A stretch of 64,000 nt of DNA from Mytilus trossulus (lineage: Eukaryota). The DNA lies in contig NC_086376.1 in NCBI RefSeq assembly GCF_036588685.1, positions 22,506,001-22,570,000 of the forward strand, given 5' to 3'. Positions 1 to 64,000 of the stretch are shown in pieces. Under the pieces are notes generated by a model. That model saw only the letters and a program-made list of their open reading frames with translations. It searched no databases and was not told where the DNA came from. How positions within the stretch are numbered: position 1 is the first letter of the stretch; each line of letters starts with the position of its first letter. Position numbers and translations under genes: made by a program.

Positions 1-439
1 ACACACTTTTGGGGAAGTTTACACCATCCGAGGGCTGTAAAATCATGAATGTTTTATATCAATGTAAGCAGGAAAGGTGACTTAGTGTTATGAAAACTTA
101 GACCTTTTTTCAAATCTTTTAATTTACCACTTCCCAGTAAAGTGACAAAGATAAGCTTAGTTTCTTTATACTAATTTTCTACGTGGGACACTGACACAGA
201 GGATAAGAACTAGTGTCTGCCACCTCTGGACTAACGAAACTAATTGGTAGTAAATGTCAGAAGTCGCCCTTTTGAAAAAGTGTCTTCAATGGTTCAATCA
301 TTTTTAAAGGACATTTTTTATCAGATAAAATTTAAACATCCGAAGATCAGATAAAACTACAAAACAACTTTGATTGAAATAAAAATAAAAATAATATAGG
401 TGATATTGCTTAGTCAATAAAAGTTCGGTAATGATGAAA

Positions 440-660
440 GGTAAATATGAATGAGGAAGAATAACAGATATGATTTCTGACACACTTTTGTAATAATGGC
501 TAATCAGCCCATGATGGCGACTGTAAAATTTCTTGAGTGATGACCTTAATTTGATTGATTCATAGCCCTGTATTAGCAACTTTTGAGAAAGTAGTGTTCC
601 TCGTTCAACAAAATCAACATACATTAAGAAGCGACAGCAACTACTTCGTGCACATCCGTG
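440..660 (-). mobile_element. Fragment of a retroelement RT C-terminal region (probably Penelope-like)
   Basis: ORF 304-663 reads ARSSCCRFLMYVDFVERGTLLSQKLLIQGYESIKLRSSLKKFYSRHHGLI, resembling the R.C...F..R...L...L..QGY thumb pattern of Penelope-like RTs; no catalytic core present. Confidence 0.55.
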
Positions 661-1206
661 CACAAATAAAATAACAGTGTCTCAATAACTCCTATATACG
701 TATATAATATTAACTATATGTATCAATATATTAGATAATAAGGCAAAGAGACAATCAATGGTGTATTATTTTTGGCCTGATAGATGCTCGTATTAAATTA
801 TCTTGACAGCAATAACTAGAAGGATATTGATGATAAAAGCCTGTTCATATCATCATATAGTTTTCTCTTTTTTCTCTTATATGATTCTTCTCTTATTGAT
901 AATAGGTATTAAGTTTTTGTGCAATTGTTTTTTTTCTTTAAAAAAGCGAAGGCATCTACGTCATGCTCATAGTAAAAGCAAAGAAATGAACAGAATCTCA
1001 ATAACGGCGTATTATGTAAGTACAAAAACTAAATGAACCGATTTATTTGACAATTAAGCAAAGTGACAACTTTGTTCTGCTTTTTTGCTCAGATTTGAAG
1101 AAATAATAAAAGTATCTATTGATATTTTTATTAATGTTACAATTGGTTTTTTTCTTCAAGTGATACCAATGATAATCCATCGCACTAATTCATTACTAAA
1201 ATTCAA

Positions 1207-1800
1207 TTACCATACTGCAGAAACCGAACAAGACCGTATTGATCTGCCACATTTCATGAAACACTCATTTAGGGAAAGATTATGCCGTATGCTGTTTCTA
1301 AAAGGTTCTTTTTTATTGAGGAAGGGAAAAGTATCCATTATAAAATTGAGAATGGAAATAGGGAATGTGCCAAAAAGACAACAACCCAACCATAGAGCAG
1401 ACAACAGCAGAAGGTCACCAACAGGTCTTCAATGCAACGAGAAATTCCCGCACCCGAAGGCGTCCTTCAGCTGGCCCCTAAACAATATATACTAGTTCAG
1501 TGATAATGAACGCCATACTTAACTCCAAATTGTACACAAGAAACTAAAAGTTAAAAACAAATACAAGATAATCAAAGGTCAGAGGCTCTTGACTTGGGAC
1601 AGGCGCTAAAATGCGGCGGAGTTGTTTGTGATATTTTAACCCTCCCCCTCTACCTCTAACCAATGCAGAAAAGTTAACGCATAACAATACGCACATTAAA
1701 ATTGAGTTCAAGAGAAGTCCGAGTCTGATATAAGAAGATGTAACCAAAGAAAAATTATGTATTGATTTTAGTCATTGAATAACATTTTTTCGTATTGTGT
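1207..1800 (-). pseudogene. foxQ2: FoxQ2-like forkhead fragment split by a repeat insertion
   Basis: About 1754-1795 reads KKMLFND*NQYI, then a repeat (~1340-1753), then MDTFPFLNKKEPFRNSIRHNLSLNECFMKCGRS; contains a stop and is truncated. Confidence 0.8.
1340..1753 (+). repeat. Interspersed non-coding repeat (AAAATTGAGAATGGAAAT... family)
   Basis: Interrupts the forkhead fragment; a reverse-complement copy lies at ~13860-14270. Confidence 0.75.
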
Positions 1801-2439
1801 ACTCTGTATAAATTTGAAATCTGTATACAAGCATAAATGTCAACTATATGGTTTCATAAAAATGTTGTTTTACAGATGTCTGTTGCAGTTATTGAAACAC
1901 TGGTCATTACCTTAACTAAAGATATTAGTTTTATTTCATTTATGTGAAGCTCCTATTTTTTTGTCAGGTTATGGCTATGCTTTAGGTTGGCTTTTGTAGG
2001 AATAACTCTTTGTCGTGTGTGTAATATTTTGTGTTTTCTACTAATTTTACCCCGTGGATCAATTAAGATATATTTTCAAATATTTCGGTTTCAAAAGTTA
2101 ACACATTAAAAAGCAACGCATTTCACAAACTCATTATATTTTCTGCGATTGTTTTGTATCTATATGTTAAAGTATATTATTTTAAATTGATGTTTACAAG
2201 CTGACCTCACATTGTCCAATTTTTTAAGTTATCATATCTCTAGGTAATTAAGAACTTACCAACTAAAAACATGTTTTGAATTGATAATTTGTTGTCTTGC
2301 AATATTTAAATACATAAATTATTGCAATATACATATCTTTAATAGGCAAGTATCAAAAAGAACTGAATCAATTCGTAGAAAAGTATATGAAAAATTCATT
2401 AAAAGGATCAAACAATATTGGATTATCAAAAAGATATAA

Positions 2440-2660
2440 GAATATGTGGTATGAGTGCAAATGAAACAACGTTCATAGTCATAATTTGGAAAAGAAAAAA
2501 AATATATATCAGAGTATTGCCTTTAACACGGAGCTTTGGCTCACACCGAATAGCAAGCTATAAAGAACAAGTGTAAAACATTCAAATGGGAAAGCCAACC
2601 ATCTAATCTATATACAAAACATATATAAACCACATCAACAAATGACAACCACTGAACATC
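2440..2660 (+). repeat. Interspersed repeat (AAGATGTGGTATGATTGCCAATGAGACAAC family)
   Basis: Related copies at ~47757-48170 (+), ~63405-63490 (+), ~29700-30055 (-) and ~39525-39770 (-). Confidence 0.65.
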
Positions 2661-3499
2661 AGATACAGATTCGTTAAATTTATTGTTCTATTTCGGAACG
2701 CATTGGTACAACAAACAATGTTGTTGTATGTGTTTATTAAATCCTTGCTCCATATAAACAATTAATTCTCAACTTATTTATTTGACCTTTTTACGACCTT
2801 TTGTACACAAATACCAGATGTAAAGTTTTAAAATTAAGGACATAAGATAAATAAGCAAATTGATGTTTATTTGAGGTAATATTAGATGACGTAAATGAAG
2901 AAAAACAGTATACTTTTAACTGTTATCATTATATCTTGCAAGCCTAAAAGAGAACAAGGAGGGCAACTTGTTAGCTTTGTTAGTAATTTTGCGTTTGACT
3001 GTAGGCTCGAAAATTCAAAATCAGTGAGTGATAGGTTACCGTTTTAGACAAGACAAGATGTTTTGTATTCTTAATGGCTTATGTCAAGTTGATTGAGGTG
3101 GAAAGCTTTGAATTTCTTTTCTGACAATTAGTTTTTCAGATAATTAACATTTTATTTTATTGTTTGTCTTCACTCACCTCATCTGATATTGTTCAAGGTA
3201 AACATAGATTCGCAAACTTATTTTTCTACCCTAATTTATTTAACTCTCCATCTGATATTTGTCTTTAAAAGGTCATTTTAAGTGATATAAAGATGTGTAT
3301 GAACATAACATGCATTGTTTATATCGAACAATGAGTTCATAGTAACATGCACGTACATTGTTTCCTGAACAATATTGATCATTAACAGACACATAAATTT
3401 AATAATCTGTTTAAACAAAATAGTTTGTGTACAAACAAACATTGTTTGTTGATAAATAACATTAAATGTTTTCAAAAGTATGAATTAATCGAAACACTA

Positions 3500-3680
3500 A
3501 GGATTTTATTATTCAAGGCATAGATTACCTTAACTGTATTTGGCACAACATTTTGGAATTTGTGGTCCTTAATGATCTTCAACTTTTTGTTTGTTTTTAA
3601 GTTTTTAACCGTTAAGATCTGAGTGTCACTGGTGAGTTTATGGAGACGAAACGCGCGTCTGTCATATAAAATTATAAGCC
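3500..3680 (+). repeat. Hammerhead-bearing repeat, degenerate core (CTGGTGA)
   Basis: gtgtcactggtgagtttatggagacgaaacgcgcgtctg at ~3623-3661; flanks match 4385-4600 (-) and 61620-61820 (+). Confidence 0.7.
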
Positions 3681-4407
3681 TTTAAGAACTATTGATTTGG
3701 TCCGTTCATAGATTATAAATAAGAATGTTTATAAGAATTATTTCTACCACAGATGCCGTGCTAAGACAATAGTACATGGATTAGTTAAAAATATATGTAT
3801 TTGAAGAATGCAGTAAACCAAATGGTGATAAGACAACAAACAGGAATAAACAGAATAAAAACGTATTGGGAGGTCTTCAACAAAAGAAAAGAATCATTGT
3901 TAGTTGAGATTGAAAAATAAGATGATTACACCCATGGAGAAATTTCATCACAGACGAAACGTAGAATATTTTTTTGTACTACCCTATTAATTAGGAAAGA
4001 AAACAAAAATGATGAAAAAAGTGTTGGCAAAAATATTCAAGCTTAATCTCTATGATTTTTTAAAACTTCCAGAAATAAATAAGAATGCTTTGTTCTGCAT
4101 TCATACTTTTTAATAAATTCTGGAAGCATAAAGTACCCGTTCTAATGCAATTTGTCCATACAAAATGCTACGGCACCATTTGTGTTTAAAATTCATATTA
4201 GTAAAACAATTTGAATTTGATTCTTTTTTATCAGATGCAGAACCATAAATAGCTACTATTGTCGCCTATGTAAATAGTTAATTTATTTTCACATTGATAA
4301 GCCTCAATAACCAAGAGGTAAAAAAATCTAAAAATAGATGCATTCGGCTAATTCATAATTTGTTAAAGTATGAGTAGTTATCAAAGGGACCATGATTTTA
4401 ATGTAGT

Positions 4408-4451
4408 ACGCCAGACGCGCGTTTCGTCTACATAAGACTCATCAGTGACGC
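4408..4451 (-). ncRNA. Minimal type I hammerhead ribozyme, intact core, inside a ~200 bp repeat
   Basis: Reverse complement GCGTCA-CTGATGA-GTC-TTATGTA-GAC-GAAAC-GCGC-GTC/TGGCGT has the CUGANGA and GAAA core, a GUC cleavage triplet, stem I GCGUCA:UGGCGU and a palindromic stem III ACGCGCGU. Confidence 0.8.
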
Positions 4452-5646
4452 TCATATCAAAATATGCATCAAGCCAAACAAGTACGAAGTTGAAGAGCAT
4501 TGAGAATCGAAAATTCCAAAATGTTGTGCCAATTTCGGCTAAGGTAATCTATTCCTGGGATAAGACATTTTTCGATTAATTCAAAGTTTTGTAAACAGTA
4601 ATGTTGATGGCTGATCTCACATTGTCTAATGCATTAATTTCTCAAATTGGCTTATCTCTCTGTGATTAGGATCATTCCAACTAAGAAGATTCTTTTCTAT
4701 TTTTTGCGATTCTCTGATATGTTTTGATTCGGATAATCGTTTGTTGTCTTTCCATCTGTAAATGAATAACTCATTCCTATATACATATTTTTAATGGAAT
4801 CAAATAGCAAAATCAAAAGCTCAAACGCGTCAAAAGTATGCATAACAACTTTAATAGTTTCCTAACTTGGTACATGCATTTTCCAAAATAGTTTTATAGC
4901 TAGCTAAACCTCTAACTTGTGTGACAGCGATGGGTGACCAAAATAAAAAGACATAATAAGTAAAGATGTGAAAAATAGGCGTATTGCAGTCACTAATATG
5001 TAATTATCAACCTCGCTATAAACACAAACAAATATATCAACCAAGAAAAACAAAAAAGGCTTATCGACAAAGCGCATGACTTCATTTTCATTGTCGTCTT
5101 GTCCTTTATTTGCGGTTCTAATTATTTACATTCTTTTGCATTCTATGAATCGATGTTGCAGTATTTATGATATTTCTATTAATATGATTATAATTATAAT
5201 TCAAAGTTTAAACAATATTTATTGAGATAAATAATTGCATGAGATATATATTTTTGTCATAGGATTAAGAAATACGCCAAGTTGTTAGTTATAATTATGA
5301 CAATAATGCTAATTATTAATATCATTATTATTGATAGCATATCAAATAAAAGATAAATTATTTTTCATTTTGTTATCATAAACTAATATTGTTGTTCCTT
5401 CAAGATAAATACAATTATCACTGTAAACTGTCAACATACTTTTTAATATAGAAATATTATTCCACAAATTTGACCCATTAACTGCAAACTAATGCCATTT
5501 AAGTAACATCATGTGATTAAAACTGTGAAACAAACAGCGAATTGACTAGAACATCAACAGTTTTGTCAGGTGTATATTCTGATAAGCAAACAAAATAAGT
5601 CATTCTGTAATTTTCAACAAGAAAATGTCCTCTCAATTCATTAATC

Positions 5647-7626
5647 ATGATTAATTCAGAGTCAAGCATCTATTATTTGACCAAAGGCTATACAGAAAGA
5701 GTCAATCTAAATTTTATTTCGATCGAGGTAGATGGAGTTTGGACACTGCCTCCTTGTAAAAGTGAAAGTAGCTACAGTAACAGTGCTGAATCTGTTCAAA
5801 AGGTATTTTTTGATGAGAATATCTTTAAACTTGGAGAGGTTTATTTCATATATCAAAAGAAAAAATATATTTTTTTTAGATACACATAATTCAGATTAAG
5901 GGCCTCTTTTTTGTACATCTTAAATCAATCCCAACATGATTAAATCATAAAAATATCCTATTATTGCCATCATGAAGTTAACATTTCCCCTTTGTTTAAA
6001 CGTTTTGTCTATGTGTTTTTATCTAAAAATATGAATCCATATATTAGACAGTTAAGGATGTCTGACGTTTCAGTATCGTTGAAATCTCGTTCTTGAATTA
6101 TTTCTTTCCAAAACATGTGATACAAGTGGAAAATATCAATGGTTTTTTAAAGTATTATAATCAAACATAATTCTGTGAAAAAACTGTATTTACAATGAAT
6201 AGTTTTTGAGTAGTCCAGTTTTCAAATTTTACGACCAATCAAGTCATTTTAAGTCAAAAGTTTGAGAAAATGGTTGAGGAGTAAACACAATAATTTTACA
6301 AGAATTGTGTACATCCAATGTCATTTTTGTCTTTTCAAATTTCTTCGATATGTATTTTGTCAATCATTTAAAACAAAAAAGTTTAAATAATATGCATTTT
6401 GTTCTTAAAAACTCAGAAAACCTGCAAATTTACAAAATTGACAGCATGCTAAATATGACACAAAAAAGCATCAACATATTATAAAACATTTTTATATTAA
6501 CAGCTACCTATAGCTTTTTTTAAGTTAAATTTATTCAGGTTGATCCACTTCATTTTTATTGAAAGTATAAAAAAAGTGTAATTGTGGAACTGGGATTTTT
6601 TTTACCGATAATAGCACAAGAATAGGTAAAAATAAAGAAAAATGTATTTTCCAATGGCCGTTAAATAATGAAGTGCACCACCAAATGATTTTTCTGTACC
6701 TATCATTTTTTTTACAATCTTATAAACCTAAAATCAGGTTTAGAAAAAATGTTTAATTCTAGAAAGTTTTGACTCCTCAAAGGTGTACATCCTTAAGCTA
6801 AAAGACAACTTAGTTCTGCTATGTGGCTCAGATTTGAAAAAAAATATGTAATGGTATTTAACTTTTTTTTGGTTCCATATGTTCCATTTGTTTACTTCTA
6901 TGATAATCATTATTATCTTTATATGATGGTTACCGTTCACATTATCAAATAAGGATGGGTTATCTTGCTGAGAAGCCATTACATTCGTACATTGCATTGA
7001 TTTCAATGGCAATACTAAGTAAACCGAACGAGAAAAAATACCGTTACTCAGCAATATATATCAATACATAATCGAAAATGTCCAATTCTAACACAGCACA
7101 CGGCATAATCTTTCCATTAACGAGTGTTTTGTGAAAAAGTGGCAAGTCTGTTAGCGGCAAAGTAAACAATTGGTCTGTTTATCAAGACTTTATAGAGGAG
7201 TTTGAAAAAGAAGATTTCAGGCGTCGTAATACAAGACACAGATCAAGAAAAATTGTTGTTAAAATAGTTGATAGTTCCTCAAATACCTTTAAAACCCGGA
7301 ATGATAATGAATATGTTCCTATGACATTGTCGCATATGGGATTATCGCCATACTTAATTAATAGACCGCTAACGTATACAACCACTTACAGCCCCTGTCG
7401 TGTAACACAGTATCCTGATTCTAGATTCGGAATGACTGAATCGAAATACCCGACGCATATGCAGTCGTTCGGAAACGATTAACATGTTCCTGTTGCTAGA
7501 AAATCATGGTCAGAAGGGCAATTATACATCGCAGCATCAACAAACTGTATGTCTTTTGTATTCAGACCGAGCACGAAGCTTGCTTTTTGTTCCTCTTGTC
7601 AGTTACAGACAGAGTGTGCTGATTAG
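5647..7626 (+). pseudogene. foxQ2: FoxQ2-like pseudogene (diverged)
   Basis: Exon 1 is 5647-5802 (MINSESSIYYLTKG...ESVQK, GT donor). Exon 2 remnant ~6930-7626 encodes EKPLHSYIALISMAILSKPN and RHNLSINECFV with frameshifts, a helix-3 deletion and stops. Confidence 0.85.
6052..6796. mobile_element. Non-autonomous DNA transposon with TTAA termini (Kolobok/piggyBac-like) in the pseudogene intron
   Basis: TTAAGGATGT at 6052 and its reverse complement ACATCCTTAA ending at 6796; accounts for this intron being much longer than in paralogs. Confidence 0.55.
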
Positions 7627-9539
7627 TAAAAAATAAGTTATGGAACATAATCAAGTGTGCATGCTTTTTTTAAATTTTGGTGTTGAATAAAAAAATATTA
7701 TCTTTGCAGTAATGACTGAGTTTAGTAAAAGTATTTGACAATCATTATGCGTTTACATCGTAGAAATTCATAATAAACTTGGGAAACTAATGATAAGAAG
7801 TTCAATTACAAAAATACTGAAATCCGAGGAAAAGTCAATCAGAAAGTCCCTAATTACATGACAAAATCATAAACAAGCACATCAAACGAATGGATTCATA
7901 AGTCAAAGAAAACTGACAATGCCATGGCAAAATCAAAAGGTCAAAAACCTAAAAACAAATGGAAACAACTATCATATTTCTGACTAAGAACAGGCATTTC
8001 CTTATGTAGAAAATAATTAAAAAGATTTAACCTTGTTTTACAACTAGCTGAACCTATCACTTCTATGAAAGTATTATACTATTATTTCATAATGAAAAAT
8101 ACAAATAGAAATTTTGAAGTGAAACGGATGATACTAAAGGATTTTCAAACAATAAGGCCAAGAAAAATTGACAACGTCATGGACGTCTATTTTAACGTGA
8201 GAAGATTGAAGTTAAATGCTGCATTAACACATTCGTTCCCGATGCAAATGTCGTTAATCTAAGACAACGACACAGGGTCCTTTATGATTTCAGATAATTA
8301 TAACCGAAGAAAAAATTAAAAATAAATATCATCAAATGGTAATAAATAAGCGATGTATTTGTCTTGTAGATGTATACACTGTAACTTCGTTAATCGTAAA
8401 CCCCAAGTCACCGGAACTTTCTTATTTTTATGGCGAAAAAGGCAATGAAATATGTTTATGGAGAAATAAGCCTTTTGACACTCGGAATTCCTTAGCAATG
8501 TTCTCATGAGATTGGAACCTTTCTTAGAACTGAATTTGTTGATTAAAATATAAAAATGACGTTTTGCTATACACCTACTAATAGTACTACAACCTGTCTA
8601 CAAGATAAAATTTGGCATTAGACAGTGTCATATATACCTCACATTACATTACAATGACGTCATTACGCTTAAACCGTTAATTTTGTCCCTGGCAATAGTT
8701 TGCTTAGCAAACATGTATATTGATGAGTTGACAAAAAACCAAAAGAATATCTATTCAGAGAATTTAGTTGTAAGTTTGAATTTTTTGAGGTTTCTGTAAT
8801 AGTGATATTTTTTTTATTATTATTTGTAGGTCATGCACGGGACATGATCAACAGTTACCCAACGAGCAAATACTGAACGATTATTTCATAACTGTTTATA
8901 AATCATTCAGTTCTATCATAGATACTTGCAAATAAATCAATAGACTTTAGTTTTCACATATCATGGGACCGTACAAATAAGGCACTTGAAGGTGTTCTTT
9001 TATTCTTTATCACATGCAAATAATTAGGAATAAGGCAAAACGAACATAATATTTAACTTATTTATTGCACTTTGTCTGTTTCAATATGAAGTATTTGTTA
9101 TATATATATATATATATATGTTATATCATAAAGTATTTGTGAAATTATATCTAAAATTTAAAATATGTTTTACTGTGCTAAAACAAAGATTAAAAGCAAA
9201 AACAAATTCAAATATTATAAAATTATATGATCAAGTCAAGTGATATATACAGTTGGAAACGGTGCCATTATATTTGTCTCTCTTTACAGATACAGATAAG
9301 TGCCAACACAATAATTTACTGCAAACGAAAGAATTGTAACTATGTTCAAAACTCTCACACATTTTTGTTCCCCAAAACGATACTGTACGTCGACGATGCA
9401 AACGTATACACAATGTACAGAACATTTACTAAATTTGTCATCATCATTGATAGATACTTTGTATTTATTCAAAGCAGAAAATTTTAACCCCAATCTAGGC
9501 AACGTTATATACGTATATTCACCAATTAGAAAACACTTT

Positions 9540-10795
9540 CTATTTCTGACAAGATGAATAAAAAGCAGAATTAAAACTCGGTCTGAATGTTAGAAACGTA
9601 CAACTTGTGGATGGTGCTTTAAATGATTCTCGACATGACGATAAAACCGCAACAGGAAATGAAGATCCGTTGCCAAACGACTGCATGACAGTCGGAAATT
9701 GCGTTTTTGTCGTTCCAAATGTAGATTCAGGAGGCTGAATGATATGGTGGTTGTTGTGACGTTGTGTCTGCATTAAGGATCTTTTCATTTCGTGTAGATT
9801 GGATCCAATTTGCGATGATGTCATAGGAACATACCCATTATTGTTCCGTGTGTAGAATTTATTTGATGAACTATCAGCTGTTTTTATAGAACTTTTTCTT
9901 GCTCTTCGTTTTGCATTTCTACGCCTAAAATCTCCTTTTGCAAATTCTTCCATACATGATACATGAATAGACCAATAGTTGCTTTTGCCGTTATCGGACC
10001 TGCCACTTTTCACGAAACACTCGTTGAGAGAAAGATTATGTCGTATGCTGTTTCTCCATGCTTTTTCTTTGTTATTATAAAAGGGAAAATTATCCATTAT
10101 GTATTGATTTATGTCGTTGAGTAACATTTTCTTGTTTGGTTTACTCAGTATTGCCATTGAAATCAATGCTACATAAGAATGCGATGGCTTCTGATTGATA
10201 TCACGGTAAGACAATTCATGCTTTATTGATCTGTCTGAGTATAACTGAACCTACAAAAGTAATAATAAATATTTTATAATATAAAACTAAAGATAAATAT
10301 AAGAAAATAATGAAGACATAATAACTTTTTTTTTGCAATCTGTGCAACAAAGAACATTTACTATGTCGCTTTCCTTTAAACAGATCTGTTAGAAAATGTC
10401 TGTTTGAGTTGTTATATTTCTTATGTTTAATAATATTGACCTAAAACTCTCTGAATTGCCAAACCTTGAAATTTTAACCAGACTATTTAGAAAAAATCCC
10501 TTCTTAGAGCAAAATTAAAAAGAAGCGGGCATTGCCAGTTTATTTATTGATTTATTATTGTTTTTAATAGTATTATTAGATGTACATCTTAAGAAAAGTC
10601 AAATAGCTTTATTGTTTTAATAATACAACATACCTGTGTTATAGATTCAGCACTGTTACTGTAGCTACTGTCAGATTCACTCATACACAGAGACGGTATC
10701 CCGACTCCATCACCTTTTCTTGAAATAGGATTTCGTTTGACTATTTCTGGATCTCCCAAGGTCAAATGATAGATGCTGAACTGTGAGTTATTCAT
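9540..10795 (-). CDS. foxQ2: FoxQ2-class forkhead transcription factor, copy B1 (2 exons, ~290 aa)
   Basis: Exon 1 10795-10634 (54 codons, CAG|GTATG); exon 2 10250-9540 (TTTTGTAG|GTT) in frame. Domain KPSHSYVALISMAIL...YNNKEKAWRNSIRHNLSLNECFVK...YWSIH...FAKGDFRRR is FoxQ2-like. The C-terminus is a few residues shorter than paralogs. Confidence 0.85.
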
Positions 10796-13079
10796 GATTC
10801 CTAGATTGAGAAGAACAATCTCTTTGAAAGAAAATTACAGAATGAATTATATTGTTTGCGTTTCAGACTATAAAGCTGTAAAAACTGTTGACATACTGGT
10901 AAGCGCTATTTTTTCACAGTTTCAAAGCTCGTGATCTTTTTCAAATGGCAATTTGTTTCAGTTAACGGGTCAAATTCCTCAATAACATTTCAATATTGAA
11001 AAGTATGTAGATAGTTGACTGTGAAAATTGTTTGTACAAATAATAACATTATCACATTTAAAAAAAAATACCACTTGATAATAATTTATTTTATATTGAA
11101 AATAAAACAGAAGAAATAACAAACTCAACATCGACTCCAAACGAGTATGAGTGAAAAAGGCTTAGATTTAATACAAGGAAAAATGACAAAAAATAAGATG
11201 AAGTGATGAGACACATGTCCCTTTCCCCACATATCTATTTTGTGAAAATAACTCTCGGTGAATACAGGCTGGTTTTGACGACTGGACCTGGTGAATGTCT
11301 TAGCTGAAAAACATATTGGCTTATAGAACAGATAGCATGACGATTGATCGCTTGGGTTCGTGTGCTCAGTTGTAAGTTTTGTTTATATTTTGTTCTGTGT
11401 ACTTTTGTTTGTCTGTTTGCAATTTAGCTTTTTTTTTATACATGGTGCTGTTAGATTATTTGTGACAAACGAGTGTTAATGCTTCTTCAATATCTAACGA
11501 GTTAGTAACTTTTTACGCCTCTCTTTTTCATTATCCCATAGTGGGTCTCTTTAAAGTTTTTGTTTTGCGTGTGATTTTCTTTTCGTATACAAAAATAAGT
11601 GTTTTAAAACATATTACGAATGATTTTCATTTCTATATATTTTTGAAAGTGTCCGGACTGACTGATGAAAACTACCTGCATTGGCGGTAAAACTGACAAA
11701 TATTGTCAATTTGGGCTCCGGTAAATAGTGAACTTTTACCGAATATCCTCATCAAGTATACAAATATTTTGATATGCCACTACGAATCGGTTCATCATTG
11801 TTACAGGCATTTTCTATATTTAAGCATTTTGTAAAATGACTGAATTTTCAGGCAATTCCTAAAATGCCTTACCTTGACAGGCATTTTAAAAAATTACTAA
11901 AAATACCTAGTCATTTTGTAAAATGATTGAAAGTTTTAAACAAAATTCCATAAATTGCCTGTTCAGTTTCAGGCAATTTGTAGAAGAATTATATCATTCA
12001 GATGCATATGACATTAGTGGACAAAAGCACAATATCGTGCAAATAAGATAACTAAAGGGTCGGTAGAATTAATTTATTAATAAATGTTTCGAATTATGAG
12101 TTGCAACAATCGAAACCAAATGCAGATAATAAACTTTAACTCATGGGTATAGATAATCACAAAGAAAAATTCTTGTCTAGTGCATTAGGTTGTTTTTAAA
12201 TGTAGCTGATACGCATTTTATTTTTGAAACCCAAATATTCAAAAAGATTAAAATTAAAGTATATCATTTTTCTTGCGAGTGAGCGCAGTGAACGGGCTAA
12301 AAAGATTCACATTATGTCTTGCGACTATTATTTAAAGATATAATTACGAAGAAAACCCGATTGTCTGTTAATCGTTCTTTTACTGATCTTTTCAACCTTC
12401 CTAATAGTTTTACGCAGGACAAAAAAAAGCTTGATAACGTCTTCTCACACATTGTGACGTCGCTGATAATGACTGCTGTCGTCTCAAAGCCGTGAAACGA
12501 GAATAAATGAGAGACTGAGGAGAGTGTTAAAGGTGTAAAGATTTTGGCCCACAAAATTATGAGGCGTTTCAATTTAACCTGCCTAACTACCTACATGTTA
12601 ATAGTCAAGCACTTATCACAGGCTCAAATGCACAAACATATTTTATATTTCACAGTATATTGCACTTTCAAGGTCCAAATGGCGAGAATAGAATTTCAAG
12701 GCTATTTCAATTTTAGAACTAATTTTGATTGCACTTTTGTTTTACTTTGCACTTGTAGGCGAAAACCTCATTGTCAGTTTCGCCATCAGAATAACTCGTT
12801 TATCAAGCCCGCTTCGCGTTTATAGGTAAGTAAAACTTACATTTTACATGGGCTGTTCTGTTATCTCCTGGGATATTATCTGGTTATAATGACCGAATGA
12901 ATCCTTGAAAAAATTCATACATTAACGAAAGCGTATGTTATAATGTTAATGCAGACACCATGTGATCATAGAATAAGTCCATGAGGTACGGCCTATAAGA
13001 AATGCTTCTGTCTTTTTGTGCCATTTTTGTGTCGTTGTTCTTCATTTATTTTAAAATTTGTTTTGTAAATTAAATTATC

Positions 13080-13290
13080 AAGTAATTTCCACTGCTAACG
13101 GCAAATATCTTATATTTTTGGAAATGTTATTCAACAATTTGACATGTTATCTGAAAAACAATGCCATTTGAATCAGATCTCGTTACTGGGAACTGTGAAA
13201 AAAACAGCTTGTTCACTAGGCTATCAACAGGTTTGTCAGGTATACATGATGAAGCGCAAACAATAGCATACATTCTGTTATGTTCTCTCA
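13080..13290 (+). promoter_or_regulatory. Orphan copy of the foxQ2 promoter module
   Basis: GGAAATGTTATTCAACAATTTGAC...AACAATGCCATTTGAATCAGATCTCGT...CTGTGAAAAAAACAG...CATTCTGT matches the sequence upstream of the foxQ2 start codons, but no exon 1 follows. Confidence 0.7.
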
Positions 13291-13299
13291 TAAAGGTTT

Positions 13300-13860
13300 T
13301 TACTGTATGTAAAATCGTAATAGACTTCAGCGAGAGAAATTTAAATATTACTGAAAAAATATTACACCACGGTTTTTGATATCACCAACTAGTCAAACCA
13401 CTTACAAAATGATTTAATCGGTATAAGGAAATCATTCGTATATATAACTTAACATGTATACATCATATACGTTCAGGTATTTCACATCAAATGTTTTATG
13501 GTAATACTCTTTACAAAGCACACATATTTCAGTATTCACCTCATAAGGTAACAAAACTTTTGAACAGACTTACGATATTGTTGTCAGGTCATTAAAAATT
13601 GCATATTTTAATTTTAAAATTGATTCACTTATAAGGGTATTTGCATCGGAATTAAACACGTTTATTCTATAACCAGTTGCTGGCATGACATGGGTTATCT
13701 TTTTTTAAATATTTTTCATGATGGTATGATACTAAACCCCTAACAGGAGGGATTTTGCCTGATATTCATATGATGAAGAGATAATTTTCCAATCAGTTAA
13801 AATGATGTCTGAAGCTGTCATGTCAGTGACTGCTAACAGTCTGTTGTTATTTGTGTATTA
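13300..13860 (+). mobile_element. Degenerate retroelement RT C-terminal fragment (Penelope-like)
   Basis: Reads DFSERNLNITEKILHHGF*YHQLVKPLTK*FNRYKEII, the same pattern as 440-660. Confidence 0.5.
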
Positions 13861-14270
13861 TTGTCATTTTGTTTATTTTCTTTTGTTTCATATTCTGACT
13901 TCAGACTCGGTAAAACTGAGTTTTACTGTTGTGCGTTTATTTTTCTACATTGGCTAGAAGTATAGGGGTTGGTTTTACATCTTAAAAAACACGTTTAACC
14001 CCGCCGCAATTTTGCGCCTGTCCCAAATCAAGAGTCTCTGGCTTTTTTTTAGTCTTGAATGATTTTTAATTTTCCTTTCTTGTGTATAATTTGGAGCTTA
14101 GTATGACGTCCATTATCACTGAACTAGTATACATATTTGTTTAGAGACTAGCTGAGTGAAGCCTTCGTTTCTCACTACATTTAAGAACCATTGGTGGCCT
14201 TCGACTGTTGTCTGCTCTATGGTCGGGTCGTTGTCGTTATGACACATTCTTCATTTGCATTCTCATTTTT
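13860..14270 (-). repeat. Interspersed repeat, reverse copy of 1340-1753
   Basis: Shares reverse-complemented blocks ATCACTGAACTAGTATA, CTGTTGTCTGCTCTATGGT and CATTCTCA. Confidence 0.75.
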
Positions 14271-16015
14271 CTTTTTTACTAATTCTCTATTTTTAGAGTC
14301 TTTTGAATGCCGTTGTTTACTGCTTTCCGTTTTTTGTCCTTTCTTTTGTATGTCTGTTGATGACTATTAAATAATAGTTCTGCACTTGAGGGTGATACGC
14401 TAGCAGAGAAGCTTTACATTTTAATTCCAAGGCATTTTTTAATCGTATAAGCCATAAACTTCGTACATTCAACACTAACACACTGTGATATTGTGAGGTA
14501 GGTGCAAACAACCATTGGTAGAAAATGTGTTTGCAAAGAGATATACAATGTTCAAATAAAAGAAAGCCAAATATATGTTTGCAATAATCAGGTTTACCAT
14601 ATCGAAGCTAAGCATCATCAGCCTTCCCGAGAGAGTTTTATTACTAAATGAGGAGGGACTACTAATAGCCATAGACTTCGCTACTTCTTCTTGAACATTC
14701 CTTTGGTAGATGTTACTCAGCATAGCCACACTCATCTCCCACTCTTCAACTATGGTGGGTTTTGTATTTTTTGCTATCATTTTATCTTATGCGCTTTGTC
14801 AGTGTGCTGTTTGTTTAATACTTGATTGTTTTATAGTAATTAGGATTATAACACAATGTCGACTGTTTTGACATTTTTGCTTTTTGGGTCTGTTTGATAT
14901 TTTCAAGCGTTGTTGTCGATGTGATGGAATTGTGTGCGACTGTCTTGTAGGTTGGCAGTTTGGCTGGCTAGGGTACATGGTTTAGTCCACCATTTCTACA
15001 TAAGGGGATGCATTTTGCGCTTGTTGTTTATTCATTTGGTGTGTTTGAGCCGTTTATTTTGTCGTTATTTTTTTCAATTTGGATATTCCTCGGATTTCGG
15101 TAATTTTGCAATTTATCTTTTAATATTACTAAATACTACTTATTATAGCCACCGCATCTCTCACTTTTTCCTCGAGAATTAATTACGTATTGCGACTAAT
15201 CACATGCATAGAGTCGCCAATTTGTCCTCGATTATGATTTCGACCTTTTGAAGCCACAATTGCAACTTTGTTTTGTCGGTGAGAATCGTGTTTTACAATT
15301 TTGAGAATTTTTTTAATTATTTTATAGACTTCATTTTAATTGTTCATGGTTTTGTCTATCTCTCATGTGTTTTTAATTGCCCTATTCATAACTTCTTTCC
15401 TTATAACATTTTGTTAGAACCAGTTGATAACAAACATGTTTTTAAAATAATATAGGATAATTTAAAAAAAATTTGATAAATTATTCATCCATATTTCTGT
15501 GTTGTTATTTATACAATTTTAGTCAATACTCAATGATTATATTATTACTCAATAATCGCTTTATTTTGTGTTTTTACTTTTTTCTAAGCATATTTTCTGA
15601 GTCAATTAATATTACATTGGCTCGATTTTTGGTTTTGTTTGCCTAAAATTGTTGGTATTTTAAGTGGTTGTTGTTCTTGGTTAAGTTTGCGCGGTTATTG
15701 TTTTTCACCTTACTTTTGACATACTGTAACATTTTAAGATACACTAATTATTGATGTTTTCAGTGTGATTTTTAAATTGTCTTGTTTGTAGTAGACAACT
15801 ATGTGTACTGTCAACATACTTTTTTATATGGAAATGTTATTTAACAATATATATGACCTACCAACTAGTAAACATTGACATTTTACTCAGATCACGTAAA
15901 TTAAAGCTGTGAAAAACAACAGGTTTGAATGGTATATATACTGAACCAAAACAAAACAGTTTAAGTCATTCTGTAATTTACTCTCAGCAACATCGTTCCT
16001 TTCAATTTAGGAGTC

Positions 16016-17186
16016 ATGAATAAATATTAGTTGAGCATCTATCATTTGAATAAAGGAGATACTGAAAGAGTCAAACGAGATTATATCACAAGCGAGGGTG
16101 CAGAATTGTTGACACCGTCTCTTTGTACAAGTGAAAGTGCAAGTAGCAACAGCGGCAGTTATGAATCTATTCCACAGGTATGTTGCGTCATTTATAGCTT
16201 CAAATTTGAAGAAGAATTTCATAACTCGTATAAAGAATAGAGATAAGAATCTATGTAAATACAAAAAAATAATCAAAGACGACAAAATATATGCATTCCT
16301 ATATTAAACAATGAGGAGAGGCAACAGCTTAATCTAATTTGTTGCAATTACTTCAATGTACGATAATGGCGTTTTTATTCATTATTTTGTACTTTTCATC
16401 TATTTCTTTTAAATTTTCTTAATATTTAAATTCTGTTTTGTAGGTTTTGTTATCATTCGACAGATCAATTAACAATTGGTTATCTTCCTGCAATACTAAT
16501 GAGAAACCATCGCACTCGTACATCGCTATGATTTCAATGGCAATACTGAGTAAACCGAACAAGAAAATGTTACTCAACGATATATATATCAGTTTATCAT
16601 GGATACTATCCCCTTCTACAATAATAATGAAAAAGCATGGAGAAACAGCATCCGGCATAACATTTCCATTAACGAGTGCTTCGTAAAAATTGGCAGGTCC
16701 GATAAAGGAAAAGGCAACTATTGGTCTATTTATCAAGACTGTATAGAGGAATTTGCAAAAGGAGATTACAGGCGTCGGAATGCAAGACGAAGAACACGAA
16801 AAAGTTCTGTAAAAACTGCCGATTGTTCACCTAATAAATTCTGCAACCAAAATAATTACGAATATATACCAATGACATTGTCACACACTGGATTCTTCCC
16901 ATACCATGTAAAAGGATCCCCAATGCATAAAACCCCTCAAAATCAACATCAAAATCAACTGAGTATTCAGACTCCTGTATCGTCATTCGGATTGACACAA
17001 ACGAATCTTCCGGCAGTCATGCATACGTTCGGAAGCGATTCATTATTTCCCGTTTCGCAATACTCGTCAAAAGAGGAACCATTCAATGCACTATCCACAT
17101 ATCACACTACGTCATCCTTTAGACCGGGCTCTAATTCAGCTTTTTATTCATCTAGTCAGATACATAAAGATAGTTTTAATTGGTGA
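16016..17186 (+). pseudogene. foxQ2: FoxQ2 copy A1, recently inactivated
   Basis: Exon 1 16016-16177 has TAG at codon 5 (CAG in paralogs). Exon 2 16444-17186 has an extra TA in GATATATATATC (~16580-16589) that frameshifts the forkhead domain. Otherwise near-identical to A2/A3. Confidence 0.88.
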
Positions 17187-17932
17187 AAAACTTGTGTCAC
17201 ATTATCAAGAGTAGGTGTAACAGTGTTTCTGATTTTGATAAAATATGAATTATCAATACAGTGACGACTGAGTTTGCATAAGTCTGCAGCGTAGACTTAC
17301 ATAATTGTTCAGAGAAAACGAGGACACTTGAATTAAAAATTTATATCATATTTACTTCATTGCTAAAGACTTAAATGTTTTTTAGATATTGAACTTTAGT
17401 TATAGTGTTTGTATAAAATGATTGAGATTAAAATTGATAAATAGTGAAAGCATGTATCAGGAACAGATAACGTTATACCGTGCCAAAACTGTAAATAGAA
17501 ATAAAAGAATTAACTGTAAAAATTTTGATTTTTTGTTGCTGTAAATATTGATTTTAACGGAGTCTCTGGTCGTTTATTTGCTATATAATGGTAAGTTTGT
17601 TATCTACTCAGGTTTTGATTTTCCTTTGGTATTTTAAGTCTTTCCTTTTCGTGTTGGTCCAGTGTATCTGATTTTATTGACGATACATATCTATTCTATA
17701 AGTTGATGCCCTTATCTATCAATTAAATCATTAAAGATGGAATAAAACAATGTTGTTAAGTGTTTATTATGTGCAAATACTCCTGTTGTGTACAGTTCAG
17801 CATCAACAAACAATTAGTTTGAAAGTAAAATATTGCTCATAACTTTTATGATTTTAATAAAGAATATTTATTTTAATGATTGAATGCTTTAATAATTAAG
17901 GTCAAAATGGAATTGTCTGTCACAAAAAGATG

Positions 17933-20265
17933 AATCTGAGATCATACTCTTAAATCCCTCTACTGTACCGCATGATACTATTTGTTCAGGCAGATGATTC
18001 CAATTAATAACAGTCTTTAGATGTTTGTATATGCCTAAATGAGTGTTGATTGCTATATCTGGTTCTTTTGTCAAGTGGGATCAAAAGATTATGTGTAGGA
18101 ACTGCTACAATTTCGTGAATAATTTTGTAAAAGAAAACAAGTCTGTATCGTAAACGCCTAATTTCGAGTGGGTACCAATTTAGGTCTGTCATCATTTCAG
18201 TAACTGAGCTGGTGTTATGGAAGTGGTTGCACGAGAAGCGTGCTGCTCTTCTCTGAACTTTTTCAATTTGTAGAGTTTGTTGTTTTTGATGTGGGTCCCA
18301 AATTGTTGAGCAGTACTCTAATTTTGGTCGGACAAGAGCTTTATATGCATGAACTTTAACTTTCGGTGATGCTATTTTTAGGTTTCTACGAATAAGTACA
18401 AGGGACTGGTTTGTTTTGGATGTCATGTTATCTACATGTTTGTCCCATTTTAAATTTGATTGAAGAGTTAGGCCTTAATATTTTGTAGAGTCAACCTTTT
18501 GTAGAGAGTGATTGTGTAATCTATAAGTAAAGTCTAAAGGTTTGCGTTTTTGAGTTACACTGAGAATCTTGCACTTATCAGGATGAAAATGCATGAGCCA
18601 GTCCTGCTCCCACCTGCCGGCCGCTTCTAAGTCAGACTGTAATTTAAGTGCGTCATCTGGTTTTCTAATTTCTCTATAAATAATGCTGTCATCTGCAAAC
18701 AATCTTAATGTACTGTGTTCAATATATTCTGCCAAATCATAAATGAAGATTAAAAATAAAATTGCACCAAACACTGTGCCTTGAGATACCCCAGATGTTA
18801 CAGGAATTTTATTTGATGTTTCACCTTCAAGGACTACTGTTTGTGTTCTGTTTGTTAAGACATCTTGAATCCAATGATATGCATTATAATTTATTCCGTA
18901 GAAACCAATTTTATACATGAGGTGGTGGTGTGAAACTTTATCAAATGCTTTTGCAAAATCCGTTATTATGATGTCTATTTGGATGTTTTTATTATTTGAA
19001 TTTGAAGGATCTTGAATAAATGACATTAGCTGAGTTTTACAGGAGCGGGAGGATCGTAAACCATGTTGTAAGTCATATAGTATTTTATTTTTTTCCAGAT
19101 GTTTCATAATGCTACTAGCTAGAATATGTTCAAATAGTTTGCAGCAGATGCAAGTCAATGATATTGGGTGATAGTTTATTCGATCGTGTTTGTCGCCTTT
19201 TTTTAATGCTGGACATATACTTGCGTGACGCCAGTCATCTGGGATCTTTCCAGAGTTCAGTGATGTTTGGACTATGATTGATAAGATGGTAATGATAGAT
19301 GATTTACACTCTAAAAAAAATTCCATGGATGAGATCAGGCCCAGCAGCTTTGTTGATGTTGATGTTATTTAGGAGTTTTTCTATGCCTTGTTTTTGTATC
19401 TTAATATCAGGCATCTGTTAATGTTTACTGACGCCCTTGTCTGGAATAGGGTCATCTGTTACAAGTGTAAATGCTTTTTTGAACTGTTCATTTAAAATAT
19501 TTCCTTTTGCTTTTGAGTCAGATATTAGTGAGCCCTCTGTTCGGAGTGGTGGTATGTTAGAGCTTTCAGACTTTTGTGTTTTTATATAACTGAACAGATT
19601 TTTTGGGAAGCTCTTTGATAAAGTAGTAGGGTTTTTATCAACTGGTATACCACAAATAATATTTTCAATATAATTCCACTAAGATGTTCTTTGTTGTTTT
19701 TGTATATCATGTTTTAATTTTTTAGTTGGTCTAGTTTCCCTTTGCCTTTCAATTTGTACTTTTGAATTTTTTTCTTGTACTTTTTCATTTGCCGTCTAAT
19801 ACTGTCTTTTATCCAAGGTAAATTTTTACTATTTCTCATCATTTTCTTTGGTATGTTCTCAGTGCTAGTGTTTGTAATGAGTTTTTTAATATTAACCAAA
19901 GTGTGTTTGTATCTTCTCTATCTTTTTTGTGTATGATCTTTTGATATATGTTATCTATATCCTCTTTTATTTTTTGCAAGTTTGCATTTTTATATTTATA
20001 TACTTTTTCGTGGCTTGGTTTGGCATCTTTTTAGTGATAGTAAACATTCTAAATATACAATATCATGGCCTGCCTCTCCTAATGGTGGCATGGTTTCAGT
20101 TTTTTCAATAATGGCTGGATAATTTGTTAACACAAGATCTAACATTTTTTCATTTCGAGTTCGTATGTTTACAACTTGTGCTAATGAATTGTCATTTATT
20201 ATTTCTAAAAATTGTTGATGTTGTTTTTGGTTTGCTTTTCCGGGGATTTCAAAGAGCAAAGTTGC
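17933..20265 (-). mobile_element. Non-LTR retrotransposon (CR1/L2-group LINE) ORF2 fragment, degenerate
   Basis: RT motifs DFAKAFDKV, SGVSQGTVFG, LFADD and FHPDKC; C-terminal WDPH...IEKVQRRAARF; endonuclease tail LDLVLTN...GHDIV; several frameshifts and stops. Confidence 0.9.
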
Positions 20266-20404
20266 ACTTATTGCGGACATTGCCAGTTTATTTCACATAA
20301 AGACTTTACAATTTCTTTATTTATTAATCATTTATTTTGAGATCAGTTATAGATTTATCTAAAGAAAATATAAATATCTTTATTGTTTAAATGATAAAAC
20401 ATAT

Positions 20405-20565
20405 ATGTGTATTAGATTCAGCTCTGTTACTGTAGCTACTGTTATTTTTACTCGTCTAAAGAGAGGGTGTTCTTAATTCACCTTCAATATTTGAAAAAGA
20501 ATCTCGTTTTTCTTTTTCTGGATCTCCCATGTTCAAACGATAGATGCTGAACTGTGATTATTCAT
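20405..20565 (-). pseudogene. foxQ2: FoxQ2 copy B2: orphan exon 1 with promoter
   Basis: Homologous to 10634-10795, with a 1-nt deletion just after the ATG and a mutated donor; exon 2 absent (LINE in its place). Confidence 0.8.
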
Positions 20566-22499
20566 GATCCCTAGATTACAAAGAACAATCTGGGGTAAGA
20601 GAAAATTACAGAATGGTTATATTGTTTGCGTTTAAGAATATATAGGTGAAAAACTATTTATATCCCTGTTTTTTTTTCACAGTTTCAAAGCACGTGTTTT
20701 TTGTCAAATGGCAACATATTTCTTTCAACAGGTCAAATTCCTAAATAACATTACAGTATTGAAAGAATGTTGACAGTTAACCGTGAAAATTGATGAACTT
20801 GATATCAAAAGAAATGATAACGTTATCACATTTAAAAAAAAACACTTGATAATTATCATAAACATGGTAATATGTTATTTAATATTGAAAATAGAAGAGT
20901 AAAAATAACTAATATAACATCGAAATTAAGATTGTAAGAGAGAAAAATGCTAAGATCAAATACATTGAAAAGGGCCTTGTGTTGAGACACATGTTCCCAA
21001 CCAACAGTTTATTTTTGCGAAATTAGCTCCCGTTGTAAAATAAGTGGCTGTGCAAAGTGGACCTAATGCATATCTTTGTAGAAACACGCATTGTGATTAT
21101 GGTAATGATATCATGCTGTTTCAATGATGAGGTCAGTATTGCCCAGTCTAAGGTTTTCTATTTTGTTTTTTCTGTACTATTGTCTGCCTTCGGTCATTTA
21201 TTTTATTTTCAAATATGGTGATGTGAGTTTATTTTTGATTAACGAGGTAAAATGCTCCTCTAGTATCTAACGAGTTGATATCTTTGTAGGTCTATCTTTT
21301 TCATTATCCTATATATATATAGGGGGTCTCAACAAAGTATTTGTTTTGCTTATGATTTTTAAATTCGTATATATAAATAAGTGTTTAATACATAATAATG
21401 GTTTTCATTTCTATTTTTGACGGTATCCGGACTGACTGATGAGGGCAACCTGCATTGACGGTAAAACTGACAAACCTTGTAAATTTATTTTTGCCCCGGT
21501 TTAATGTCGTAATGTTTAACTTTTACGTAATGTCTTCATCAAATATCCAAATATTTTGATATGCCATTGTGTAATGTATGTAATGGATAGTATTAACAAA
21601 ATATCAAAAAAAAGTGGTTAATATAAAATGACAATAGTAAATGCTAGAATTTACCAAACTATAGAACAAACGCTAGCAATTATTTAACATATTATAGACA
21701 CTTTTGCTAGAAATGGTAGTTTGAACCTGGTTTTATAGATTAATGTTACAATACTTATTACCAAGCAGACAAACGTGTGCTAATATACACCACAGACACG
21801 TAACATAACGGAATTAAAGGTAGTTAAAAAAAAAATACAAAAAAAAAAAAAAAAAAAAATCTTTCAAAAACAAAACAATAAAAGGGTTTGTGAAGACAAA
21901 GTTTGACAAAGAAGCCTGCGAAAATCATTTTGTAGTTGATAGTAAATTTGACATTTCTACATATGTAACATGTTTAGAAATAAGATGTATTTCACACATT
22001 TAAGAGTTCAACAGGCTAGTATTGGTGTCTCATTACATGAAGGACAGAATAGACACATTGTGTTGACTCAGTTTTAACACAATAATACAATAATAAAATC
22101 AGTATAAAAGTAATGGAAATTTCTGACATGGTTTATTGTATCAAGGTGATCATAAACAGAAAAATATATTGACGGAATTGTGTTTGAATGAATAAAATTG
22201 TTTGAGCTTTTCATATTTTATCATGAAATTCGTACTTCTATGAATTCTGCAGTTCAAATACCTTTATGTACTGATTTGCAAATGCCTTTCAAAATTTATT
22301 CATGTTTCATGGAGATATGTAGTATAATTTGATAACAAGCGAAAAACACCAAATTGAACAATCTATATATAATAGGAGGTTCTTGAACGACACACAAACA
22401 TTCGTTTGCCAATTGGTAAGCCCTTACAGCAAATTCGTTGCATACCGCAATCTTGAACTTTATAATAGCTAGGCACAATCAATATAGTTCTTTGTTTAA

Positions 22500-22769
22500 G
22501 GTGGTACCCAACACTTTCACTAAAATAATTTGGCTCGTTTAATTTTCATAAAATTTTGACAGAGTATTTACTTTGACCCTTTATCAAAAAAATTAAAAAA
22601 TATAAAATGTGAACCAAGCGTTTATCAGGAAAATTACACTGGTTATATAGCAGTTTGACAACCACTAATTTTGATCATTGAGAAGCTTTATATTGCCTTC
22701 ACAACGAAACGTAATTAAAACATTTAGCTGATATTACAGAGTTATCTCCCTGTAGTGTTAGGTACCACC
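22500..22769. mobile_element. 270 bp MITE with TTAA target duplication
   Basis: TIR GGTGGTACCCAACACT / AGTGTTAGGTACCACC (15/16 match) with TTAA on both sides; empty site TGTTTAAATCTACAAA at ~43487. Confidence 0.85.
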
Positions 22770-23344
22770 TTAAATCTACAAATTTTTAAACAGATATGCA
22801 TATTATGCTTACTACTGTGTATTCATGTAAGATTAATATTTGCTTCATTGTTATCCAAATTGTTTTACCTAATATTAAATATTAATAACTTTAGATTACA
22901 CATGCAAGTTGGCCATTTAGGAGAGAAAGCAACTATAGGATACTGATAGTGAACATTTCATTTTTACTTTTACTTTTTAAGCAGAATACAAGATTAGTTA
23001 GACCAACATTTTATTTTTGAGATAAGCATTATAGTTTTTCGTTATGGCACCTTGATTATATGGAAATAAGATGTTTTTGAAATAAAAGCTTAAAATAATT
23101 AAGTATCAACAATCGAAACTAAATACAGTTTATAAACTTAAACATATGGGTAAACATAATCACAGAGAACATTTTAGGTCTTGTGGAAGGAATTAGTTTT
23201 TTTAATGTACATGTAGCTGATACGTATTTTATTTGTGAAACCCAAATATTCAAAATATAAAAGTATTTATTTGTTAAAGCGGTAAGCAGTGTAAGTATTC
23301 AAGTAATAACAGGAATTATTATTACATATATATATATATATATA

Positions 23345-24085
23345 TATACAACTCATCTAAACATCAACCCAACAATGTTAGATCTGTAAATTTACTTTTG
23401 CAAATTTTTTGGTCTTCCCTCGCCGGGATTCGAACCCATGCAACTGCGATATCGTGACACCAAATCGCCTGCACTGTAACCGTCCCGCTACATCACACGA
23501 TAACCTGGGCTTCATACAAATGAAGCTTTCAGTGTTACCTTTCCACGTAAGTTTAATCTAACACCGTTCTACAGTACATGATATATAAGGCATGCAGATG
23601 TTATTCTTACAGATCAGCTAAATTATCTATAATAAAGGATCATATAATTAATGTAAGATACAGCCGCAGAAAATTATATATACTAGTATAAGAACGTCTG
23701 AACCAGTGACAACTCTACAACAGATTTATCCATCGGATCACCAGCAGTGATGGTGATACATGGCTGTGTACATTCTGTATATACAACTCGTCTAAACATC
23801 AACCCAACAATGATAGATCTGTAAATTTGCTTTATCAAATTGTTTGCCGGGATTCGAACCAATACTACTGAGATATCGTACCACCAAATCACCTGCACTG
23901 TAACCGGCGCGCTAGACTACACGAGCACCTGGGCCTCAAAATCAAGCTTTCAATGGCCAGGTATAACCTTTCCAAGTCAGTTATAATCTAGCGTGCTACT
24001 ACAGTAATGTTATATAAGGCATGAAGATGATATTTTTACGGATCAGCTAAATTTTTTATAGTACATTTAGATAATTTAGCTGATA
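23345..24085 (-). repeat. tRNA-derived (SINE-like) ~435 bp unit, two head-to-tail copies
   Basis: Unit starts TATACAACTC.TCTAAACATCAACCCAACAATG; the minus strand has B-box GGTTCGAATCC and A-box-like GTAGTCTAGCG; preceded by (TA)n. Confidence 0.7.
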
Positions 24086-24854
24086 TGCAGTCGGAAGTGT
24101 GACAGTTGTTGTTCATTCGTTAAGACTGTTTAGCATTAAGTTGGTTATTTTTGCGATTTTCCGTTTAACATAACTAATTTTTACTAATCAACGCCACTGT
24201 GTCGTCCACATTCCTCGAATATTACATCACGTACAGCAACTAATCATAGCCATAGACTCGACAATTTTATTTCGATTATGACATAACTGATTGCGACTTA
24301 TTGTAGCAGCAGTCTCGTACTCGTATACTCGTTTGTGATATTTGCAGAATGTAACTTTACTTGTGGTAAGCAACACAACAGTTGTTACTGGTGAATCAGC
24401 GTCTAAATTTGTCCTTAGTTTATAGTCAGGATTCGTGTTTAACAATATTTGAATTTTTTTAAAGTATTGTATGGACTTCTTTTGATAAGTTCTTGATTTT
24501 CATCATCATTTATGTGGATTAAATTGTCCGATTCCTTACGTCTTTATTTTTAACAGTTTGTTAGAAAAAGTTGATAATAAACATTATTTTTATGAAATTT
24601 TACTAATTTTCACAGATTTAATAAATTTTTCATGCATATTGCTATGGTTTTAGTTATACCATTTGCTCGATCATCATTTTTGTTTGTCTCAAATTGTTGA
24701 TGTTGTTATGGTTGATGTTCTTGGTCTTGTTTGAGTGGTTTTTGTTTTTCAAAATTACTTTTTACATACTGTATCATTTTAAGATACAATAATTATTTCT
24801 GGTCTCCGTGTGATTTTCAAATTGTCTTGTTTGCAGACAAATACAAATAGAATG

Positions 24855-25063
24855 TGTGCTGTCAACATGCTTTATACAATGTAAATGTTATTCAACAATA
24901 TGTATGACCTACTCACTAGTAAACATTGACATTTTACTCAGATCACGTAAATTAAAACTGTGAAAAACAACAGGTTTGTATGGTATATATACTGAACCAA
25001 AAAACAGTTTAAGTCATTCTGTAATTTACCATCAGCAAGATCGTTCCTTTTAATTTAGGAGTC
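24855..25063 (+). promoter_or_regulatory. Conserved foxQ2 core promoter module (copy A2)
   Basis: TATATATA at 24984 and Inr-like TCATTC at 25014-25019 (A is 32 nt from the TATA start); upstream GTCAACA (24861), GATCACGT (24941) and CTGTGAAA. Same motif order upstream of the other copies. Confidence 0.7.
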
Positions 25064-26254
25064 ATGAATAAATATCAGTTGAGCATCTATCATTTGAATA
25101 GAAGAGATACAGAAAGAGTCACACGAGATTCTATCTCAAGCGAGGGTGCAGAACTGTTGACACCGTCTCTTTGTACAAGTGAAAGTGCAAGTAGCAACAG
25201 TGACAGTTATCAATCTATTCCACAGGTATGTTGGGTCATTTATAGCTTTAGATTTGAAGAAGAATTTCATAATTCATCTAAAGAATGAAGATAATAATCT
25301 ATGTAAATACAAAAAAAAACCCGAAACAAATCAAAGACGAGAAAATATATGCATTCCTATATTAAACAATAGGGAGAGACAACAGCTTAATTTAATTTGT
25401 TGCAATTACTTCAATGTACGATATTCGCGTTTTTATTCATTATTTTGTACTTTTCATCTATTTCTTTTCTGTTTTCTTAATATTTAAATTCTGTTTTGTA
25501 GGTTTTGTTATCATTCGACAGATCAATTAAGAATTGGTTATCTTCCTGTGATACTAATGAGAAACCATCGCACTCGTACATCGCTATGATTTCAATGGCA
25601 ATACTGAGTAAACCGAACAAGAAAATGTTACTCAACGATATATATCAGTTTATCATGGATACTTTTCCCTTCTACAATAATAATGAAAAAGCATGGAGAA
25701 ACAGCATCCGGCATAACATTTCAATTAACGAGTGCTTCGTAAAAATTGGCAAGTCCGATAAAGGGAAAGGCAACTATTGGTCTATTCATCAAGACTGTAT
25801 AGAGGAATTTGCAAGAGGAGATTACAGGCGTCGGAATATAAGACGAAGAGCACGAAAAAGTTCTGTAAAAACTGCCGATTGTTCACCTATTGTATTCTGC
25901 AACCGAAATAATTACGAATATATACCGATGACATTGTCGCACACTGGATTCTTCCCATACCATGTACAAGGATCCCCAATGCATAAAACTCCTCAAAATC
26001 AACCTCAAAATCAACATCAAAATCAACTGAATATTCAGACTCCTGTATCGTCATTCGGGTTGACACAAACGAATCTTCCGGCAGTCATGCATACGTTCAG
26101 AAGCGATTCATTATTTCCCGTTTCGCAATACTCGTCAAAAGGGGAATCATGCAATGCACTATCAACATATCACACTACGTCATCCTTTAAACCGGGCTCT
26201 AATTCAGCTTTTTATTCATCTAGTCAGATACATAAAGATATTTTTGATTGGTGA
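25064..26254 (+). CDS. foxQ2: FoxQ2-class forkhead transcription factor, copy A2 (2 exons, ~304 aa)
   Basis: Exon 1 25064-25225, intron 25226-25501 (GT..AG, phase 0), exon 2 25502-26254; uninterrupted frame with a complete forkhead domain. Confidence 0.9.
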
Positions 26255-26678
26255 AAAAACTTGTGTCACATTATCTAGAGAAGGTGTAACAGTGTACTGT
26301 TTAAAAAAAAAATAGAATTATCAATACAGTGACGACTGAGTTTGCATAAGTCTGCAGCGTAGACTTACATAATTGTTCAGAGAAAACGAGGACACTTGCA
26401 TTATAAATTGATATCATATTTACCACAGTGTTAAAAAAAAGACTGAAATGTATATTAGAGATTGAACTTTAGTTAAAGTGTTTGTATAAAATGATTGAGA
26501 TTAAAATTGATAAATAGTGAAAGCATTTATGAGAGGAACAGATAACATTATAACGTACCAAAACTGTATTTAGAAATAAAAGAATTAACTCTAAAAATTT
26601 TATTTTCGTTGCTGTATATATTGATTTTTACGGAGTCTCTGGTCATTTATTTGCTATTCAATGATCAGTTTGTTATCT

Positions 26679-27033
26679 GGCTACAGATGCGCATTAGTTT
26701 CTCCATAGGCGATAATGGTTACGTTTTTTTCTGTTGCTCAGTCCATATCGTTAACTTGGATATATGTGATGGCTCGTTTCGAAGCTGAGACATTTTGACA
26801 TATGTGGTTAAATTTTCGGGGTTCTTTGAAAATTTAATACTTTAAACACATTTAATAGCTCCATAGATTTTACACATTTATTCTGTGTTCCCCTTCTTTC
26901 TAAATTAACTCAAACGGTTAAGCTCAGTCACTTGTTTATCATAGAAAAGTGTCAAATATTACTACACAGAGAATTTTTGTTTACACGTGACTTTTGAGTT
27001 CCTCATTTCAAGGCGCATTAGGGATGTTGTCCC
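26679..27033. mobile_element. 355 bp insertion with apparent 4 bp target duplication (ATCT)
   Basis: Paralogous flanks (~17598, ~38442) read GTTATCTACTCAGG without interruption; here ATCT flanks both ends; terminal inverted repeats are weak. Confidence 0.6.
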
Positions 27034-27425
27034 ATCTACTCAGGTTTTGATTTTCCTTTGGTAGTTTAAGGCCGTGTTCACATTGACCTAAATTCGGTGT
27101 TGTGTAAGTGTAACTCACACGTAAACTAAACACAATTGCGTTCCCATTGATAAAACTCAATGTGTACATGTAGTTTAAATCATGTTTTATCTACACACAG
27201 TCGATAGTCAATGTAGGCCTTGTGTAGGTTAAGTGTACACAAAACTAGGCATTTAGAACATTAGTTTTACCGTGTATATATTTAAGGAGGAAACTTTTTT
27301 TTAGTAAAATTGATATTTTTGATAATTTTTAGTATAGTTCTTTATAGAAATTGCTGTCTAAATTTTACACGTACTTTATTAACCCCTGATCAAGACACAA
27401 AGCAGCATCATTGCCGAACCCATAA

Positions 27426-27732
27426 GGCAGCAACCAATTGATTTTTCGGGGGGGGGGGGGGGCTATTATAGTTAAGTATTAAACATAAAGGCAAGGGGGT
27501 GGGGTTGGTGAGCTAGGGGTTTTGTTTTGGAAACAAAAAAATGTTTTCAGTTTTTGGCCCTGAATTTTTTGTTTGTTTGTTTCACTCTCAGATGCCACTT
27601 TAAATAATGCTAAAATTGATTTCGACTTGTCACCAAAATTTGTCCTGGAAAAAAAAAATAGCCCTCGCCCCTCTTCCCCCCCCCCACCGCTCCCCCTCCC
27701 CTCCCCAAAAAATGAAGTTAAAAGTTGCTGCC
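27426..27732. mobile_element. Nested Harbinger-like MITE
   Basis: TIR GGCAGCAAC / GTTGCTGCC with TAA on both sides; internal G-runs and C-runs. Confidence 0.7.
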
Positions 27733-28078
27733 TAATTCATTTGAAAAGGTCTTCCCGAATCGACTTGACGTACACAGAAATATTCGCCACTGGTCTTTAC
27801 TCAAACAACGATTCACGCATAAATGCATGACTAAAATAAGTGTTGGGTAAATGATACGTTTGTCTAGTATCAAAACGTTACTCTATTCTTTTACCAAATA
27901 CTCCTTGGAGAAGAAATACCATTTGAAACAAACAGAAAAGATGAAAATGTAGTGATCCCTAATATCTCAATCCATTTTTTCGGCTGTAAGCACGCTGCTG
28001 AAGCTAACGTTTCTGATGCGTAATCGAGACATCTTTAGTATATTCAAACTACTGCAAATTATAAAAATGGCTTTCTTA

Positions 28079-28332
28079 AAGTAGCAACCACTTAACTAAA
28101 AAAAGGGGGAGGGTTGTGTATTTTTTTTTTATCTGAGTCAGATTATTTTTTTCGAGCGTACGTTTTTATTCCTTTTTTTAGATGCTGGTGATCAAATACA
28201 TTTGTTTCAATATTTAACACACTATAATATTTTTTTTATCATCTGTATGACCATATTTTTTTTATCAAATTGGGGATCGGAATATTTCCATTCCCACCAC
28301 CACCACCCTTTTGAAGTCAAATGGTTGTTCCC
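28079..28332. mobile_element. Second nested MITE (degenerate TIRs)
   Basis: Ends AGCAACCACTTAACT and AGTCAAATGGTTGTT are imperfect inverted repeats; TTA on both sides. Confidence 0.45.
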
Positions 28333-30529
28333 TTACCGCTAGAAAAATTGTCCAAAATTTTGAATTCAGTTCTACGTAATGAACATTTAAATGACATATA
28401 GTTTACAAGTGGGAACAAATCTTATGTACAGGTAGCTAAACAAGGTGTATAGATGTGAACAAATGTAATGTGAAACCAGTGTACACTACACTAAACTAAT
28501 TGTAAACATGTTTACTCTACACGGCGTTTGGTGTGAACACGGCCTAAGTCTTTCCTTTTCGTGTTGGTCCGGTGTATCTGATTTTATTGACGATACATAT
28601 CTATTCTATAAGTTGATGCCCTTATTTATCAATTAAGTTATTAAAGATGGAATAAAACCCTGTTGTTAAGTGTTTATTTTGTGCAAGTACTCCTGTTGTG
28701 TACTAAATTAAGTTCAGCATCAACAAACAATTAGTTTGAAAGTAAAATATTGCTCATAGCTTTTATAATTTTAGTAAAGAATATTTATTTTGATAATTAG
28801 AGTCAAATATGGAATTGTATGTCACAAAAGGATGCATTTTTATTTATTCAAGATTAAATTTGCAAAAACAGACATGATTTTGAACTAAAACCTTATAAAG
28901 TTTACTGTTTTGACACATTATTATCAAGCAAGCTTACATGTTTACTTACTGTCCTTATAACCTTTACATTGGCCTTAGTGACTTACTGAAAATAGTACAA
29001 ACATTGTTTATTGTACACAGGTGATCATAAACAGATAAATATATTTATGAAATATAGTTTGATATAAAATTAATTTTTGGCCTCATCTTGTTATGATAAA
29101 GGAAAAGAATACTTCTTTGAACTATTATGTGATATAAAAGATTCGTAATTGAATATAATTTGTTTTGGATATACGATCGCTATCTTAAGTACTAGTTCAG
29201 TAGACAGCAAATGAAAAAAAAAAAAGATAAGAAATTGAAATAACGCGAAAGGTCTTCGACGAAAGAAGGGGCTGTTCTTGTTGATAAGCTCTTAAATATA
29301 TAGAGATTTGACAGATTTTGTAAAAATTAATCCTTTGGAATATTGAAATTCAACAATCAAAGACAAATAGTATGGTCATAAGACATCGAACTATGATTAC
29401 ATACTATCGAATGATAATTTAGATGGAATATTAGATAAGGAATTTATTTACAAATTCCATTGCCAGCAAAGGATCAATGCATAATTAAAACAAATGCATC
29501 AAGGCATGTCTTCCATATTGAAATTATGTTTACCAATTCAGAAACCACTTATCAACAAAATATTGGACAATAAAACTAATTTAAAAAAACCTCATTTTAC
29601 TATTACAGGGCCCTTTGAATCTAAATAAATATAATACATATCTAAAAACAGATTTTTTGACACATGTAAAGTTGATTGAATGAAACGAACTGAGTTTCGT
29701 TGTACTGTTACACCACTGTTTCAGGCTAGGGTGAGGGTTAGGATTCCTTTAACATATTTAACCCCACCATACTGTATGTATGTGACTGTCCCAAGTCAGA
29801 AGCCTGTAATTCAGTGGTTTTCGTTTGTTGATGTGTTACATGCTTGTTTTTCTTTCTTTTTTTGGTACATCAATTAGGCCATTAGTTTTCTCGTTGGAAA
29901 TGTTTTCATGTGTCGTTTCGGGACTTTATATAGGCGACTATGTGGTATGGGCATTGCTCGATGTTGACGGCTGTACGAAAACCTATAGCTAATTTCTGCT
30001 TCCAGAGAGTTGCTTCATTGGCATTCATACGTGTCATACCACATATTCTTTTTTATATTGAGTATTTACATATCATGGGACCGTACTGATGATGCACTAA
30101 TATATCTTCATCTTTTCCTTTGATATGCAAATGATTATACTAAACCGGTTTATTGTACTTTTGCTGTTTCAATATGAAACACAATTAGAATATTTGTTAA
30201 AATATATGTATAATTCTAAAACTATCTATACGTTGTTAAAACAAAGATTAACAGCAAATCCAAATTCAGATGTGATAAATTTATATGATATACAGTTGTA
30301 GAAACGGTGCCTAGCTGATGGTCTTGCTAACGCAAGAATTGTATGCATAAACTGTAACTATAGTCCAATCTCTAAAATACGTTTGTTCCCTATATTTATA
30401 CTATACGTCTATGTTGCAGATGTATACAACATGTCCAGAACATTTAGTAAACTTATTCATCACTGATCGATAATTTGTATTTATTCAAAGCAGAAACATT
30501 TAAACCCCAATTTATGTTATGTAAGATAA

Positions 30530-31560
30530 GTATATATTTCTGACAAGATGAATAAAAAGCCGAATTAAAGCTCGGTTTGAATGTTAAAGACAAACTATTT
30601 GTAGATGGTGCATTGTACGATGGTCTTCTTCATGATGGCACAGAAACAGGAAATAATGAATCGCTGCCATACACTGCATGACAGCCGGAAATTGCGTTGA
30701 CTTCTTTTCAAATGTAAATACAGAATGCTGCATATTCTGGTGTTGGTTGTGAAATTTTGAACGCATTAAAGATTATTTCATTGAGTATGGATTAAATCAA
30801 TTCGCGATGATGTCATTGGAACATAACCTTTATTATAACTAGTGTCGAATTCAGCTGTTTTTATAGAACTTTTGCTTACTCTTCGTTTAGCATTCCGACG
30901 CCTGAAATCTCCTTTTGCAAAATCTTCTATACATGATAAGTGAATAGACAAATAGTTGTCTATGTCGTTATCGGACCTGCCACTTTCCATGAAACACTCG
31001 TTGAGAGAAAGATTATGTCGTATGCTGTTTCGCCATGCTTTTTCTTTGTTCTTGTAAAAGGGAAATTATCCATTATTTATTGGTTTATGTCATTAAGTAA
31101 CATTTTCTTGTTTGGTTTTCTAAGTATTGCCATTGAAATCATAGCTACATAAGAATGCGATGGCTTCTGATATTTTATCACTGACAGTAAGATAATATAT
31201 GCTTAATTGAACTATCTGAATATAACTGAACCTACAAAAAGAATAATAAGTGTTTTAAAATATAAAACCAATGATGAATATAAGAAAATAATGAAGAAAT
31301 CATTTTGCTTTGTTTGCAATCTGTACCTTTTTATCAAATGCATGAATTGATACATAGTTTTTGAACATATGTCTGTTTGAGTTACAATGCTGATGTTATT
31401 ATGATTGATATAATATATATACTCATTAAATAAGATTCAACACTGTTATTGTATCTACTGCCACTTTCACTTGTCCCAACCCATTTTTGAAATAGAATCT
31501 CGTTGAACTATTTCTGGATCTCCCATGGTCAAACGATAGATGCTGAACTGTGAGGAACAA
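30530..31560 (-). pseudogene. foxQ2: FoxQ2 copy B3 pseudogene
   Basis: Start-codon region deleted; exon 2 from 31231 has frameshifts, an in-frame TAA in DINQ*IM, and W>L in NYLSIH. Confidence 0.88.
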
Positions 31561-31585
31561 TTTCGTTGAGAGAAAGTTACAGAAT

Positions 31586-32270
31586 GCCGTATTTGGCGAA
31601 ACCTTTTCAACTTTTGATCTTCAGTGCTGTACAACTTTGTACTTTTTTTCACTTTCGATCTTTTATATCTGGGCGTCACTGGTGAGTCTTGGGTGGACAA
31701 GGCGCGTTTTTTGCGTATTGAATTTTAAACCTGATGCTTTTTGTTATCTATTAATCATTTTTTTCTTTGTCTAATATGTTCTCCTATTTATTTGTATTGT
31801 AGTCCTGTAATATTATGTTGTCATTTCAATGTTATATTTAACCTTACCATTATAGTGCGAGTTTTGGCATGCAACAAAACCAGGTTCAACCCACCACTTT
31901 TATCCCCCTTTAAAAGTGTCCTGCACCAAGTCAGGAAGATGGACATTGTTATATAATTGTTTGTTTCTGTGTGTGTTGTATTTTAACGTTTGTGTTTTCT
32001 GTTAATTTTGAGATATTGAGATAAGACGTGGCACGGTACTTGTCTATCCCAAATTCATGTATTTTGTTTTCATGATTTGGTTTTCATGTTATATTTGTTA
32101 TTCTCGTGGTGTTTTGTCTGATGTTTGGTCCGTTACTGTGTGTGTTGCTTCGTTGTTCTCCTCTTATATTTAATGCGTTCCCTCGGTTTTAGTTTGTTAC
32201 CCCTATTTTGTTTTTTGTCCATAGATTTATGAGTTTTGAACAGCGGTATACTACTTTTGCCTTTATTTAC
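31586..32270 (+). repeat. Composite repeat insertion in the B3 5' region with a degenerate hammerhead-like motif
   Basis: Absent from the paralog at ~41300; GCGTCACTGGTGAGTC at ~31673; the 3' part is the reverse complement of 50306-50582. Confidence 0.7.
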
Positions 32271-35099
32271 AGAATGAACTATATTGTTTGCAGAATATAT
32301 ATCTGACAAAACTGTTTATATCATAGTTAGTGCTGTTTTGTCACAGTTCAAAAGCACGTGGTCTTATAAAAATGGCATTTTGTTTCAGTCCAGGGGTCAA
32401 ATACTTAAATAACATTTCAGTGTTGAAAAGAATGCTGACAGCTGATTGTGAAAATTGTATATATTTGTTATCAAAAGAAATGATAATATTATCACATTTA
32501 AAAATTACCGCTTAATAATCAAGGTAATATGTTATTCTATATAACAAATAGAAGAGTAAACATAACAAATACAACATCTACATCAACAGAGTGAGAGAGA
32601 AAAATGCTAAGATTGAATACATTGAAAAAGGACAAAGAATAATATATTATTAAAAGAAAAATATACATAGGTTATTATTTTGCGGAATGAGGCCCCGTTG
32701 TTTAATGGGTGGCTGTGCAAAGTGGACCTTATGACTATTTTTGTAGAAATACGTATTGTGATTAAAGTAATGATATCATGCGGTTTCATTGATTTTGTTC
32801 GTGTTGCTCAGTCTAAAGTTTTCTATTTTGTGTTTTGTGTACTATTGGTTGCCTTCAGTTTCAGTTTCAAACATAGTGTTGTGAGTTTATTTTTGTTTAA
32901 CGAGTTAATGCTCCTTAAGTATCTAACGAGCTAATAGTTATTTACGCCTCTCTTTTTCAATATTCTATAGGGGGTCTCAATAAATATTTGTTTTGCTTGT
33001 TTTTTTTTTATATTTGTATACATAAATAAGTGTTTAAACATAATAATGGTTTCCATTTCTATTTTGAGGGTATCCGGACTGACTGATGAGAGCCAACTGC
33101 ATTGACGGTAAAACTGACAAACCTTGTTAATTTGGGTCCAGGTTAATATTCAACTTTTACGTAATGTCTTCGTCAAATATCCAAATATTTTTATATGATA
33201 TTACCAATTTGTTTATTATAGTGTGAATACGAAATCATTCATAGAAATATTCTTTATATAATTCGTTACACGCTATGAATGGGTCGAACCATATTTTTCT
33301 ATAAGATAGAATATAAAATGTATTTATGTTGACAAAACCTGGTTTCATTCATAGTAAATATATGTATCTCATATTTCTTGTTGATGATGTAAAGATTCAA
33401 TTGAATAACAAGAAAAAAACAGTCAAAACATCTAACTCAGTCTTTAGTAGAAGTTGTTCCCCTTGTAAATTATTATTTCATAAAAAAATAAAATAAAAGG
33501 TCAAATAAGGTTGATAAAGGTAATTTCAAGGACTCTTTTATCTGTACTTTTTTGTCCTTTTCTCTTTTTATGTGCTCCCTGTGCGTCCCTGTGCTTAAAA
33601 CAATTTCAAATAGTCACTCATGGATCGTTACAGCTTCCTAGATTATTTCCTATCAAAAGCATATTGTCATAAAAATGCTACTGAAAATATGTAATGGATA
33701 GTATAAACAATATATCCAAAGAAAGTGGTCAATATAAAGTGACAACCAGCGAACAAACGGTAACTATCATTCAACATATTATAGGCACTTTCGAAAAATG
33801 GTAGTTTAAACCTGGTTTTATAAATTAATGTTACAATACTTATTATCAAGCAGACAAAAGTGTGTTAATATAAACCACATACGCGTAACATAACGGAATT
33901 AAAGTCAGATAAAAAAAAAACAATAAAAGGTTTTGTGCAGTAAAATGCAAGCTTGTCGAAGAAGCCTGCGAAAATTATTTTGTAGTTTATAGTAAATTTG
34001 ACATTTCCACATATATAGCCTGTTTAGAAACAAGATGTTTTTCACACATTTAGGAGTTCAACAGGCTAGTATTGGGATGTCATTAAATAAAGGACAGAAT
34101 AAACACATTGTGTTGACTCAGTTTCAACACAATAATACAATATTTTAACCAGTATAAAGGTTATGGAAACATCTGACATGGTTCATTGTATCAAGGTGAT
34201 CATAAACAGAAAAATATATTTACGGAATTATGTTTGAATGAATAAAATTGTTTGACCTCTTCATATTTTATCATGAAATTCGTAATAAACACTTCTATGA
34301 AATATGCAGTTCAAATACATTTACGTACCGATTGGTAAATGCCTTTTAAAATATGTGCATGTTTCATGGAGATATGTAGTATAATTTGACAAAAATCGAA
34401 CAACACCAAATTGAACAATCTATATCGGAGTTTCTTAAACGATACACAAACATTCGTTTGCTAATTGGTTAGTCCTTACAGCGGATTTGTTGTATACCGC
34501 CATCTTGAACTTTACAATAGCTAGGCACAATCGGTCTAGTTCTTTGTTTAAACAGATATGCATATTATGCTTAATACTGTATATTCATGTAAGATTAATA
34601 CTTGCTTCATTGTTATTCTAATTGTTTTACCTAATATTAAATATTAATTATTTTAGAATACATATGCAACTTGGCCATTTGGAAGAGAAAGCAGCCATAC
34701 ATATGCTGATAGTGAACATTTCATTTTTACTTGGCACAAGATTAGTCAGACCAACATTTTATTTTTGAGATAAGCATGATAATTCTCCGTTATGGCACGG
34801 AATACAAAATTCTATCGTAAGAAATACATTCCGACGATCCAACTTGTATGGGAATAAGATGTTTTTTTTAAATAAAAGCTTCAAATAACTAAATATCAAC
34901 TATCGGAACTATATACAGTTTATAAACTTAAACACATGGGTATACATAATCACAAAGAACATTTTAGGTCTTGTGGAAGGAATTAACTTTTTTCAATGTA
35001 GCTGATACGTATTTTATTTGTGAAACCCAAATATTCAAAATATAAAAGTTTTGATTTTGTTAAAGCGGTAAGACGTGTATTCAGGTGAGAACAGGAATT

Positions 35100-35850
35100 A
35101 TTATACAACTCGTCTAAACATCAACTCAACAATGTTGGACCTGTAAATTTGCTTTTGCAAATTTTTTTATCTTCCCTCGCCGGGATTCGAACCCATGCTC
35201 CTGAGATATCGTGACACCAAATCGCCTGCACTGTAGCCGTCCTGCTAGATTACTCGACAACCTGGGCTTCATAAAAATGAAGCTTTCAGTGGCCGGGTGT
35301 TACCTTTCCATGTCAGTTTAATCTAACGTCGTATTACAGTACAGGATATATAAGGCATGAAGATGTTATTCTTACCGATTAGATAAATTATCTATAGTAA
35401 AGGATTCTACAAACTAATGTAAGATACAGCCACAGCAAATAATTATGTATATAAATATGTCTGAACCAGTGACAACTCTACTACAGATTTATTCATCGGA
35501 TCACCAGCAGTGATGATGATACATGACTGTGTACATTCTCTATACACAACTCGTCTAAACATCAACCCAACAATGTTAGATCTGTATTTGCTTTAGCAAT
35601 TTGTTTTGCCGGGATTCGAACCAATGCTACTGAGATATCGTGCCACCAAATTACCTGCACTGTAACCGGCGCGCTAGACTACACGAGCACCTGGGCGCCA
35701 AGATAAAGCTCGTGGCGACCGGGTGTTACCTTTCCACGTCAGTTATAATCTAGCGTGGTACTACAGTAATGTTATATAAGGCATGAAGATGTTATTTTTT
35801 GACGGATCAGCTAAATTATCTATAGTAACTATAGATAACTTAGCTGATAT
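35100..35850 (-). repeat. tRNA-derived tandem unit, paralog of 23345-24085
   Basis: Same two-unit arrangement at the same position in the duplicated cassette. Confidence 0.7.
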
Positions 35851-36848
35851 ACATGATATACATTCGGGAGTGTGACAGCTGTTGTTCATTCGTTTGGTCT
35901 GTTTGACATTAAGTTGGTTAATTTTGCGATTTTCTGTTTTACATAACTAAATTTTACTAATCAACGCCACTGCGCTGCCCACTTTCCCCGAGTATTACAC
36001 CACGTACAGCAACTAATCACAGCCATAGACTCGCCAATTTTCTCTCGATTATGACATAACTGATTGCGACTTATTGTAGCAGCAGTCCCGTACTCGTTTA
36101 CTTGTTTGTGATATTTGCAGAATGTAACTTTACTTGTGGTAAGCAACACAACAGTTGTTACTAGTGAATCAGCGTCTAAATTTGTCCTTGGTTTATAGGC
36201 AGGATTCGTGTTAAACAATATTTGAATTTTTTAAAAGTATTGTATGGACATATTTTAAGTTCTTGATTTTCATCATCATTCATGCGGTTTAAAATGTCCT
36301 ATTTCTAACGTCTATCATTTTAACAGTTTGTTAGAAAAAGTTGTTAATAAACATTATTTTTATGAAATTTTACTAATTTTAACAGATTTAATAAATTTTT
36401 CATACATATTGCTGTTGTTTTAGTTATACCTTTTGCTCGATCCTCAATTTTGTTTGTCTGAAATTGTTGATGTTGTTATGGTTGATGTTGTTATGGTTGA
36501 TGTTCTTGGTTTTGTTTGAGTGGTTTGTGTTATTCAAAATTACTTTTAACAAACTGTATCATTTTAAGATACAATAGTTATTTGTGGTCTCAGTGTGATT
36601 TTCAAATTGTCTTGTTTGCAGACAAATACAAATAGAATATGTGCTGTCAACATACTATTCACAATGTAAATGTAATTCAACAATATGTATGACCTACTAA
36701 CTAGTAAGCATTGACATTTTACTTAGATCACGTAAATTAAAGCTGTGAAAAACAACAGGTTTGTATGGTATATATACTGAACCATAAAACAGTTTAAGTC
36801 ATTCTGTAATTTACTCTCAGCACGATCGTTCCTTTTAATTTAGGAGTC

Positions 36849-38024
36849 ATGAATAAAAATCAGTTGAGCATCTATCATTTGAATAGAGGAGATACAGAAA
36901 GAGTCACACGAGATTATATCTCAAGCGAGGGTGATGAATTGTTGACACCGTCTCTTTTTACAAGTGAAAGTGCAAGTAGCAACGGTGACAGTTATGAATC
37001 TATTCCACAGGTATGTTGCGTCATTTATAGCTTCAAATTTGATGAAGAATTTCATAATTCATCTAAAGAATGGAGATAATAATATATGTAAATACCAAAA
37101 AACCAAAACAAATCAAAGACGAGAAAATATATGCATTCCTATATTAAACACAAAGGAGAGACAACAATTTCATCTTATTTGTTCCAATTACTTCAATGTA
37201 CGATTATGGCGTTTTTATTCATTATTGTGTAGTTTTCATCTATTTCTTTTGAGTTTTCTTAATATTTAAATTTTGTTTTGTAGGTTTTGTTATCATTCGA
37301 CAGATCAATTAAGAATTGGTTATCTTCCTGCGATACTAATGAGAAACCACCGCACTCGTACATCGCTATGATTTCAATGGCAATACTCAGTAAACCGAAC
37401 AAGAAAATGTTACTCAACGATATATATCAGTTTATTATGAATACTTTCCCCTTCTACAATAATAATGAAAAAGCATGGAGAAACAGCATCCGGCATAACA
37501 TTTCCATTAACGAGTGCTTCGTAAAAATTGGCAAGTCCGATACATGCAAAGGCAACTATTGGTCTATTCATCAAGACTGTATAGAGGAATTTGCAAAAGG
37601 AGATTACAGGCGTCGGAATGCAAGACGAAGAGCACGAAAAAGTTCTGTAAAAACTGCCGATTGTTTACCTATTATATTCGGCAACCGAAATAATTACGAA
37701 TATATACCGATGACATTGTCGCACACTGGATTCTTCCCATACCACGTAAAAGGATCCCCAATGCATAAAACCCCTCAAAATCAACATCAAAGTCAACTGA
37801 GTATTCAGACTCCTGTATCGTCATTCGGATTGACACAAACGAATCTTCCGGCAGTCATGCATACGTTCGGAAGCGATTCATTATTTCCCGTTTCGCAATA
37901 CTCGTCAAAAGGGGAATCCTGCAATGCACTATCAACATATCACACTACGTCATCCTTTAGACCGGGCTCTAATTCAGCTTTTTATTCATCTAGTCAGATA
38001 CATAAAGATATTTTTGACTGGTGA
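36849..38024 (+). CDS. foxQ2: FoxQ2-class forkhead transcription factor, copy A3 (2 exons, ~300 aa)
   Basis: Exon 1 36849-37010, exon 2 37284-38024, GT-AG phase 0, intact frame. Confidence 0.9.
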
Positions 38025-40264
38025 AAAAACTTGTCACATTATCTAGAGTAGGTGTAACAGTGAATCTGCTTTTGAAAAATTTAGAATTATAAATACAGTG
38101 ACGACTGAGTTTGCATAAGTCCGCATCGTAGACTTACATAATTGTTCAGAGACAACGAGGACATTTGCATTGAAAATTGATATCATATTTACTACATTGT
38201 TAAAAAAAATGCACTCAAATGTATTTTAGAGATTGAACTTTAGTTATAGTGTTTGTATAAAATGATTGAGATTAAAATTGATAAATAGTGAAAGCATGTA
38301 TCAGGAACAGATAACGTTATACCGTGCCAAAACTGTAAACAGAAATAAAAGAATTAACTGTAAAAATTTTAATTTTTTGTTGCTGTAAATATTGATTTTT
38401 ACGGAGTCTCTGGTCTTTTATTTGCTATATAATGGTCAGTTTGTTATCTACTCAGGTTTTGATTTTCCTTTGGTATTTTAAGTCTGTCCTTTTCGTTTTG
38501 GTCCAGTGTATCTGATTTTATTGACGATACATATCTATTCTATAAGTTGATGCCCTTATCTATCAATTAAATCATTAAAGATGGAATAAAACACTGTTGT
38601 TAAGGGTTTATTTTGTGCAAATACTCCTGTTGTGTAATAAATTAAGTTCAGCATCAACAAACAATTAGTTTGAAAGTAAAATATTGCTCATAGCTTTTAT
38701 AATTTTAATAGAGAATATTTTTTTAATGATTGAAAGCTTTGATAATTAAGGTCAAATATTGAATTGTCTGTCACAAAAAGATGCATTTTTATTTATTCCA
38801 GATGAAATTTGCAAAAACAGACATGATTTTGAACTTAAACCTTCTAAAGGTTACTGTTATTACACATTATTATCAAGCAAGCTTACATGTTTACTTACTG
38901 TCCTTATAACCTTTACATTGGCCTTATTTACTTACTGAAAATAGTACCAACATTGTTATTGTACATAGGTGATCATAAACAGATAAATATATTTGTAAAA
39001 TTGAGTTTGATATAAAATAAATTTTTGGCCTAATCTTGTTATGGATAAAGCAAAGAATAATTTTTTGAACTGTTCTGTGATATAAAAGATACGTAATTGA
39101 ATATAATTTGTTAGGTATATTAGATCGATATCTTAAGTACAAGGACAGCAAATGAAAATAATCGAAAAAAAGAAATTGAAATAATGCGAAGGGTCTTCGA
39201 CAAAAGAAAGGGTTGTATTTGTTGATAAGCTCTTAAATACCTAGAGATTTGACAGATCTTGAAAAAAAAATAATTCTTCGGAATATTAAAATTCAACAAT
39301 CAACAACAAATAGTATTGTCAAAAGACATGAAAATATGATTACATGCTATCGAATGATAACTTAGATGGAAAATTAGATAAAGAAATTATTTACAAATTC
39401 CTATGCCAGCAAACGTTCAATGCATAATTAAAACAAAGTCATCAAGTCATGTCTTCCATACTGAAATTATGTTTACCAATTCAGAAACCACTTCTCAACC
39501 AAATATTAGACAATTAAACTAATTCAGTGGTTTTCGTTCGTTGATGTGTTACATACTTGTTTTTCGTTCTTTTTTTGGTACATTAAGTAGGCCGTTTGTT
39601 TTCTCGTTTGAATTGTTTTCATTTGTCATTTCGGGACTTTTTATAGCTGACTATGTGGTATGGGCATTGCTCATTGTTGAAGGCTGTACGATAACCTATA
39701 GTTAATATCTGCTTCCGGAGAGTTGCTTCGTTAGTAATCATACATGTCATACCACATGTTCTTATTTTACATAATTTTTTTTTTTTAAAATATCATGGAG
39801 CCGTACTGATGAGGCACTAATATTTCTTAACTTTTTCCTTTGATATGCAAATGATAATGAATAAAGCAATATGACATATAATAAACAGGTTTATTGTACT
39901 TTCGCTATTTCAATATGAAACACAATAAGAGTATTTGTTAAAATATATGTATAATTCGAAAACCATCTATACGTTGTTAAAACAAAGATTAACAGCAAAT
40001 CCAAAATAAAATGTTATAAATGTATATGATATACAGTTGTAAAAACGGTGCCTAGATGATGGTCTTGCTTACGCAAGAATTGTAAGCATAAACTGTAACT
40101 AAAGTCCAATCTCTAAAATAGTTTTGTTCCCTAAATGCATACTATACGTCTACGTTGCAGACGTATACAACATGTCCAGTACATTTACTAAACTTAGTCA
40201 TTATAGATAATTTGTATTATTCAAAGCAGAAAAAAATCAACCCCAATATAGGTAATGTAAGATA

Positions 40265-41280
40265 AGTATATATTTCTGACAAGATAAATTTAAAGCCGGA
40301 ATAAAGCTCGGTCTGAATGTTAAATACAATCTATTTGTCAATGGTGCATTGGACGATGGTCTTCATGATGGCTTAGAAACAGGAAATAATGAATCGCTGG
40401 CAAACGACAGCATGACAGCCGGAAACGGCGCTGACTTCTTTTCAAATGTGAATACAGGCTGCTGCATATTCTGGTGTTGGTTATAAAATCTTGTATGTAT
40501 TAAGGATTCTTTCATTGAGTATGGATTGAATCCAGTTCGCGATGATGTCATTGGAACATACCAGTTATCATAACGTGTGAAGAATTCAGCTGTTTCAATA
40601 GAATCCTTGCTTTTTGTTTAGCATTCCGACGCCTGAAATCTCCTTTTGCAAAATCTTCTATACATGATAAGTGAATAGACAAATAGTTGCCTTTGCCGTT
40701 ATCGGACCTTCCACTTTCTATGAAACACTTGTTGAGAGAAAGGTTATGTCGTATGCTGTTTCGCCATGCTTTTTCTTTGTTATTGTAAAAGGGGAAATTA
40801 TCCATTATGTATTGGTTTATGTCGTTCAGTAACATTTTCTTGTTTGGTTTACTTAGTATTGCCATTGAAATCATAGCTACATAAGAATGCGATGGCTTCT
40901 GATTTATATCACTGTTAGATTATCTATGCTTAATTGATCTGTCTGAATACGACTGAACCTACAAAAAGAATAATAAATGTTTTAAAATGTAAAACCAATG
41001 ATGAATATCAGAAAATGAGGAATTCATTTTGCTTTGTTCGCAATCTGTACCTATTTATCAAATGCATGAATTGATACATAGTTTTTGTACATATGTCTGT
41101 TTGAGTAACAATGCTGATGTTATTATAATTGATATAATATATATACTCATTAAATAAGATTCAGCACTGTTATTGTATCTACTGCCACTTTCACTTGTCC
41201 CAATTTTTGAAATAGAATCTCGTTGAACTAGTTCTGGATCTCCCATGGTCAAACGATAGATGCTGAACTGTGAGGAACAA
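40265..41280 (-). pseudogene. foxQ2: FoxQ2 copy B4 pseudogene
   Basis: Same ATG-removing deletion and W>L as B3; TAA at codon 13 of exon 2 (starts 40958); frameshift after NAKQKAR. Confidence 0.88.
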
Positions 41281-44200
41281 TCTCGTTGAGAGGAAATTAC
41301 AAAATGAACTATATTGTTTTCAGAATTTATATCTGACAAAACTGTTTATATCCTAGTTAGTGCTGTTTAGTCACAGTTCAAAAGTACGTGGTCTTATAAA
41401 AATGGCATTTTGTTTCAGTCAAGGGGTCAAATACTTAAATAACATTTCAGTATTGAAAAGAATGTTGACCGTTGACTGTGAAAATTGTATATATTTGTTA
41501 TCAAAATAAATGATAATAGTATCACAGTTAAAAAATTACCGCTTAATAATCAAGGTAATATGTTATTCTATATAAAAAATAGAAGAGTAAAAATAACAAA
41601 TACAACATCTACATCAAGAGATTAAGAGATTAAGAGAGAAAATGCTAAGATTGAATACATTGAAAAAGGACAAAGACTAGTATCAAGTGTTGAGACACAT
41701 GTTCTAAACCCATAGATTATTATTTTGCGGAATTAGGCCCCGTTGTATGATGGGTGGCTGTGCCAAGTGGACCTTATGACTATTTTTGTAGAAACACGTA
41801 TTGTGATTATAGTAATAATAACATGCGGTTTCATTGATTTTGTTCGTGTTGCTCAGTCTAAAGTTTTCTATTTTGTGTTTTGTGTACTATTGTTTGCCTT
41901 TGGTCTTATCCTTTTTAAACATATTGTTGTGATTTTATTTTTGTGTAACGAGGTAAAATGCTCCTTTAGTATCTAACGAGTTGCTAATTATTTACGCCTC
42001 TCTTTTTCATTATTCTATAGGGGGTCTCAATAATGTTTTTTATTTGCTTATGATTTTTATATTCGTATACATAAATAAGTGTTAAAACATCTTAATGGTT
42101 TCAATTTCTATTCTTGAGGCTATCCGGAATGACTGACGAGAGAAAACTGCATTGACGTAAAACTGACAAACCTTGTTAATTTGTGCCCCGGTTAATAGTC
42201 AACTTTTACGTAATGTCTTCATCAAATATCCAAATATTTTGATATGCTATTACCAATTTGTTTATTATAGTGTGAATACTAAATCATTCATAGAAATATT
42301 CTTTATATAATTCGTTACACGCTATAAATGGGTCGAACCATATTTTTCTATAAGATAGAATATAAAATGTATTTATGTTGACAAAACCTGGTTTCAATCA
42401 TAGCAAATATTATATCTCATATTTCTTGCTGATGATGTAAAGATTCAATTGTATAACAAGTAAAAACAGTCAAAACATCTAACTCAGTCTTTAGTAGGAG
42501 TTGTTCCCCTTGTAAATTATAATTTCATTAAAAAAAATGATAAAAGGTCAAATAAGGTTGATAAAGGTAATTTCAAGGACTCTTATATCTGTTCTTTTTG
42601 TCCTTTTCTCTTTTTATGTGCTCCCTGTGCGTCCCTGTGCGTAAAACAGTTTCAAGTATTCAATCATGGATCATTACAGCTTCCTAGATTATTTCCTAGC
42701 AAAATCATATTGTCATAAAAATGCTACTGAAAATATGTAATGGATAGTATAAACAAAATAATCAAAGAAAGTGTTCAATATAAAGTGACAACAGTAAATG
42801 CTAGACTTTACCAACCAGCGAACAAACGGTAACTATCATTTAGCATATTAAAGGCACTTTCGAAAAAAATGGTAGTTTAAACCTGGTTTTATAAATTAAT
42901 GTTACAATACTTATAATCAAGCAGACAAAAGTGTGTTAATATAAACCACAGACGCGTAACATAACGGAATTAAAGTAAGATAAAAAAAATTAGAAAAAAT
43001 CTTTCAAAAACAAAACAATAAAAGGGTTTGTGCAGTATAATATAAGTTTGACAAAGAGGCCTGCAAAAATTATTTTGTAGTTGATAGTAAATTTTACATT
43101 TCTACATACATTGTATATAAAATGTTTAGAAACAAGATGTTTTTCACACATTTAGGAGTTCAACAGGCTAGTATTGGAATCACATTACATAAAGGACAGA
43201 ACAAACACAATGTGTTGACTCAGTTTTAACACAATAATACAATATTAAAATTAGTATAAAGGTTATGGAAATTTCTGACATGGTGCATTGTATCAAGGTG
43301 ATCATAAACAGAAAAATGTATGTACGGAATTGTGTTTGAATGAATAGAATTGTTTTACCTTTTTATATTTTATCATGAAATTCGAAATTAACATTCGTTT
43401 TCCAATTGGTAAGCCCTTGCGGCAGATTCGTTGGATACCGCCATCTTGAACTTTACAATAGTTAGGCACAATCGGTCTAGTTCGTTGTTTAAATCTACAA
43501 ATTTTGGAACAGGTATCCATACTATGCTTACTACTGAGTATTCATTTAAGATTAATACTTGCTTCATTGTTATCCAAATTGTTTGACCTAATATTAAATA
43601 TTAATAATTTTAGAATACATATACAACTCGGCCATTTTGGAGAGAAAGCAGCTATAGGTATACTGATAGTTAACATTCTGTTTTTTCTTGTAGGCAGAAT
43701 ACAAGATTAGTCAGACCAACATTTTATTTTGAGATAAGCATAATAATTTTTCGTTATGGGACGGAATAAAAAAAATTATCGTAAAAAATACATTCCGACG
43801 ATTCACCTGTAAATAAGATGTTTTTGAAATAAAAGCTTTAAATAATTAGGTATCAACTATATACAGTTTATAAAGTTAAAAATATGGGTATACATAATCA
43901 CAGAGAACATTTTAGGTCTAGTGAAAGTAATTAGTTTTTTTTAATGTAGCTGATACGTATTTTATTTATGAAACCCAAATATTCAAAATATAAAAGTATT
44001 TATTTTTTTAAAGCGGTAAGAAGTGTAAGTTTTCAGTTGAGAACAGGAACTATTAGTATATAAATATATATATACAACTCGTTTAAACATCAACCCAACA
44101 ATCTAACACTGTGTTACTATATAACAAACCAGTTTTCACTGGTGAATCAGCGTCTTAATTCGTCCTTGGTTTATTAGCAGGATTCGTGTTTAATTTTTTA

Positions 44201-44803
44201 AAAGTATTGTATGGACTTCTTTTGATGAGTTCTTGATTTTCATCATCATTTATGTGGATTAAATTGTCATATTCCTAACGTCTATCTTTTTAACAGTTTG
44301 TTAGAAAAAGTACATAATAAACATTATTTTTATGAAATTTTACTAATTTTAACAGATTTATTAAATTTTTCATGCATATTGCTATGGTTTTAGTTATACC
44401 ATTTGCTCGATCCTCATTTTTGTTTGTCTCAAATTGTTGCTGTTGTTATGGTTGATGTTCTTGGTCTTGTTTGAGTGGTTTTTGTTTTTCAAAATTACTT
44501 TATACATACTGTATCATTTTAAGATACAATAATTATTTCTGGTCTCCGTGTGATTTTCAAATTGTCTTGTTTGCAGACAAATACAAATAGAATGTGTGCT
44601 GTCAACATGCTATATACAATGTAAATGTTATTCAACAATATGTATTACCTACTAACTAGTAAACCTTGACATTATACTCAGATCACGTAAATTAAAGCTG
44701 TGAAAAACAACAGGTTTGTATGGTATATATACTGAAGCAAAAAACAGTTTAAGTCATTCTGTAATTTACCACCAGCAAGATCGTTCCTTTTAATTTAGGA
44801 GTC

Positions 44804-45982
44804 ATGAATAAATATCAGTTGAGCATCTATCATTTGAATAGAGGCGATACGGAAAGAGTCACACGAGATTCTATCTTAAGCGAGGGTGCAGAACTGTTTA
44901 CACCGTCGTCTCTATGTACAAGTGAAAGCGCAAGTAGCAACAGTGGCAGTTACGAATCTATTCCACAGGTATGTTACGTCATTTATAGCTTCAAATTTAA
45001 AGAAGAATTTCATAAGTCATCTAAAGAATGGGGATACTAATCTATATAAATATAAAAAAAACCAAAATAAACCAAAGACGAGAAAATATATGCATTCCTA
45101 TGTAAACAATAAGGAGAGGCAACAACGTAATCTTATTTGTTCCAATTACTTCAATGTACTATAATTGCGTTTTTATTCATTACTTTGTAGTTTTCATATA
45201 TTTCTTTTGAGTTTTCTTAATATTTAAATTCTGTTTTGTAGGTTTTGATATCTTTCGACAGATCAATTAAGAATTGGTTATCTTCCTGCGATACTAAAGA
45301 GAAACCACCGCACTCGTACATCGCTATGATTTCAATGGCAATACTGAGCAAACCGAACAAGAAAATGTTGATCAACGATATATATCAGTTTATCATGGAT
45401 ACTTTCCCCTTCTACAATAATAATGAAAAGGCATGGAGAAACAGCATACGGCATAATCTTTCCCTTAACGAGTGCTTCGTAAAAATTGGCAGATCCGATA
45501 CATGCAAAGGCAACTATTGGTCTATTCATCAAGACTGTATAGAGGAATTTGCAAAAGGAGATTACAGGCGTCGGAATCCAAGACGAAGAGCACTAAAAAG
45601 TTCTGTAAAAACTGCCGATTGTTCATCCAATAAATTCTGCAACCGAAACAATTATGAATATGTACCTATGACATTGTCGCAAACTGGATTCTACCCATAC
45701 TACGTAAAAGGATCCTTTATGCATAGAAACCCTCAAAATCAACATTATAATCAAACAAAAATTATAACTCCTGTATCTACATGTGGAATGAAAAAAACGC
45801 AAAGTCCGTCAGTCATGCATTCATTCGGAAGGGATTCACTATTTCCCGTTTCTCAATCTTCGTTAGAAGGGGATTCATGCAATGCACTATCATCATATTA
45901 CACGACTTCATCCATCAGACCGAGCTCTTATTCAGCTTTTTATTCATCTTGTCAGATACAAAAAGATTTTTTTGATTGGTGA
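44804..45982 (+). CDS. foxQ2: FoxQ2-class forkhead transcription factor, copy A4 (2 exons, ~301 aa)
   Basis: Exon 1 44804-44968 (55 codons), exon 2 45242-45982, intact; C-terminal half diverged from A1-A3. Confidence 0.9.
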
Positions 45983-48183
45983 AAAAACTTGTTTCACATT
46001 ATCAAGGGAAGGTTTAACATTTTTTTCTGCGTTTGAAAAATTTAATATCATCAATACAGTGACAAATGAGTTAAAAGATATATTGAGCAATTTGTATCAG
46101 TCTGCAGCGTGGACTTAAATAATTGTTTAGAGACAACTAGTTAACTTGTATTTACAAATAATGCCAGAAGCCAAATGTTTTACCTTGTATAAAATTACTC
46201 TGATGGAAGTAAATGTATGGTAAAGGATTTTAAAGAGGAACAATGTCTTTACTGTAAATATGTATATTTAAAATATCACATTTGATATATCATTTTGCTG
46301 TTAATGTTGATTTTCACGGAGTATTTGGTCGTTTATTTGCTATGATATGGTTAGTTTGTTATCAACTTTGATTTTGATTATCAATTTAGTATTTTAAGTC
46401 TCTCCTTTTGGTGGTTATCCATAACAACTTATTTTAAAAAGTAAGAATCTATTATCAAATTTTTTTGTTGTCTTTTACAAACAATTGACATTTTACGCTT
46501 TTTCATTCTTGATAAAATATTGCAACAACAGCAATGCTTTTGATCTTAAAGCTTATGAAAGTTACGGTTATGACACATTATTAGCAAACAAGCTAACATG
46601 TTTACTTACTGTCCTTTTAACCTTTACATTGGTTTTATTGACTAACTGAAAATAGTACTTACAACTAAGTGTTTATTGTACCTAGATAATCATAAACAGA
46701 AAAATATATTAATGAAATTTAGTTTCATTATCAATTATTTGTTTGACCTTATATTGTTAGGAATATGGTAAAGACTACTTCTAGTGGAGAGTCGTTGGTG
46801 AAGGAAAGAGTTTTTCTTGTTGATATTTTCTAAATGGAAAGGGAAAAAAATAAACCAAGAAAGCTACATACTATCTTCAACATTTAAGTATGTATCGCTA
46901 TTTATTACAAAAAATCAATAAATAAATTCCACAGAGCCTATCATAGAACTGACCCTCAAGATTTCAAACATGACAAAAACTATCAGAACATATCTACTTA
47001 TAATCACTGAATAGGGACTTTACAGGACATGCATTGACTTCGAATTTCTAATGTTTCAGGATTTGGATTTTCAACTTTTGTATCGTTACATTGATGCTTT
47101 GTCAGAATGGATAAGCGGTTACCATTGGAGCAAATACTGAACGATTATTTCATTACAGTTCATAATTCCTTCAGTTCCTTAACAAATACATGCACTTCAG
47201 TATTCATATATCATGTGAACGTACTGATAAAGCACTAAAAGAACTTTACTTGTTCTTGATTACAGGCAAATGATTAGGAATAAAGAAAAATGACATATTG
47301 GACCGATTATTGCACTTGGCTGTTTCAACATGAAAACACAATCTAACTATTTGTTAAAATATATGAAACAATCTAAAATAATGTATACTCTGTAAAACCA
47401 AAGATGAACAGCAAATACAAATTCAAATGTTAAAAATTCATATATTTTAAAAGACGTACATACAGTTATAGAAATGGTGCCGATATGTCTGTTTCGATTC
47501 CCAAATGGAGTTAAATGCCTATACTACTAGTATTTTCTTAATTTAGAAGCAAGAATTGTACACATGAACTGTTACTATAGTACAATCTCTCAAATACTTA
47601 TATTCCTTAGAACGATACTGTACGTCTACGATGCAAACGTATACAAAATGTACAGTACATTTACTAAACATTGTCATCATTAATTGACAATTTGTACTGA
47701 TTCAAAGCAGAAAAAAGTTAAACCCCAATCTAGATAATGTTATATAATATAAAACAGAAGATGTGGTATGATTCCCAATGAGACAACTATCCACAAGAGA
47801 TAAAAACTGTGACAGACATTAACAACTATAGGTCACTGTACGGCCTTCAACAATGAGCAAATCCTATACCGCATAGTCAGCTATAAAAAGCCTCGATAAG
47901 ACAATGTAAAACAATACAGACGAGAAAACTAACGACCATATTTATATGAAAAAATTGAACAAAAACTTATATGTAACACATAAACAAACGACAACCACTG
48001 AATAACAGGCTCTTGACTTGAGACAGAGACATAAATAAATAATGTGGCGGGGTTAAACATGTTCGCGGAATCCCAACCCTCCCCCTAAACTGGGGCAGTG
48101 GTATAACAATACAACATAAGAACGAACTATAAAAATCAGTTGCAAAAGGATTAACTCATCAAAAGGACAAAATACAAGTATAT

Positions 48184-48280
48184 TCACCAATCAGAAAACT
48201 CTTTTTATTTCTGAATTAAAATAAAAAGCGGAATTAAATCTCGGTCTGAATGTTAAGGACGTACAGTTTATGGATGGTGT
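48184..48280 (-). pseudogene. foxQ2: FoxQ2 copy B5: only the last ~30 codons plus 3' flank remain
   Basis: TATTCACCAATCAGAAAA...CTCGGTCTGAATGTTA...GGATGGTG matches 9516-9617; flank 47110-47750 matches 8850-9510; sequence then jumps into spacer DNA. Confidence 0.75.
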
Positions 48281-48959
48281 AAGCCCTCACATCAGATTCG
48301 TTTTCTGCCGACATCTTGAACTTTACAACAGCTCGGCACAATTGGTCTAGTTCTTTGTTTAAACAGATATGCAATGTATGCTTAATACAGTGTATCCATG
48401 TAAGATTAATATATGCTTCCTTGTCATCCAATTTTTTACCTGATATTAAATATTAATAAATTAAGAAAACATATATCCGAGTTGGTCATTTAGGAGAGAT
48501 AGCAGCTATAGGTATATTGATAGTGAAGATTTCATTTTTACTTGGAGGCAGAATTCAAGATTAGTCAGACCATCATTTTATTTTTGAAAAAAAATCATAA
48601 TAATTCATCGTGATGGCACGGTATAAAAAATTATATCGTAAGAAATACATACCTACTTTATTATATGGAAATAAGATGTTTTTAAATAAAAGTTTCGAAT
48701 AATTTAATATCAACTATCGAAGCTAAATACAGATTATAAACTTAAACACATGGGTAAACATAATCACAGAGAACATTTTAGGTCTGGTGGAAGGCATTAT
48801 AAGTGGTAATAAGTGCGACATTTCAGAAACAGGAATTAAATTAAATGACTGAATAAATAGTCAACTATCAATCTTACCGGGCGATGGATTATCTATTATG
48901 ATTCTGTACACTACAAAATATAATATATAACAAGCCAAAAAGGGTACAACATCACCATT

Positions 48960-50685
48960 AAATAACTACAAAATGAAAAAATATTAAATATTTCGGATAA
49001 CAGATATCCTTCGTCGGAAATAGCACGATGTAAAATGAATGATATCGATATATTCAAATCGAGACACTATCAAAATCTTGAACGTTTATACAATTTTAGC
49101 GGACACCACAGACGTTGGTACATTTTTTAATTGCCAAAAACGGCGCAAAGTTTACAAAGATATGCCAAATAAAAATTGTTATTTACGATGTGTTCTTGCA
49201 CAACTCTAAATTTCCAAAGGTTGTGGCAGTTAAGATGTGATAACTGCATAGAGGGCAGTTATCAAACAAAAAAATCAAAAATGTCCTAACCGATAAAAGT
49301 TGGTATAATATTTCAAATTTGACAACGGTAGGGCAATTGCAACAGAAACTACATATTTAAGCCTCCCAAACGAATAGCAGTTTAACAATGATTCGAAAAA
49401 TAAGTTTTATCTAATAAGGTAAAATAATTGAACGTTACTACGTACTTTTACATCCATCCCCAATTGAATGGAGCCCCGTAATTTAAACTGATATTTTAAG
49501 ACAAAATCAAACTGTAAAGCCAGTACGGAGTTACTGGAAACAAGTGATGAGAGGAAAATGAGTGACTCATTCTATGTTTTTTTTAATTTATGCCCTCTGG
49601 GGAAACTGTCTTGTACTTTCTTATCCAAAATCTTTCCCGAGCGACTCTGTCGACCTTCGACCAACCTTCGTTGTGGTCTATGATTGTGATGGTAAGGTTT
49701 TTGAGATCAGCTTAGGCGTGTCCAGGTGATCTCAAATTACGACTTACGGGTAGGTCGGGCTTGCAAGTGTAGTCACTTCGATGACCATTCATGCGTTTAT
49801 TGATAGGCTGGTCTGTCTAGCCAATATACTGCATGCCACATCGACACTGAAGGAGGTATACAACATTCTGAGCTTTGCAAGTTACATTGCAAAATATAGT
49901 GTATATAGACCTAGTCGAGTGACAAGTAAATGTTTGAGTATTTAGTATTTGTTGACAAGTCAGATAAAGTCTGTTACCACATGACTTGCACCATGCTGCA
50001 ATTGAACAGGTTTTATTTGAGGAGATTTGAGGAGACGTCAGCTCTTACAAATAAGTCTTTCAGACTTTGGGGTCTCCGAAAAGCTATAACAGGAGGATTG
50101 GGAAAGATCTTGGATAATATAGGGTGTTTGGCAATAATTTGCAAATTTGCATGGATCAAACGTGAAAGGTTAGTAAAGGCTGGATTGTATGTTAGAACAA
50201 ACGGGACTAATTTGCTACGCGTCTTCCGTTTGTACTGTAAGAAGTCATTGCGGCTGTTATTGTTAGCTCGCGCAAACCCCTTGTCTATGCCCAGTTTCTT
50301 ATGGATAAAGGCAACAGTAGTATACCGCTGATCAAAACTCATAAATCAATGGACAAAAAGCAAAATCGGGGTAACAAACTAAAACCGAGGTAAACGCATT
50401 AAATATAAGAGGAGAACAATGACATAACACTAAAATGTAACACATACAGGAACGGGCCGAGCATCAGACAAAATCCCGCGAGAATAACAAATATAACATC
50501 AAAACCAAATACATGAATTTGGGATAGACAAGTATCATGACACATCTTATCGCAATGTGAATTTACCCTAAAAAAAGAGAATTATAACCTCGTTTTGTAA
50601 AAAATCAGCGAAGTTCCTGTAACCGTTTCGTGACAGCCTCCTCAGAGCAGCAAATCCGCTTTACTCTTAGAACTTGACTGTATAT
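48960..50685 (-). mobile_element. 5'-truncated Penelope-like retroelement (RT thumb plus GIY-YIG endonuclease), degenerate
   Basis: YSQVLRVKRICCS...KRGYN (50582-50682), PFVLTYNP...PPVIAFRRPQSLKDLFVRA, NVVYLLQCRCGMQYIG*T (~49810-49867) and RERFWIRKYKTVSPEGIN; interrupted by a repeat at ~50306-50582. Confidence 0.88.
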
Positions 50686-50694
50686 ATATATATA

Positions 50695-51285
50695 TATATA
50701 AACGCCTAAAAAGTGTACATAACAACACCAATAACACAAAAAGGAACTATAAATGTAATTATTTATAAATATTTCGGATAACAGATATCCTTCGTCAGTC
50801 AGATTCTGATCTTAAATGAATCATCTTTAAGTCTTCTTAGATTAAACTTTTACTAAATCTTGAAATTTATACAATAAAAAAAGGCAAACCGAACATCAGT
50901 TAAGACGCAATCTTTCTTGTAACATCAAAATTATCGACACTGTTAAAGCTTTAGAATTGTGCTAGTTCATATCGCACATTATTATTTTTATTTAAAACAT
51001 TTATTTGAACTCTCTGATGTAATTAGTCATATAACCTATTTCATATTCAACATATTTTTGGAATGGTGCAAGCGTCTTAACTGATGTTCGGTTTGCCTTT
51101 TTTTATTGTATAAATTTCAAGATTTAGTAAAAGTTTAATCTAAGAAGACTTAAAGATGATTCATTTAAGATCAGAATCTGACTGACGAAGGATATCTGTT
51201 ATCCGAAATATTTATAAATAATTACATTTATAGTTCCTTTTTGTGTTATTGGTGTTGTTATGTACACTTTTTAGGCGTTTATATA
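50695..51285. repeat. Perfect inverted repeat, 214 bp arms (50695-50908 / 51072-51285), 163 bp spacer
   Basis: The arms read as exact reverse complements by eye; each contains CTGACGAAGGATATCTGTTATCCGAAA. Confidence 0.9.
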
Positions 51286-51859
51286 ATTTATTTTATTGTG
51301 TACATGTATCGTTACTTGCGCCCTCGTGGGAAAAATCGTTGACTATTTTTCAGACGTTTTATATATATATATATATATATATACAAATTTGTATCAATCA
51401 TAACATTTTGACATTGAAAAATTTCAGATTACAATCTTACTCTATTCGTAGTAAATATCATCATCTCTGTAAGCGTGGTCCAAAATCCGTTGTCTAAACA
51501 TTTTGCAAAGAATTTTTTTTTTTTTGTCTATTCAATAAGGTGGCGTTTTAATTTAGCCTGCGAATCTACCTTCATAGCCAAGCAATCGAAAATAGAAACA
51601 GACTCAAATGCACATACATAATTTGAATTTCAAAAAAAAGGGCACTTGTTTGGTCCAATTGACGAGCATGGAGGTTTCAATGCTATTTTAATTTTTTGAG
51701 AATGTTCGTTTTAACTGCACTAGAAGGCGATAACCTCATTGTAAATTTTGCCATCAGAATTACTCGTTTACGAAAGTCTGATACGCGTTAGAAGGTAAGT
51801 AAAACTTGCGTTTTAAACAGGCTTTTCCTTTATCTCCTGGGAAATAAATCTAGTTGAAA

Positions 51860-52690
51860 TGAACGAATGAATCCTTGAAAATATGCATACATATATACAA
51901 GCGTATGGTATAATGTTAATGCAGACAACATATGATCCTAGAATAATTCCAAATGTTTCTTTTTCATTCTGGCATTGGTGTTGTTTTTCTTTTGTATAAA
52001 TATTATTTGTTTTGTAAAGTAGATAAGAACTATCAAGTAATCCTCACTGATAACGGTCAACATACTTTATTTTTAGAAATGTTATTCTACAATTTGACCT
52101 GTTAACTGAAAAACAGTGTTATTTGAATCAGATCACGTAACCTAGAACTGTGAAACAAACAGCGCTTTCACTATATAGTATCAACAGTTTGGCCAGTTAT
52201 ACATCTTTAAACACGTGTACGGTCAAACCATATAAATCATTCTGTAATTTTCTCTTTTAAATGTTCTTGGTTTTGACCGAATGCGTCCTTGAAAATATGC
52301 ATACATATATGAAAGAGTATGGTATATGTTAATTAAATGCACACAACATGTGACCCTAAAATAACGTCATGGTTTACGGTCTTCACCAAATGTGTCTTTC
52401 TCATTCTGGTATTGGTGTCGTTCTTAGGTTTTATTATTAATACTATTTGTTTTGTGAATTAGATAAATAATAACAAGCTATATTCACAGCTAACAGTTAA
52501 AATACTTTCAAAATGTTATTGAACAATTTGACCTGTTATATGAAAAACAATGCTATTTGAATCAGATCTCGTAACTGCGAACTGTGAAACAAACAGCGCT
52601 TTCACTAGGTTATCAATAGTTTAGCTGTGTATACATCTTGACACGCAAACACTTTAATTCATTCTGTTATTTTCTCTCATAAAGGTTATT
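51860..52690 (+). promoter_or_regulatory. Two tandem orphan copies of the foxQ2 promoter module (~420 bp unit)
   Basis: Units ~51860-52260 and ~52275-52690 each contain AATGTTATT..ACAATTTGACCTGTTA...ATTTGAATCAGATC...CTGTGAAAC...TCATTCTGT; homologous to 12890-13290; no exon 1 directly follows. Confidence 0.7.
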
Positions 52691-53272
52691 ATGCTGATTC
52701 TATATTTTGTAAAGTGTTTTTTATGCTGTTTTTAACTGTGAATCGCTTTTCACTTTTCTTTTGTAGGTCTGTTTTTACTGTTAAATATTGGTTCTGCATT
52801 TGAGGTTGATACACGCTAGCAGATAAGTGGCACATTTTAATTTAAAAGCTATGTTTAAATCATATAAGTCATAATCTGCGTACATTCAACACTCACACAC
52901 AGAGACATTTATTGAAGTTGGTGTAAACAACCATTTAGTATTTGATGTTTTCGAAAAGAGAACATACTATTTTCAAATATGAGTAAGCCAAATATTAGCC
53001 AAATATAGCTTGCAACGATAAAATCTTTCATATCTAGGCTAAGCATCGTCAATTTTTCCGGATTGCATTACTAAATGAGAACACAGCCTCTCTTCCTATT
53101 CAATAATGGTGGGCTTTTGTTTTTTATGTGTTTTTTGTTGGGTTTTTTTGCTTACGTGCTTTTTTGTGTGCTCTTTGTTACATTTTTGTTTGTTTGGTAT
53201 ATATTCTGAATCGAAAAACAATTCATTCTGTAATATTCTCTTAGCAAAATCGTTATTCTCAATATAGGAATA

Positions 53273-53705
53273 ATGGATAATTCTCAAATTATCAGCTATC
53301 ATTTGAACGAAGGAGACACAGAAGTAGTCAAACTAGAATCTCTGTCAAACGAGGGTACAGAAAATTGGACAACAGCTCTTTGTAAGAGTGAAACTGAAAG
53401 TAGTCACATTGACAGTGATGAATCTTTTACAAAAAAATCATGACAATAGCTTTTATTGTGGAGAGGATCCTGGAATTTTGTAATTTATCACAAGACTGGA
53501 GATAATTATTTATGTAGAAATAAAAAATCAAGCAAATCAAAGGAAATATATTTTGTACTATATTTATTTTTTCTTAATTTTGTTAAATATTTAATTTCTG
53601 TTTTGTAGGTTTGATTATCACTCGACAGATCAATTAACAAATGGTTATCTTCCTGTGATACTAATGAGAAACCATCTTATTCGTACATCGCTATGATTTC
53701 AATGG
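53273..53705 (+). pseudogene. foxQ2: FoxQ2 copy A5, truncated pseudogene
   Basis: Exon 1 MDNSQIISYHLNEGDTE... has lost its donor; exon 2 from 53609 has TGA at codon 2 and breaks off after EKPSYSYIAMISM. Confidence 0.85.
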
Positions 53706-56558
53706 TATATTATATATAAAATTATTTCAATTGAAATCAGGAAATAGTGAAAGAATTTATCAGAGTAAGAGACAACACCATGTATACTATGTCGAAACGG
53801 TATACAGAAATAATTGAAATATCTGTAAATATTTTAATTTTTATTGCTGTTAATGTTGATTTTTACGGAGTTCCTGGTCATTTATTTGCTATTGAATGGT
53901 CAGTTTCGTATCGAGCTTGATTGTAATTTACACTTAGGTATATGACGCCCTGTCCTTTTGATGTTTATCCACTGAACGGAATTTTATTTAAGGTAATAAT
54001 CTGTTCTATAATTTATGTTGTTCCCAGATCTATCAATATGATACCAGGTTGAATTAAACACTGCTATTTAGTGTTTACTTGTAGCAATGATTGCAGTTTA
54101 GTTCTTAAATAAGGTTAGCATTTTCATCATTATCGTTTATTAGTAAAATATTACTGATAGCGTTATATGATTTCAATATGGAATAGTTATTTGAATTATT
54201 GAGTGCTGCGATCTTTGAAGACAAATTTTGTATTATTTTTTACAAAAAATTGATATTTAACGATTTTTATTTTTGATGAAATTTTGCAAAAACACCAATG
54301 ATTTTGATCTTCAAGCTTAAAAAATTTTCTGTTATGACACATTATTATCAGCCAAGCTAACATGTTTACTTACTGTCCTTATAACCTTTAAATTGACTTT
54401 ATTGACTAACTGAAAATTTAGTTTGATATAAAAATATTTGTTTGACCTTATCTTATTACGAAGGTGATAAAAAATACTTCTATGAACAATTTAGTGATAA
54501 GAATATAATCGTACTTGTTTGGCATATTAAATGGATAGCCTAAGTATAAGTTCAGTATAAGTAGCAAACAAATATTGAAATCAAAGTAGAAACTATAATT
54601 TCTTTTTCTTTAAAATGCGGAGGGATTTCAACGAAAGAAAGATGTTTCTTGTTGGTAACCTCGTAATTACAAAAACGATCAGACATTTTAAAAATAAATG
54701 CTTCGGAATATTGAAATTCAACGATCAACGCATAAACAAGGTTCAAAACACAGCAAAATATTATTACAGACTATCACAAGATGAGTAAGAAAGAATAAAT
54801 TAATGAAGCTATTACTGAAAAAAATTATATGTCAACAAACGGACAATACATAATTTAAACAAATGCATCTAGAAATTTCGTCCGCGAAGAAAAGATTTTC
54901 ACCACTTCAGAAGGCATTTATAACCCAAAAATTGAATATTAAAGAAACAGATGCTTTTTTCTATTACAGGTCAATTCTAAATAAAGACAATACACATTAG
55001 ATATGACAATTATTGGCAACACATTAAGTTGATTGAATGAACAGATAATTCATGACAAGCACATTTGAAACCTACATATTTGAAATATGATGTTACATGT
55101 AACTGTTTTAAATATCAATAAGAAGTGTAAGACTTATAAATAATGAATAATATCAACCGCAAGAAAAAAACAGTAAACGAGGTCGTGCAAAACGATACAA
55201 ACCGCCGCCATTTGTAAAAATTTAAACATGGAACTCTTCGTTTTTCTAAATCTTTTAACTTCCACTGACCTTAAAGTGCGATAAAACGAGCTATGTCTGT
55301 TTCTAAAGAGTATATATTAAGTACTCCAATCAAACGATCCATCAAAATGTTCCATCCTCCAAAGCAATCATTCAGTTAGTAGTGAAATCAGAATGACTGT
55401 TAAACTTATAAGCTGGATATAATCACATACTGCTATACTAATATAATTTTTGGAAGTCAAAAGTTCATGATTTAATTCCTTTTATTCCGAACAAATCATT
55501 TTCTCTTGTTAAATCTGTTTTCCCGGTTTGCTGGATCAACACTTACCATAAAACTCGAAAAAAAATTAACAAAAACAACAGCAGACAAATAAAAACAGTC
55601 GAATGTAGGGGTAGGTGGTGGATGAATTTGAGCAAGCTTCCTTATCCAACGTTAGAACTTTCTACATGTGATGTATCATAGTGATGTCACACAGTGAAAA
55701 TGTCACAAACATATTCATGGCTAACACTTAACGAAATCTAAACTTTTATTGAACTTGTAATATCAGTAAACTGGCAAACACAAGTATCAAAACGAGTAAT
55801 ATTATGTTTATGCCCATTACCTGTGTTCTTAGAAAAACTCCAGCAGAAATAATCATCATTACACATTTGAAGGGAAAAAACTATTAAACGTTTGCAAATA
55901 ATCAACAAATAAAGGCAACAGTAAAATACAATTGTTCCAAATTGACAAAAGGTCAATTTTTGTAAAGGACTTGCAACCTTAATTCCGTTAAAGGTACACT
56001 CCAACTAACATTTGACAAATACAGCCGGAATATATCACTGAAACACGAGATAGGGCGCAGATCATACTCTCGTTGACTTGTAATCCCCCAGCATTGCTAC
56101 TGACGCTGTAAAACCAAAAGGTTCAAAGCATAACATAATTTTCTATGGCATATTTCCTTCCCTGCTTTCGCTAGTTTATCAACCTTATGTCGTTCGTTAA
56201 GCCCACTTTTTGTGCGGTGATTCATCTTTTTCTGTGTCTTCTTTCCCTTTATTAAGTCTTATATATTTTGCGTTCGTCTTATGCTTTCGATGACGTTACT
56301 TTTAGTATTCATGTTTTATTTTATTTTCGAACAAAATGCTTTGGAAACAAATAAAACAACCTGTACTGTCAACTGTCAACATATTTTCTATTCAACAATT
56401 TGACCCGTTAATTTAAAAACAATGCCATTTGAATCAGATCACTTGACTCAGAGCTGTGAAAAATACCAGGTTTTTCTGGTATATATTCTGTAACGCAAAC
56501 AATATAAGTCATTCTGTAATCTTTTCTCAAGACGATTGCTACAATAAATTTAGAAATC

Positions 56559-57740
56559 ATGAATAATTCACATTTAAGCAACTACTATTTGAACAGTGGA
56601 CGAACAGAAAGAGTCAAACGAGATTCTTTCTCAAGCGAGGGTGATGATATTTGGTCACCGTCTCTTTATACGAGTGAAAGTGAAAATAGCTACAGTGATA
56701 GTGATGAATCTATTGCACAGGTATGTTGTACTCTTGAACCAAAATATATCTAAATTTGGGGAAAAATCTAATGCTATATTGAAAGAATGAATATATATAT
56801 TTTCTAAGAAAAACAATTAGTATAAATAAAGGGCGAATACGTTTATGTATCAATATAGATGTATTCAATCATGAGCAAAGCAACAGCTCAATTTCATTTG
56901 TTGCAAAATGTCAATATTGATAATTATACTAACTAATATCATCATTATTTTAAATTTTCATCTCTTTCTGTTCAATTTTCTATTATATCTTTATTTTTAT
57001 TTTTGTAGGTTCAGTTATCGTTAGCCAGATCAATTAAGAATATATTGTGTACAGGTAACACCAACAAGAAGCCATCACACTCGTACATCGCTATGATTTC
57101 GATGGCAATACTGAGTAAACCGAGCAAAAAACTAGTACTGATTGATATATATCAATACATAAAAGATAATTTTCCTTTCTACAATAACAAGGAAAAAGCA
57201 TGGAGGAACAGTGTACGACATAATCTTTCTATCAACGAGTGTTTCGTGAAAAGTGGCCAGTCTGTTAACGGCAAAGGTAACTATTGGTCTATTCACTTAG
57301 CATGTATTGAGGATTTTGCAAAAGGAGACTTCAGGCTTCGAAATGCAAGGCGAAGAGCAAGAAAAAGTTCTGTGAAAACTGTGGATGGCTCATCTAATCA
57401 ATTATACACACGACATCATAATGGATATGTACCTATGACATCATCGCCAATTGGATGCCATTCATACTCGATGAAAGACTCCCTTATGCATACAAAACTT
57501 CACAACTCACTTCAAATTACCCAGTCTCCTGTATCTACATTCGAAATGACAATAACTCAATTTCCAGCAACCATGCAGTCATTCGGAAGCAATTCACTGT
57601 TTCCCGTTTCGCAGTCATTATCAGGAGGGCAAACATTCATTGCACCGTCCACATACTATACATCGTCATCGATCAAACCGATTTCGAATTCAGCTTTTTA
57701 TTCATCTTGTCAGTTACAGGAAGGGTTTTCTGCTTGTTGA
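56559..57740 (+). CDS. foxQ2: FoxQ2-class forkhead transcription factor, copy C1 (2 exons, ~297 aa)
   Basis: Exon 1 56559-56720, exon 2 57009-57740, intact; TATA at 56480 and TCATTC at 56509. Confidence 0.9.
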
Positions 57741-59603
57741 TTTCAATTTATCTCACAATACCTTGTGTGAGTTTACCATTTTTCTGCTTTTGAATAATTA
57801 AAAATTATCAATGCAGTGTTTTGCTGATATAAGTAATGATGCTAGACAATTTGTATACGTCAGCAGCGTAGACAAACATAATTGTGTTGACGAACTAATG
57901 ACTATTTGTATTGAAATGATATCTGCGAAACTTCATCGTAAAAGGACTCAAATGGACTTGAGAGCTTAGACTATACTACCAGTTTATGAAGAGAATTCTT
58001 GAGTACTGACATTTAGCTGGTATCAAGACTGACACTCTGGTGCTTTGCACCGTTCTTAATTTAACTGTATAAAAATATTAATAAAAAAAATTATAACATT
58101 TTAATTTTTTGTTGCGGTTTATTTTTAATTTTATGAACTCTTTTTGTTTTTTTCTCTAAATAACCATTCATGGCTTTACAATCTGTCGATACCCGTATCT
58201 AGGCATTTCACAAGGTTATGTTATTCCCTTACTGTATTTGACGTCTTTACACTAAATTCACTGCATGTTGGATGAGTACCTATTGATGGTTTAGTCTTTG
58301 ATGTATGATTTTTCTTTATTAGTGATTATTGGTTTTAAACTAGCGTTCAGTGCGTTCAGTAACTGCAAATACTTTCTGCGTCATTTTGTATCTTTTGGCG
58401 AATTGTCTCATTGGCAAACATACCACATCTTCTTTTTTTTGTACTTTTTTTACCCTCGAAATATCAAAAAATAATAAGCAATTACAAATCAATTACAAAC
58501 CAATCCTTAGAAATATAATCTACAAAATTCATAACAATAAAGGAAGGGGTCTAAATAATATTTTTCTATTAAACTATATGTCATCAATATATTTTTCGCA
58601 TCATTATCACCTCAGTATTGTAAGCAATGTAGAAGTATGTATCAGTATGTTATCAGTAAGTGTATACACACAAAGTAAAGGTTACAGCGACAATTTGTAA
58701 ACATGTTTCTTAAGGAATAACTATGTGTAATAACAGTAACCTTTGCAACTTTTGAGATCAAAATAAAGGCTGTCTGTTATAACTTCATCCGAAATGAACC
58801 TGCAAAAAATAGAATTGTTTAATAGACAATTACAAAATGTTCCATAATAGACTTACCACTCAATTATTTATAGAAATCTTCCATTTTCAAATCACAAAAA
58901 GCTATAAATGAATCATACCACAAATCATTTTTTTGTATTAATGAGAACTTAATCGGTACATATACTAAGTGCAAGTACTTTTGGAATCACCACTCCACCA
59001 ATACACTAAACAGTAACATTCAAATTGCACTTTCAAATGGTCCAAATTTTGATAAATAAGGGCAAACTATAAATCAGCTAATTGAAGTTATTTAAATTAA
59101 GAATAGACGCAGTGCATAGCCATAAACAGAGAACAAAAAGATACGAAACACATAAATCGATATCGAACTGATAATGCCATGGAAAAAACCCAAAAGACTC
59201 CATAAAATAAACAGCAACAAAAATGCATATGTTGAAAATTATTTTTATTAATTTCATATACAGTTGTAAGAACGGTGCCAAGCACCAGAGTGTCAATCGT
59301 GATAACAGCTAAATGTCAGTTCTACTTATAGACTCCAAACTCAAGAATTCTTTTCATAAACTGGTAGTATAGTCCAAACTCTCAAGTCTATTTTGAGTCC
59401 TTTCACGTTACAGTTTCGCTGGTATCATTTCAATACAAATAGTTCTTAATTCGTCAAAACGATTATGTTATTCTACGCTACTGACGTATACAAATTGTCT
59501 AGCATCTTTACTTATATCAGCCAAACATTGCATTGATAATTTTCAATTATTCAAAAGCAACAAATTTTTAAACTCACATTTGGTATTGTGAAATAAATTA
59601 AAA

Positions 59604-60757
59604 TCACCAAGCACAAAACCCTTTCTGTATCTGACAAGATGAATAAAAATCTGAATTCGAACTACGTTTAAATGATGACGATGTATTGTATGTGGATGGT
59701 GTAATGAATGATTGTCCTCCTGATAGTGATTGCGAAACCGGAAATAGTGAATCGCTTCCGAATGACTGCATGGCTGCAGGAAATTGCATTCTTGTCATTC
59801 CGAATGTGGATACAGGAGACAGAGAAATTTGATGTGAGTAGTGAGGTTTTGTATGCATAAGAGATTCTTTCATTGAGTATGGATATAATCCAGTTGGCGA
59901 TGATGTCATAGGTACATATCCATTATTATGTCGTGCGTAGAATTGATTAGATGAGCCATCGACAGTTCTCACAGAACTTTTTCTTGCTCTTCGCCTTGCA
60001 TTTCGACGCCTGAAGTCTCCTTTAGCAAAATCCTCAATACATGCTAAGTGAATTGACCAATAGTTGCCTTTGCCGTTATCAGACCGGCCATTTTTCACGA
60101 AACATTCGTTGAGAGAAAGATTATGCCGTATGCTGTTCCTCCATGCTTTTTCTTTGTTATTGTAGAAGGGAAAATTATCCATTATGTATTGATATATATC
60201 AATCAGTACTAGTTTCTTGCTCGGTTTACTCAGTATTGCTATAGAAATCATAGCGATGTACGAGTGTGATGGCTTCTTGTTGCTGTTACTTGTACATAAT
60301 ATATTCTTGATTGATCTGTCTAACGATAACTGAATCTACAAAAATAAACAGAAATGTTATAGAAAAAAAAACCAAACAAAAAATATTTAGAAATAACGAT
60401 GAAATTAATTAATATCATTATCAATATTGACATTTTGCAACAAAAAAAGCTGTTGGTTTGCTTATTATTGAATACATGTATAAATGTTAATATATTTCAC
60501 CCTCTATTTAAGATAATAAATATCTCATTTCTTTCAATATAGCATAAGATTCCTCTACCAATTTAAAGACATTTTCATTTAAAAATACAACATACCTGTG
60601 CAATAGATTCATCACTGTCACTGTGGTTACTTTCACTTTCACTTGTACATAGAGACGGTGTCCACAACTCATCCCCATCGCTTGAGAAAGAATCTCGTTT
60701 AACTCTTTCTGTATCTGTATTGTTCAAATGATAAATGCTTAAATGTGTTTTATTCAT
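59604..60757 (-). CDS. foxQ2: FoxQ2-class forkhead transcription factor, copy C2 (2 exons, ~297 aa)
   Basis: Exon 1 60757-60596, exon 2 60335-59604, intact; the most canonical domain (WRNSIRHNLSLNECFVKNGRSDNGKGNYWSIH). Confidence 0.9.
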
Positions 60758-61737
60758 AATTCCTGAATTTAGTTGAGCACTCGTGTTGAGAAAAGATCAC
60801 TTATATTGTTTGAGTTACAGAATATATACCAGACAAACCTGTTATTTTTCACAGTTTTGAGTCACGTGATCTAACTCAAATGGCATTGTTTTTAAAATTA
60901 ACAGGTCATTTTGTTGAATAAAAAATATGTTGACAGTTGACGTACAAATTTTACTTATAATTTACAAAAATATTATGTTTGAAAATATTAATATAGATAA
61001 TACCAAAAGTTACGTCATCAAATAAAGAATGAAAAATATGAAGACATAAAAAAAAGGATGAATACGACACAGAAAGAGATGAGTCACCTCACAAAAAGTG
61101 GACTGAACGAACGCACTGAGGTTGACAAACTAGTGATAACTGTAAAGGAACTTTATATTCAGAACACTTTGCCATAGACACATCTTTTGTGCTTTTGTGC
61201 TTTTGGCCTTTTTGTTCAACTGGGTCACCAGCAATACTGGGTGACTATAATTTTACCGAGAGTATCTCGTGTTTCTGTGATATATTCTGTTTGCCTTTTT
61301 CCAGTGTCAGTGTTGGCGTACTTATTACAGAATTAGTGTTGGAAAACAAAGTTGTTCTTTTGCTCTTTTTGTTGATTACTATCACACGTTTAATATTATT
61401 TTCCTTCTAAAGATATATATATGATCGTTTCTGATGGACTTATTCTTGGTACACATGTTGTATACGTGACCATCAAATCACTTGTTTTCATACCTCATAC
61501 TCTATTTATACGACACTAATAAGTATATATCATCAACACATACATAACCAATGCATTTCAAACAGCTTAACGGTTGGTTTGTGATGTTTGAAACCATATG
61601 CTATATTCTATACTAAGGCTTTTCTACCTCAGGAACAGATTACCTTGGCTGGATTTGGCAAAACTTTTAGGAATTTTGGTCCTCAATGATCTTCAACTTC
61701 GTACTTTATTTGGCCTTTTTAACTTATTTGGATTCGA

Positions 61738-61781
61738 GTGTCACTGATGAGTTTTTTGTAGACGAAACGCGCGTTTGGCGT
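61738..61781 (+). ncRNA. Minimal hammerhead ribozyme (GUU triplet) in repeat 61620-61820
   Basis: GTGTCA-CTGATGA-GTT-TTTTGTA-GAC-GAAAC-GCGC-GTT/TGGCGT; core intact, stems kept with G-U pairs. Confidence 0.7.
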
Positions 61782-63209
61782 ATATACTAAATGTAGTCCT
61801 GGTATCTATGATGAGCTTATCTATTACCTGTAGTTGGTATTGAATTGTATATATGATTTAGAACTTTCCAACTGACAAAGACCCTCCAATATTGAATAAC
61901 TATGTGTTGCTCCGTTAGTTGTCTTATCAATGTAAACTTACTTTCTACGTCAAATATGAATATATCTTTATTACAAATTGGCATATAATAGAATTTGCAC
62001 TGATTAATTCATAGAAAGTTTCACTATAAAATTCATAATAAAATATGAATGGTTTCAAAACAATATTTTTGCATTCAAACAACATTCTATCAATATATTT
62101 TTCTAATTACAATCCCCTTGATACAATAAACAATATAAATTATTTGACCTATAAATGGAAATAACCTTTCAGCAAATATCAGGAAATAAGGCGCATAAAA
62201 CTAATAATTAAAATGAATCACATTAAAATGTTGTATTCGAAGAGAATATGGTAAAATATAAAGGACTTTGTCATTTTCAACATTTAATAATATTTTGTTT
62301 AAGTTATACTTTTTAAACAATTGACATAAAAGGATGTGATATGATGACCAATGAGACAGCTCTAAACCAAAGACCAAACGACGTAAAGGAATGAAACTAT
62401 ATGTCACTCGAAATTTGAAAGTGTTTAAATAATATACTAGTTTGTTTTTCACGTAAAAAAAATTGTAGTCGCACGCTTCCTTGAATTTGAATTGCATTAT
62501 GGGTACATTGTTTTGTAATTCCGGATGATGTACATAGAATGTGTTAGGTGTATGGTACAAAGATGTAACGTTAAATGACACGTGGTGTATTGTGTAATGT
62601 TGTTGATGTGTGGTGAATGGTATGAATTAGTGTGGTGTAGAAAGAAGCTTACACATTTCAAGGACTGTAAAGCAACGGGCTAAGTTCACCTTATATTTAG
62701 TTTTAAATTATTATCAAAAGGCCTTATATTTATATGAATAAGTTAAGACTCATTAATGATGATGATATGAAATGTCAAAAATACCTTTCCTCTATATAAG
62801 ACACCTCAGTTGAAATCGTATCAAACCAATTAAACTTAAAAATAATAACAAAGTTGATGAGTCACTGTTTTATAATCAAACATTGCGAAAAGTTGTATAA
62901 AAATTGTGCAAGTTTTTGCTATAAGCTATTTATGCAAATGTGTATGTGTCCATATCTGTATAACCTTTTGCTCTGAATAAATATATGCAGTAAATTGTAA
63001 GTTTTATTTAAAGCTACGCATTGAAAGCAAATTTATATTCATTTTGTGTGAAGCTATTAAAATTTTAAAAGTTAATTTAAAATGAGCCAAGAATACGATA
63101 GGCTTAAATAACTTATCAGTGTCAATGATTATGCACAGAGAATCATATTAAAAAGGTGGCTTCATAGAATAAATAAAATCATCATAGATACCAGGGCTAA
63201 ATTAAGTAT

Positions 63210-63253
63210 ACGCCAGACGCGCGTTTCGTCTACAAAAGACTCATTAGTGACGC
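63210..63253 (-). repeat. Hammerhead-family repeat with mutated core (CTAATGA)
   Basis: Same motif as 4408-4451 but with G5>A; probably inactive. Confidence 0.7.
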
Positions 63254-64000
63254 TCGAAACCAAAAAAGTTTAAAAGGCCAAAGAGAACACAGTAAAAGAT
63301 ACTTTATCATTTCAACGTTTAATAAAAAAAAAGTCTTGAAAACCATTAAACAATAAATCATATGTTGTACCATTTAATTCTGAAACAAATAAGATAAAAA
63401 AAAAGATGTGTTATTATTGTAAATGAGACGACTATCAATCAACAACAAACGACGTAAAAGTAAGACACTATAGGTCATTTTATGGCCTTCGTGCTAAATT
63501 TTTTAAATTATTGTTCAATACTTCTCGTCAACATATTGTTGAAGGAGTTATGAAGGGATAATTACAAATCAACAGCAGTTTAAGGCATTTGAATGTCACT
63601 TGACTTTCTAAAAATGTCAGCGGCTGTCATATATAAATAGACTTCATCATTATTATGACTTACATTTGTCATCAGTCACAAATGAATAAGAATATGATTA
63701 TTTATTACTTTGGGTTCACTATGACATCACTAATCCAAAATAGTGACGTTATGAAATGAACATAAGTAGTGACTAACTGTAGACATGTCCTTGCACAGTC
63801 TGTAGTAACTTTCATGATCGAAATGAGTATCTCGTACAAGTAAATGATGTTTCGTTTAATTTCACAAGCAGTTTTTTTTTGTCGTAAAAAAAGTCCAATT
63901 TTAGCACTTCTCCTCCAAGTATCCGTTATCAAGACCCTCTGTTGACTCAAGCCCATTTTTTTACCACTAAAATGTTTTCCATATATATTTTTATGTACAT

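Follow-up and report, generated by a model that had tools for sequence, protein, structure and literature searches.

The 64-kb window, meaning the whole stretch of DNA analysed here (Mytilus trossulus G000:C4, NC_086376.1, positions 22,506,001-22,570,000), is very probably part of a tandem cluster of FoxQ2I (Fox-Q2c) genes that arose by local duplication from one founder and whose copies are dying independently. In most animals, FoxQ2 ranks among the uppermost regulators of anterior/apical patterning, and a genome usually has just one or a few copies of it. In the window, tblastn queries drawn from its forkhead ORFs and from database proteins detected 14 forkhead loci between 1093 and 60757, and M. 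trossulus RefSeq-derived proteins are 100% identical to window exons. Six loci are intact (C, F, H, J, M and N) and eight are decayed to varying degrees. Intactness was judged solely on frames and splice sites, that is, an ATG, a CAG|GT donor, an AG acceptor and a frame open to the stop. All two-exon copies have one phase-0 intron, located about 20 codons upstream of the forkhead domain, at the same site. Such an array is far beyond chance.

A previous sequence-only reading had arrived at the same counts of intact and decayed loci and at the same single intron position. Of the limits it gave, 1207-60757, the second coincides with the start codon (ATG) of copy N, whereas the first falls within fragment A. 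Its fourteen-locus array holds for the window, but the array itself is much bigger: the whole cluster comprises 35 loci in about 195 kb of a single chromosome (22,442,973-22,638,467), about 21 of which are apparently intact and 14 dead. The window represents roughly the middle third.

Genes, relics and the repeat unit

Genes F, H, J and M are located on the plus strand. Gene F (25064-26254) is composed of exon 1 (25064-25225), a 276-nt intron and exon 2 (25502-26254); H (36849-38024) of exon 1 (36849-37010), a 273-nt intron and exon 2 (37284-38024); J (44804-45982) of exon 1 (44804-44968), a 273-nt intron and exon 2 (45242-45982); and M (56559-57740) of exon 1 (56559-56720), a 288-nt intron and exon 2 (57009-57740). 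On the minus strand, gene C (9540-10795) has exon 1 at 10795-10634 and exon 2 at 10250-9540, separated by 383 nt, and gene N (59604-60757) has exon 1 at 60757-60596 and an exon 2 that ends at 59604 and begins at either of two neighbouring AG acceptors (60335 or 60329). The products of H, J and M are 100% identical to P0001 (XP_063435575.1), P0002 (XP_063431156.1) and P0017, respectively. Gene C is the RefSeq-derived P0018, the model of which has an extra upstream exon (14646-14780). The 304-aa protein of F is matched by length only to P0154 (XP_063435574.1), the sole other member of the 90% cluster of H. Gene C keeps its N-terminal FSIYHLT, ends about 8 codons early and is devoid of the C-terminal Trp, which in M is replaced by Cys; with these changed C-termini, both genes may be heading to decay.

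The decayed loci range from fragments to nearly complete genes. Locus A (1093-1387, minus) is a forkhead-domain relic, whose best nucleotide match (1241-1344, 104 nt) is 84% identical to J. Locus B (5647-7623, plus; exon 1 5647-5805, exon 2 6958-7623) is an old pseudogene with 77-81% identity to C, whose exon 1 carries 2 frameshifts and whose exon 2 carries 17. In the young pseudogene D (16016-17186, plus; 96% to H), codon 5 is a stop and exon 2 contains a +2 frameshift, so that the lesion load in the window spans 2 (D) to 19 frameshifts (B). Locus E (20339-20592, minus) is an exon-1 relic alone, with one frameshift and one stop; the expected place of its exon 2 is occupied by a 5'-truncated LINE-type retroelement (18004-20280, minus; RVT_1 reverse transcriptase, E 2e-25). 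Loci G (30537-31556, minus; 7 frameshifts, 3 stops) and I (40273-41276, minus; 5 frameshifts, 2 stops) are pseudogenes of the C lineage that have a 15-nt in-frame deletion in common but differ in their frameshifts and disabling lesions. Locus K (48220-48280, minus) is a 60-nt C-terminal fragment of another C-lineage copy; the remainder of the gene is deleted, and its 3' flank persists at about 47110-47750. The truncated pseudogene L (53273-53764, plus) has an exon 1 (53273-53434) with 2 frameshifts and retains about 99-150 nt of exon 2, containing a stop.

The repeating unit of the window is a head-to-head gene pair that recurs every 8-12 kb. The pairs are (C,D), (E,F), (G,H), (I,J) and (K,L). 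Besides these there are (A,B), which is older, and (M,N), which is inverted. The latter is a tail-to-tail inverted duplicate (55971-58154 versus 61344-59182, 81% identity). Self-alignment revealed a uniform 82-89% identity between (G,H) and (I,J) across about 9.7 kb. The remaining unit pairs are mosaic, with 88-91% on the plus-gene side and 72-77% on the minus-gene side, which means that the order of duplications may be obscured by gene conversion.

Turnover, selection and dosage

The cluster very probably started from one ancestral two-exon gene that survives as the founder copy at 22,636,597, a slowly evolving gene with one-to-one orthologs in five Mytilus species. It grew by repeated local segmental duplication, presumably via unequal crossing-over between repeats. 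After duplication, copies died independently through frameshifts, stops and deletions, and locus E through loss of its exon 2 beside a LINE.

In a full-length tree, for which annotated proteins alone represented the other species, the Mytilus copies all fall into a single clade (100/100), next to the proteins of oyster, scallop and Mercenaria. Several of its subfamilies contain three to five of the species M. coruscus, M. californianus, M. edulis, M. galloprovincialis and M. trossulus. Bursts restricted to M. trossulus are formed by F, H and J and, downstream of the window, by a group of eight near-identical copies, and the M. trossulus label requires 8 changes on this tree. Among the intact window copies, dS ranges from 0.07 (F-H) to 0.70. 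Pairwise Nei-Gojobori estimates of dN/dS, the comparison proposed in the sequence-only reading, are 0.28-0.48 for the whole gene, 0.08-0.26 for the forkhead domain and 0.43-0.63 elsewhere, the non-domain regions being fast-evolving. Shared and species-specific paralog lineages, independent lesions (as in G and I) and purifying selection on the intact copies support birth-and-death evolution, as had been proposed from the letters of the DNA.

The array could instead be kept for dosage, with near-equivalent copies that are co-transcribed briefly (maternally or in early cleavage) and homogenised by gene conversion rather than subject to birth and death. The oyster ortholog foxQ2-1, which is Cgi_FoxQ2I, is reported to have maternal and early-cleavage expression (PMC9539403), all intact copies retain the promoter block of the founder, the eight downstream copies are 95-100% identical with a period of 3.1-3.6 kb, and the plus-gene segments of the window are more similar than the rest of the units. 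Homogenisation is nevertheless contradicted by the window copies themselves, which differ by a dS of up to 0.7 and by about 35-40% at the protein level, and by the 14 dead loci among the 35; moreover, expression of the scallop ortholog peaks in larval stages. The transcript evidence counts against this explanation and also against the main reading. Among assembled contigs of public runs, none represents a spliced window-copy transcript; those from possible RNA runs cover only parts of H exon 2, and one of them extends 71 nt into the intron and may therefore stem from DNA or from RNA before splicing. Transcript-like short contigs are absent from the 90%-identity protein clusters of the derived copies but occur in that of the founder. 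Taken together, maintenance for dosage appears unlikely, and birth-and-death turnover is the preferred explanation.

Class membership and integrity of the array

The Pfam Forkhead profile (PF00250) matches the scanned intact copies (C, F, J, M and N) with E-values of 7e-27 to 1e-33. Positions 1-87 of its 88 positions are covered in four of these five; the match of N begins at profile position 10 because it was scanned from an internal ATG. The assignment to FoxQ2 made in the sequence-only reading was borne out by a forkhead-domain tree of 149 sequences with SH-aLRT support. A branch of length 1.74 with 100% support unites the array, the FoxQ2I anchors from the literature and the FoxQ2II-type and FoxQ2III-type genes of the same genome. 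The other 11 clade-I Fox domains of this genome, including FoxC, FoxD and a candidate FoxL1, fall outside; other Fox classes are represented in this tree by M. trossulus genes only, FoxC and FoxD alone being labelled via PDB matches. The array copies group with published FoxQ2I of oyster, scallop, Mercenaria and Lingula, and their nearest non-mytilid relatives are proteins given as FoxQ2I in PMC12828049. Compared by eye, the anchors P0037, P0049 and P0063 read as FoxQ2I rows of the supplement of that study, and P0031 differs from its row in one residue and the C-terminal end.

PDB matches point in the same direction. The array domain scored 107 bits to FOXC2, far below the level reached by true orthologs, which was 184 bits for the mussel's own FoxC to FOXC2 and 186 bits for its FoxD to Genesis, and FOXQ1 (1kq8) was absent from the matches of the array domain at E 1e-20. 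The CDD FoxQ2 domain (cd20035 / 410809) served as the class criterion in PMC9539403 and PMC12530298. Table S6 of the latter gives this domain, under the name Fox-Q2c, for cluster mates of the array copies in four species (M. coruscus, M. edulis, M. galloprovincialis and M. californianus). Sequence comparison thus supports the array copies as FoxQ2 of the FoxQ2I / Fox-Q2c subtype. That they belong to FoxI, FoxL1, FoxD or the class of C. elegans fkh-2 / unc-130, as automatic RefSeq/UniProt names would have it ('forkhead box protein I3-like', 'L1', 'D2-like', 'fkh-2-like', 'unc-130-like'), is highly improbable: these names conflict even inside one 90%-identity cluster, the copies join FoxQ2 with full support, apart from the genome's FoxC, FoxD and candidate FoxL1, and two curated studies (PMC12828049, PMC12530298) put their orthologs in FoxQ2.

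It is hardly credible that misassembly, whether by stacking of haplotypes or by false expansion of repeats, produced the array. High heterozygosity is a feature of mussel genomes and a near-identical block lies downstream of the window, but the window units are 9-30% apart in sequence (no two exceed 91% identity in self-alignment), are not all oriented alike and carry different lesions and transposons. In addition, independent DNA runs with two different organism labels yield contigs that tile 36.5-41.5 kb, mostly at 95-99% identity, and contain H, pseudogene I and the intervening DNA; the M. coruscus and M. edulis assemblies have 10-12 consecutively numbered genes of the FoxQ2 family. The stacked haplotypes considered in the sequence-only reading are therefore contradicted, and a tandem array remains the preferred view. 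The eight near-identical downstream copies could be partly an assembly effect.

Inferred activity, known expansions and meaning

The proximal promoter block of F, located at 24814-25063 (plus), contains about 200 bp that are conserved in the six intact copies and the founder. Part of this conserved sequence is a TATA box, GGTATATA, which precedes the ATG by about 75 nt. Judged by the constrained forkhead domain and the conserved TATA promoter, the intact copies are most likely working sequence-specific DNA-binding proteins. The N-terminal EH-I-like motif (FSIxxL), which binds the Groucho co-repressor, reads FSIDYLT in the founder, FSIYHLT in C, LSIYHLN in F, H, J and N, and LSNYYLN in M. Its Phe is kept by the founder and by the oyster and scallop orthologs, whereas five of the six intact window genes have lost it; repression via Groucho may therefore be gone in the derived copies. 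Divergent foxQ2 copies often have no EH-I-like motif (PMC9539403), and the loss is thus compatible with FoxQ2I membership.

A lineage-specific expansion of Fox-Q2c in Mytilus spp., the same gene family and genus, has already been published (Mol Ecol 2025, text and Table S6, PMC12530298), and the novelty of the present finding is therefore modest. Entries of that study (CAC5419380-89, CAG2198055-66, VDI15903-06 and XP_052098761) share the 90%-identity clusters or clades of the array copies. Its data set does not include M. trossulus, which has at least 21 intact copies; its main text devotes one sentence to a 'putative lineage-specific expansion', without the word 'tandem', and it does not describe pseudogenes, a repeat unit, a founder copy or selection among paralogs. 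The extent of the 35-locus cluster, the head-to-head pair unit and the slowly evolving founder copy are new details.

The FoxQ2I family as defined in PMC12828049 (Commun Biol 2025) comprises oyster FoxQ2a, scallop FoxQ2I-2, Mercenaria FoxQ2I-1, Dreissena FoxQ2I-1/2 and Lingula FoxQ2I. Its proteins are colinear with those of the array from the N-terminal FSIxxL to the C-terminal Trp. Both have ES-I-A-x-V/LLSLD-type residues around the intron site and a forkhead domain of the KPxHSYIA(L/M)ISMAILS...NNKEKAWRNSIRHNLSLNECF type, followed by a GYVPMTSS motif. The location of FoxQ2I and the FoxQ2II-type gene on one M. trossulus chromosome agrees with the linkage claimed in that study. However, its species have one to four FoxQ2I copies compared with 35 loci in the array, and the derived array copies, unlike the family, have mostly lost the N-terminal Phe and evolve faster than the founder. 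Annelid foxQ2 expansions (Owenia fusiformis 11, Lamellibrachia luymesi 10, Paraescarpia echinospica 13; PMC9539403) likewise show paralog relationships that track genomic linkage, but they are independent, belong to another phylum and comprise fewer copies. The Owenia paralogs have documented expression at the animal pole of early embryos (PMC9539403).

With 35 loci, 21 of them intact, the cluster exceeds the largest foxQ2 count in the compared literature (13, in a tubeworm). Between Mytilus species, the number of annotated copies ranges from 2 (M. californianus) up to 21 or more (M. trossulus). The idea that the derived copies form a multicopy, dosage-amplified battery, active maternally or during cleavage and either acting without Groucho or competing for the binding sites of the founder FoxQ2I, is quite improbable. 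If true, such a battery would constitute a quickly turning-over regulatory layer of early development and might bear on hybrid incompatibility in the M. edulis species complex. The RefSeq names of the array genes (I3-like, fkh-2-like, D2-like, unc-130-like, L1) are inconsistent and should be FoxQ2, and studies of expression and evolution in mussels need to treat the founder and the derived copies separately. With intact and dead copies of graded ages side by side, the cluster offers a clean case of a developmental regulator behaving as a fast-turnover multigene family.

Gene loci and repeat unit in the window

The window (G000:C4:22,506,001-22,570,000) is AT-rich animal DNA (31% G+C) on a chromosome of 96.3 Mb, C4. 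Forkhead-domain reading frames on both strands emerge from an ORF listing and from tblastn queried with forkhead ORFs of the window itself, and the intact window copies scanned match the Pfam Forkhead model with E values from 7e-27 to 1e-33. Exon 2 of one copy, compared with the protein collection, finds Mytilus proteins as matches, and the RefSeq-derived M. trossulus proteins P0001, P0002, P0017 and P0018 (from loci H, J, M and C) are 100% identical to window exons. Mapped back to the window, full-length proteins reveal a two-exon gene. Exon 1 encodes 54-55 residues and is followed by a phase 0 intron of 260-383 nt with a CAG/GT donor and an AG acceptor; exon 2 encodes approximately 236-250 residues and starts about 20 codons upstream of the forkhead domain. 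For alignment, dN/dS and trees, exons were joined only in scripts, from the window and locus sequences, while searches used exon 2 or database proteins.

The sequence-only reading had described 14 forkhead loci, six intact and eight decayed, with one shared intron; protein mapping and tblastn bear out these counts, the intron and all coordinates. In loci C, F, H, J, M and N the start codon is retained, the two splice sites are present and the frame is open. The degree of decay in the other eight varies widely. D, at 96% identity to H, carries two lesions, and L, G, I and B range from three lesions (L, which is truncated) to 19 frameshifts (B). Of E, exon 1 alone is left; the LINE adjoining it is 5'-truncated and carries an RVT_1 reverse transcriptase. 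A is reduced to a fragment of 104 nt and K to one of 60 nt. An origin as retrocopies is rejected, because the intron is kept in all copies that have both exons.

Two RefSeq models contain an extra upstream coding exon several kb away. That of C (P0018) lies at window 14646-14780 (minus strand) and that of the copy at 22499032 (P0019) at G000:C4:22493501-22493626 (plus strand), directly behind the preceding array copy. These exons could be real 5' exons, read-through from a neighbour or annotation artefacts.

According to the self-alignment of the window, the repeat is not a single gene but a head-to-head pair, consisting of a minus-strand C-lineage copy and a plus-strand F-lineage copy about 5.5 kb apart. 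The pairs (C,D), (E,F), (G,H), (I,J) and (K,L) recur every 8-12 kb, and none has both members intact. Units (G,H) and (I,J) are 82-89% identical over about 9.7 kb, a match that implies a single whole-unit duplication. Other unit pairs are mosaic: they are 88-91% identical on the side of the plus-strand gene and 72-77% identical on that of the minus-strand gene, a pattern that suggests additional exchanges or gene conversion. M and N, inverted duplicates arranged tail to tail (81%), are members of the family occupying the cluster's downstream part, and A and B are relics of greater age.

Haplotypes stacked by the assembler are rejected as an explanation of the array, as the units differ by 9-30%. 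Two DNA runs whose organism labels differ provide contigs that tile 36.5-41.5 kb at mostly 95-99% identity; these contigs include H, pseudogene I and the spacer between them, evidence against an assembly artefact. The H-I spacer also holds a short interspersed repeat of extreme copy number (window 39506-39839), probably a SINE or MITE; summed over contigs, its depth comes to about 1e5 in DNA runs and to thousands in possible RNA runs, and loose ends are numerous. Within the decayed (K,L) unit, the spacer contains a 109-residue ORF (window 50013-50342, minus strand, overlapping 49930-50331 on the plus strand), which has no Pfam match at E 0.001 and looks like a mobile-element fragment.

Assignment to FoxQ2I

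FoxQ2I, II and III proteins of many animals are tabulated in the supplementary data of PMC12828049. Four of the best non-mytilid matches of the array agree by eye with its FoxQ2I rows: Mercenaria P0037, scallop P0049 and Lingula P0063 show no difference, and a single residue and the C-terminal end set oyster P0031 apart. Through the same table, a FoxQ2II-type gene of M. trossulus was recognised at C4:66.47 Mb and a FoxQ2III-type gene at C1:46.54 Mb. Both are single genes (G000:C4:66475252-66475500, locus sequence L017, and G000:C1:46542775-46543023, L020). The FoxQ2II-type gene shares its chromosome with the FoxQ2I array, 44 Mb away, which fits the ancestral linkage proposed in PMC12828049.

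The domain tree comprises 149 forkhead domains: the array copies, the 13 other clade-I domains of the genome and 106 database matches, other Fox classes being represented by the M. trossulus genome's own genes. A branch of length 1.74 with 100% SH-aLRT unites the array with the FoxQ2I anchors (the four non-mytilid proteins) and the FoxQ2II/III-type genes, and leaves out the genome's 11 remaining clade-I domains. In searches of the PDB, two of these 11 are identified as FoxC (184 bits to FOXC2) and FoxD (186 bits to Genesis); the best score of the array domain against a solved forkhead is 107 bits, and its matches at E 1e-20 do not include FOXQ1. As the PDB holds no FoxQ2 structure, these searches only exclude classes, namely FoxC, FoxD, FoxL2, FoxA, FoxG and FoxQ1. 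In addition, Table S6 of PMC12530298 lists proteins from the array copies' 90%-identity clusters or clades as "Fox-Q2c, Forkhead domain Q2 (CDD 410809)". Membership of another Fox class is rejected, being contradicted by the domain tree and two curated studies. The FoxQ2 assignment first made from the sequence alone is upheld; more precisely, the array copies are FoxQ2I, alias Fox-Q2c.

The FoxQ2I-like sequences in the domain tree also include four Patella caerulea proteins with consecutive tags, SNE40_005055-58 (P0040, P0043, P0052 and P0053), and two Haliotis proteins (P0047 and P0050). Gastropods are without FoxQ2I according to PMC12828049. Judging from these sequences, FoxQ2I may have been retained in early-branching gastropods, and the Patella genes are possibly a small tandem array.

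Extent and history of the cluster

The whole assembly was searched with one protein and the Pfam model, and flanks were then added. Array copies span C4:22,442,973 to 22,638,467. The cluster contains 35 array-type loci, 21 with both exons open and 14 decayed or doubtful. Downstream of the window, eight copies with 95-100% mutual protein identity follow each other with a period of 3.1-3.6 kb. A very regular run of copies occupies G000:C4:22585698-22630345 (L009-L014), two of them identical in protein; the 3.1-3.6 kb run reflects either very recent amplification or, in part, the assembly.

About 14 kb past the last array copy, at 22,651,902, lies a gene of the second bivalve FoxQ2I subtype, so that the two FoxQ2I subtypes are linked in the M. 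trossulus genome. The gene (G000:C4:22651902-22652378; L016:1902-2378, plus strand) resembles scallop FoxQ2I-1 and Dreissena FoxQ2I-3/4 (KPGMSYIALISLAIQSS...VRKCDEELQKL) and sits in an open frame of 296 residues.

A full-length tree combined the proteins of the 21 intact M. trossulus copies with 26 from four other Mytilus species and with those of oyster, scallop and Mercenaria. All Mytilus copies form a single clade (support 100/100). Within it, the branches of one subgroup are very short, and its sole M. trossulus member, the copy at 22,636,597, is named the founder here; the other array copies are called derived. M. coruscus, M. californianus and M. galloprovincialis each contribute a single protein to the founder subgroup, and M. 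edulis contributes three near-identical entries that come from two assemblies. Other subfamilies comprise three to five species each, which makes the array older than the split of these Mytilus species. F/H/J and the eight near-identical copies are bursts confined to M. trossulus, and C forms a long orphan branch.

Synonymous divergence among the window copies ranges from 0.07 (F-H) to 0.70. G and I share a 15-nt in-frame deletion, but their frameshifts differ; the frame was probably still intact in their common ancestor, with each copy inactivated independently. This history fits the pattern expected under birth-and-death evolution, as the sequence-only reading had claimed: subfamilies extend across species, bursts are specific to M. 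trossulus, decay is graded, and G and I have separate frameshifts.

Constraint, expression and significance

Among the intact copies, pairwise Nei-Gojobori dN/dS is 0.28-0.48 for the whole gene; it is lowest in the forkhead domain (0.08-0.26) and reaches 0.43-0.63 outside it. A stretch of about 200 bp that precedes the ATG and contains a TATA box can be aligned across the six intact copies and the founder, despite synonymous divergence of up to 0.7 in the genes. DNA-binding function and promoter thus appear maintained, and the rest of the protein appears relaxed. In F (window 25694-25720), H (37476-37502) and also D, recognition helix 3 reads RHNISIN, a lineage-specific change in an otherwise constrained segment; the outgroups and the other 20 intact array copies, except M (RHNLSIN), have RHNLSLN.

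The founder shares with the proteins of oyster, scallop, Mercenaria and Lingula an N-terminal motif of the FSIxxL type (FSIDYLT, FSIDFLT, FSIDFIT, FSIESLT), termed EH-I-like in PMC9539403. The motif is FSIYHLT in C, LSIYHLN in F, H, J and N, and LSNYYLN in M. The Phe of EH-I-like motifs contacts the Groucho co-repressor, and because this residue mediates binding, the interaction with Groucho may have been lost in derived copies.

For the founder protein cluster, Logan contigs of 1141 and 1524 bp encode the entire 297-residue protein. With a genomic intron of 908 nt, these lengths imply spliced founder transcripts. No such transcript-like contigs were found for the 90%-identity protein clusters of the derived copies. 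Among the sequencing runs found, none is recorded as RNA; two possible RNA runs yield short contigs on exon 2 of H only, one extending 71 nt into the intron, and no splicing was seen in them. The single-copy ortholog of oyster is reported to be expressed maternally and in early cleavage, and that of scallop to have a larval expression peak (PMC9539403). The array may perhaps serve dosage in early embryos, a suggestion of the sequence-only reading.

In Spiralia, foxQ2 has expanded repeatedly; three annelids have 10-13 copies and oyster has three (PMC9539403). FoxQ2I is described in PMC12828049, which does not mention Mytilus, as "often in high copy number" in spiralians. A putative lineage-specific Fox-Q2c expansion in Mytilus spp. 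is reported in PMC12530298, whose table contains series of genes with consecutive numbers in M. coruscus and M. edulis; its data do not include M. trossulus, and the word "tandem" is absent from its main text. The Mytilus expansion itself is thus already published. New here are the size of the expansion in M. trossulus, its complement of pseudogenes, the unit of inverted gene pairs, the separation of the founder from the derived copies, the pattern of selection and the decay of the N-terminal motif. The array is real, its initial interpretation was right, and it is a well-preserved example of a known phenomenon. The finding is at present of moderate interest, which would be greater if the derived copies were a co-expressed early-embryonic battery.

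Follow-up and report, generated by a model that had tools for sequence, protein, structure and literature searches.

Is the hairpin-shaped site of 21 nt that recurs ~100 nt past the stop codons of many forkhead genes in Mytilus trossulus an RNA element maintained by selection, or a palindrome copied along with the genes? The window analyzed here comprises 64,000 nucleotides (nt) of contig NC_086376.1 (positions 22,506,001 to 22,570,000) and contains eleven related 3' flanks of two-exon forkhead genes; unless given in megabases or labeled otherwise, coordinates refer to this window. An earlier note on this DNA described the site as a conserved stem-loop with compensatory base changes, decayed in a pseudogene. 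The site is a real sequence feature whose function is unproven.

Hairpin sites in a tandem forkhead cluster

Genome searches place the window inside a tandem forkhead cluster that extends from 22.443 to 22.652 Mb and holds at least 31 forkhead copies, 8 of 31 being broken. Over the window and 170 kb of neighboring DNA, a flank profile detects 31 homologous 3' flanks, with or without the stem, between 22.443 and 22.637 Mb, i.e., within 194 kb. The copy names A, B, and C follow the earlier note, to which we added D, G, C3 to C5, and the distant copies E, F, and H. Twenty-four copies (A, B, C, D, and G) constitute the hairpin clade, among them the ten near-identical G copies to the right of the window, which are spaced ~3.1 to 3.6 kb apart; the other 7 copies are the more distant paralogs E, F, and H.

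The forkhead domain (PF00250) is present in all three of the cluster proteins scanned, and the database names of cluster-related proteins are automatic and mixed (fkh-2-like, I3-like, and L1). The closest named proteins come from Mytilus species, some being identical to proteins of the window. A Mytilus-specific foxQ2 expansion, Fox-Q2c, is already in print (PMC12530298), and our cluster resembles it in having relatives in four other Mytilus species, whereas the available text of that report is silent on untranslated regions (UTRs) and on tandem layout. From that expansion the host genes are likely of the foxQ2 class, and we infer that the cluster corresponds to Fox-Q2c. In a tree of 56 proteins (39 from databases and 17 from the cluster, the latter without the broken copies and without eight G and E copies that are nearly identical), the hairpin clade has support of 99/99 and takes in proteins from M. 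coruscus, M. californianus, M. edulis, and M. galloprovincialis. Because the clade includes proteins of these four other species, the site probably predates the splits of those species.

All eight sequences cited in the earlier note exist in place and on the correct strand. We number the site from 1 to 21, with nine possible pairs (e.g., 3-19, 7-15, and 8-14). The A2 gene has a predicted first exon from ATG to splice donor (25064 to 25225, plus strand), a layout also found in database proteins, and a second-exon coding part with the forkhead domain and stop (25502 to 26254, plus strand), at whose acceptor the spliced contigs of a paralog start to match. Its site (26347 to 26367, plus strand) begins 93 nt past the stop and forms 9 pairs, including one G-U, around an AGC loop. 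The other plus-strand A sites are A1 (17279 to 17299; 9/9 pairs, in a gene with a frameshift and an exon-1 stop), A3 (38116 to 38136; 8/9 with a C.A mismatch, in an intact gene, fold probability ~0.2), and A4 (46097 to 46117; 8/9 with a C.U mismatch, in an intact gene, with a longer lower stem predicted). The B sites lie on the minus strand: B1 (9386 to 9406; 8/9 with a central U.C mismatch, fold probability ~0.05) belongs to the only B copy with a near-full open reading frame, B2 (40145 to 40165; 9/9, extending to 11 pairs) to a frameshifted gene, B3 (30404 to 30424; 7/9) to a broken gene, and B4 (47621 to 47641; 9/9) to a 3' fragment in which no forkhead coding sequence was found. Two intact genes in which the fold is not predicted carry C1 (57856 to 57876, plus strand; 6/9) and C2 (59468 to 59488, minus strand; 5/9). 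The D site (7748 to 7768, plus strand; 6/9), in a broken gene, had been overlooked.

Over the whole clade, the stem has 9/9 pairs in A1, A2, B2, and B4 (counting the G-U at pair 8-14), 8/9 in A3, A4, B1, and eight G copies, 7/9 in B3, G5, and G7, 6/9 in C1 and D, 5/9 in C2, C4, and C5, and 4/9 in C3. Seven columns (positions 1, 5, 10, 12, 14, 16, and 17, two of them loop positions) are invariant in the 24 copies. All 21 distinct rows form pairs 5-17 and 6-16, in three cases through U-G, and a G.T at pair 8-14 is left uncorrected in 17 of 21 rows. The loop, described earlier as ANC closed by C-G, is A-N-C in 24 of 24 clade copies (as AGC, AUC, or AAC) with C-G closure in 22, but this description does not extend to the 7 distant paralogs, which align through the region and read CAGGT, CAGAT, or CCGGT at the loop.

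Distribution of the site

The 24 sites are one ancestral site shared by descent and confined to the cluster. A 201-nt flank query yields 15 genome matches and a 25-nt pattern yields 11, all of them in the cluster. A 15-nt core pattern has 31 genome matches, versus 1 for the reversed control, with 14 in the cluster. Of the 17 non-cluster matches, 14 were examined and reduce to a repeat present in 6 copies, 3 loci belonging to a second repeat, and 5 single loci, which is near a rough composition estimate of ~8. The 6-copy repeat is dispersed (L051 to L056, on contigs C1, C3, C7, C8, C10, and C14), at least 2 kb long, and 94 to 97% identical among copies; it has 18 nt identical to the G-type hairpin and no further flank similarity (profile E = 0.28 to 0.41). 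No second independent family of sites was found in the genome by these pattern searches. A covariance model, which the earlier note had proposed as a route to further members, recovered all 24 copies on which it was trained and, in 268 kb of loci, no more than three weak extras (E = 0.06 to 0.32). This confinement to the cluster speaks against both a transposon end and a genome-wide regulon.

Neither of the 2 loci returned by a metagenome scan for orthologous DNA of other species has a homologous flank, nor do three other fox loci tested (L026, L029, and L030). A literature search, with most subscription journals outside its reach, found no paper on the structure of foxQ2 3' UTRs, and PMC12828049, in its available portion, makes no mention of Mytilus.

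Base changes in the stem

The compensatory argument of the earlier note was that an A-U pair in A copies is C-G in B copies. This is true of pair 3-19 (A-U in the 4 A copies and C-G in the 4 B copies), but most of the clade, 16 of 24 copies (or 14 of 21 distinct rows), has an unpaired C.U or C.A at these positions, and A and B are each one base from this majority. Pair 7-15 is U-A in 6 copies, A-U in the 10 G copies, and A.A in 5 C copies, with U-G, C.A, and U.C occurring once each. Nor do all other changes yield G-U pairs as described, since A3 has its C.A, A4 its C.U, and B1 its central U.C.

In column shuffles of the 24 rows, a control that ignores the relatedness of copies, the observed 80.4% of paired cells is matched by 16 of 500 shuffles, the covariation score by 13 of 500, and the two pairs with double changes by 493 of 500; with all 31 rows, the corresponding counts are 0/500, 2/500, and 29/500. 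Neutral change was therefore also simulated on the flank tree, with each of three extant copies as the starting point for 3000 runs, and double changes in these simulations average 2.05 to 2.23. The copies show no excess of double changes over neutral: 2 pairs have them, against an expectation of 2.0 to 2.2 (P[≥2] = 0.65 to 0.69), and they lose their value as evidence of compensation. An extended 18-pair stem has 78.6% of cells paired (28 rows), double changes not above shuffles (192/500), and a lower-stem rate of 0.95. RNAalifold on the aligned 3' flanks, suggested in the earlier note as a check, predicts no pair on 31 or on 24 rows. The alignment holds only 24 stem changes over 9 pairs, making the covariation test low-powered, and covariation that is absent at low power is weak evidence either way (10.1101/789404). 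The null result thus removes the original argument without disproving a structure.

Stem quality and gene integrity

Stem quality does not follow gene integrity. Seven of the 24 clade genes are broken (D, A1, B2, B3, B4, C3, and G1), exon 1 having been checked in 7 window copies only. The earlier note read the stem as decayed in a pseudogene, yet the 7 broken copies average 7.4/9 pairs and the 17 intact ones 7.3/9. B3, the copy on which that view was based, retains 7/9 pairs, with two CG>CA changes. Three of the four copies with 9/9 pairs (A1, B2, and B4) are broken genes, and the intact C1, C2, C4, and C5 keep 5 to 6 of 9. On branches leading only to broken genes, the site evolves at a rate of 0.69 (95%, 0.35 to 1.20) versus 0.59 elsewhere (P = 0.70), a weak test; codon positions 1+2 relax on broken-gene branches (P = 0.031 and 0.018).

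Rates of change and predicted folding

Conservation no higher than in the surrounding flank, which the earlier note had named as a point against an element, is not what the rates give. In the 24-copy clade, the 21 site columns evolve at 0.62 (95%, 0.42 to 0.87), whereas the remaining 237 columns of the flank evolve at 1.05, the intron (20 copies) at 1.07, third codon positions at 0.85, and coding sequence on average at 0.60. For these rates we masked the distal parts of A4 and D that are not homologous, as well as all columns beyond 312. The difference between site and flank is nominally significant (LRT, P = 0.006), and 4 of 197 windows clear of the site are equally slow, with one real flank window that has no marked stem being slower still (0.55). 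Of 1000 neutral flanks, 72% contain at least one 21-column window as slow as the site; for a window at this very place, P = 0.012. Across all 31 copies, the site is no slower than random column sets (P = 0.18).

The site is also the top-scoring kept 9-pair stem of the flank, and among 1500 neutral flanks simulated from shuffled starts, its score is reached in none and its paired fraction in 1.5%. Neutral decay retains the observed paired fraction in 2.7 to 3.3% of runs that start from 9/9 pairs and in 0.4% of those that start from 8/9. Given the observed number of changes, the pairing has a P of 0.27 to 0.39 from a 9/9 start and of 0.04 from an 8/9 start; since pairing does not clearly exceed the neutral level for this change count, the signal consists mainly of fewer changes rather than of pair-keeping changes. 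The slow rate together with the kept stem is the strongest result against a passive origin, and it is partly discounted because this stem was picked among many possible features.

The A2 21-mer folds at -8.6 kcal/mol, with a z of -3.96 alone and -1.20 with 56 nt of context. Among 906 tiles of 258 nt from the region, 2.6 to 3.1% contain a stem scoring like that of A2, and ~33% contain one scoring 17, as the G-type stem does. With 125 nt of context at 37°C, the stem is predicted with P > 0.9 in 14 of 31 copies (A1, A2, A4, B2, and G1 to G10) and with P ~0.5 in B4; F1 reaches 0.65 through a different 4-pair stem, and all others are at or below 0.3. The stem is not predicted to fold in context in B1, C1 to C5, or H, and folding at 15°C changes little.

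Transcripts and polyadenylation signals

The site probably lies within the 3' UTR, as seen for H and weakly for G. The contigs of the sequencing runs X1, X2, X3, and X5, which are four of five low-share runs, are only guessed to be RNA, and X1 to X3 come from one study. In X1, X2, and X3, the deepest cluster contig is spliced at the exon-2 acceptor, matches H at 15 of 15 diagnostic places, and extends 492, 260, and 419 nt, respectively, past the H stop, covering the homologous site at +121 to +133; the first AATAAA of H is at +502. No such spliced H contig occurs in X5. G exons are covered in X1 and X3, and in X3 a single contig of 228 nt (depth 2.3, 6 differences) runs from the stop of a G copy through its hairpin. 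H and, more weakly, G are the only cluster copies with clear contigs in the runs examined, in which no spliced contig spans an A or B hairpin. A G-type contig in X1 ends 86 nt past the stop, before the hairpin, and the A2 hairpin is uncovered by X1 or X2 pieces; in neither case was lack of coverage counted as evidence. An X5 contig covers the A2 stop and hairpin but only 24 nt beyond, which is under our 31-nt bridging rule.

A candidate poly(A) signal of A2, AATAAA at 26575 to 26580 (plus strand), lies 228 nt downstream of the site start, and an AATAAA or ATTAAA is present 221 to 270 nt past the site start in 19 of 24 clade copies, that of D being in non-homologous sequence. The earlier note had raised the possibility that the B1 hairpin lies past the cleavage site, and the AATAAA on which this was based is real (9464 to 9469, minus strand; 63 nt upstream of the B1 site). 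One at 61 to 63 nt before the site occurs in only 3 of 24 clade copies (B1, B3, and D).

Comparison with known RNA elements

The earlier note could assign the hairpin to no known family, and this stands: Rfam 15 gives 0 matches in the 64-kb window and 0 at E ≤ 10 on the A2 flank. On a G flank it gives 4 chance bacterial matches at E values of 5 to 8, none over the hairpin. Tests of membership in three known classes also fail.

G-type copies resemble the iron-responsive element (IRE; RF00037), whose geometry is described in PMC2649033, PMC2896125, and PMC8466369, in that a C is left unpaired five pairs beneath the loop, a C-G pair closes an A-G-x triloop, and a lower stem follows. The C-G pair closing the triloop (C14-G18 of the IRE) is present in 22 of 24 clade copies, but the AGU loop triplet (as defined in PMC8466369) is present in 0 of 24. 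Also missing is the bulged sixth loop base, N19, the loss of which destroys IRE function (PMC8466369); the clade loop has five bases, and in a six-base register the upper stem does not pair. The IRE-type unpaired C occurs in the 10 G copies; the position is paired in the 4 B copies and is an A in the 4 A copies, and the stem is broken in C1 to C5 and D.

CNGG(N) loops, recognized by Smaug and Vts1 and found in HBV SL-alpha, include CAGGU (PMC2275152, PMC4053848), and CAGGT or CCGGT stands at the loop position in 6 of the 7 distant paralogs. In contrast, 0 of 24 hairpin-clade copies have the Smaug recognition element CNGG(N0-4) as defined in PMC4053848, and the closing stem in the six CNGG paralogs has a P of 0.00 to 0.01 (genomic alleles only). 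At hairpin position 18 (L048:8319), H contigs from three runs carry a base other than the genomic one, which would make pair 4-18 a G-C and allow a stem of 5 pairs beneath a CAGGU loop of the CNGG type; this version may be an allele. The Roquin CDE is likewise a short 3' UTR stem with a triloop, as predicted for 14 of 31 copies here, but Roquin prefers pyrimidine-purine-pyrimidine loops (PMC6145892) and the first loop base is A in 24 of 24 clade copies.

Origin and possible function

Taken as an RNA element, the hairpin retains a likely 3' UTR location, a lack of known relatives, and a rate below that of its flank, but the compensatory change and the pseudogene decay fail. We consider the chances about even that the site is a passenger palindrome, copied with the genes and with its pairing not under selection. 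A short imperfect inverted repeat would have been inherited once in the 3' flank and then copied by each duplication, the copies likely diverging by ordinary point mutation without selection on pairing. Single changes, arising by chance or through replication template switching, would have closed mismatches independently in the A, B, and G lineages, and the slower rate would reflect chance plus the choice of the best-kept stem for study. Template switching can repair stem mismatches (PMC8794818), and the quasi-palindromes it produces share with this site an imperfect inverted repeat and isolated mismatch-closing changes in separate lineages; they differ in that all closing changes here are single bases, a class called uninformative in that paper, and in that the clade contains no loop inversion or multi-base fix and its G.T stays. 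The persistence of that G.T at 8-14 speaks against frequent template switching here. Transcripts that extend through a passenger site would fold the stem in about half of the copies, with no needed effect. If the site is a passenger, it offers a clean caution, in that two "compensatory" pairs in a hairpin of paralog flanks, together with its decay in a pseudogene copy, cease to be evidence when the full set of 31 copies and their tree is considered.

Well short of even, though the foremost competitor, is a lineage-restricted 3' UTR stem-loop under weak selection that acts on mRNA lifetime in early embryos, its 5- to 9-pair stem and A-N-C triloop being bound by a shape-reading RNA-binding protein and its gain or loss tuning each paralog. 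The slow rate of 0.62 and the stem score unequaled in 1500 neutral flanks favor it, as do the confident folds of A1, A2, A4, B2, and all 10 G copies, inner pairs that vary mostly through G-U, mismatches closed in three lineages, the homologous site inside the spliced H transcript in 3 of 4 runs (guessed RNA) along with the G contig at depth 2.3, and a candidate poly(A) signal downstream in most clade copies. Expression is compatible as well, since spiralian foxQ2 paralogs have short stage-specific peaks and oyster foxQ2c is maternal (10.1101/2022.03.02.482670). Against selection on the stem-loop are the lack of covariation above neutral, the perfect stems in broken genes, the absence of the fold from intact B1, C1, C2, C4, and C5 and from H, whose spliced contigs are the deepest in 3 of 4 runs, the failure to match any of the known binding consensuses compared above, and the lack of a second independent site family in the genome. 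A more specific version, which we consider doubtful, holds that the 3' UTR stem-loop is young and previously undescribed, having originated within one branch of the expanded Mytilus foxQ2 genes as a CNGG-type loop turned into a C-ANC-G triloop on an IRE-shaped scaffold, and that its being switched on and off among tandem paralogs sets different mRNA lifetimes in the early embryo. If functional, the site would be a rare RNA cis-element caught being born, repaired, and lost in a young cluster of developmental transcription factors, with the ten near-identical G copies and the naturally stem-broken C copies as ready controls.

The constraint could instead act on the sequence itself, either as a DNA palindrome downstream of the gene that binds a dimeric transcription factor or as a linear motif in the RNA, the hairpin being a by-product of symmetry. 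The seven invariant columns, with two in the loop, and a slowdown that is significant whereas pairing given the change count is not would suit this possibility. We regard it as improbable. In two lineages position 6 has become T opposite an unchanged G at 16, a pattern more in keeping with RNA pairing than with DNA symmetry; A/B and C/G copies have different inner arm sequences; and there is no relaxation on broken-gene branches. Helitrons carry a short 3' hairpin, and the stem could be the remnant of such a transposon end in the ancestral flank: a CTAA or CTAG lies ~18 to 19 nt past the stem in A4, C1, C3 to C5, D, and G, and the 6-copy dispersed repeat shares its 18 nt with the G-type site. 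This origin is already largely refuted and highly improbable, in that homology between copies continues hundreds of bases past the site, the flank (15) and 25-nt (11) matches are all in the cluster, and the similarity of the repeat ends at the motif.

Other features of the cluster

Several features surround the hairpin. A1 to A3 have a common deletion of ~25 nt just 5' of it (17262 to 17278, 26330 to 26346, and 38099 to 38115); with it they have lost the 5' arm of the longer lower stem that is present in G, A4, E2, and E3. In C copies (57838 to 57894 and 59450 to 59506), the 5' arm pairs instead with a TGACG ~30 nt downstream, an alternative partner specific to C and G copies. A second stem, of 6 pairs, occurs ~10 nt past the stop (57752 to 57771, plus strand; 59573 to 59592, minus strand; and in G, E, F2, C4, and C5 copies), reading CCCACA/TGTGGG in E, CTCACA/TGTGAG in C1 and G, and CCAACA/TGTTGG in C5; it has two double changes and a region rate of 1.08 in the 24-copy clade and is absent from A, B, and D.

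Insertions and fragments are scattered through the cluster. A ~430-nt insertion separates the end of the coding sequence from the flank in B4 (47600 to 48236, minus strand), and a MITE-like insertion of ~219 nt, bounded by terminal inverted repeats, lies after the stop and before the hairpin in the G3 flank (contig positions ~22591810 to 22592030). Between A1 and A2 lies a LINE-like element with pieces of a reverse-transcriptase (PF00078) open reading frame (18004 to 19326, minus strand). There are also an orphan short forkhead piece (1240 to 1353, minus strand) and an orphan distal 3' flank piece that has no hairpin (53715 to 53912, plus strand).

The proteins themselves vary near the N terminus, where the FSIDYL or FSIDFL of H-type and oyster proteins is replaced by LSIYHL, LSIYYL, or LSNYYL in A, C, and G copies (25064 to 25100, 36849, 44804, 56559, and 60757; proteins P0009 and P0034). 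The H-type and oyster stretch is eh1-like, and the A, C, and G proteins may therefore have lost co-repressor binding.
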